Assembly (NCBI RefSeq): GCF_021057185.1
Contig: NZ_CP054059.1
Span: forward strand, 510,001 to 542,000
Direction of reading: 5' to 3'
Length of the DNA stretch: 32,000 bases
Source: Candidatus Absconditicoccus praedator
GTDB taxonomy: Bacteria; Patescibacteriota; Gracilibacteria; Absconditabacterales; Absconditicoccaceae
Position numbers and translations under genes: made by a program. This document shows positions 1 through 32,000 of this stretch, piece after piece. Positions within the stretch are counted from its first letter, which is position 1; every line of letters starts with the position of its first letter. The notes under the pieces are model-generated. The model did no database searches and was not told where the DNA came from. It saw nothing but the letters and a program-made list of their open reading frames with translations.

Positions 1-349
1 TTTTTACAAATACTCACTGTCATATTCTTGTTCAAGCTGGAATAAACTGTTCATTATTTGTAAAATTTATAAAAGGAAATTTAATTGTATCTTCATCTCA
101 ACAATAATCTTGATCAACAATTCAAACTGAATTTGCTTGAATTAATCAAAATTTTTTGAAAGTAGAACTTCTTGGTTGTACTTGGAGCATAAATCAATCT
201 GGAGTTTCTATCACAGTTCATGTATCAACGAGCTTAAACTCTCATGGTCAAAAAGTTGTATCATTCATAGTTTTAAAATCAAAACCTACCGCTCAATCAG
301 TATGATATTCCAATGGCTTACCATCAAATGTCTTAATTCTTACTTTCAT
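1..349 (-). CDS. dut: dUTP diphosphatase (dUTPase); 3' end runs off the window start
   Basis: Table-25 translation from the ATG at 349 gives MKVRIKTFDGKPLEYHTDGAVGFDF...[35 protein letters not shown]. It carries the dUTPase motifs RSS..K.G and G(I/V)ID.DY.GE. It starts 24 nt after the dcd stop on the same strand. Confidence 0.8.
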
Positions 350-373
350 ATTATTTTTTTAGAATCTAAATTT

Positions 374-946
374 TTAATAATTATCATCAAATATTTTACT
401 TTCTTGAACATTATTTTGATTCATATATTTACTTGATTTTCTATTTGCATAATTTTCAACACATTTACTGCTTAGCAAATGAAAAGCAAATTGTCATACC
501 CTCATTCAAGGGTGCAACTTTATAGGTATTTCATTGATATTGGTAATTTCCAAAGTAATTTTTCATTTAAATCATGGATCTACAAATCAAGCAGTTGAAT
601 GTATAATAAGTCACAACCTTCCCAAAGAACTTCTTCCTTCACATCTGGCAACAATATCATCTGGAAGTCATATTGTTTCAAAAGTTGTTCATAAAATAAA
701 TTGTCATGGATGCACTATCAAATCTTCTCACTCTTCAAGCGAAACAATTTTTATATTTTTTTCATCTAATGATTTTCTTGGGTCAATAACATCTACACAA
801 GTTTTATCATAAAACTTGAAATCGTATCACAATCTAAAATCCAAACTCGCAGGTCATATTTGCTGAAAAATATCATATTTTTCTGAAATAAACTCTAAGT
901 TATTTTCTTGGATTCTATTTTTAATATCTTTATCTGAAAGAATCAT
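374..946 (-). CDS. dcd: dCTP deaminase
   Basis: 190 aa with TGA=Gly: MILSDKDIKNRI...IGPASLDFRLGYDF...[37 protein letters not shown]. These are the classic Dcd motifs. Length is a multiple of 3 and the stop is TAA. Confidence 0.85.
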
Positions 947-971
947 CTTTAATCTTTCTTAAAATTTAAAA

Positions 972-2495
972 CTAGTCAGATACATTAATATTTATCCTTG
1001 ATCTTATAGACGGGATGGTATCATACCAATGGGGAGTTGTCCTAATCAAAGCAACATCTATCTCATCATAAGATACTATCTCATTTCTTGCTGAAGATAC
1101 TGTTTCTCATAATATATTTCACTTTATCTCATTTTTTATCCTATTTATATCCAAATCAAAATTGTATCACCATATTACATCAACACGAGTTGGTATATTA
1201 TAAACACCATCCTCACCTACTACATCATAAAATATTGGGCTGTTTTTGTCTATCTCTACAAGCTGTAAGTTTTCAGACATTCTATCTGATATATATTCCT
1301 CAACTCAGTTCTTTAAATCACTCCATTCTACATATGGAAATCTAATTATAAAAGAAGCTTGTCATTGAATTGTAGAAGCTGACTCTCACACATCATGCGA
1401 GAGTTGTATATCAATATCAGAAGTATTTATAAGTTGAGAAAAAGGGAAAGTATACTTCTCTTCATAATCTTCCATTAGAGATCAAACTATAGTTCTTTTA
1501 TTATTATTTATATAATCTGAAATATTATTTTCAACATTTTCTATATCTTCTTCTGTTACTTCTCAATCTTCTTCAGTATGTCAGCCAGTAAAATCCTGTA
1601 TTGACTCAGCAAAAATTTCTTCATTATCATAACTTTGAGGAAGATTCCTTATTAATAATCTAGTTCAAGAATCAATATTTCATCTTTCTCATATAATATT
1701 TCAATCTTCATCTTCTACATCTGCCTCTACCTCTACTTCAGCAACACCTGGATCTTCTTGAGTTCAGGACGGTAAGTTTGCCCAATTTTTTGTTCTAAAA
1801 ATCAATCAGTTTTCATCCACAAATCTGGTATTTGAAACCAAGGAATACTCGGTATCAGTTGTATTATAAACTCTTATCATACCAGTTGCAGGTTGTTGAT
1901 TATATGTAAGATCTCAAACATTAAACTCTTTAGAAAATGAGTATTCATAAGTTTTTATATTATATGGGATTCATATTTGTTTAATCTGTGGAGGCTCATC
2001 ACTACTGGCAGGATAATAACGAAAATTATATGTCACATCATCAATATTATAAGCAGGTTTTATATGTATATTTGCAGAAGGTGTAATATATCAATAAAAC
2101 AAGTATAGAATAAAAACCAACAATAAGACTTCTGCTCATATTACAAAATACATAGCATTACTTCTTTGTCTGATTATTTTTTCATGAAAATCTTTTCAAT
2201 AAAAAAAAGTATTAGAGAAAAAACTTATAAATTTTTTATAAAAAGGCTGTCAAATATTAGTAAAATTTACTCAAAGTTTTTTGTAATAATTTTGAACTTT
2301 GGTTTCTCTACACAAAAAATTATAATCTATTTTTTTTGATTCTAAAAGTTCTTTTATTTGTTTTCCCCATCGAATATTATCAAATATTTCATTTTGAGAG
2401 TTAATCCGGATCTTAACTTGTCTTCAAGTTGGGATTTTTTCTAACGTATTAAATATTTTATATAAAGAATCTTTTTTTCAAAAGTTTATATTCAT
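972..2495 (-). CDS. hypothetical membrane-anchored protein (507 aa): cytoplasmic N-terminus, one TM helix (AMYFVIGAEVLLLVFILYLFYGY), large acidic extracytoplasmic domain
   Basis: I checked every codon of this frame and found no TAA or TAG. The ATG directly abuts the TAG stop of the upstream gene (TAGATG at 2493-2498). No family was recognised with confidence. It loosely recalls TM-anchored 'baseplate J-like' proteins annotated in CPR genomes, but that is unverified. Confidence 0.55.
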
Positions 2496-3299
2496 CTATC
2501 ATTTGTTTTTATTATAAATTTCCTTTGATTTGATGTATCTAAAATAATAAAACAGAATAATTCAAGATAAGATTAATGTCCAGTAATTCTTAACATCAAA
2601 ATTATATCAAAACATACTTATTCAAAAGTTATGAGAGTATAACTGAAACTGAAATATAAAATTGAGCATCAATAACAATAATATAAATCACAACAATCAA
2701 ACTCAATATTTTTTCAACACATAACTCATAGAAAACACTAAAACAAAACATAAGATAGAAACCAAAGACAAGATTAATCAAACCGGATAAACTTGATCAA
2801 ATCTATAAATAAAACTTTCTGGAATCAAAGCAGAAACTCATAAAAAACTGTTTGTTGGTTGTCATATAAAATCATCTCCCAATAAAAGAAAGAATCAAAA
2901 AGGTACCAATGCCAAACTTAAACTATAAAAAATTATATCAATCCATTTTAATTGTTCATTTTTAATATCAACATTTTTTAAAAATAATATAGTGCTTAGG
3001 AAAAGTCAAAGACTTATTCAGATAAAACTAAAATCATATCAATAAGGAGAAAGAATAAGCATGAGATCATTTATACTCAAAGGTATTATCAACAAACTAT
3101 CAAACAAATGATACAAATAAGATCAAAAAAAATATGGAAGTATTAAAAAAACAGGAAGCCAGTTAAAAAACCTCCAAAAATTAACATTATATCTTTTTGC
3201 GTAAAAATTCATTAAAAAAACAAATGTTAAAACAAAAACCACAACTCATATTCAAGTCATATATATGGTAATTCAAAACAACTCAAAAAAGGGATACAT
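2496..3299 (-). CDS. polytopic membrane protein, possibly a highly divergent Lgt-like (prolipoprotein diacylglyceryl transferase family) protein
   Basis: 267 aa, with the frame checked codon by codon and no TAA/TAG. Several TM segments are present. The segment order resembles Lgt (FGITIYMTGIG..., YGYDFSFIGISLG, LVPFGFFLLLGDDFIGQPTN, YPVGLILS). The canonical GR.GNF.N.E motif is replaced by LGDDFIG. Confidence 0.45.
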
Positions 3300-3362
3300 T
3301 TTAAAACATTTATTTATTAAATTTACTATGACATAATAACAAATTAAAAATCTATTTCAATA

Positions 3363-4856
3363 TTAACTTATATAAGAAGTTACCTTGTTTTCTCTAATTC
3401 ACACAACTCTAATTGTTCATGGATAATCAAGCTGTCACTCAATTTTTGAAGAAATTATTTTTAAAATTTCTTGCAACTGAACATCATCAACCTTTTCTGG
3501 ATCAACAAAACTCATAATTTCTCTTCAAGCTTGCATTATATATACTTTTTTAACTCAATCAATTCAAGAAATCAACTTTTCAAGATTTTCCATTCTTTCT
3601 ATAAACATATTTTTAGTATTAAGTCTTGCTCACGGTCTTCAAGCACTAATTCCATCTGCTGCTGCCACTATCCATGATATTGGATTATCAGGTTGTATAT
3701 CAAAATGATGACTTTCAGCAGCATTTATTATTGTTTCATTAAGCCCAAATTTTCTGAGTATTTCTCATCACGCTTTTGAATGTGCTATTCATGCACCATT
3801 TTTAAGCTTTCATATATCATGAAATAGTCAAGCCTTTTTAGCTAATACTGAATCCAATTTCATTTCACTAGCAATAGCTTCACATATTCTTGCAACTTCT
3901 ATACTATGAATCCATAGATTTTGTCAATAACTATATCTAAAATAAAACTGTCATATCATTTTAACTATATCTGGCTTCATCATTGGTAACGAAAGAGATG
4001 TAAGAGCCTCTTTTCATTTCTCCAAAACATAATTATCAAAATCTGATACAACTTCATTATAGTATTTTTCTATGTAGATTGGATTTATTCTTCAATCATT
4101 AATTAGTTTTTTTAATGTTTCTGTAGCAACAAATCTTTTCTCTGGATCAAAACAAGATACATTCACTACTAAAGGAGTATCATCGATAATTATCTCCGAT
4201 CAAGTTAGCCTTTCAAAAAAAGATATATTTCTTCATTCCTTTCAAATAATTTTTCACTTGGTTTCCTCACTTGGAAGATCAACAATAGAAATAGTAAATT
4301 CACTAACATTATTCACTCACACCCTTGGTAAAATTTTTGATATTATTCAATGAGCAACTTTTTCTGACTCCTCCTGTTTTAACTGTTCTTGTTTATTTAT
4401 AAAATTTGAAATTTCTTCTTTATTTTCTGATTTTATTATATCAAAAAGCTTTTCTTTGGCTTCTTGCTTTGAAAGATTTGATATTTCTTCTAACTTCTCT
4501 ATTTGTTTTTGATGTTCATTGTTAATATCTTCTTTTAACTGGTTAACTTCTTCTTTTTTTTCTGCTAACTCAGACTTTTCCTGTTCAAGTTTTTCTTCTT
4601 TTTTTGAAAGTCTATCTTCTAATATTTCAACTCTATTTAGCTTTTGTTGAGATTCTTTGTTTGCATCTTCTATAATACTTTCTGCTTTTCTTTGTGCTTG
4701 ATTTATTGTTTCATAATACTCATTTTCTATCTTCTCCAATCTTTCATCTAGTTTTTTTTCTTTCTTATTTACATAAGTTTCATAAACAAACTTTCATATA
4801 AAAAATCAAAGCACAAATACTAAGATAAAAAGTCATAGTATTTGATAATCTAACAT
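3363..4856 (-). CDS. rny: ribonuclease Y (N-terminal TM helix, coiled coil, KH domain, HD domain)
   Basis: 497 aa: MLDYQILGLFILVFVLGFFIGKF..., then the coiled coil given in track ORF 4347-4739, then ...[26 protein letters not shown] (KH)...AGLFHDIGK...AESHH...AADGISAGRPGAR (HD)...LDYPGTIRVVGIRENKVTSYIS. In frame with the track ORF; stop TAA. Confidence 0.9.
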
Positions 4857-5019
4857 TTTATTATTTTAGTTTCTTAAATTTATAATTTTAATTACTTGCT
4901 GTTAGATTATTAAGGATTTGGATATCAATGTCAAATAAAAATTCACATTATTAATAATTAATTATTGAAAAATCACAAAAATAAATTATATATATGTATT
5001 TACAAATCAAAAAAAATAA

Positions 5020-5805
5020 ATGAAAACTTTTATAATATTAATTATTTTTATTTTAGGAAATAGTTTATGATATAGTTACTTATCACTAGAACACTCTACT
5101 AAACCTAACATAAAAAAAACTTACATAAATAAAACTGATTTTGAAAATAACATAAAACCACTTAGACAAACTATTAAAAACCAAAAAAATATTGAAACCA
5201 TCCAGAAAAAATGTAAATCAAATATATTTCCCAAAAACAAATATCTTCTAACTTTTGATGATTGACCTTATGAAAATATCACAAAGGAAATACTAGAAAT
5301 CCTAAACCAGTATGATGTAAATGCAGTTTTTTTCCTATTATGAAAAAACATAATTAAGAACCCACATCTTATAAACAAAATAGTAAAAAATGGTCACATA
5401 CTAGGAAATCATACCTTTACACATAGAAGCCTGAAAAAATTAAACTACACACAAACAAAAAATGAAATAAAATCAACTAACTTATTAATTAATAATATTT
5501 TATGATTTGAGTATCCTATAAAATTATTCAGACCACCATATTGAAAAAGAAATTCAAGTTTTGATCAAATTATGCAAAATAAAAAATTAACCTGATGTTT
5601 TTGGAATTTTGACACACTGGACTGGCAAGTAGACGAACTTTGAGTATCAAAAAACGAAATTAAAAACAACATTAAAACTCAAATACAAAAAAATCCAACT
5701 TGATGAAAAAATATATTGTTTCATGATGTAGAAAAAGTTACACCCAAATTATTACCATACACAATAGAAAAACTAAAAAAATACTGAAATTCTTCCATCT
5801 TCTAA
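5020..5805 (+). CDS. polysaccharide deacetylase (NodB-homology domain), N-terminal signal/anchor
   Basis: 261 aa: MKTFIILIIFILGNSLGY...LLTFDDGPYEN...GHILGNHTFTH...LFRPPYGK...FDTLDW. These are the NodB catalytic motifs TFDDGP, H..(T)H and RPPYG. Stop TAA. Confidence 0.85.
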
Positions 5806-5954
5806 AATAAAATTATTGACAATTATCAAGTATATTTCAAAAGCAATTAAATAATTAATTTTAACTTTTTTCTTGAAAAATAAAATTGCTTGAAAAATTT
5901 GTTTTTTTTAATAACATCACAAATGAAGAACTTTATTAATGAAAATTTTCTTTA

Positions 5955-7652
5955 ATGAGCAAACTTACTGACGACATATTATCAAATATTGACATTGTTG
6001 ATATAATAAGTAAATATGTTAACTTAAAAAAAAGCGGCTCAAATTATTCTGGTTTATGCCCATTCCATAATGAAAAAACCCCTTCTTTTATGGTAAGCGA
6101 AGAAAAACAAATATACAAATGTTTTGGCTGTGGAGCCTGATGAAATGCTATTAATTTTATTATGGAAATAGAAAAAATAGATTTTTGGGATGGTATAAAA
6201 ATTTTATCTAAAGATGCATGAATAGACATTTCTTCATATCAACACAAAAAAGAAGATTTTGATAAAAAAGCACACTTTAGGGAAAGAATCAAAAAATTAA
6301 ATTCTTATGCCACAAAATATTTTCAAACTCAAATAAATGATGCAAACACTGCACAAAAATATCTTATGGAAGACAGAAAACTTGACCAGGATTTGATAAA
6401 TTCTTTTCAGATAGGATATGCACCAAATAACTTTTTCGATATTGTACAATACCTCAAAGATAAATGATTTTCCAAAGAAGAAATGTTGGAAAGTTGACTA
6501 ATAAGAGAATGAAACAGTGGAGACTTATATTCATTTTTTAGAGACAGAATAATGTTTCCTATAAAAGACCATATATGAAATATTGTTGCATTTGCTTGAA
6601 GATATATACAAGAAAAAGAAAACTCTCCAAAATATTTGAATATTTCTAGTACAGTACTGTATGATAAATCTAAAATTCTATACTGAATAGATCTTGCCAA
6701 AAAAAATATAAAAACATTTTGAGAAATAATTGTTGTAGAATGATATATGGATGTAATAGCTTTGCACAAACTATGAAAATGAGTATGAGTAGCAACTTGT
6801 GGTACTGCTCTAACTGTAGAACACATAAAACTATTAAAAAGACATACAGACAATATTATATTTTGTTTTGATGATGATCAAGCATGAATATCTGCAACAA
6901 TTAGATGATTAAAAAATGCTTGGATACAATGAGTATACCCCAAAATTATGATTCTACCAGAATGATACAAAGATATTGATGATTTTGTTAAAAATTCTAA
7001 AAAACTTGAATATCAACAAGTTGATTGATTTGAACATATTTGTAAACACCTTAAAAAACAGTATGACATTCAGTCTCCAGTATGAAGAAAAAATTTTATA
7101 AATGACATTTTTGATCTACTTGAGGCTTTAGAAGATTACTCCATATTAAGTTTTTATTTGGAAAAAGTTTCATCTTATCTTTCTATAAATTATGATATAT
7201 TATTTAGACAGTTTAAATCATTTCTAAAGTCTTCTAAAAAAAATTCAACAAATAAAAAAAACAATAATGACTTTGATAACGAAGAAGACAAAAAATATCT
7301 CCTTGCTAGTATTTTCTATAATTCTTTTTTGGAAAGGAATGAACTTAATACCAATCAAATAAAAAATCATATAAAAGTATTTGATGATATACTGGAATAC
7401 TTCCCAGAAAGCATAATTTATAAAGTAAAATACAACATATCAGAAGAACACAAACAAAAAATTTTAGAACATCAATTATGGCGAGAAAAACAGTTTGAAC
7501 AACTAACTAATGAAAAAAAAGAGAGAATATTGCTTGATTTCCTTAAAAGACAAATACAAGAATTATCCAAATTTTTGTACAAATCAAATAAAATACAACA
7601 ATCTAAAAAAACTGAAATATTTGAAAACATAAAAAATCTTGTTAAACAATAA
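5955..7652 (+). CDS. dnaG: DNA primase
   Basis: 565 aa. It joins track ORFs 5955-6140 and 7158-7652, which are in the same frame, and I checked all intervening codons. Zinc finger [11 protein letters not shown]...[15 protein letters not shown] with GG encoded by TGA TGA at 6138-6143. Toprim motifs VVEGYMDVIAL and FCFDDDQAG. Confidence 0.92.
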
Positions 7653-7746
7653 ATTGTCAATTCTTATTTTTTGTTGAGATTAAACTTTTTTGATTTAAAA
7701 AAATAATTTATTATAATAATAACATATTTAAAAATAATTTTTTTTG

Positions 7747-8412
7747 ATGGACAAAGAAAACTTGGTTGAAATAGAAGATTTAACATGGTGATATCCTTGA
7801 TGTCCCAATTTCATATTTGAGAAATTTAATTTCAAACTTGATAAACAGGATTTTTGCTTTGTTTTATGAAAATCTGGAGTATGAAAAACAACTCTTATTA
7901 AATTTTTGGTAAGACAGCTACTACCCCCCAAAAAAATGATTTTTTATAAAAAAGAAGATATAGCAAGGTTTTCAAACAAAGAAATTCAAAAATACAGAAG
8001 AAAAATATGAGTAATTTATCAAGATTTTAAACTCATAGATTATAAAACTGTACAAGAAAATATAGAATATCCAATGCAAATTATTTGACAAAAAGCAAGT
8101 TTTATAAAAAAGAAATCAAATGAAATTTTGTATAAAATGAACTTGATGGATAAAAAAACATTTTATCCTCCTCAACTAAGTTGATGAGAAAAACAAAGAG
8201 TAAGTATAGCAAGAGCACTAATTACAGATCCAGAATTTATTATAGCAGATGAACCAACAGGAAATTTAGATAAAGAAACTTCTAGAGAAATTTCAGATTA
8301 TTTAGTATCTCTTAATGAACAAGGTCATACTATTCTTTTTATTACACACGATCTAGAACTTATGGAATATGTAAAAAAACAAAACAAAAAAATAAAATCT
8401 ATAAAAATTTAA
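7747..8412 (+). CDS. ftsE: FtsE-like ABC transporter ATP-binding protein
   Basis: 221 aa. Walker A is GKSGVGKTT, with TGA at 7867-7869 and 7882-7884. Also present: Q-loop IGVIYQDFKL, signature LSGGEKQRVSIARAL and Walker B FIIADEPTGNLD. Size and motifs fit the FtsE/LolD class. No FtsX-like permease follows. Confidence 0.7.
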
Positions 8413-8430
8413 ATCCTAACAAAACAAAAA

Positions 8431-8598
8431 ATGAAAACAAAAATTTTAAAAGAGTTATATAATGAAAACATCCCAAGATTTATTCTTATAAATATAGAAA
8501 AAGAATTGGATAGTATGAATAACTATAAACTTCAGAATGTTTTTAACAATATCGATTTAATTAAAGATTATATTTATAGTATGCTAAACAAATCTTAG
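8431..8598 (+). CDS. hypothetical small ORF (55 aa); may be non-coding
   Basis: ATG...TAG ORF: MKTKILKELYNENIPRFILINIEKELDSMNNYKLQNVFNNIDLIKDYIYSMLNKS. It has no glycine and no recognisable motif, and lies in a very AT-rich stretch. Confidence 0.2.
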   Translation: MKTKILKELYNENIPRFILINIEKELDSMNNYKLQNVFNNIDLIKDYIYSMLNKS

Positions 8599-8630
8599 AT
8601 ATTTATTATATTTATAAATTAAAACAAAAA

Positions 8631-8873
8631 ATGCAAATAAATTCAACATATACTAATTCTTTATTCAGCATAAGAAAAAATCATTTTTGCAAAAATATAT
8701 TTTATGATGAAAGCTTTTTTAATACCACAAAAAATGTATTAATAAAAGATAAATATACAAATAACAAAAAAGACCTTACTCTATTGAATTTTTACATAAA
8801 ATATTGTACTGAGGTAAGATTATTCTTGTCTGAAATCTCGCAAAATCCTTGTAGATATAAAAGTATTAAATAG
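8631..8873 (+). CDS. hypothetical small ORF (80 aa); may be non-coding
   Basis: Track ORF. It has no glycine and no recognisable motif, and overlaps the convergent trmD 3' end by 8 nt. Confidence 0.2.
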   Translation: MQINSTYTNSLFSIRKNHFCKNIFYDESFFNTTKNVLIKDKYTNNKKDLTLLNFYIKYCTEVRLFLSEISQNPCRYKSIK

Positions 8874-9546
8874 ATCTTTCATTATCCTCTCTTCGTTTTT
8901 TTATCATAGAATGATTTCATGAGAGTAGTTCATCTGGAACATTATATCAATAAACATTTTGAGGCCTTGTATACTGAGGATATTCTATATTTTGCATTTG
9001 TTTGTGTGGAGTATAACTTTCTTCTTGCAAACTATCTTGCTGTCATAACACTCATTCTTTAAGTCTTGTAGTTGCTTCAATAAATGCCATACTTGCTACT
9101 TCTCCTCACATTAATATAAATTTTCATAATGATAATTTTTCAAATTTTTGAGGATAATTATCCATAAAATACTTTTCAAAACGATAGTCTATTCATTCAT
9201 ATCTTCAACAAACAAGTATTAAATCTTCAAAATTTTTGAACCTAATAGCATTTTCTTGATCAAAAATATTTTTACTTGGAGAAAAGTAAATTATCTTAAA
9301 GTTTTGTGTTTTAATTGAATTTATTATATCCATAGTACAATCAATAACTGGTTTTGCTTTTAGAAGCATTCATGATCATCATCAATAGATTTCATCGTCT
9401 ATTTGTTTATGTTTATCATAACAAAAATACCTAGGATTATAAAAATTTAGTTCTATTTTTTTATTGCATACAGCCTTATGTATTATAGAAGTATCAATAA
9501 ATCATTTGAAAATTTCAGGGAATATACTAACTATATGAATTCTCAT
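8866..9546 (-). CDS. trmD: tRNA (guanine37-N1)-methyltransferase
   Basis: 226 aa: MRIHIVSIFPEIFKGF...QIDDEIYGGGSGMLLKAKP...LVCGRYEGIDYR...LSLGKFILMGGEVASMAFIEA...YPQYTRP. The YGGGSGM motif lies at 9367-9387 and uses four TGA codons. 13 of 14 Gly codons are TGA. Confidence 0.92.
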
Positions 9547-9700
9547 CTATTATAAAATTTTATAAAAATATATAAATTAGTCTTATTTAGTTTTATTATT
9601 TTCTGATCATACAATATTATATATAAACTTATAAAATTTATTTGCAATATGTTTTGGATATTTTTTAACCTAATAAGTTAAATTCAGAAAAAGATTTGTA

Positions 9701-9728
9701 TTGACATTACAAACAAAATAATTATAAA
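9701..9728 (+). promoter_or_regulatory. sigma70-like promoter candidate for the PAP2 gene (TTGACA, 16 nt, TATAAA), followed by a strong SD AGGGGG at 9748-9753
   Basis: TTGACA at 9701-9706 and TATAAA at 9723-9728. AAGGGGGA lies 7 nt upstream of the ATG at 9761. The other genes in the window whose upstream regions I inspected have no comparable purine-rich SD. Confidence 0.35.
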
Positions 9729-9760
9729 GAACATGCCAAACAAAAAAAGGGGGAAAAATT

Positions 9761-10558
9761 ATGAAATACAAAATCATTACCATTATTTGCATCTTCTGTG
9801 TTGCAATGTTTAGCAACAACGTTCATGCAAACAACTATAATGAAGGTATTTCCTACAGCAACTATGCTGCTAATTTTGTAAAGATACCTTTTAGAGCCAC
9901 CCTAGAACCGTTTAGAGGAGACCAAAAGGGCATTAAGAGGAATTTAATAATTGCAACAGGAGTAGGTTTAACTCTGGCTTATGATCAAGATATTAGAGAT
10001 TACGTTCAAGATGAAGTATATGGAGGAAGCAATTCATTAAGTAGATTCCTTTATAATGTGGGAAGCAAAGATTACGCTATACCTGGGTTCTTAGGAGTGT
10101 ATGCAATAAGTGCAATTTCTGGAAATAGGTACTTTTTCGACACTATGAACCTATCTTTTCAGTCATTTCTAATCACACAAATGTTTACTGAAATTACCAA
10201 GGGGACAGTAAACAGAATAAGGCCCAGAAATAGCCCTGATGACCCCTTTAACAGAGAAGATGATGCTCAATCATTCTTCTCAGGACACGCAAGTGGAACA
10301 TGGGCAGTTGCTACTGTATTTGCCCAAAGGTATCCATCTTTCCAGATACCAGCATATACTCTAGCAACTTCTGTTTCTCTCTCAAGAGTCTATGAAGACG
10401 CCCATTGGATGTCTGACGTGCTTGTTGGTTCTTTAGTAGGCTATGGAATTGCTAGGCTGACAATTAGACTAAATGATGCATATCCAAATAATCAAGTACA
10501 GGTATCACCTGTGTTTGATGGAGATTCAGTAGGTGCCACCATTGGATTCAGGTGGTAA
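9761..10558 (+). CDS. PAP2-superfamily (type 2 phosphatidic acid / undecaprenyl-PP) phosphatase with signal peptide
   Basis: Track ORF, intact in the standard code. Signal peptide MKYKIITIICIFCVAMFSNNVHA. PAP2 motifs K....RIRP, FFSGHAS and SRVYEDAHWMSD. It has 20 Gly codons, all GGN and none TGA. GC is visibly higher, about 40% in sampled 60-nt lines versus 13-25% in sampled neighbouring lines. Confidence 0.88.
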   Translation: MKYKIITIICIFCVAMFSNNVHANNYNEGISYSNYAANFVKIPFRATLEPFRGDQKGIKRNLIIATGVGLTLAYDQDIRDYVQDEVYGGSNSLSRFLYNVGSKDYAIPGFLGVYAISAISGNRYFFDTMNLSFQSFLITQMFTEITKGTVNRIRPRNSPDDPFNREDDAQSFFSGHASGTWAVATVFAQRYPSFQIPAYTLATSVSLSRVYEDAHWMSDVLVGSLVGYGIARLTIRLNDAYPNNQVQVSPVFDGDSVGATIGFRW

Positions 10559-10566
10559 AAAATACT

Positions 10567-10598
10567 GAGGTGGAAGGAAACCCTTTCCACCTCTTTTT
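10567..10598 (+). terminator. rho-independent terminator, possibly bidirectional (also just downstream of convergent elp3)
   Basis: GAGGTGGAAGG-aaacc-CTTTCCACCTC forms an 11-bp GC-rich stem including one G-U pair, followed by TTTTT at 10594-10598. An A-run precedes the stem. Confidence 0.7.
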
Positions 10599-10622
10599 AA
10601 AAAACAAATTCTAGCATTATAA

Positions 10623-12440
10623 TTATAAATCTTTTACCATATATGTTCACTCCAAATGATATCAAAGTTTTCTATAATAATCTCTAACTCCTACTCAAGA
10701 AATTACAGAGATTTTCTTATAGTTTTTTCATAAAGATATTCTTTCTGATATTTCCATCATTCTGCTTCAAAATCATTTATGCTGAAATGTATCTTCAATA
10801 TTTTTATTTATTTTTGCCAATTGTCAATAAACATGTAATTCCCTAACCATAGCTACATTTTCTCATAATCAATCTCGATTTATAGTATTTTTTTCATAAG
10901 GTAAAAGCAACCTTAAAAAACCATATAAATAACCAAACTCATCCTCAAAACTTATAAAAAACTCTTCACCTACAGATGAAAAATATTTTCTTATAATTAA
11001 AAGTTCATTTTGGGCATCTTCTGTTCTATTTGATATTTCTCTTGCTCTTGTATCCAATGATACAAAATTTCTTGGATTATTTAAATTTGGCTTTCATCAA
11101 ACAATATATGTTTTTTCTGTATTATTTCAATTTTCAAACTCAAAAATATTTTCAAAATTATCTAAATAACAAGAATTGGGATAAAGTCTTTTATAATGGT
11201 TTTCTCTTAGAGAAGAATCTTCTTTGTACTCTTTATGCATATTATTCATTACTATTTGTCTTAGGTTTGTTAGCTTACTTCCTGCAACTATTTCTGTTTC
11301 AGGAATATCTCTAATAAGTCTTTTTATTCTAGTATAAGGAGGAATCGTATCAACTTGAACTTTTTTGGTAATATGTTTTATTTGTTCATTAGTAAGTGGC
11401 TCATAATATCATTCTTTTCGAAGCTCATACAATCTAGTATTTGGAATCACTGAAGTAGGATAAAATTTAATTTCATCAGGCTTCATAAAAACATCTGAAT
11501 ATGCTTTTTCCATTGTTTTTATATCTTTTTCCACACTAGATCAATATAAACCAGGCATAAAATGACAAGAAAACTTAAATCAGTATTGTCTTAATTTATG
11601 CAAAGAGTTCCTTGCCTGTTGTACAGTGTTTCATCTATCATTTTTTTCTAAAACATCATCGTACAAACTCTGTATTCAAATCTCCAGTCTTGTAACACCA
11701 AGCTCTCTCCAAAATTTACAATTTTCATCTGTTACAAATTCTGGTCTTGTTTCTATAGTTAGTCATATGATTCTACAATCAGCTTTTTCATTATTTTTTT
11801 GAGATTCCTCAAGGGTTTTATCAAAATTTTGTTCAAAATTATCAGTAACTGTAAACTTAGAAAATTTTAAATCATTTCAATCTAGTTTATTTTTTGATTT
11901 AAATTCAAAAAAAGTATTGCATGCATCATACAAAGATTTTACAAACCATCTTTTATATTCTTTTGGATAACTATCCCATGTTCACCCCAAAACTATCATC
12001 TCTATTTTATCTATATCATGTCCTGTCATAAAAAGAGACATCAATCTATTATAAGTTTGCTTGATAGGATCAAACTGATTTAGTAATGCTCTCATCGCTC
12101 AAGGCTCTGTATTGATATAACTTTTGGGCATCGTTGCATCATCTGGACAAAAAATACATTTTCAAGGACATGGCCAAGGCTTTGTAAGAACTTGAACTGG
12201 TACAATTCAAGATTTGCTTCTTATTCATCTTTTTCTTAGAGATTTTCTAACATTTGATTTAGGAGTGATTTTTCATTCATCAACCATTTTATTGTATGTT
12301 GCCAAAACCTGCATATTTGTTGGGACATTACTTAATTTTGATTCTTTTGCAAACTTCTTTTTTAAATCCTTGATCAAATCAGGAACTATTTCATTATCTT
12401 GATATGAAACTATTTCTTTTACTAAATTTTCAAGATTCAC
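10623..12440 (-). CDS. elp3: Elp3-family radical SAM / GNAT acetyltransferase (tRNA U34 carboxymethylation enzyme homologue)
   Basis: About 605 aa from GTG at 12440; an in-frame TAA lies 4 codons upstream. Sequence: RSKSGIVPVQVLTKPWPCPGKCIFCPDDATMPKSYINTEPGAMRA...VLGGTWDSYP...IGLTIETRPE...LGVTRLEIGIQS...FMPGLYGS...RIKRLIRDIP...(GNAT) VRELHVYGQL...QHKGFGSRMMEISERIS...GVRDYYRKLGY. It contains track ORF 10869-11057. Stop TAA. Confidence 0.85.
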
Positions 12441-12497
12441 TTGATTATATTAAAATATAAATTAATTTTTTATAATTATATAATATTAAAATACAAT

Positions 12498-12776
12498 TTA
12501 AAATATTGTTTCCAACTCTACAAATCTATCAGATTGATATTTTACATAAGTTTTACATGTCTTAATTACATCTGATTCTACATAACTTCAATCTTCTGAT
12601 AGTAACAAATCTTTTCAAGTTTTGACTCTACAAGAACAAATTCAACATTTTCATTGCATACAAGAATACGGCATATTGAAAGATGTTTTTAGTATCAGAT
12701 TCAATATTGTGTTATTCTCTTCAGCTTCTAATTTCCAAGATTTTTTATTATCAGATTTTATAATAATCTTTGTCAT
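12498..12776 (-). CDS. plant-type [2Fe-2S] ferredoxin
   Basis: 92 aa: MTKIIIKSDNKKSWKLEAEENNTILNLILKTSFNMPYSCMQGKCGICSCRVKTGKDLLLSEDGSYVESDVIKTCKTYV... Cys ligand pattern is C39-x4-C44-x2-C47...C74. All four Gly codons are TGA. It lies 57 nt upstream of elp3 on the same strand. Confidence 0.75.
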
Positions 12777-12996
12777 TATAAATTTTAATAGTAAATAATA
12801 TATTTAAAAAATATTTTTGTATACCTATATTTATATAAAAAATTTTTAATTTTAAAAGTAAAAAGTTTGAAAATTAATAATAATTATTTTTCGTAATTTT
12901 GATAGTTAATAAACCCAAAAAAATTATTTTTGACAGACCTTGAATTAAAATATAAATTTTTTATACATAACAAATAGTTATATAATAAATTAATAG

Positions 12997-14175
12997 ATGA
13001 AAAAACTAAATAAAATCATTGCAAAAATAATAATTTTTTTTATAAAAATATATCAATATACTTTATCACCAGATAAATGAATACCATCTTTTTGGTTAAA
13101 ATGAAAAATATGTGTACACAATCCTCACTGTAGTAAATATTGAATACAAGTACTAGAAAGATACTGATTTTACCCTTGATTTTTTATGTTAATGGAAAGA
13201 GTAAGTAACTGTCATCCTTGGAATAGCAACACCTACGATCCTGCATATTTACAAACAGTTTTTTTTAGTAGTGCTCCTATATGAGTACCATTTCTTGAAG
13301 AATTAATAAAAGACAAAAGATATAATATACAAGCAGTTGTAACACAACCAGATAAACCAGCCGGAAGATGACAAAAAATAAAAGAAAATATAATCAAACA
13401 AGAAGCCAAAAAATTATGAATAAATAAAATTTTTACACCAGAAAAAATAAACCCAAATAAATCTATAGAATGAAAAGAATTTTTCAAGGAAATCGAAAGA
13501 CTAAAACCAGATGTAATATTAGTAATAGCTTATTGAAAAATAATTCCTATCGATTTGCTAAATTTGCCATCAAAATGAGCCTTAAATATTCATTGATCAT
13601 TACTTCCCAAATATCGCGGTGCTTCTCCAATACAATCAGTGTTCTTAAATAATGAAACTTATACTTGAATAACTTTGATGAAGATGGCTCCTAGTATGGA
13701 TACCTGAGACATTATCAAACAATTATCATTTGAAATATGATTTAACTGGACATCAAAAGATATTATTGATAAATTTATGCAAGTATGACCCAAATTTACT
13801 ACAGAAAATATACGAAAATATGCTAAAAAAGAACTTATAGAACATCCACAAGATAAATCAACAGCTACTTATTGCCATAAAATAGAAAAAAAAGACTGAA
13901 AAATAGATATATTTACAACACCTCTTGAGGATATATTCAATAAATACAAAGCATTTTTCTTGTGGCCCAAAATCTGGTTTGAAATAAGTAATAATTTAAA
14001 CAAAAAAATAATAATAGAAGAAATGAAAATAGATGAAGAAAAGTTTGATTTACATAAAAAAAAGCCATTGATTGACAAAGATTTCTATCTAAATCAATCA
14101 ATAGACTTACTAAGAGTAAAGCCTGAATGAAAAAAAGCTATAACATGGAATGAATTTAAAAAATGATATCTTTAA
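12997..14175 (+). CDS. fmt: single ORF fusing YidD (membrane protein insertion efficiency factor) to methionyl-tRNA formyltransferase
   Basis: 392 aa, every codon checked, preceded by TAA TAG. N-terminal 84 aa: IKIYQYTLSPDKG...ICVHNPHCSKYGIQVLERYGFYPGFFMLMERVSNCHPWNSNTYDPAY (YidD). This runs directly into LQTVFFSSAPIGVPFLEEL...TQPDKPAGRG...VIAYGKIIP...LNIHGSLLPKYRGASPIQ...TGITLMKM...DTGDII (Fmt). There is no ATG, GTG or TTG at the Fmt N-terminus. Confidence 0.8.
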
Positions 14176-14381
14176 TCATTTTTTCTACTTATTCTTATTC
14201 AATCAGCTTCTCAAACAATACATGCACCACCTTGAGTCTGTATCATTTCCATACCTCAAGTAAATGTGGTTCTAATAAAATCTGGGTCTTCAGTATCTCT
14301 TCAGTAAAAAGGATTACTACTTCTTACTTCTTCATCCTTAACTTCTCTCATTTTAGATGGATCACAAGTATCCTCGCCATC
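14172..14381 (-). other. same-frame continuation after the TAA (69 codons, internal ATG at 14351); either a separate small ORF or the 3' half of an interrupted gene
   Basis: DGEDTCDPSKMREVKDEEVRSSNPFYGRDTEDPDFIRTTFTGGMEMIQTQGGACIVGEADGIRISRKND, ending in TAA at 14172-14174. That stop overlaps the convergent fmt stop at 14173-14175. Confidence 0.3.
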
Positions 14382-14633
14382 TTACAAACTATGTATTCTA
14401 TAGTCATCTATTATTAAATCATAACTGCAAGTATCTATATGAAGTGTATCTCAATCAACTACTGCTTGCTGATCTGATCAAAGATATCTACTATCAAAAT
14501 AGTTTGATTTTCATTCTGGTGTACTACTGCATCACCCCAAAGCAACTAATAAGCTCGAAGCTACACTAATATTTACAACCGTAGTTTTGGGAATAAAACT
14601 AGTCAAAGTAATTTTTTGCTTGTTGATATCCAT
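14382..14633 (-). CDS. small putative lipoprotein (83 aa), terminated by a TAA that interrupts a longer open frame
   Basis: MDINKQKITLTSFIPKTTVVNISVASSLLVALGGCSSTPEG... carries a signal peptide and a lipobox L-G-G-C. In-frame TAA at 14382-14384. Confidence 0.5.
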
Positions 14634-14766
14634 TTTTAATATACTTATATAAATAAGTATACATGATATAATCAATTTAAACAAAAAGTCAAATTAAATA
14701 TTATAAGTAAATATTCTAATTAGAATTACTCTTTAATCAGGCAAACCTATACAATAAAAATTGTAA

Positions 14767-15672
14767 TTAATTATTTCTAAGATTTTTAATTCTTTCTTCT
14801 ATAGGAGGATGCGAAGCAAAAAGTTTCATAATTCAATCTTTTGATACTATTTTCATTGTATTCATAGATTGATTTGAATTGTCTGTTTGCATATTTTTTA
14901 CCAACAAGTCTAATTTTTCAAGTCAAGCTATCATTTTTTCTTTACCTACTAGTGCAGCACTGCCCGCATCTGCTCTAAACTCTCTATGCCTACTAAACCA
15001 AGCCACAACAGTACTTGCTAATATTCCAAAAATAATCTGTAAAACAAAAGCTGATAAGAAATATCACAAGCCAGGTCAATCCTCATTTCAAAAAACATTT
15101 CTATCAATAAAAGTACCAGCTATTCTTGATAAAAATATTACAAATGTATTTATAACTCATTGCAACAAGGTCATAGTCACCATATCTCAATTTAGTATAT
15201 GAGCCATTTCATGTCATACTACTCACTCTATTTCATCATAAGTCATTTGATCCAAAAGACCAGAACTAACTGCTACCAAACTTTTATTTTTGGTAGGTCA
15301 AGTAGCAAAAGCATTTGGTTCATTTGATTGGTAAACTCATACTTCTGGCATTTTTATATTATTTGAACTTGCTATTCTCTCAACTATTTGATAAACAAAC
15401 CTTTCTTTTTCTCCAACAGAATGAAGCTTAGTTTCATCGAAAGTTTGAACTTTATAAAAGGTTTTTGCCATCCATTTGGATATCCACAAACTTACAAATG
15501 CTCAAATGAATCATACTATCAAAGAAAATATTCACACTCCTACAAGATCATAACCATATCAAGTAATATTGATAGGTACAAAGATTTGGGCAATACTTAA
15601 AACTATCATAATAACAGCAAGTATTGCTATATTAGTAAGAAGGAAGAAAAAAACTCTTTTTGCTATTCCCAT
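14767..15672 (-). CDS. htpX: HtpX-type M48 zinc metalloprotease (membrane protein quality control)
   Basis: 301 aa with N-terminal TM helices: ...[21 protein letters not shown]...[26 protein letters not shown]...[17 protein letters not shown]...[12 protein letters not shown]. It starts 21 nt after the grpE stop. Confidence 0.9.
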
Positions 15673-15693
15673 TTTTTTATTTTAAAATTTAAA

Positions 15694-16296
15694 TTATTTA
15701 CCAACTATTACCTTGGCAGGCTTTACTACATATTCATTGTCTCAATCTTTGTATACATAAAGCTTTTCAAATTCTTTCATTATTTTTCATTTATTTCCAT
15801 CATCAGCATCCTCAGATGATATAGGCTCATGATAATTTTCATTTAGATCTTTTCAAATACTATCTATCTGATAAACATTCATCTCTTCAAGTTTTTTAAG
15901 CAAATTTTTGTACAAAACAACAACCCCATTTGCCCAGCTATTATCTTTGAGTTCTTCAGGAACATTTTCAACTGTTATTCTCAATTCTTCTACCAAAGAT
16001 ATTAGTCATTTTACCGAATCTATAAAAATGTTTGTTTTCTGCTCTTTTTCTTTGGATTCTATTCTATTTTTGTAAGATTCAAAGTCTGTTTTCAAAGTCA
16101 TATATTGACTTTGAGTATTTGAAGCTATCTGCTTGTACTTTTCCACATCTTTTTCCAAAAGTTTTATTTGCTCCAACAACTGTTCTTTTTCATCTTCTTG
16201 TTGAAGTTCATTTTTCATTTCTTCAAGTTCATCATTATTGTTTGAATTTTTATTTTCTTGATTTTCATTATTTGTTTTTTGATGTTTTTTACTCAT
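15694..16296 (-). CDS. grpE: nucleotide exchange factor GrpE
   Basis: 200 aa. It begins with track ORF 16006-16296 (coiled coil) and continues through TGA: ...IDSVKGLISLVEELRITVENVP...VVVLYKNLLKKLEEMNVYQIDSIGKDLNENYHEPIS...YVVKPAKVIVGK. Confidence 0.9.
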
Positions 16297-16388
16297 TAAT
16301 ATTAATGCTTAATTTATAAATTTTCAAACATTTTAATATATATCAGGCTTTTATAATATAAAAATTTTAACTCAAAATTCAAGCCTAA

Positions 16389-16415
16389 ATAGCACTCAAT
16401 ACAACTTAGTGATAC
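16389..16415. promoter_or_regulatory. CIRCE-like inverted repeat (candidate HrcA operator) upstream of grpE-htpX
   Basis: aTAGCACTC-N9-tAGTGaTAc compared with the consensus TTAGCACTC-N9-GAGTGCTAA: 14 of 18 positions match and the spacer is exactly 9 nt. It lies 93-119 nt upstream of the grpE ATG. A TTGAAT...TATTAT promoter-like pair sits between it and the ATG on the minus strand. Confidence 0.35.
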
Positions 16416-17218
16416 TAATAATTTCAAATTATTTTAATCTTTTTTGTGAAAAAACCCAACTCTTCAAGAGCATTACTAACCACATCTTGATTTCTATCTA
16501 ATTCTATATCTATCCAAAACATATAATCAAATCAGTCATCCTTAGCTGGTAATGATTCAATTTTTGTTAGATTAATATTTCTGGTAGCAAATGCTCAAAG
16601 ACACTTGTATAATGACGCAGGAATATGTCTTGCCTTAAAGACTAAGGACATCTTTCATTTGAGTTGAAGCTCTAAATTTATATCAGGCCTACCCACAAGG
16701 AAAAATCTTGTAGAATTATTATCCTGATCTTGAATATTTTTTGCAAGTATGTTCAATCAAAATCTTTCTGCTGCCAAATTTGAACAAATACATGCCAATG
16801 AATCATCATTTTGCTCTGATACATACTTTGCACTTCATGCTGTATCCATATATCACCTTGCCTCCCATCAATATGAGTTAATATAATTTTCACATTGCAT
16901 TAATGCCTGATAATGAGAAAAAACTTTTTCAATTGAATCTATACTTTTAGAAGTTGATGCAAGACAATGATTTATATCAAGATAATATTCAGAATATATT
17001 TGAACATCATAATTTGAAAGATTGAAAAAATTTTCATATATACTTCATGCATAACTATTTTCTATAGGTACAACACCCAAATTTCATTCTTCTATTTTTT
17101 CAAAAACCTTTTTAAACGTATCCAGTCATATAACGTCATCAATTCAGATGCTTTCAGAAAAGTGTTTTGACACTATATGTCAATATGCTCATTCCAATCA
17201 TTGATAATATATATTCAT
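16415..17218 (-). CDS. pheA: prephenate dehydratase (PDT plus ACT domains, no chorismate mutase domain)
   Basis: 267 aa: MNIYYQGLEGAYGHIVSK...LGVVPIENSYAGSIYEN...NSTRFFLVG...MSLVFKARHIPASLYKCLGAFATRNINLTKIESLPAKDDGFDYMFWIDIE. Stop TAG. Confidence 0.85.
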
Positions 17219-17253
17219 AGAAAAAAATAAGATATTAAACACGATAAAAAAAC

Positions 17254-20200
17254 TTAAGTAATCACAACTTTTTCAGCCTTTCACATTGTATTATCTACAC
17301 CACAACATTTTTTGTATTTTTTTCAACTTCAACATGGACACGGATCATTAGGTGAAGGTTTAGATTTTGATTTTTTAACAACATTTACACTTGAATCTTC
17401 GTCCGCATCTACAACTTCAACCCCACCTGAATTGTTTTTATTAGCCTTTTGGTTGGATTTTTGAAGGTTTGCAATATCCACTCAATTATTTTCATTTTGT
17501 AAGTAAGGAGAATTTAATAATTTCTCATAGTCTGCTTTCAAAAATCTAGATAAAGCCTCTTTTTCTATATTAAACAACAATTTTTGAAACTTATCAAAAG
17601 CTTGTCTTTTGTACTCCATAAGAGGATCTATCTGTGCATAACCAAATAACCCCACCTTTTCCCTAAGCTGCTGCATTTCATCTATATGAGAAATCCAAAG
17701 CCTATCTATACAAGAAAGATATAAAACATTAAAAACTTTTTCTAGATGTTCTTTTTCATAATTATTTATTTTTTCATCAAAATGCTCCTGAATTTTTATC
17801 ACAAGAAAATCTTTAAGATCTTCTTCTCTTGAAAACTTTCTCAGTTGGCTTTTTTCTAGCTTTATATTAGATATTTGCTCTATTTCTGTTATCAGTTGAT
17901 CTAAATCCCAAGGAATTACATTTGTATAAGTGGGAACTATCTTATCTACTACAGATTTTATAAATCATCTTCATTCCTCGACAATGTCAAACCCTTCTAT
18001 TTGAACACCAAATTCTTTTGCCACAGAATCAGGATCTTCTTTTTCGGCATTAGAAAAAATTATTTGATCTCTTTTTGAATAAATTCTTTGTCTTTGTTTA
18101 TTAACCACACTATCGTATTCAAAAAGCTGCTTTCTATTTCCAAAAAGCCATCATTCCATTTGTTTCTGAGATCTTTCTATAGATGAACTAAACTGACTTT
18201 GAGTAAGCTGCATGCTTTGAAGCTCTTCTTTTGGCAGAAGCATTGAAGCCATATTTTGAATTTTTTCTCATCACATTTTTCTCATCAACTCATCATCCAA
18301 CGCTACTGCAAATTGTGTAACACCTGGGTCTCATTGTCTACCTGCTCTTCAACGAAGCTGATTGTCTATTCTTCTACTTTCATGTTTCTCTGTACCAAGA
18401 ATATACATTCAAAAATGGAAATCTTTATAAACATATTCATTATTTCAAACATCTATATTTAAAGTAGCATATATATCATCTTTTGACTGTTTCTTTTTAT
18501 TCAAAGTTACTGAGAAAGAAGCTGACAAGTCTTGTATATCAAAAACAAAATCACAATCAGTTTTAAAATCCAAATCAATTTCAAAATATTCTTTTATTCA
18601 CTGCAATAAATATCAAAGTTCTTTTTGAGAATATATATTTACACTTAGATTTTTAGCTTCTTTATTTTCGTAGTTATTTGATGTTATAGTATTTTTTATC
18701 CATTTTGCATAATTTAGTGCAAGTTTTTCATTTAATCAATCTTCAAGCTTGATATCTGTACCTCTACCAGCCATATTTGTAGCAACAACAACACTTCACA
18801 TATTACCAGCATTTTTAATTATATTTGCTTCTTGCTCATGATATTTGGCATTAAGAACATAATGATTTATCGCTTTTTCTCTTAAATAAGAAGAAACTAT
18901 CTCAGAAGTATTTATAGAAGAAGTACCTATCAGTATTGGTTGTCATATCTTATGCACAAAAGCTACATCCTCAATGACAGTTTTCCATTTAGCATCTTGA
19001 TTGAAAAACACTTTATCTTTTTTATCCACCCTAATAATATCTCTATGAGTAGGTATACTATTAGTAGCTAATTCATAAATTTTCTCAAACTCCTCTGCTT
19101 CTGTAAGAGCTGTACCTGTCATTCATGATAATTTACTATATTGTTTGAAAAAGTTCTGATAAGTAATACTAGCTACTGTTTTAGATTCTTTTTGAATAGC
19201 TACTCATTCTTTAGCTTCAAGAGCTTGATGAAGTCATTCAGAAAATCTTCTTCATGGCATAACTCTACCTGTATGCTCATCTACTAACATTACTTGATTA
19301 TTTCTAACTATATAGTCTTTATCTTTTTGAAAAACTGATTTTGCTTTTATTGCATTTTCTATATGATGAATTTCATCGTATCATAAATCTTTATACAAAT
19401 TATTTACTCACAAAGTTTTTTCTAATTTTTGTATTCAATTAGAGGTTAGTTGAATTGTTTTCAACTTTTCATCCACATAATAATCTTTCTCATTTTTTTT
19501 CTGCTCTTTCTTATCTTCCTCATCCTCTTCTTCTAACATTTGGGCTATAAATCACTTTGGTTTTCTCTTTTTTTCAGAAGATGGTTCTAGATCTTTTACA
19601 ATTTTTTTGTAGTATTCATACTTATCTGTTGGTTCTGCTGAGGGTTGAGAAATTATCAATGGGGTTCTTGCCTCATCTATAAGTATACTATCAACCTCAT
19701 CTACTATAGCAAAATTCAAAGGTCTTATAAGAAGTTTTCTTTCATCTAGTGACTTAGTAAGATTATCTCTAAGATAATCAAATCAAAGCTCTGAATTTTC
19801 CACATAAACTACATCTTTTTGATATTCTTCTTTTCTTGAGCCTAAAGAAACTTGTTTTGTTATAGATCAAACAGACAATCACAACCAGTTATATAAAATT
19901 CACATCCATTCAGCATCTCTTGTTGCCAAATAGTCATTAACTGTAACTATATGAACTCATCTTCAAGTTACAGCATTCAAATAAGCTGGTAAAGTTGCTA
20001 CAAGAGTTTTTCATTCTCAGGTTTTCATTTCAGAAATTCTTCAGTAATGAAGAACTATTCATCACATCAACTGTACATCAAAAGGAACCATATCCCAAAC
20101 TATTTCTTCTCATTTTACTTCAAACTTATTTCAATGTAGCCTTTTACAAGCTTGCTTAACAGTAGCAAAAGCCTCAGGCAACATACTGTCTAAAGACTCT

Positions 20201-20373
20201 CAACGTTCAAACCTTTCTTTGAATTGATCTGTTTTTTGCTGTATATCTTCATCTGACAAATTTTCAAACTCTTTATCAAACTCATTTATTTGATCAACTA
20301 TAACCTTTAACTTCTTTAATTCACTTTTATTTTGCTGAGATGCAAAAAATCACAACAACCAATTTATTGGCAT
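17254..20373 (-). CDS. secA: preprotein translocase ATPase SecA
   Basis: 1039 aa, every codon translated with no TAA/TAG. Sequence: [19 protein letters not shown]...[16 protein letters not shown]...[19 protein letters not shown]...[12 protein letters not shown]...[26 protein letters not shown]... C-terminal zinc motif [14 protein letters not shown] at 17299-17340, with both Gly as TGA (17323-17325 and 17329-17331). Confidence 0.96.
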
Positions 20374-20436
20374 AAATTTTATATTTAGTTATTTAAAAAC
20401 TTTTTTAGTATAATAATTTTTCATTTTTTTTCAAAT

Positions 20437-20463
20437 AAAAAAACCCACAATGTGGGTTTTTTT
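20437..20463. terminator. symmetric (bidirectional-type) rho-independent terminator between the acidic lipoprotein gene and secA
   Basis: AAAAAAACCCACAATGTGGGTTTTTTT: a CCCA/TGGG stem with A/T extensions, flanked by A7 and T7 runs. Confidence 0.55.
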
Positions 20464-20484
20464 ATGTATATTTTAATATACAAA

Positions 20485-20727
20485 TTATTCTTCATCCTCT
20501 TCATCTTCATCTTCATCTTCATCTTCCTCATCCTCTTCTTCTTCATCTTCTTCATCCTCTTCTTCGTCATCTTCTTCATCTTCATCTCAATTATCACCAT
20601 TTTCCATATCTACGTCTTCTGAATCTTCAGGCTGATCTATTTCTGGATCTTCAATTTCATCAACACATCCAGCTAAAGTAATTGCTGAAAAAACTATTAA
20701 AACAAATATACTCAATTTATTAATCAT
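20485..20727 (-). CDS. small lipoprotein with an extreme poly-Asp/Glu tail
   Basis: 80 aa: MINKLSIFVLIVFSAITLAGCVDEIEDPEIDQPEDSEDVDMENGDNGDEDEEDDEEEDEEDEEEEDEEDEDEDEDEEDEE. Signal peptide with lipobox LAGC. The GAA/GAT-rich coding repeat spans 20488-20600. A terminator follows. Confidence 0.65.
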
Positions 20728-20868
20728 AACAATTTTTTAAATATATAAAAAACGCAAAACAATTTATATATATAACTTTTTTTCTTGCAACAAAACACAA
20801 GAAAAAACTCAAATCTAAAAAAGGCTTGTTAACTAGGTTTTGAAAAGTATTGATTGACTTATGTCAAT

Positions 20869-22107
20869 TTATATCTGTAACATATAATTTATATTGTTTG
20901 ACACTGCCAATCAACTTGACCAACATCGCCGCAGATTAAATCATCAAGTATATCAATCTACATTTAAAACCTCTCAAGCAAAATACAATCATTTTACTTG
21001 CCTACTTTCTAAGGTGCTTTTACAAACTCATTCTAATTCTACTCCTCATACAGTAACGAACTCACCTCCACCTTTTTTTCCTATTAAATTTATTTCAATT
21101 CATAATCATAATTTTTTATTTATTTTTTTTCTATATTTACTTGGAAAGTTTGACATATCATAGCTTTTATCAATTCATAAAAATTCAAATAGCATCAACA
21201 AGAAGCTTTTTGGAAAAAATTGACAATAAAAATTCAATATATTTTTTTTGGGAGATGAAACCTCATATTTTTTATAAAAATTTTCAAGCAATAAGTATGT
21301 GATTCTTTCATCAGGAATTAAGAAAATTTTTTTAGGATTTTCTTTTGTTGGAGTTTTATATGCAATTTCGGAAGATAAAGCAAAAATTCAAGGTCAACTC
21401 AATCCATAATGAGTAAACAATACAGGAGATTTAATAGTAATACTTTCACACAAAATTATTGGTTTTGGGAAAGAAACTCATTTACATGTAGAAAATTTTT
21501 CTTTTGTATAAAAACCAGTTAATCAAGAAGACAAGCTTGTAATATTATGTCACATTTTCTTGGCAAAATAATATCAATCTCAACTACTTCAAGTATTAGC
21601 ATATGCTTTTCATCAAGTAGCAACAACTAAATAGTCAAAAAAATATTTATTAAAATCAGTTTCCAATAAAAATTTACCATCAACTAAAGAAACATCAACA
21701 ACCTTAGTTTTTAAATTTAAAACTAAATTATCATACTTTCTAAAAATTTTTAAAAACACATCTACTACATCTTCAGAATTATCAGAAACTGGAAAGACCC
21801 TTCAGTCAGACTCTTGCTTTAAAGACAAGCCATAATAATTAAACCACCTACAAATATTTTTTGGAGGATATTTTTTAATATAATAAGAAACTAATTCTTT
21901 TCAACGAGGAAAATTTTTAACAAATTCTTTTTTCTTATTTATTCAGGTTGTTAGATTACATCTACCACCTCAGGCAGCTAATAATTTTACTCATAATTTT
22001 GTATTTTTTTCAAATATAAAAATCTGTCAATCAAATCAAGATTCCAGCAGATTAGCTGCTACAATTAATCAAGATGGTCATCATCAAACTATTCAAACTT
22101 TTTTCAT
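20869..22107 (-). CDS. HI0933/BaiN-family NAD(P)/FAD-dependent oxidoreductase
   Basis: 412 aa: MKKVGIVGGGPSGLIVAANL...AAGGGRCNLTT...NFPRGKEL...DGRVFPVSD...VVATGGKAYANTGSSGDGYYFA...TVGGVELEGVCKSTLESRQVKGLYFAGEVLNVDGYTGGFNLRRCWSSG. Stop TAA. Confidence 0.8.
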
Positions 22108-22125
22108 AATATTTTAAATAATAAA

Positions 22126-22797
22126 TTATTTTTTTAAATTATAATATTTACAAAATTCCTTAAAAACACATTTATAGCATTTAGGATTTTTAGACTTACA
22201 AAAATACCTTCAAAATAAAATCAACAAATGATGAGCCTTATTCTTCAAATCATCTGGAATAATTTTCTCTATTTGAGCTGAAGTTTGTAACTCGGTCTTT
22301 GTACAAACAATACCCAACCTATTTAAAACTCTATGAACATGCGTATCTACTGGAACAACAGGCTTATTATATAATACTGAAAGGACTACCTTACCGGTTT
22401 TTTCTCAAACTCAATCAAGTTTTGTAATTTCATTTAAAGAATCAGGAATTATATATCAAAATCTGTCAAATAAGTATCTTTCCTCATTTGATGAGACATC
22501 TTTTATGCTAATAATTTGTTTTGATAAATTATAGATATTCTTTGCTTTTGACTTGTAAAGTCATATAGTTTTAATATTTTCTTTCAAAGCTTCATATCAC
22601 ATATCTATCACATCTTGTGGAGATTTCAATTTTTGAAATAATCATTGATTTTTAGTGACTTTATTTACCTGTTTGTCGGTTGTCTGAGCGCTAAGTACTA
22701 CAGCAATAAGTAACTGAAAGGGAGTTTCATAATAAAGCTCTGTCACAGGGTTTGGATATATTTTTTCTATTTGATTTAATATATCAATAATATTCAT
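22126..22797 (-). CDS. nth: endonuclease III (DNA glycosylase/AP lyase, 4Fe-4S)
   Basis: 223 aa: ...PFQLLIAVVLSAQTTDKQVNKVT...LDGVGEKTGKVVL...VPVDTHVHRVLNRLG...FGRYFCKSKNPKCYKCVFKEFC (C-x6-C-x2-C-x5-C cluster). Confidence 0.9.
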
Positions 22798-22818
22798 AGC
22801 AATTTAGATAAACATAAA

Positions 22819-23967
22819 TTAATCAATATTTATAAACTTTTTCCATTTTTCTTCAATATCTTCCTCAAAGTAATCAGCTCAAAACTTCAAAATATAATCT
22901 ATTTCTGGATCATTAAAATGCCAAAGCTTATTTTTGATGGTTTTATAAACCAAAAAGTTTTTTTCATTATTTTCTATTTTGGCCTCAAACATTGCAGACA
23001 AATTATCTGAACACTTTGCTATAGCTCATATTTCAGAATCAAAAGGATATAATATATAGTTTTTTAGATTTTCATGAAAATCAAGTCATTCAAAATATTG
23101 CAACAATTGCTCATGCACAACATCCTCCTCTACATTTTCAAGAAAATCTCTAAACCCCATAACAGACTCTTTGGTTGGAGTAATAACATCGCCTGTTATT
23201 GTTTCAGGAAAATCATGAAGAAGACTTATGCTTAATATTTTTTCCATATTTTCTCTATCATATCATTTTAGCAAACCTATAAAATAAGAAAAACCAAATA
23301 CAAAAAATAAATGAGAAAGAACTGAAACTGGATATGTTCTATTATCTCTATTCCATCTATATGCAAATTTAAGCCTTAAAAGATTTGATATATAAATTTT
23401 CAAAATATCCATATTAACAAATCAAATTTCTTTGGCATATTTGTCTATTTCTTTTTTTGTAGATTCTAAAATATTTCAATAAGAAAGTGAGTAAAAATGA
23501 ACACTATCTTTTATCTCTAGTTTTCTTTCTATTGATTTGGCCAACTGCATAATATCTTTTTCTACCTTATTTACATGTGAATACTTTTCCCAGTTCACAT
23601 ACTCATTAACAACAAGAAAAAAATCATCCTTAATTTTTTGATCAATATCAGAGGAAAAAACAAAATCTCATAATTGTTTCCATAATTTTTTATAGATATC
23701 TAGTCTTTTTTCTTTTAGAGTTTTTTTTAAATCATGATTAATATCAGAATAAACAAATGTGAAAAAACTACTCCAAAATAAATGCCTATAAATATATAAT
23801 ATATCTACCTTTTCTCAGTTTTCTTTCATAAGGTTTGCAATTATATAGGAAATATTAAGCTTGAGACTTATATGTTCTGCTTCTACAAAATCTTGAATTC
23901 TTGGATAATTATTCCATCTTATTATAGAAATTCCCTTAAACATCAAATGAATCAGATTCCCTATCAT
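22819..23967 (-). CDS. HD-domain phosphohydrolase (YfbR-like 5'-nucleotidase type) with an N-terminal degenerate duplicate module
   Basis: 382 aa. C-terminal half: AYRWNRDNRTYPVSVLSHLFFVFGF...LSISLLHDFPETITGDVITPTK (H...HD...D). N-terminal half repeats the IIRWNNYPR...EAEH pattern but lacks the HD...GD motif. Confidence 0.65.
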
Positions 23968-24083
23968 CAGTTTTTTAAAAAAATAAACTTATTAGATAAT
24001 AAACAAAAATAAAATTATTTCAATATAGTATAAAAATTTTTGTAAGAGCAATATTAAGCTGTCAGCATCAGATACAAATTGAA

Positions 24084-24150
24084 TTGTCAGTAAAATAATA
24101 ATGTTTTATTTTTATTAATACAATATTATGACTTAATTTTATACTGACAA
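24084..24150. repeat. 9-bp perfect inverted repeat TTGTCAGTA / TACTGACAA separated by 49 AT-rich nt, inside a 366-bp intergenic region
   Basis: Arms at 24084-24092 and 24142-24150. A related near-palindrome GCTGTCAGC lies at 24058-24066. Confidence 0.5.
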
Positions 24151-24333
24151 AAACAAAATAAAATATAATTGGAAAATAATAAAAATTCAAAAGTCTTTAT
24201 TAAGAGTAAACCATAGCTTAGATTTTCACAACATCTTAATTGAGCTTTTTTTAAAATTCCCAAAACACTAGGCTAAAAAATTGAATTTTATATCTAAATT
24301 ATGGTTTATAATTAAAAATCAAGACAAAATCCT

Positions 24334-25188
24334 TTAACCTTGCAAATAAAATATATTTTCAAACAAACTTGCAACAGTAACCGGACCTACTCATCAAGGA
24401 ACAGGAGTTATCGCCCTCACCTGATCTTTAAGGAAATCAAAATCTATATCTCATTTTACCTTTCAGTCTTCTTTTGTCCAACCCACATCTATTAAAACTT
24501 GAGAACCATCTTTAGCAACAAAATTTTCATCAATTAAATTGCTTTTACCAGTAGCTGAAATTATATAATCACTATTCTTAGAAAACATTTTCATATCTTC
24601 TATATCCGCATATTCATTAAAAGAAAAAACCTCAGCTCACTTTTTTATCATATCCATAGCTAACGGTTTTCATACAAGATTACTTTGTCACAAAATTGTA
24701 ACTTTTTTTCATCTAAACTCATCCAAATTATAGTAATTTAGAATATTTATAACAGCCTTTGGAGTAGCTGGTATAAAATTATTAAATCAAATACTACTTA
24801 GTCAAAAATTTACACCTCATAGTCAATCTATATCTTTTTGGGGATCTATTGATGATAATATTTCTGATTGATGAGACTTCAAGTTTTTAGGCAATGGAAG
24901 TTGAACTACAATTCATACACAAAATGGATCTTCATTCATTGCTTTTATATTATGAATTATGTTTTCTGAAGAATCTGGATTGATCTGAGAACTCATCCTA
25001 TCATGAATAACTACGTCTATACCCAATTCATTACCAAACTCTTTTTTCTTATTTACATAAGCATAAGAAGATGGATCATCATTAAGCAACAAGATTCATA
25101 CATACTTATGAGTTACATCAAAATTTTTTAAGTTATTTTTTATTTTAGATCTAATTTTTTCTTTTACTGGATCTCAATATAATATCAT
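24334..25188 (-). CDS. folD: bifunctional methylenetetrahydrofolate dehydrogenase/methenyl-THF cyclohydrolase
   Basis: 284 aa: ...SSYAYVNKKKE...GIVVQLPLPKNL...KDIDGLGGVN...FIPATPKAV...ILGQSNLVGKPLAM...ITPVPGGVGPVTVASL. Confidence 0.9.
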
Positions 25189-25212
25189 TCCCAATTCATT
25201 ATATAAAATAAA

Positions 25213-28062
25213 TTAATCATCTTCTAAAAGACTTCAATTTTCTAATCTTATAACTTTATCTGCAAACTGTAAAAGATTTTTGTCATGTTCAATCATAAGG
25301 ATTGTATCGGATTTATCAAGAAATCTTTTCAAAACATTCAAAAGTTTTTGTATATCTTGAGGATGCAAACCAACTGTAGGTTCATCTAAAAAATAAACTG
25401 TATGACCCTTGTAGCTTTTCAATAAATGTTTTACCAACTTAATTCTTTGACTTTCTCATCCAGATAAAGTATGAGCTGGCTGTCAAAGCTTCAAATATCA
25501 CAATCATATATCATTCATAAGTTCAAGCTTATCTTTGATATATTCAATATCATCGAAAAAATAGATTGCATCTTTTATGTACATATCTAAGACATCTGAT
25601 ATTGTTTTTCAGTTCCATTTTATAGACAGTATTTCAGATTTGTATCTTTTTCATTTACAAAGTTCACAAGCTACATAAGTATCAGGCAAAAACTGAAGCT
25701 CAACCTTTTTATGTCAATATCAATCACATTCAGGACAAGCTCATTTTTTGGAATTGAAACTAAAATATCATGAATCAAATCAAAGCATTTTTGCATCCGT
25801 TGATGAGGCAAAAAGCTTTCTTATATCATCAAAGACTCATATAAAAGTAGCAGGACAAGATCTTGGAGTTTTTCAAATACTTGATTGATCTACATAAAGA
25901 ACATTTTTTATTTTTTCTGTTCACTTGATAGTTTCTACTCAAATTTCCTTAAAAAATTCTTGAGTAGCAACATTTTCTAAATGTTCGTATTCTTTTCTAT
26001 CAAGGACAGGTTTGGTAATAATATCTGTTCGAGAATATCAACTTTTCAAAAGATGCAGTCTAATATATCATTGAATAAACTTTTCTTTTTCATTTAAAAA
26101 TCTATACAATGTTTCATACATCAAAGTAGTCTTACCAGCTCAAGAAGCTCAAGTAATTATAGTAAAACTTCAAAGATTTACTTCCACATCCAAATTTTTT
26201 AAATTAAATTTTGAAGCTTTTTTTATTGAAATCTTATCATTGGAAGGTTTGTGATCAAAATCTGTAACTACTTGACTATCTCATACCAGATAAGAAGATG
26301 TAACAGTGTTTTGTTTCAAAAATTTTTTGTAATCACCTGAATAAACAACCTCCCCACCAAAATCTCAAGCTCAAGGTCATATTTCTACTATCCAATCAGA
26401 CTGGTTTATAAACTCTTCATTATGCTCTACTACAATTATAGTATTTCACATTTGCTTTAATTGCTTGATAGCTTTTATTGTTTTTTTTATTTCTTTATCA
26501 TCTAGTCAAATAGTTGGCTCATCAAGAACATATATTATTCAGGTTAGACGATTTCATAGTTGTTTTGCCAGTCTAAGTCTTTGCACTTCTCATCAAGATA
26601 AGGTTCAGATCTGTCTTGATAAGCTTATATGCTCCAATCACAATTTATTTATTGTATCACACCTATCAATAAGAGGATTTGCTATCCTTTCAGCTAAAAT
26701 TGTACTTTTGGATGTATTTTTCTTGAATTTTTTAAGGATAGTTACAAGTTCTTTTATTCAAATATTTTGAAGATCAAAAATATTGTATTTAGTATTACTT
26801 ACCGACAAGAAAACATTTAAACTTTCTTTTCTAAGTTTTGCTCCACCACATGTTGGACATTCTCTAAGTTCTAGCATTGCTTGGAAATCTACTGTAAGAA
26901 TTCATTTTTGATACTGCTGCGTAAGAATATCTTCTATTCATTTATAATACATACTTACATATTTTCATCACATTCATATCCTAAGCAACTGCTTATCTCA
27001 ATTTATTACAATATCTTTGAACCAGTCTGGCATATTTTTTCGCACAAGATTTGTATCTATACTGTATTTATCTGCTAACTTTTCAAGGATTCACTGACCC
27101 ATAGCTGAATCTCTCCATGGCAATATAGCTTCAAGGTATTTTGAGTTGGTGTCTATTATTTTTTCAAAATCTACTTGTAATGTTTTTCATATTCAATGAC
27201 ATGTTTGGCAAGCTCATTCCTGCCTGTTGGGAGAAAAATGTTGACTTGAAAAATCCGGATAAGATATATCACAACTTGGACAAAAATTTTTATCTGTATG
27301 CCACTCAATTTTATTATCAAAATATACTCATACTTTTTTGTTGTCTCAAAGTACTTTTACAACATCCTCTTTCAGTCTGTTGAACTTATCAGAAGACAAA
27401 GTAATACGATCAAAAACTCAATATATTCTCACAGGAAAATACTCTTTTGTGATTTTAGGATCTTCCATATAAAAATACTCCACAATATCAGAATTATTCA
27501 ATTCTACCAAAAACCTAACTGCTCACTTTCAAGCATCTACTCTTCTTCTATTTTTCCTTACAAATTTAAAAAAATCAGTTTCAGAAGAAATTTTTCAAAA
27601 ATCGCTAACTATATATACCTTTTCATCAGAATATTTTTCTAAAATCTGAGAAGATATCTGATCTGTTGTTTTTGCATGGATTTTTTCTCAACATTTGTAA
27701 CAGTAAATGTCTCAAAGTTTTGAAAAGAGTAATCTTAGATAGTCATCTATTTCTGTCAAAGTTCAAACAGTACTTCTACTGTTTCATATTTTTTTGTTTT
27801 GTTCTATGGCAATAGCCGGAGAAAATCATTCACTATAGTCTATATCAGGCCTTTCTCATAAATTAAAAAATTGCCTTAGATAAGAAGACAAAGATTCAAT
27901 ATATCTAAATTGTCATTCTTTATAAACTGTATCAAAAGCTAGGGTTGATTTTCAAGATCCGCTCACTCCAGTGATTGTTGTAATTTTATTTTTGGGTATA
28001 GAAATATCGATATTTTTTAAGTTGTTGGACTTTACTCACTTCAAAATAATATGATCGTACAT
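25213..28062 (-). CDS. uvrA: excinuclease ABC subunit A
   Basis: 949 aa: [45 protein letters not shown]...SPAIAIEQ...CPSCDISY...GACQTCHGIG...CPTCGGAKL...LSRQIGTLSGGEVQRLRLAKQLG...VLDEPTIGL...GASGAGKTTL...GACPECDGYG...CELCKGKRY...LSGGESQRIKL...FLDEPTVGLH. It contains track ORF 25234-25437 in frame. Confidence 0.95.
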
Positions 28063-28225
28063 ATATTTATTTATAAACTAAATATTTAAATGTTTAATAA
28101 TAATTATTTATAGTTTTTTTTCAATATCAGCATAAAAGTAATATTGCATTATTTCAGATTTTTTATAATATGATTAAATAGGTTGATTTTTATCAAACAT
28201 TAATTTTAGTTATTTTAAAAAACTA

Positions 28226-29011
28226 ATGCAAAAAAAATTTTCTCTTGTGCTTGGTGGATGAGCAGCTAGATGACTAGCTCACATCGGTGTGATAAAATAC
28301 TTGGAAGAAAAAAATATATTAATAGATGAAGTTATTTGAACTTCTATGTGAAGCATAGTATGAGCATGTTATGCATTTGGATACAATAGCAGACAAATGG
28401 AAGAAATAATTGAAAATACAAGTTTTTTGAAAATGATAGATTTTTTTGATAATGAGTGAGTAATTAAATGAAAAAAGATGCTCAACAAACTTGATGAGTT
28501 ATTTGGAGACAAAAAAATATCTGATTGCTCTAAAAAATTAAAAATAATTTGAACAAATCTACATAACTGAGAAAAAAAAGTATTTAAAAAAGAACAAATC
28601 AAAGATGCAATAAGAGCAAGTATAGCATTACCAGGCATAATTGCCCCTTATAAGATTAATTGAATTAAATATATAGATTGATGAGTTATTAGTAATCTTG
28701 CAGTAGAAGAATCTGAAAATAAAAATATCATTGCAGTATCAATAATCAGAAATATTGAAAAAGAATACACCTCAGAAAACAATAAATGATTTTTTGGGCT
28801 AAAAAGATGATCAACAACAAAAATACTTCAAAAAACAATTCAAATTATGATTAGAGAAAATGAAAAAAACTCACTAGAAAAGTCATCCAATAAAAATATT
28901 TTTTACATAAGACCAGAATTCAACAACTTCAACTATTACGATTTTTGGAAATACAAAGAAATAATACAAATATGATACAATTATGCCAAAGAAAATTTAT
29001 CACTAAAATAA
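28226..29011 (+). CDS. patatin-like phospholipase (RssA type)
   Basis: 261 aa: MQKKFSLVLGGGAARGLAHIGVIKYLEE...VIGTSMGSIVGACYA...KYIDGGVISNLAVE. Motifs are the oxyanion GGG.(A)RG, the nucleophile G-T-S-M-G and the catalytic DGG. Confidence 0.85.
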
Positions 29012-29049
29012 AACTGACCCTTGCATAAGCAAGAACCAGTACTTAATTT

Positions 29050-31086
29050 TTATTTTTCATTTTTTGAGTCTTTTTCAAGCAAAGAGTCTATTATCTGAGG
29101 TTCTATTTCATCATATATATACCTTTCTAAAGGTCTTGCACCATATTCTGGTTCATGCACTTTTTCTATAATTTCTTGTATCTTCTTTTTGGAATAAGAT
29201 GGTATTTTTACTTCTTTTTTCTTTTTCCATTGAGAAGAAAAATCTGCATACTTCATCTTGAAAATTTCTACAAGAGTATCCTTAGATAAAGGTTTGAATA
29301 CTATATTTCAATCTAATCTATTTATAAGCTCCGAAGGCAAATATCCTTTCAATTCTTCATTAACTTTCTGCTTTATAATTTCAAAATCTTTTTCTTCTTG
29401 TTGATTTTCATCATCTGTTCAAGAAAATCATATTGTTTGAACCTTTTTTGAAAAATTTTGAGATCAAATATTTGATGTAAGTATTATAATAGTATTTTTA
29501 AAATCAACTATTTTTCATTTATTATCTTTTATTCTTCATTCATCTAAAATTTGTAGCATAACATTCAAAACCTCTGGCGAAGCTTTTTCTATCTCATCAA
29601 ATAAAACAACACTATATGGCTTTCTTCTAACTGATTCTGTAAGAACTCCTCATTCTTCATAACCAACATATCAAGGTGCCGAACCAATAAGTTTTGATGA
29701 AGAATGTCTTTCCATATATTCTGACATATCTACTCTTATCAAAGAATTTTCATCTTCAAAATACTCACTAGCTAGAAGTTTTGCAATATATGTCTTACCA
29801 ACTCAAGACGGTCACAAAAACAAGAAAGAAGCTATAGGCTTATTTCTTTCAATAACAGAAAGTCTATTTCTTCTAATAGCTTTTACTACTGCTTCTACTG
29901 CTTCTTCTTGTCCCAAAACTTTTCAAGACAACAACTCATCTAGTTTTCTCAACTTATTTATTTCTGATTGATTCACTTTACTTGCAGGTATTCATATTTT
30001 ATCAGAAACTACTTCTCAAATATTTTCATAATCTACATTTATTCTTAAATGTTTTGGTAAAGAACTTTTTGATCTCAACTGCTTTAGTTTGGATTTCAAT
30101 TTTTCTTCCTTATCTTTGTACTCAGCAGCCTTAAAGTAATCTTGACATGAAATACTACTTTCTATATTTTTTTGTACTTCAGATAACTGTTTTTCTACTT
30201 TTTGATATTCTTCATTATTTTTAAGTTTTTGAGTAAGAGTAGATTGTCTTGCACATGCCTCGTCCAAAATGTCAATTGCTTTATCTGGAAGATGTTTATT
30301 TAGCATATATCTTGAACTAAGGTCAACACTTCATTTCAAAGCATCATTAGTGATATTTACTCAATGATATTCTTCAAATCTTTCCCTTATTCAAGTAAGT
30401 ATACCAATAGCATCATCTCTTTTGGGTTCTTCTACATTTACTTCTTGAAATCTTCTTTTAAGTGCAGCATCTTTTTCTATATGCTTTTGATACTCGTCAT
30501 AGGTAGTTGCTCAAATCAATTGAAGTTTTCATCTTGCCAAAAATGGTTTAAGCATATTGGAAGCATCTGCTCATCATTCTGTATTTCAAGCTCATATTAT
30601 AGTATGTATTTCGTCAATAAATAAGATTACATTATTGGTTGGATCTATAGCTTCTTCAAGCACTGCTTTAAATCTTGCTTCAAATTCTCACCTATACTTA
30701 GTTCAAGCCACAATACTTCAAATATCAAGCATAAAAACTCTTTTATTTTGAAGCTTTTCTGGTACATCATTATCCACTATTCTTTTTGCTAATCATTCTA
30801 TAATCGCTGTTTTTCCAACACCAGCTTCTCAAATCAATAAAGGATTGTTTTTTGTCTTTCTCAAAAGAGTATATATACACTGTTGAATTTCTTGATCTCT
30901 TCATATTACTGGATCAAGTTCTCAATTTTTAGCTTCTCTTGTTAGATCTGTACCAAAACTTTCAAGAGTAAGTGTTTGTTCTTCTTGTTTAGTAGCAGAA
31001 GAACCTATTTTACTATCTTCTCAATCCTCTGCTAACTCTTGATTTGAGTTATAAATTTTATAATTTTTTAATAGATCTTGTCTCAT
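29050..31086 (-). CDS. clpC: ClpC-type double-AAA+ unfoldase lacking the N-terminal Clp-N repeat domain
   Basis: 678 aa. Starts [16 protein letters not shown]..., then immediately [44 protein letters not shown]...[15 protein letters not shown] short UVR-like middle region is present ([16 protein letters not shown]). D2 has [15 protein letters not shown]...[11 protein letters not shown] ClpP-docking-like IGF tripeptide is present (QTIGFSG). The protein ends ...GARPLERYI. It contains track ORFs 29050-29256 and 30016-30306 in frame. Confidence 0.9.
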
Positions 31087-31169
31087 TTGGTGGTTTTATA
31101 GTTAAATTTATTTTTTGACAGAACGCTTAATTGATGCTATTATAATAAATATTAAAACATAAAATTCAA

Positions 31170-31373
31170 TTATTTTTTCTTTTTAAAAATTTTTTTCATT
31201 TCTATAACTCCCCCTCAAAAAAAGCTTAAAAAAGAAGTTATTTTATCTTTTAGTTTCTTAAAAAATCATCTTCATTTTGGGGACATTCAAAATCATCATA
31301 GTCACAAAATTGCAGTTCATATCACTCATCAAACTAAAAATTTATTTAATTTTTTCTCAAACAAGTTTTTCAT
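31170..31373 (-). CDS. glycine-zipper small membrane protein (67 aa)
   Basis: MKNLFEKKLNKFLVGGVIGTAILGLGGFGMSPKGRGFFKKLKDKITSFLSFFGGGVIEMKKIFKKKK. 10 of its 12 Gly codons are TGA. The G..xG...G..G helix is only coherent when TGA is read as Gly. Confidence 0.55.
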
Positions 31374-31436
31374 AATATCACCTACTTATTAAATGTGCTA
31401 TATTTATAATTATAATATATTTTTTTTCAAGTAATT

Positions 31437-32000
31437 TTAATCACATCTTACCCAGTAAACTTCATCTTCCTGAACTTCATACTCTCATATTTGATCTGCT
31501 AAATTATCTTCATCTATTCATTCAGAATAATCATATCCAAGCTGTCTTGGTGACACCTCAGCCACACTACAGTTATCTTCTATCACAGAAGACAAGATTT
31601 GTCCAGACTCAAATCACCTAATATTCCACATACTTTCAAAATCATTTTGTTTTTTTGTATCATCCTGTACCTTTACTTCTACTACTTGATCAGTAGATCC
31701 ATCATTTGTAAATCTATAAACATTACTTGTTCAATCATCCATTGATACAAATTCTTGTGAAGAATTATCCCAATTTTCAATAGTTATATAGTCTTCATAG
31801 TCAAATTCTTCTGGATATTCTTCAATATAAGCATAATGCCATTCTTCAGCAGGAATTTGAATATAATAAACTCAATCCATCACACAAACAGCATATCAGT
31901 CCTCTCAACATGGTTGATCTTCTCATTCTCAGCCTATTTCCTCTCATTCATCTTCTTCATCCTCTTCTTTTCAGTCTCCAAATCAGTCATTATATCATCT
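31437..32000 (-). CDS. hypothetical acidic, Cys-containing (probably secreted) protein; 5' end beyond the window
   Basis: 187 codons open in table 25 from the window edge to TAA at 31437-31439: ...EEDEEDEGEEIGGEGEDQPCGEDGYAVCVMDGVYYIQIPAEEWHYAYIEEYPEEF...EVYWVRCD. No family recognised. Confidence 0.5.

Follow-up and report, generated by a model that had tools for sequence, protein, structure and literature searches.

Sequence support for UGA as a glycine codon, and for CGA at tryptophan positions, in a 32-kb chromosomal segment of Candidatus Absconditicoccus praedator

The code of Candidate Division SR1 and Gracilibacteria (table 25) was reportedly described by Campbell et al. 2013 and Rinke et al. 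2013. Genomes using table 4 (Mycoplasmatales, Entomoplasmatales and several endosymbionts) are AT-rich and use UGA as a sense codon, as does the DNA analysed here, but there it encodes Trp; RF2 has been lost in these systems. In SR1 and Gracilibacteria UGA is reassigned to Gly, with a tRNA-Gly(UCA) and without RF2 (PMC8629427, bioRxiv 10.64898/2026.05.24.727570), and in BD1-5 the Gly reading was confirmed by proteomics (Hanke et al. 2014, PMC4032931). Heavy use of TGA for Gly in code-25 bacteria is already noted in PMC10746230, citing Campbell 2013. For Absconditabacteria, Codetta additionally predicted that CGA and CGG are read as Trp (Shulgina and Eddy 2021, PMC8629427); judging by publication dates, the Ca. 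A. praedator genome was probably absent from that data set.

We analysed a stretch of 32,000 nucleotides (the window), which is chromosomal DNA of Ca. Absconditicoccus praedator (Absconditabacteria/SR1). This organism is a cultivated predator with Halorhodospira as its prey genus, and NCBI already annotates its published genome with table 25. The UvrA of the window differs from the NCBI Ca. A. praedator UvrA solely at masked codons, of which 59/59 read G there; the HI0933-like flavoprotein likewise equals its NCBI counterpart apart from masked codons, and a contig of a Logan assembly matches 20.5 kb of the window at 100% identity. The two protein identities and the lineage place the DNA among Absconditabacterales or BD1-5 (GTDB class JAEDAM01), bearing out the SR1/Absconditabacteria assignment of the original prediction. 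The window shares with the table 25 system UGA as Gly, UAA and UAG as sole stops, an AT-rich reduced genome and membership of Absconditabacteria.

To compare readings of TGA, we used the share of the window covered by ORFs of at least 100 aa. With TGA as a stop this was 18.2%, versus 90.5% with TGA as a sense codon; as controls, TAG as sense gave 26% and TAA as sense 67%, but in the latter case the ORFs were short and spurious. The original prediction, made from the letters alone, had described fragments under the standard code, an invalid TGA-as-stop ORF track, and about 30 genes at roughly 92% density once TGA is read as Gly. All of this stands: the final set holds 29 confident genes at a coding density of 90.6%, or about 92% when three dubious small ORFs are added. 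Pfam matches were obtained for 22 of the 29 genes although every TGA had been masked as X. TGA was also correctly named as the dominant Gly codon, with 464 in-frame TGA against 165 GGN (73.8% of glycine codons), as were its shares in trmD (13 of 14, the remaining one GGN), the ferredoxin (4 of 4) and a 67-aa ORF at 31170-31373 on the minus strand (10 of 12, the other two GGN). The count of stop codons fared less well. Three genes do end in TAG, but 25 rather than 23 end in TAA, and the statement that none ends in TGA is circular because TGA had already been read through. Independent of that reasoning, the C-termini of the ELP3-like protein, SecA, UvrA and ClpC reach within a few residues of the ends of their homologues; genes end in UAA or UAG only, where homologues end.

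The genes are given below with coordinates, strand and numbers of in-frame TGA/GGN codons. Nearest the left edge, beyond which its 3' end lies, is a dUTPase (2-349, -, 11/2; PF00692 with X at TGA; complete in L113), followed by dCTP deaminase (374-946, -, 12/2; PF22769, E 2e-36; stop TAA), a hypothetical 507-aa protein (972-2495, -, 24/6; stop TAG), a hypothetical membrane protein whose last sense codon is TGA, followed by TAG (2496-3299, -, 18/1), and RNase Y (3363-4856, -, 26/3; PF12072 and PF01966). Then come a polysaccharide deacetylase (5020-5805, +, 10/3; PF01522), DnaG primase (5955-7652, +, 20/8; PF01807/PF08275/Toprim), an FtsE-like ABC ATPase (7747-8412, +, 8/3; PF00005), TrmD (8866-9546, -, 13/1; PF01746), a PAP2 phosphatase (9761-10558, +, 0/20; PF01569) and an ELP3-like radical-SAM/acetyltransferase (10623-12314, -, 25/9; PF04055/PF16199), whose alignment to PDB Elp3 6iaz (E 2.5e-77) runs to the last residue. 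The central part encodes a 2Fe-2S ferredoxin (12498-12776, -, 4/0; PF00111), a YidD-Fmt fusion ORF (12997-14175, +, 19/2; PF01809 and PF00551), hypothetical ORFs of 59 aa (14172-14351, -, 4/3; also called in the Logan assembly) and 83 aa (14382-14633, -, 4/1), an HtpX-type M48 peptidase (14767-15672, -, 15/10; PF01435), GrpE (15694-16296, -, 4/3; PF01025), prephenate dehydratase (16415-17218, -, 15/3; PF00800; stop TAG), SecA (17254-20373, -, 41/18) and an 80-aa acidic lipoprotein-like ORF with an LAGC lipobox and a Glu/Asp repeat tail (20485-20727, -, 1/2; also called in the Logan assembly). The remainder comprises the HI0933-like flavoprotein (20869-22107, -, 33/11; PF03486), an endonuclease III-like HhH-GPD protein (22126-22797, -, 7/2; PF00730), a YfbR-like HD hydrolase (22819-23967, -, 8/6; PF12917), FolD (24334-25188, -, 15/8; PF02882/PF00763), UvrA (25213-28062, -, 59/12), a patatin-like phospholipase (28226-29011, +, 15/7; PF01734), a ClpC-type AAA+ ATPase (29050-31086, -, 30/12), the 67-aa ORF mentioned above, a Gly-rich microprotein, and an acidic hypothetical protein whose 5' end lies beyond the right edge (31437-32000, -, 13/5).

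The original prediction had placed TGA on invariant glycines, and all the coordinates it cited were correct when re-checked in the sequence. TGA occupies the DnaG zinc finger CFGCGA-GG (TGATGA at 6138-6143), the SecA zinc motif (17323-17325 and 17329-17331), the TrmD segment Y-GGG-S-G-M (TGA TGA TGA TCA TGA at 9370-9384), the FtsE Walker A (7867-7869 and 7882-7884), ClpC LI-G-EAGVGKT (30829-30831) and UvrA GSGKST (27952-27954); further TGA codons lie in SecA MKTGEGKT (20011-20013 and 20017-20019) and in the Walker A motifs of the ClpC-type ATPase (29812-29814 and 29803-29805) and UvrA (26149-26151 and 26140-26142). That UGA is still a stop, with the window a field of pseudogenes translated by occasional readthrough or with selenocysteine, has nothing in its favour beyond its formal possibility. 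It would have to accommodate all the in-frame TGA codons, which are present in 28 of the 29 genes, their placement on invariant functional glycines of Walker A loops and zinc motifs, their conservation as TGA or GGN in relatives, and their alignment with Gly rather than Cys or Sec. An Rfam search of the window found no SECIS and no other element. We regard the probability of a stop reading as vanishingly small.

We then aligned seven proteins, SecA and UvrA among them, to solved-structure homologues of standard-code organisms. Gly was found at 141 of 190 TGA columns and Trp at one, while the GGN control gave Gly at 47 of 61 columns; against a background of 7.7% Gly, the enrichment at TGA columns has p of about 1e-113, as the original prediction required. 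The distant homologue had a residue other than Gly at 26% of TGA columns and 23% of GGN columns. Individual proteins gave Gly at 12/13 TGA columns in TrmD (against H. influenzae TrmD), 27/31 in SecA (B. subtilis SecA 1tf2), 38/53 and 40/54 in UvrA (Thermotoga and Geobacillus), 21/30 in ClpC (B. subtilis ClpC 3j3s) and 8/11 in the Fmt part of YidD-Fmt (E. coli Fmt). These results refute the table 4 reading, UGA as Trp, known from Mycoplasma and some insect endosymbionts. Many database relatives do carry W at the UvrA TGA columns (27% of residues over 59 columns), but this is an artefact of gene calling: these same proteins have an overall composition of 6-8% W against 0.4-2.5% G, and at the columns concerned the relatives' DNA reads TGA. 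The sole Trp-aligned column is in Thermotoga UvrA. Furthermore, TGG is still used for Trp beside TGA, as in SecA (TGG at 19906-19908, TGA at 19900-19902), an argument already made in the original prediction and one that holds. Trp as the meaning of UGA is, in our judgement, extremely improbable. The alignments support TGA as Gly, and neither as Trp nor as stop; for the window this reading is correct but already known, the code change dating back to 2013.

At the DNA level, TGA codons of the window uvrA correspond to TGA or GGN in two relatives (57/59 and 56/59 codons), and its GGN codons correspond to TGA at 9/12 and 10/12 positions, while TGG corresponds to TGG at 5/5. UGA and GGN are thus synonymous between close relatives in this gene. 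The TGA share of uvrA Gly codons was 95% at 24.6% GC, 83% at 28.8% and 22% at 37.2%; the drop in less AT-rich relatives fits AT-biased mutation, since GGA to TGA is a single synonymous step.

The original prediction named genetic code 25. This stands for UGA, for which table 25 and the window are identical, but it appears incomplete, since table 25 keeps CGA and CGG as Arg and CGA in the window sits on conserved Trp columns, where it swaps with TGG. Arg is encoded mainly by AGA (253 of 328 codons); CGA occurs nine times (9.3 per 10,000 codons) and CGG twice. Four of the nine CGA codons fall on conserved Trp columns and none on an Arg column. In TrmD, aa 218 (8893-8895, -) is the W of the GNHxxIxxWR motif in all three TrmD alignments shown; in the ELP3-like protein, aa 299 (11418-11420, -) is the W of LYE(L/M)WK in the top PDB match, ELP3-family 6iaz. 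The other two are in UvrA, at aa 341 (27040-27042, -) and aa 678 (26029-26031, -), both TGG in L002 and L003. Among 120 relatives these columns hold essentially W or 'R' alone (102 W and 18 'R' at aa 341, 66 W and 53 'R' at aa 678). At codon level, both columns show TGG or CGA only in five orthologues, as do seven uvrA columns in all. The other five CGA codons are on variable or unalignable columns: in the hypothetical 507-aa protein (2370-2372, -), DnaG (7482-7484, +; uninformative), the ELP3-like protein (10875-10877, -), YidD-Fmt (13813-13815, +; variable) and the HI0933-like protein (20926-20928, -; A/I in the closest homologues, W in 9x7q). One CGG lies in the 507-aa protein (2406-2408, -; unalignable) and the other in the HI0933-like protein (20929-20931, -), on a column that is Gln in 14/14 non-self homologues.

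We weighed these codons against plain table 25, in which UGA to Gly is the sole change. NCBI proteins of Ca. A. praedator accordingly have R at CGA and CGG, and the two adjacent HI0933-like codons could be taken in its support; Arg is plausible at the CGG because Gln to Arg is a single-base change. However, none of the alignable CGA/CGG codons aligned with Arg, although 63% of the codons translated as R did so in these alignments, and plain table 25 does not account for the four CGA codons on conserved Trp or for the TGG/CGA columns of UvrA. Codetta made the same CGA/CGG to Trp prediction for the clade (PMC8629427), and the window shares with that code rare CGA on conserved Trp, interchange of TGG with CGA, and AGA as main Arg codon. 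We therefore consider plain table 25 unlikely. Judged from these alignments, CGA, canonically an Arg codon, serves at Trp positions, and the working code appears to be table 25 plus CGA to Trp. CGG, which is included in the Codetta code, is probably Trp as well, though one of its two occurrences in the window is on the conserved Gln column and the single CGG in uvrA of the relative L114 aligns with TAT/TAC/TGG.

How these codons would be decoded can be proposed by analogy with the clade literature. UGA, an ordinary Gly codon here, would be decoded by a tRNA-Gly whose anticodon is UCA, release factor 2 would have been lost, and CGA and CGG would be read by Trp-type tRNAs. No tRNA genes were found in the window, L113, the flanking DNA read or the relatives' loci, which for this organism amounts to 32 kb plus 240 bp of a 1.13-Mb genome. 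A pattern scan of genome contigs found one tRNA(UCA) with the Gly identity elements G1:C72, C2:G71, G3:C70 and U73, in an unrelated Patescibacteria MAG (L061, 507-580). UGA could instead be ambiguous, decoded chiefly as Gly but with a sizeable share of Trp or other amino acids owing to wobble at U34 or near-cognate decoding. Proteomics of a BD1-5 bacterium assigned 97 peptides solely to the UGA-Gly database and 3 solely to the UGA-Trp one; at high stringency, other residues had single peptides (PMC4032931). Shulgina and Eddy pointed out that a tRNA with U34 might read both UGA and UGG (PMC8629427). Substantial ambiguity would be very costly, as TGA makes up 4.8% of all codons and often specifies catalytic glycines, and we judge it quite improbable. 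UGA as Gly, CGA as Trp, clade-type tRNAs and loss of RF2 together form, with high probability, the best explanation of the window.

Although TGA had been called Gly throughout the window, this applies to 28 genes and not to PAP2, which has no TGA among its 20 Gly codons (Fisher p = 1e-12 versus the rest of the window). PAP2 also lacks CGA and CGG and is readable in both codes; its GC is 38%, versus 23-33% in the other 28 confident genes. Apart from copies of 95-97% identity (P0121 and the fragment P0122), no homologue exceeds 53% identity, and the named ones belong to standard-code bacteria. By blastn, a 1,155-bp cassette (9592-10746), made up of 169 bp of upstream sequence, PAP2 itself, a spacer and the final 40 codons of the ELP3-like gene, is shared at 97.8% nucleotide identity with L109-L112. 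The counterpart is an AT-rich island in Halorhodospira-type contigs, a 1,638-bp mosaic of Absconditicoccus-type DNA that splits a Halorhodospira ISL3 transposase gene precisely at the boundary of codons 239 and 240; it occurs in eight or more contigs, which come from at least four assemblies. Within the mosaic the ELP3-like codons include five in-frame TGA, and PAP2 is the sole intact gene. Searches of phage, viral-contig and plasmid collections with PAP2 gave no match. Code-11-compatible phages of Gracilibacteria/Absconditabacteria (PMC10746230) have similar genes, without in-frame TGA, ending in TAA and giving one protein under either code; unlike these, PAP2 is a chromosomal gene. Lacking TGA, CGA and CGG, it would be the only gene of the window expressible in a standard-code cell. 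The cassette may reflect recent DNA traffic across a phylum and a genetic-code boundary, with a CPR predator on one side and its prey genus on the other, a reading we advance tentatively and place somewhat below an even chance.

For annotation, a table 11 gene track is useless for the window, table 4 gives full-length proteins with Trp in place of about three quarters of glycines, and plain table 25, which would mistranslate CGA, gives Arg in place of Trp at these codons; errors of each of these three types are present in public databases for the clade. CGA to Trp in this clade is still solely a computational prediction, and Ca. A. praedator, as one of its few cultivated members, is suited to a direct check of this proposed bacterial sense-codon reassignment. 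Finally, the PAP2 island, if confirmed, bears on the long-standing view that lineages with an altered code are cut off from horizontal gene transfer, and PAP2 would be a natural case in which compatibility with both codes decides whether a gene persists after such transfer.

With TGA read as a stop, the window (26.8% GC) has 18.2% of its length in open reading frames of at least 100 aa, none longer than 276 aa; with TGA read as a sense codon they cover 90.5% and reach up to 1,044 aa. As a control, TAG was made sense instead of TGA, and the ORF cover was 26%. Our curated set holds 29 confident genes at a coding density of 90.6% (~92% when three dubious small ORFs are counted), compared with about 30 genes and ~92% in the original prediction, and 22 of the 29 gave Pfam matches with all TGA masked as X. 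These genes contain 464 TGA, 57 GGA, 82 GGT, 12 GGC, 14 GGG and 67 TGG codons, TGA thus making up 73.8% of the putative Gly codons. The TGA codons that had been singled out lie exactly where they had been placed: TGATGA at 6138-6143 in DnaG, 17323-17325 and 17329-17331 in SecA, TGA TGA TGA TCA TGA at 9370-9384 in TrmD, and 7867 and 7882 in FtsE. The SecA TGG (19906-19908) beside a TGA (19900-19902) and the per-gene TGA shares of Gly codons (trmD 13/14, ferredoxin 4/4, the 67-aa ORF at 31170-31373 10/12) are likewise as reported. For the stop codons, previously given as 23 TAA and 3 TAG, the TAG count stands and the TAA count rises to 25 in the curated genes.

Database relatives were rejected as a test of which residue TGA encodes: NCBI proteins are translated with table 25, the SR1/Gracilibacteria code, and carry G by construction, while many Logan and ENA proteins are translated with table 4 (UGA as Trp) and carry W by construction. 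Since both residues are built in, we used solved-structure homologues from standard-code organisms and the raw DNA of relatives. Seven window proteins, with TGA masked as X, were aligned to UvrA (PDB 3pih and 2r6f, which we take to be from Thermotoga and Geobacillus), SecA (1tf2) and ClpC (3j3s; both presumably from Bacillus subtilis), TrmD (4mcb, presumably Haemophilus), a flavoprotein (2i0z, presumably Bacillus), Elp3 (6iaz, presumably Methanocaldococcus) and Fmt (1fmt, presumably E. coli). Counting a single reference per protein, TGA columns carry Gly in 141/190 cases (74%; background 7.7%, binomial p ~1e-113) and Trp in 1/190, much as the GGN control columns carry Gly in 47/61 (77%). The uvrA DNA of two relatives (L002 and L003, 74% and 71% aa identity) gives the same picture at the codon level: opposite the 59 window TGA codons L002 has 43 TGA and 14 GGN and L003 has 53 TGA and 3 GGT; opposite the 12 window GGN codons they have 9 and 10 TGA; and all five window TGG codons are TGG in both. 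TGA acts as a synonym of GGN, separate from TGG. The observation behind the original prediction is confirmed, and its interpretation, that TGA is Gly and not Trp, is supported.

The effect of the translation table can be seen in the best 120 UvrA relatives, which have 60% G and 27% W at TGA columns. Because the W-bearing proteins are 6-8% Trp and only 0.4-2.5% Gly overall, and their DNA has TGA at those columns, the W is not biology: it is an artefact of table 4 gene calling. Many public UvrA relatives from this clade (P0002-P0120) carry W at Gly columns and R at Trp columns. Such artefacts would mislead alignment-based inference of the code, and the refuting test named in the original prediction, an enrichment of Trp at TGA columns, would mislead if run on table 4 translations.

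How strongly TGA dominates follows GC content among five uvrA orthologues: its share of Gly codons is 95% at 24.6% GC (L003), 84% at 27.6% (L114), 83% at 28.8% (the window), 80% at 27.1% (L002) and 22% at 37.2% (L115). This fits a model in which AT-biased mutation, acting on the synonymous GGA to TGA step, would set the dominance of TGA.

Table 25 reads CGA as Arg, yet four of the nine window CGA codons occupy conserved Trp positions, so that this table falls short as the complete code. In TrmD, CGA at aa 218 (8893-8895) coincides in each of the three displayed alignments with the W of GNHxxIxxWR; in the ELP3-like protein, the W of LYEMWK stands opposite aa 299 (11418-11420); and at UvrA aa 341 (27040-27042) and aa 678 (26029-26031) both close relatives have TGG. 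The remaining five (2370-2372, 7482-7484, 10875-10877, 13813-13815 and 20926-20928) fall in variable or gapped columns. The two UvrA CGA columns and the five TGG columns hold almost exclusively W or 'R' among the 120 UvrA relatives, and in the codon alignment of the five uvrA orthologues seven columns contain TGG or CGA only. None of the alignable window CGA or CGG codons lies on an Arg column, where 63% of the codons translated as R in these alignments do fall. There are two CGG codons (2406-2408 and 20929-20931): the one at 20929-20931 is on a Gln column conserved in 14/14 non-self homologues and the other is unalignable. Judged from these alignments, CGA appears to behave as a Trp codon, matching, for CGA, the Codetta prediction for Absconditabacteria of a reassignment of both CGA and CGG to Trp (PMC8629427). 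Since four CGA codons fall on Trp columns and no alignable one on an Arg column, NCBI proteins of the window genome probably carry Arg where Trp belongs at CGA sites.

The machinery expected for UGA to Gly reassignment is a tRNA-Gly(UCA) gene together with loss of RF2 (PMC8629427). ARAGORN found no tRNA genes in the window, in the matching Logan contig (L113) or in six relatives' loci. A scan of genome contigs for tRNA-shaped patterns returned 104 stretches (80 listed), mostly unrelated and largely from high-GC taxa; most are taken as chance matches, and none of those listed comes from the window genome. It included one Gly-type tRNA(UCA) of 74 nt in a Patescibacteria MAG of 44% GC (L061, 507-580, minus strand), with the Gly identity elements G1:C72, C2:G71, G3:C70 and U73; ARAGORN labels it tRNA-SeC, and the long ORFs of this MAG are identical under both codes. 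From the literature on the clade, the window genome would be expected to use a tRNA-Gly(UCA), to lack RF2 and to have a Trp-type tRNA(UCG). The window also encodes a full-length Elp3-type radical-SAM/acetyltransferase (10623-12314, minus strand; archaeal Elp3 match, E 2.5e-77). Elp3, which modifies U34, the wobble uridine in tRNAs, is to our knowledge uncommon in bacteria; speculatively, it might play into how U34 tRNAs (UCA, UCG) separate UGA/UGG and CGA/CGG decoding.

TGA had been described as Gly throughout the window, and this is true of 28 confident genes but not of the PAP2 phosphatase gene (9761-10558, plus strand), which has 20 GGN, no TGA and no CGA or CGG (Fisher p = 1e-12) and a GC content of 38%, compared with 23-33% across the others. 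Two close copies set aside, a twin at 97% (P0121) and a fragment at 95% identity (P0122), no homologue of it exceeds 53% identity. Homologues with names come from standard-code bacteria, including Halarsenatibacteraceae, Chitinispirillales, Bacteroidales and Halorhodospira, and the W-rich signature of mistranslated SR1 proteins is absent from all PAP2 homologues.

A 1,155-bp segment around this gene (9592-10746) is 97.8% identical to segments in at least eight contigs of several ENA and Logan metagenome assemblies. It runs through the upstream region, PAP2 and a spacer into the native ELP3-like gene, of which it has the last 40 codons, five of them in-frame TGA. The contigs carry this segment within a 1,638-bp island of 29.9% GC (1116-2753 in the Halorhodospira-type contig L110), which holds further SR1-like ORF fragments with TGA and is surrounded by DNA of 65-75% GC. 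The island interrupts an ISL3 transposase gene exactly at codons 239/240; NCBI proteins of Halorhodospira and H. halophila match this transposase at 98-100% identity, and IS1380- and IS66-type elements adjoin the locus. No terminal inverted repeats bound the island, whose sequence does not differ between two samples. Outside the cassette the closest database relatives of the window proteins are far more distant (UvrA 74%, flavoprotein 35%). Plasmid, phage and viral-contig collections yielded no vector or extra cassette copies, and JGI metagenomes only relatives at 33-48% identity. We infer a two-step history: a standard-code donor would have given PAP2 to the SR1 lineage and, later, an Absconditicoccus-like DNA fragment would have entered an IS of the prey genus Halorhodospira, the predator-to-prey direction being suggested by the truncated ELP3 3' end on the island.

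Some smaller features of the window deserve mention. The membrane protein gene at 2496-3299 (minus strand) closes with TGA TAG (2496-2501), a sense TGA adjoining the true stop. A single ORF (12997-14175, plus strand) runs from a YidD domain (aa 10-82) into a methionyl-tRNA formyltransferase (aa 100-392), and is either a fusion of an unusual kind or two genes that lack a stop codon between them. An 80-aa lipoprotein-like ORF with a LAGC lipobox (20485-20727, minus strand) has a Glu/Asp tail encoded by ~15 copies of a 6-bp repeat (tandem repeat 20488-20587); a longer ORF opposite it was judged spurious. Between the FtsE-like gene and trmD, the 450 bp at 8413-8865 contain no more than a pair of small ORFs (55 and 80 aa; 19-21% GC) with no Gly codons of any type and no Pfam or Rfam match, which are probably non-coding. 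Rfam gave no family at gathering score anywhere in the window, and a weak Thr_leader match at 20434-20479 is below threshold.

Reassignment of UGA to Gly in SR1 and Gracilibacteria has been reported since 2013 and is NCBI table 25. The window genome (Absconditibacteriota, Absconditabacterales, Absconditicoccaceae) is published and already annotated with this table: the NCBI excinuclease ABC subunit UvrA of Candidatus Absconditicoccus praedator is the window UvrA with G at all 59 masked positions, the HI0933-like protein also matches this organism in NCBI, and a 39.5-kb Logan contig (SRR15691272) is 100% identical to the window across 20,558 bp. Proteomics of a BD1-5 bacterium found 97 UGA-Gly-unique peptides versus 3 UGA-Trp-unique (PMC4032931), heavy use of TGA for Gly in code-25 bacteria is on record (PMC10746230), and UGA = Gly is routinely applied to the GTDB class JAEDAM01 (bioRxiv 10.64898/2026.05.24.727570). 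UGA = Gly is correct here, but already known; what is added to it is the probable correction of CGA to Trp, the caveat on database translations and the PAP2 cassette.

What the first reader, a model, noticed from the sequence alone, without database searches (positions are those of the whole stretch)
9547..10622. Single-gene PAP2 phosphatase island with standard-code hallmarks inside a recoded genome (candidate recent HGT)
The 265-codon PAP2 ORF is the only sizeable glycine-containing ORF that is intact in the standard code. All 20 of its Gly codons are GGN and none is TGA, whereas 13 of 14 are TGA in trmD immediately upstream.

Other features also set it apart from its neighbours:
- GC content is clearly higher, about 40% in a sampled 60-nt line versus 13-25% in sampled neighbouring lines.
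- It has its own TTGACA/TATAAA promoter-like pair.
- It has a strong AAGGGGGA Shine-Dalgarno sequence. No comparable purine-rich SD was seen upstream of dnaG, ftsE, the deacetylase or the patatin gene.
- It ends at an 11-bp GC-rich hairpin terminator, unlike the weak AT hairpins elsewhere in the window.

The protein has a classical signal peptide. It ends ...VGATIGFRW, with alternating hydrophobic residues and a terminal aromatic, which resembles outer-membrane-protein C-termini of diderm bacteria.

Together this suggests recent acquisition from a standard-code, possibly diderm, donor. A TGA-free gene ending in TAA is exactly the kind of gene that can cross the code barrier inward.
Basis: partly seen in the sequence, partly recalled or inferred. 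Interest (0 to 1): 0.7.

Follow-up and report, generated by a model that had tools for sequence, protein, structure and literature searches.

The report
Foreign PAP2 gene shared by predator and prey
A phosphatase gene in the recoded genome of the bacterial predator Candidatus Absconditicoccus praedator is a real import from an ordinary-code bacterium, and a near-identical copy, still attached to a scrap of a predator gene, sits inside a jumping gene of its prey Halorhodospira, which suggests DNA has crossed the genetic-code barrier in both directions.

Summary
The window uses code 25 (TGA=Gly). Its PAP2 protein is identical to the annotated PAP2 of Ca. Absconditicoccus praedator. The ORF (9761-10558) has 20 GGN and 0 TGA glycine codons (P=3e-13), 38% GC against about 27%, and a codon-usage z of -8.7. 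It has the only Shine-Dalgarno-like motif among 24 genes and the strongest terminator hairpin in 20 kb. The promoter argument is weak, because such motifs occur at chance frequency.

HGT from a standard-code donor is supported. Apart from copies of the same cassette, homologues are 53% identical or less, in standard-code lineages. The closest contigs have 38-39% GC and matching GC1/2/3. The donor clade is unresolved.

New result: window 9592-10746 (PAP2 plus the last 41 elp3 codons, with four TGA-Gly) recurs at 98% identity in a 1,638-bp AT-rich module. That module is precisely inserted in an ISL3 transposase gene within 65-75% GC DNA whose IS proteins cluster at 90% or more with Halorhodospira, the predator's known prey genus. 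It is also found joined end to end (circle or tandem). The protein is probably a secreted PAP2 phosphatase; its substrate is unknown.

HGT into Absconditabacteria is already known. Export into prey-type DNA appears unreported.

The parts
8866..9546 (-). trmD (tRNA m1G37 methyltransferase), the native code-25 neighbour. It is not part of the shared segment.
   Evidence: Pfam tRNA_m1G_MT on the identical Logan contig; 13 of 14 Gly codons are TGA.
9592..9760 (+). AT-rich upstream region that travels with PAP2. It contains the TTGACA (9701-9706) / TATAAA (9723-9728) pair and the SD-like AAGGGGGA (9747-9754). The left limit of homology to external copies is fuzzy (9592-9599).
   Evidence: 98% identical in L001-L006 and L017. 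Motif positions. The SD reads AGGGT in the external copies.
9761..10558 (+). PAP2-superfamily phosphatase CDS, 265 aa, TGA-free, stop TAA. Signal peptide residues 1-23. Catalytic motifs K147-x6-R154-P155, S174-G175-H176, S208-R209-x5-H215-x3-D219.
   Evidence: Identical to the Ca. Absconditicoccus praedator protein UFX82988.1.
10567..10593 (.). GC-rich hairpin (11 pairs) followed by a T-run, between the convergent PAP2 and elp3 genes. Probably a bidirectional intrinsic terminator.
   Evidence: Best terminator-like site in 20 kb. dG -18.4 on the + strand and -18.1 on the - strand.
10623..10746 (-). Last 41 codons plus stop of the native elp3 gene, with four in-frame TGA-Gly codons. This piece is co-transferred with PAP2 in the external 1,638-bp module.
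   Evidence: The tail is conserved in the Elp3 of V. lugosii and other Absconditabacterales.
10623..12440 (-). elp3 (radical-SAM/GNAT tRNA-modification enzyme), 605 aa, native code-25 gene.
   Evidence: Pfam Radical_SAM and Radical_SAM_C; 67% identical to Ca. Vampirococcus lugosii Elp3.

Best explanation
The window comes from Candidatus Absconditicoccus praedator, or a near-identical strain. This is a code-25 (TGA=Gly) CPR bacterium that preys on Halorhodospira.

The PAP2 gene, with its own SD and terminator, is a single-gene horizontal acquisition from a standard-code bacterium of about 38-40% GC, probably a diderm. It landed between trmD and elp3 and shows no amelioration: no GGN-to-TGA change, and GC3 still at donor level. 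It could be expressed on arrival because it has no in-frame TGA and ends in TAA.

The product is a catalytically intact PAP2 phosphatase with a cleavable Sec signal peptide and no hydrophobic transmembrane helices. By inference it works outside the predator's cytoplasm, at its surface or at the predator-prey interface. There it would dephosphorylate prey-derived phospho-esters (lipid phosphates or other phosphomonoesters). This fits a predator that cannot make its own lipids and encodes a patatin-like phospholipase nearby.

The same cassette has also moved outward. A piece equal to window ~9599-10746 (PAP2 plus the elp3 tail) was joined to 483 bp of another AT-rich code-25 sequence, giving a 1,638-bp circular or tandem intermediate. 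This recombined at a T-run into an ISL3 transposase gene in Halorhodospira-type DNA. There it persists in several structural variants across several samples.

Shown: the foreign character of the gene, the identity of the organism, the shared segment, the precise ISL3 interruption, the end-to-end joint, and the Halorhodospira affinity of the flanking IS elements.

Inferred: the donor type, the enzyme's location and role, the circular intermediate, and that the ISL3::module locus resides in Halorhodospira cells.
For: Foreign origin:
- 0 of 20 TGA Gly codons (P=3e-13); codon-usage z=-8.7; GC 0.383 against about 0.27; unique SD; unique strong terminator.
- Homologues other than the cassette copies are 53% identical or less, and the contexts examined are standard-code with 38-39% GC and matching GC1/2/3.
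- PAP2 is absent next to elp3 in three relatives.

Organism: the PAP2 is identical to UFX82988.1 of Ca. A. praedator on a 1,129,696-bp contig. Elp3 is closest to V. lugosii at 67%. The prey of A. praedator is H. halophila (PMC9698310).

Function:
- Pfam PAP2 71 bits; all three catalytic motifs present.
- AF2 pLDDT 86; best Foldseek hits are PgpB, LpxE and PgpB.
- Only the signal peptide exceeds TM-like hydropathy.
- A related predator lacks phospholipid synthesis and uses secreted lipases (PMC8080830). A patatin gene is present at 28226-29011.

Export:
- Window 9592-10746 is 97.7-97.9% identical to L001-L006, including the elp3 tail with TGA codons.
- The module interrupts ISL3 between ...AAITF and DAFHIVK.... 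Both junctions lie on single contigs in three samples.
- The rejoined transposase aligns end to end with intact 418-aa copies.
- IS1634, IS66 TnpC/TnpB, IS1380 and ISL3 proteins cluster at 90% or more with Halorhodospira. One is identical to a protein of strain 9621. These strains have 68% GC (PMC8877833).
- L017 joins the module's two ends, with a continuous 208-codon ORF containing 8 TGAs across the joint.
- T-run arithmetic, 6+2 = 5+3, is consistent with a conservative crossover.
- The exported copy carries derived changes at conserved sites, including T185S where 38 of 38 others have T.
Against: - The donor lineage is unresolved (NJ bootstrap 28% or less). The best outgroup is only 53% identical, so the true donor is unsampled or the gene has diverged quickly.
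- No mobility signature (TSD, TIR, tRNA, integrase) marks the island in the window, so the insertion mechanism is unknown.
- The enzyme's substrate and location are untested. All NCBIfam equivalog scores are far below cut-off.
- The closest intact ISL3 copy has TTC, not TTT, at the target codon, so the 'conservative' crossover may be off by one nucleotide.
- All ISL3::module contigs are 6.2 kb or shorter and end in IS sequence, so linkage to a Halorhodospira chromosome is inferred from IS identity, not seen directly.
- The origin of the extra 483 bp is unknown.
- No sequenced Halorhodospira isolate carries this PAP2.
Confidence: 0.75

Rival explanations
1. The direction is reversed. The 1.64-kb module is a small mobile or circular element that delivered PAP2 into the A. 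praedator chromosome. The chromosomal copy would be a derived, partly deleted integrant, for example through recombination at the elp3-tail homology.
For: The module exists in an end-to-end joined form and can integrate elsewhere (ISL3). Homology with the window stops abruptly at both ends.
Against: - The elp3 tail in the window is the conserved C-terminus of a full-length native Elp3. In the module it is a 39-residue stub fused to unrelated low-complexity sequence, so the chromosome arrangement looks ancestral.
- The module has no replication or recombination gene and no repeats.
- The window has one tail only and lacks the 483-bp segment.
Confidence: 0.1
2. The ISL3::module locus is not in Halorhodospira cells. 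It lies in an uncultured Absconditabacterales genome, or another element, that had previously taken up a block of prey IS-rich DNA. On this view the transfer runs from prey to predator, followed by an internal rearrangement.
For: Absconditabacteria encode ComEC/ComEA/type IV pili and are thought to import host DNA (PMC8080830). All contigs are short and end in IS sequence. Other Absconditabacterales occur in the same sample series.
Against: - The AT-rich piece interrupts the IS, not the reverse.
- Up to 4.6 kb of contiguous 65-70% GC nested IS sequence flanks it, with no further AT-rich DNA.
- No Elp3 at 90% identity or more to the window's was recorded from those samples, whereas the module is on at least 8 contigs.
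- The exported PAP2 shows relaxed constraint.
Confidence: 0.12
3. PAP2 is a native gene whose odd composition reflects selection (for example on expression level or protein composition) rather than foreign origin.
For: The upstream and downstream non-coding DNA is as AT-rich as the host. The gene is intact and present in a cultured strain.
Against: - No other gene in 32 kb departs from the host's Gly-codon or synonymous usage.
- GC1, GC2 and GC3 are all shifted and match the standard-code homologues.
- No Absconditabacterales homologues were found.
- It has the only SD in a genome region that otherwise lacks them.
Confidence: 0.02
4. The island is an assembly chimera or contamination from a co-occurring standard-code organism.
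For: It is a single gene with sharply different GC inside data from a co-culture or metagenome.
Against: - An identical protein is annotated on a single 1.13-Mb A. praedator contig.
- An independent Logan assembly of SRR15691272 reproduces the contig.
- The PAP2-terminator-elp3 junction and 169 bp upstream are reproduced at 98% identity in seven contigs from other samples.
Confidence: 0.01

Closest known systems
Horizontally acquired genes in Absconditabacteria and other Patescibacteria (for example 126 HGT genes inferred in Ca. Vampirococcus lugosii, PMC8080830; Bacteroidota and Omnitrophota donors, PMC12455944)
   Same: A gene of non-CPR origin in a reduced, host-dependent CPR genome. The likely route is uptake of environmental or host DNA.
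   Different: Here the gene is completely un-ameliorated in a code-25 genome (0 TGA, donor-like GC3). It keeps its own SD and terminator. The same cassette is also seen outside the recipient.
Code-11-compatible (TGA-free) phages associated with Gracilibacteria and Absconditabacteria (PMC10746230)
   Same: [quoted passage not shown]
   Different: This is a single cellular gene, not a phage. There were no PHROG hits and no phage-borne close homologue. The companion ORF208 and elp3 tail are readable only in code 25.
Class A non-specific acid phosphatases (PhoN/PhoC; soluble periplasmic PAP2 enzymes)
   Same: Sec signal peptide, soluble or amphipathic helical core, and the three PAP2 motifs. Weak but significant sequence matches to PDB entries 9htz, 1iw8 and 1d2t.
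   Different: NCBIfam PhoC scores 21 bits against a cut-off of 430. The protein has extra N-terminal helices and a C-terminal beta-hairpin ending in an aromatic residue. Foldseek ranks membrane PAP2 enzymes higher.
Membrane PAP2 lipid-phosphate phosphatases (B. subtilis PgpB 5jki, LpxE 6ebu, E. coli PgpB, SepP/BcrC-type undecaprenyl-diphosphatases)
   Same: Best structural matches. The best NCBIfam hit is SepP (E=5e-11). The catalytic core is the same.
   Different: Scores are far below the equivalog cut-offs (42.8 against 250). The core helices are not hydrophobic enough for transmembrane segments (mean KD 0-0.9).
Symbiont-to-host DNA transfers (for example Wolbachia to insects, cited in PMC12455944) and filler-DNA capture at chromosomal breaks
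   Same: A piece of the genome of an intimately attached organism is found integrated in the partner's DNA, without transposition hallmarks and with only microhomology at the junctions.
   Different: Both partners are bacteria, and the donor uses a different genetic code. The insert is circularly permuted, implying a circular or tandem intermediate. The target is an IS transposase gene.
Integron gene cassettes and other small circular gene modules
   Same: A module of about 1-1.6 kb that exists joined end to end and also integrated.
   Different: By inspection there is no attC-like site, no GTTRRRY core at the joint and no integrase nearby. The module carries its own promoter-like region.

Membership tests
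PAP2 superfamily (PF01569) | Profile match above Pfam's gathering score | tested here: met
   71.3 bits against a cut-off of 27.2, E=8e-20, residues 135-237.
PAP2 superfamily (PF01569) | Three catalytic motifs: K-x6-RP, (P)SGH, SR-x5-H-x3-D | tested here: met
   K147..R154-P155; F173-S-G-H176; S208-R209..H215..D219. R154, P155, S174, G175, R209, H215 and D219 are invariant, and H176 nearly invariant, in 40 homologues.
PAP2 superfamily (PF01569) | PAP2 helical-bundle fold | tested here: met
   AF2 pLDDT 85.9, pTM 0.81. Foldseek hits at probability 1.00 to 5jki, 6ebu, 8bm3 and the class A acid phosphatases.
Class A non-specific acid phosphatase (PhoC/PhoN equivalog) | Score above the NCBIfam equivalog cut-off | tested here: not met
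   NF045654 scores 21 bits against a cut-off of 430.
Undecaprenyl-diphosphatase SepP, PgpB and BcrC equivalogs | Score above the NCBIfam equivalog cut-off; polytopic membrane topology | tested here: not met
   SepP 42.8 against 250; PgpB 15.5 against 261; PRK11837 15.9 against 229. No 19-residue window other than the signal peptide exceeds KD 1.6.
Outer-membrane protein (beta-signal, beta-barrel) | C-terminal alternating hydrophobic strand ending in an aromatic residue | tested here: met
   The window protein ends ...VGATIGFRW. Nearly all homologues listed end in ...x-h-x-h-x-F. AF2 predicts a beta-hairpin at 246-263 with low confidence.
Outer-membrane protein (beta-signal, beta-barrel) | A membrane-spanning beta-barrel domain | tested here: not met
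   The model has only two short strands; the rest is helical.
Horizontally acquired genomic island | Composition and codon usage deviating from the host genome | tested here: met
   GC 0.383 against about 0.27; z=-8.7; 0 of 20 TGA.
Horizontally acquired genomic island | Phylogenetic incongruence and absence from relatives | tested here: met
   Named homologues are all non-CPR, and the three nearest outgroup contigs are standard-code. PAP2 is absent at the elp3 locus in three relatives. The exact sister group is unresolved.
Horizontally acquired genomic island | Mobility hallmarks: tRNA target, integrase, flanking direct repeats | tested here: not met
   No tRNA, no flanking repeats, and no recombinase among the window ORFs.
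Insertion sequence / transposon (for the 1,638-bp module) | Terminal inverted repeats, target-site duplication, transposase | tested here: not met
   No TIR; at most 2-3 T of microhomology at the junctions. ORF208 has no Pfam or PHROG match beyond the Elp3/GNAT tail.
Integron gene cassette (for the module) | attC recombination site with a GTTRRRY core at the crossover; IntI nearby | tested here: not met
   The joint reads CAG-TTTTT-GA and the target reads ACC-TT(T/C)-GAT. There is no core site and no integrase on any contig. This was by inspection only; no attC model was run.
Candidatus Absconditicoccus praedator genome | Sequence identity to the deposited genome | tested here: met
   The PAP2 protein is identical over 265 of 265 residues to UFX82988.1/WP_231180771.1 on a 1,129,696-bp contig. 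Only this one protein was compared. The genome was not found in the species-representative collection.

The most novel reading that the evidence does not exclude
The PAP2 cassette is a code-neutral gene that moves physically between a code-25 predator and its standard-code prey on a ~1.6-kb circular module. Its complete lack of TGA is then maintained by selection for expression in both hosts rather than by recency alone. This would be the first documented case of DNA from a recoded CPR predator becoming fixed in the genome of its prey in nature. It would show directly which genes survive crossing the code barrier: the TGA-free PAP2 stays intact, while the TGA-containing elp3/ORF208 part is unreadable.
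Probability: 0.2. Interest if true: 0.85.

Novelty: new variant of a known kind. Interest (0 to 1): 0.62.

Why it matters
UGA-to-glycine recoding in Absconditabacteria and Gracilibacteria has been proposed to isolate these bacteria genetically from their neighbours (PMC8080830). This locus offers a concrete natural test case in a cultivable predator-prey pair.

A gene that entered a code-25 genome unchanged shows what kind of gene can cross inward: TGA-free with a TAA stop. The same gene, with a tell-tale stub of a code-25 gene attached, then appears in prey-type DNA. That shows predator DNA can leave and become integrated.

If the prey location is confirmed, epibiotic predation would be shown to be a two-way conduit for DNA. 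The fate of code-25 sequence in a standard-code cell could then be studied experimentally: PAP2 is intact in six of seven external contigs, while ORF208 is unreadable in the standard code.

On its own, the HGT island is an ordinary, if unusually clean, example of a known phenomenon.

Tried and rejected
- Synteny test (are trmD and elp3 adjacent in relatives?). It was uninformative. The only species-representative hit has 52-55% Elp3 identity and no shared neighbours. The relatives at 61-67% have other genes next to elp3.
- Further copies of the cassette. An exact 43-mer found nothing in JGI metagenome contigs or IMG/VR.
- Phage vehicle. No PHROG hit. Viral contigs hold only partial PAP2 matches at 31-32% identity.
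- Plasmid origin of the high-GC flanks. No megablast match in PLSDB.
- Sample identity. No paper mentions the run or assembly accessions.
- Donor identification by NJ bootstrap. Unresolved: an FCB-like sister in 28% of replicates, the Halorhodospira clade in 3.5%.
- Transposon or integron explanation for the module. No TIR, TSD, attC-like core or recombinase.
- Origin of the module's extra 483 bp and the ORF208 N-terminus. No Pfam or PHROG family. Only low-complexity matches in the window and in the other Absconditabacterales contigs I held.
- Flanking repeats, tRNAs and Rfam families in the window. None.
- AFDB50 fold search, to name the closest full-length relatives. The library was unavailable.
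- The A. praedator description paper (doi 10.1111/1462-2920.15823) is not held.
Full report
**1.
The window is a code-25 genome. Code 25 gives 29 ORFs of at least 100 aa; code 11 gives three, two of them antisense to real genes.

The third is the PAP2 ORF at 9761-10558 (+), 265 aa, ending in TAA.
- Its 20 glycine codons are all GGN (GGA 12, GGC 2, GGG 2, GGT 4).
- The other 23 genes use TGA for 76% of glycines, with a per-gene range of 0.57-0.95. trmD uses it for 13 of 14. P(0 of 20) = 3.3e-13.
- GC is 0.383 against 0.23-0.31. GC1/2/3 is 0.44/0.41/0.30.
- A leave-one-out synonymous-codon likelihood puts the gene at z = -8.7; every other gene is within +/-1.8.
- AAGGGGGA lies 7 nt before the ATG, and none of the other genes has an SD-like motif.
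- The hairpin at 10567-10593 (11 pairs, dG -18.4) is the strongest terminator-like site in 20 kb.
- The TTGACA-16-TATAAA pair exists. However, sigma-70-like pairs are no more frequent than in shuffled sequence (141 found, 144 expected), so it carries little weight.

**2. What the protein is.**
- Pfam PAP2 scores 71 bits against a cut-off of 27, and all three catalytic motifs are intact.
- An AlphaFold model built from 40 homologues is confident (pLDDT 86). Its best matches are B. subtilis PgpB, LpxE and E. coli PgpB, followed by the soluble class A acid phosphatases.
- All NCBIfam equivalog scores are far below cut-off, so this is an uncharacterised PAP2 subfamily.
- Only the N-terminal signal peptide (…VHA|N) reaches transmembrane-like hydropathy. 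The core helices are amphipathic.
- Members of the family carry a signal peptide and a C-terminal amphipathic strand that nearly always ends in F or W. The model gives a low-confidence beta-hairpin there, not a barrel.
- My reading, which is inference, is a secreted, soluble or peripherally attached phosphatase.

**3. Whose genome it is.**
- The window's PAP2 is identical to 'phosphatase PAP2 family protein [Candidatus Absconditicoccus praedator]' (UFX82988.1), on a 1,129,696-bp contig.
- An independent Logan assembly of SRR15691272 reproduces the region.
- Elp3 is closest to Ca. Vampirococcus lugosii at 67%.
- A. praedator is a cultured obligate predator of Halorhodospira halophila from a haloalkaline lake (PMC9698310).
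- These facts, together with paragraph 5, make an assembly chimera very unlikely.

**4. Foreign origin.**
- Apart from copies of the same cassette, the best homologues are 53% identical or less.
- The closest (L007; L008/L009) lie in standard-code genomes of 38-39% GC, in a conserved CitMHS transporter-PAP2-QueA context. Their PAP2 GC1/2/3 (0.46/0.37/0.31 and 0.45/0.37/0.32) nearly equals the window gene's.
- Named family members are Bacteroidales, Chitinispirillales, Halanaerobiales-type Bacillota, Cloacimonetes and Halorhodospira.
- The window protein sits on a long branch. An FCB-like clade is its sister in only 28% of NJ bootstraps, and the Halorhodospira clade in 3.5%. The donor clade is therefore not identified.
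- The three nearest Absconditabacterales (61-67% Elp3 identity) have neither PAP2 nor trmD beside elp3. One keeps the SecA-GrpE-M48-Fmt block on the other side.
- No TSD, tRNA or recombinase marks the island.
- 'Recent' can only be bounded. The absence of any GGA-to-TGA change among 12-20 sites implies a per-site probability below about 0.14-0.22 at the 5% level. The insertion predates the 2% divergence described next.
- HGT into Absconditabacteria is already documented: 126 genes in V. lugosii (PMC8080830). TGA-free, code-11-compatible phages are also known (PMC10746230).

**5. The unexpected part: the cassette outside the predator.**
The 97%-identical protein P0001 lies on at least 8 contigs from several samples.

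*The shared segment.*
- Window 9592-10746 matches six of these contigs at 97.7-97.9% identity, with identical end points.
- That segment includes the upstream region, PAP2, the hairpin and the last 41 codons of the native elp3, with four in-frame TGA-Gly codons.
- The Elp3 tail is conserved in other Absconditabacterales, so the external copies descend from a code-25 chromosome in which PAP2 already lay next to elp3.

*The host DNA.*
- In those contigs the piece is part of a 1,638-bp AT-rich module (30% GC) embedded in 65-75% GC DNA.
- The module splits an ISL3 transposase gene exactly between …AAITF and DAFHIVK….
- The rejoined protein aligns end to end with intact 418-aa ISL3 transposases. 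An intact relative breaks at precisely that codon in the alignment.
- Both junctions lie on single contigs in three samples, and the right junction on two more, including a Logan assembly.
- The flanking IS1634, IS66 (TnpC and TnpB), IS1380 and ISL3 proteins all cluster at 90% or more with Halorhodospira proteins. One is identical to a protein of strain 9621.
- Those strains form an H. halophila-like group of 68% GC from Egyptian and Mongolian soda lakes (PMC8877833).
- Further IS insertions and a 236-bp deletion give several structural variants of the locus.

**6. A circular or tandem intermediate.**
- Contig L017 joins the module's right end directly to its left end.
- Across the joint runs one continuous 208-codon ORF with 8 in-frame TGAs, ending in the Elp3 tail. 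In the ISL3 copies this ORF is split into two halves on either side of PAP2.
- The integrated copy is thus a circular permutation of the joined form, which requires a circle or a tandem array.
- The joint has five T's. The ISL3 junctions have six and two. With a TTT target codon, 6+2 = 5+3, which is a conservative crossover in a T-run. The nearest intact ISL3 has TTC there, so a one-base discrepancy is possible.
- There is no TIR, TSD, attC-like core or recombinase.
- The extra 483 bp and the ORF208 N-terminus match nothing informative.
- Between the window and exported copies there are 8 nonsynonymous and 6 synonymous changes (omega about 0.38). The exported copy carries the derived states at conserved sites, including T185S where 38 of 38 others have T. 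The SD GGGGG reads AGGGT there.
- L017's PAP2 has a premature stop at Y74.

**7. Interpretation and limits.**

*Best supported.* A single-gene import into A. praedator from a standard-code bacterium of about 38% GC. The gene was readable on arrival because it lacks TGA, and it encodes a secreted PAP2 phosphatase. A role in processing prey-derived phospho-esters is plausible: a related predator lacks phospholipid synthesis and relies on secreted lipases (PMC8080830), and a patatin-like phospholipase lies at 28226-29011.

*Also supported.* Export of the cassette, through a circular or tandem intermediate, into an IS element of Halorhodospira-type DNA.

*Not shown.*
- That this DNA sits in living Halorhodospira cells. 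The contigs are 6.2 kb or shorter and end in IS sequence.
- The donor clade.
- The insertion mechanism in the window.
- The enzyme's substrate.

A soft argument for prey residence: no Elp3 at 90% identity or more to the window's was recorded from those samples, although the module was recorded repeatedly.

Noticed in passing
window 12997-14175 (+): A single 392-aa ORF combines a YidD (membrane protein insertion efficiency factor) domain with methionyl-tRNA formyltransferase (Formyl_trans_N). The same fusion (389 aa) occurs in a 61%-Elp3 relative (L015/L016).
   Followed up: no
window 20488-20587 (and the ORF on the - strand, about 20480-20700): A (TCTTCA)n / 24-nt tandem repeat encodes, on the minus strand, a long D/E-rich tail of a small protein with a lipoprotein-like …LAGC… motif, upstream of secA. 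GC skew reaches -0.6 here. It resembles the module's acidic ORF208 only in being low-complexity.
   Followed up: partly
window 28226-29011 (+): A patatin-like phospholipase (Pfam 123 bits), native code-25 usage with 15 TGA-Gly codons. With PAP2 it would give two lipid-active hydrolases within 20 kb in a predator lineage reported to lack phospholipid synthesis.
   Followed up: partly
window, all 23 native genes: No Shine-Dalgarno-like motif occurs within 25 nt upstream of any native start codon. The upstream regions are A/T-rich, which suggests SD-independent initiation in this organism. The imported PAP2 is the sole exception.
   Followed up: partly
window 972-2495 (-) and 2496-3299 (-): Two adjacent ORFs have no Pfam family: a 507-aa protein with one hydrophobic segment and acidic stretches, and a 267-aa highly hydrophobic multi-pass protein. 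Their stop and start abut (2495/2496).
   Followed up: no
P0047 (database entry for the window's Elp3): The public protein collection holds this Elp3 translated with TGA as Trp (W at every TGA position). This lowers its apparent identity to 96%. It is a reminder that code-25 proteins in large collections may be mistranslated.
   Followed up: yes
L001 1526-1761 versus L002/L003/L004/L006: The Halorhodospira-type ISL3 carrying the module exists with and without a 236-bp internal deletion bounded by a TCAA microhomology. It is itself truncated by another element after …FKRFALTV. Different IS elements (IS1634, IS1380, a DDE_5 family IS) abut or cut the module in different contigs, so this is an IS-rich, fast-changing locus.
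   Followed up: partly
L017 positions 1-30 (PAP2 codon 74): In the end-to-end joined form of the module, PAP2 carries TAT to TAG (Y74 to stop), so that variant is a pseudogene or contains a sequencing error. The six ISL3-integrated contigs all keep the full 265-aa ORF.
   Followed up: partly
L007, L008/L009: In the closest standard-code homologues, PAP2 sits between a CitMHS/TrkA_C-type transporter and QueA, in contigs of 38-39% GC from different samples. No SD-like motif precedes PAP2 there, unlike the window copy.
   Followed up: partly

Follow-up and report, generated by a model that had tools for sequence, protein, structure and literature searches.

Adjacent fdx and elp3 genes in Candidatus Absconditicoccus praedator: a plant-type ferredoxin that is probably a general electron donor and not a dedicated partner of Elp3

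In the genome of Candidatus Absconditicoccus praedator, a gene for a small ferredoxin (fdx) lies directly upstream of a gene for the radical-SAM/GNAT enzyme Elp3 (elp3). A preliminary description of this DNA proposed that the two proteins form a dedicated redox pair and, more speculatively, that Elp3 is linked to the decoding of UGA, which is read as glycine in this organism. The locus therefore raises the question of what the ferredoxin serves and whether Elp3 has a role specific to the altered code. No report on the physiological reductant of a prokaryotic Elp3 was found in the literature consulted, and in vitro Elp3 assays have been run with dithionite as the reductant; this agrees with the premise that the physiological reductant of bacterial Elp3 is not established. 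A 2020 review placed bacterial Elp3 in Dehalococcoides only, a 2026 paper refers to Elp3 in "numerous bacteria", and no literature linking Elp3 with the biology of Patescibacteria or CPR bacteria was found.

The window, i.e. the whole stretch of DNA analysed, comprises 32,000 nucleotides (positions 510,001 to 542,000 of contig NZ_CP054059.1), and coordinates refer to it unless given as genome positions. The genome is a complete single contig of 1,129,696 bases with 28% G+C and ~1005 genes. Reading TGA as glycine (table 25) reproduced the coordinates of the elp3 and fdx open reading frames exactly; under table 11, both frames fragment into short pieces. elp3 (10623-12440, minus strand) has a GTG start and 25 in-frame TGA codons and encodes a protein of 605 aa, and fdx (12498-12776, minus strand) has four in-frame TGA codons and encodes a plant-type [2Fe-2S] ferredoxin of 92 aa. 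In an alignment, TGA codons of elp3 were found at conserved or invariant glycines, for example those in CPGKC, LGGT and QHKGFG. The genome encodes tRNA-Gly(UCA) and also tRNA-Trp(CCA).

The elp3 product scored 468.6 bits against the NCBIfam profile TIGR01211 (cut-off 350) and also matched the Radical_SAM and Radical_SAM_C profiles. The cysteine triad C90-x3-C94-x2-C97 of the radical-SAM [4Fe-4S] cluster lies in CPGKCIFCP and aligns with that of M. infernus Elp3 and of 11 out of 11 relatives. The acetyl-CoA motif Q-x-x-G-x-G is present as QHKGFG in the GNAT/KAT domain and is conserved across all aligned sequences, and the GTG start agrees with the N-termini of the family orthologues. These data confirm the identification of the protein as a radical-SAM/GNAT enzyme of the Elp3 type, for which the predicted activity is carboxymethylation of tRNA U34 (cm5U).

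The protein shares the Radical-SAM, Radical_SAM_C and KAT architecture, the cluster triad and the acetyl-CoA motif with the stand-alone Elp3 chains of M. infernus (6IAZ/6IAD; E = 1e-86 for 6IAZ, the closest solved relative) and D. mccartyi (5L7J; E = 6e-83), and its C-terminal 130 residues align to 6IAZ. Other Elongator subunits are not expected with stand-alone archaeal or bacterial Elp3, and likewise not here. In contrast to these chains, the A. praedator protein has lineage-specific insertions at approximately residues 176-205 and 407-476, is encoded by a gene with TGA=Gly codons, and has lost the linker motif C-x-C-x2-C, which we take to bind zinc in the solved structures of Elp3. The corresponding segment is SLDTRAR in A. 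praedator and AIDTRSR in a relative from the same family (G138); the motif is retained in another genome (G114) and in most relatives from outside the family. It varies among proteins that score well over the TIGR01211 cut-off and, as judged from the alignment, is not strictly defining for Elp3.

The fdx product matched PF00111 with 37.7 bits (cut-off 21). Its cluster ligands, C39-x4-C44-x2-C47...C74, are at the positions given in the preliminary description, which had thus recognised the 92-aa ferredoxin correctly, and are conserved in 13 family orthologues. A profile search identified fdx as the only Fer2 domain in the 1.13-Mb genome. Among proteins of solved structure, it is closest to ferredoxins of plants, cyanobacteria and the apicoplast, with that of P. 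falciparum (1IUE) second best. The score against TIGR02008, the plant-type subfamily, was 33.3 bits (cut-off 81.15), which places the protein, as far as profile scores tell, in the plant-type [2Fe-2S] fold family only and not in that subfamily.

The two genes are on the same strand, separated by a spacer of 57 nt (12441-12497, minus strand) that is A+T-rich and in which a terminator-like site was sought and none was present; its predicted fold is not more stable than that of shuffled sequences (z = -0.58). The spacer also contains a promoter-like match, TTTAAA-16-TATAAT, which is uninformative in DNA of ~25% G+C. A G+C-rich, terminator-like hairpin was found at 10567-10593, just past the elp3 stop codon, where elp3 and the PAP2 gene converge. 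The hairpin has an 11-bp stem with six G-C pairs and T runs flanking both sides, and its minus-strand fold has a free energy of -18.1 kcal/mol (z = -2.64); it is likely to be the 3' end of a putative fdx-elp3 transcript. At the other end, a divergent intergenic region of 220 nt (12777-12996) separates fdx from a yidD-fmt fusion gene and, given the gene layout, is presumably where the fdx-elp3 promoter lies, though matches to consensus promoters in it are weak only. As the spacer lacks a terminator, a two-gene fdx-elp3 transcript is plausible in A. praedator, and here the original suggestion of co-transcription stands.

To place this arrangement among relatives, the positions of Elp3 and Fer2 were surveyed across the class (151 genomes) and, within the family, in 46 genomes from 43 genera and in a sample of 15, with ~52 family genomes covered; the loci of 18 relatives were inspected. 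The genus is represented by this single genome, which leaves no same-genus comparison set. Among the ~52 family genomes, fdx lies directly upstream of elp3 in one, that of A. praedator, and the class survey revealed no such adjacency in any other genome. In the nearest relatives, whose Elp3 is 63-67% identical, either a glutamate dehydrogenase gene intervenes or the two genes are unlinked. The closest synteny partner, G138, retains the local gene order (YidD-Fmt, HtpX, GrpE) and carries fdx, gdh and elp3, in this order, on one strand with short spacers; glutamate dehydrogenase is absent from the A. praedator genome. Two relatives with 67% identical Elp3 have different genes upstream of elp3; in one of them (G324) the ferredoxin gene is on a separate contig from elp3, and in the other (G317) no Fer2 was found. 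Genes for an S41 peptidase and a sigma-70-family factor flank fdx in G011, G029, G065 and G105; in G011, G029, G145 and G312, 2.5-4.6 kb separate fdx from elp3 and the two are on opposite strands. Elsewhere in the class, outside this family, the distance between the two genes ranges from 22 kb to >1 Mb, or they are on separate contigs. Clustering of 20 Fer2 neighbourhoods from 16 families revealed no neighbour that recurs across families; the ferredoxin gene stands alone and has no constant partner.

The distributions of the two proteins also differ. Family f8 has Fer2 in 15/15 genomes and Elp3 in 1/15 (a weak match), and Fer2 is rare or missing in the Elp3-positive families f16 (1/12), f19 (0/8), f25 (0/2) and f30 (0/3). 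Hence, neither conserved adjacency nor matching distributions, by which a dedicated carrier-enzyme operon would be recognised, was found. The proposal that the ferredoxin arose specifically to reduce Elp3, with fdx and elp3 forming a functional operon, would agree with the shared strand, the terminator-free spacer and a terminator only past elp3, and with the single same-strand cluster of G138. Given ~1005 genes and 22 radical-SAM matches, a lone ferredoxin gene is estimated to flank elp3 specifically by chance in ~0.2% of cases, which favours the same proposal, and to flank any radical-SAM gene in ~4%, so that there is some room for local selection for co-expression of fdx with a radical-SAM gene. 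However, the neighbourhood survey, named beforehand as the test that could refute a dedicated pair, showed that the pairing is not conserved in relatives, and a dedicated donor is therefore very unlikely. On the class and family surveys and the inspected loci it was rejected as the explanation of the locus, and a ferredoxin that is the sole carrier found for ~22 radical-SAM enzymes cannot be dedicated to one of them.

The genome has 22 Radical_SAM matches, several of which are named by NCBIfam. The enzymes identified include Elp3, a MiaB-family methylthiotransferase, RlmN, HemW-like and SPL-like proteins, NrdG, whose gene adjoins that of NrdD, and HxsB and HxsC in an Hxs island of roughly 14 genes at 844-870 kb of the genome. 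The genome was searched with a small set of Pfam models and a single motif scan, on which the absence of other carriers depends. This gave no Flavodoxin_1, Fer4_7 or PFOR and no Fer4 over the cut-off; the CxxCxxCxxxCP motif was absent from all frames of at least 60 aa, and a rubredoxin-like motif was likewise not found. The ferredoxin is, by these profile and motif searches, the only recognisable low-potential soluble carrier of the genome. One FNR-like flavoprotein (genome positions 404080-404910), the only one encoded, has the FAD_binding_6 and NAD_binding_1 domains, an architecture that is also that of the eukaryotic flavoprotein Cbr1. In the fused families BenC and PaaE, the reductase part resembles the FNR-like protein and the Fer2 part the ferredoxin. 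Among 16 family genomes, which are related and in part incomplete, the FNR-like protein and Fer2 largely occur together: 11 have both, three have neither, and one each has only the one or the other.

Since ~50 relatives lack the fdx-elp3 pairing, the ferredoxin is probably a general electron donor, not one tailored to Elp3 or to the reading of UGA as glycine. NAD(P)H would reduce the FNR-like flavoprotein, which would reduce the ferredoxin, and the ferredoxin would deliver electrons one at a time to the [4Fe-4S] cluster of every radical-SAM enzyme, with Elp3 as one of ~22 clients alongside the MiaB-family enzyme, RlmN, NrdG, the HemW-like and SPL-like proteins and those of the Hxs island. We consider it reasonably likely, the best supported of the readings weighed here, that fdx and elp3 are two ordinary, intact genes that are neighbours in this lineage only, and that the ferredoxin is a donor shared among radical-SAM enzymes.

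A precedent is found in the apicoplast, where a Fd/FNR pair feeds the radical-SAM enzymes LipA and MiaB (PMC8844926). There, one plant-type [2Fe-2S] ferredoxin and one NAD(P)H flavoprotein form the sole redox pair for several Fe-S clients (PMC8844926), as is proposed here for A. praedator. The A. praedator reductase is closer to the BenC/PaaE-type module than to plant FNR, and the clients differ. A functional analogue is the eukaryotic Elongator supply, in which the NADH flavoprotein Cbr1 reduces the small iron protein Dph3/Kti11, the proposed reductant of the Elp3 cluster (PMC5699542, PMC5543170). Like the chain proposed for A. praedator, this system combines a flavoprotein with a small iron carrier, but the carrier in A. 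praedator is a [2Fe-2S] ferredoxin and not the rubredoxin-like Dph3, and no homology of the carriers is implied.

Some relatives retain Elp3 in genomes where these carriers were not found. Three family genomes (88-91% complete) have Elp3 and gave no match for Fer2, the FNR-like protein or flavodoxin, and families f16 and f19 have kept Elp3 with flavodoxin missing as well as, in nearly all genomes, Fer2. A carrier swap was considered, but a search of five family genomes that lack Fer2 gave no flavodoxin. An unrecognised reductant must therefore exist in this group, and it could serve A. praedator as well.

Two other roles for the ferredoxin were weighed against that of a general radical-SAM donor. 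Like E. coli, which has the small Fer2-type [2Fe-2S] ferredoxin YfaE in a genome with class I NrdAB, A. praedator has both NrdA and NrdB, and the ferredoxin might maintain the metal/radical cofactor of class I NrdB and not serve radical-SAM enzymes. A weak match to the YfaE model NF007985 (25.8 bits) and the location of the Fer2 gene 3.5-4 kb from nrdB in family f4, and next to it in genome G005, are in line with such a role. However, the score is below the YfaE cut-off of 75 bits, and fdx is not beside nrdAB in A. praedator, being ~49 kb from nrdB. Furthermore, families f8 and f11 have Fer2 but no NrdB, and f25 and f30 have NrdB but no Fer2. With no consistent link in distribution or distance, the YfaE-like role was set aside as a minor rival, and we regard it as unlikely. 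Alternatively, the ferredoxin might act in redox balance or membrane energetics, as electron carrier to oxidative-stress enzymes or to the membrane oxidoreductase that has been proposed for Absconditabacteria, and stand in no particular relation to radical-SAM chemistry. In the paper on Vampirococcus, ferredoxin is listed as one of the electron carriers encoded by SR1 genomes, and it is proposed to donate electrons to a conserved membrane protein with three domains or to function in redox balancing (PMC8080830). Such a function is compatible with that of a general donor, but the ~22 radical-SAM enzymes would still need a reductant, for which no alternative carrier was found; as a role apart from radical-SAM enzymes it is quite unlikely.

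The second question, the function of Elp3 itself, was approached through its distribution. Elp3 exceeded the cut-off in 126 of 151 class genomes and in 65 of 151 phylum genomes, and was found in none of 10 model bacteria used as controls. The view that bacterial homologues are sporadic thus fails in this lineage. MnmG gave no match over the cut-off in 151 of the 151 class genomes, that of A. praedator included. MnmE is also absent from A. praedator, where the sole matches were the GTPase domains of a Der-like protein; the check for mnmE and mnmG that had been suggested therefore showed that both are missing. All recoded families sampled (f1, f22, f25, f29 and f30) have Elp3, and the non-recoded families of the class carry it as regularly. 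Because Elp3 is near-universal in recoded and non-recoded families alike and MnmG is missing, Elp3 is best regarded as the ordinary U34 route of the class and not as an adaptation to UGA=Gly. Elp3 would then be a class-wide replacement of MnmE/MnmG, probably making cm5U34 on tRNAs with U34.

A methyltransferase of ~225 aa is encoded head-to-head with elp3 at ~12 of 30 sampled loci of the class. A. praedator has a related Trm9-like protein (241 aa; genome positions 487271-487996), which matched a profile of these elp3-adjacent methyltransferases with E = 3e-47 and has Trm9 (5CM2) as its best solved match. Both proteins of the Elp3-Trm9 module are thus present, but the module is broken: the gene for the Trm9-like protein is ~33 kb from elp3, and the position upstream of elp3 is taken by fdx. 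The unlinked methyltransferase and MnmA (genome positions 473936-475045) would then act on the product of Elp3. A pathway of the mcm5(s2)U type is thus likely in A. praedator, with its genes dispersed over the genome, and tRNA-Gly(UCA) may well be a substrate of Elp3.

A tie of Elp3 to UGA=Gly, in which modification of U34 of tRNA-Gly(UCA) would block the reading of UGG, would be consistent with the coexistence of this tRNA with tRNA-Trp(CCA), with the lack of both MnmE and MnmG, with Elp3 in every recoded family sampled and with the presence of MnmA, by which an s2 group could be added. However, the equal frequency of Elp3 in the non-recoded families, and its occurrence elsewhere in the phylum, show that the link is not specific, and a UGA-specific role was rejected on this ground. 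In addition, according to a review, xm5 groups allow pairing of U34 with G, and s2 favours A (PMC5699542). Since xm5 promotes U34-G pairing, the product of Elp3 alone would not prevent misreading of UGG and would even favour it, which is opposite to the discrimination between UGA and UGG suggested in the preliminary description; this tie is highly improbable. A broader proposal joins both questions: the FNR-like protein and the ferredoxin would be the physiological reductase chain of an Elp3 co-expressed from the same operon, and Elp3, the Trm9-like protein and MnmA would make mcm5(s2)U34 in tRNAs including tRNA-Gly(UCA), the modification state setting UGA/UGG discrimination. As a whole, this proposal is unlikely.

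The locus is an instance of already known kinds of genes, and its value is that of a minimal candidate system for Elp3 reduction. The genome encodes a single FNR-like flavoprotein and a single ferredoxin, and the searches gave no competing carrier; it offers a small and defined candidate chain for the reduction of a prokaryotic Elp3. The survey also corrects the common view of bacterial Elp3, which is not sporadic in this phylum and is near-universal in a class with MnmG in 0/151 genomes. The occurrence of Elp3 without MnmG matters for models of wobble decoding in CPR bacteria, the recoded ones included.

The Elp3 protein encoded at window positions 10623-12440 on the reverse strand differs from archaeal Elp3 by two insertions, at residues ~176-205 and ~407-476, which are found in the Elp3 of the family. 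The linker C-x-C-x2-C motif is missing from Elp3 of this genome and of G138, the family genome that shares local synteny, and is retained by most relatives. In three genomes of the class (G008:C4:30578-32665, G139:C40:15506-17899 and G146:C50:1249-3639), Elp3 lies within single open frames of 742-859 aa and the profile match is interrupted at position ~176-182 by ~160-250 residues. An intein is one possible explanation for the additional stretch, and a large insertion within the radical-SAM domain is another.

Elp3 is also present in families f16 and f19 of the class sample and in genomes G152, G156 and G159, where neither Fer2 nor Flavodoxin_1 was found, apart from a Fer2 match in one of the 12 f16 genomes.

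Among the genes near elp3, that for a PAP2 phosphatase (window 9761-10558, forward strand) contains no TGA codons, compared with 13-25 in the neighbouring genes. When G+C content was calculated in 2-kb segments, the peak for the whole window (0.304) fell in the segment around this gene. The gene may be a recent acquisition. At window 12997-14175, also on the forward strand, a single frame of 392 aa includes the Pfam domains YidD, Formyl_trans_N and Formyl_trans_C, the Met-tRNA formyltransferase being complete within it. G138 encodes a homologue of the same length (389 aa), and from this agreement the YidD-formyltransferase fusion is probably genuine and common to both genomes.

The 1.13-Mb genome retains two classes of ribonucleotide reductase, namely class I (genome 470807-473832) and a class III NrdD/NrdG pair (genome 240569-242499). 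The class I enzyme consists of NrdA and a 440-aa NrdB that carries an ATP-cone at its N-terminus. In some members of the class, a small Fer2 gene is located near nrdB, at a distance of 3.5-4 kb in three genomes of family f4 (G003, G024 and G049) and of 225 nt in G005 (C38:1918-3143). This organisation is similar to the nrdAB-yfaE arrangement of E. coli.

Approximately 14 of the 22 radical-SAM matches in the genome are grouped in one 26-kb island (genome 844000-870000), which lies outside the window. An HxsC-like protein is encoded there, as is HxsB, which scores 413.8 bits. A second MiaB/MtaB-like frame, at genome 1063972-1064826, is a partial match limited to profile positions 161-399. The radical-SAM enzymes of the island would be the chief rival clients for the single ferredoxin of the genome.
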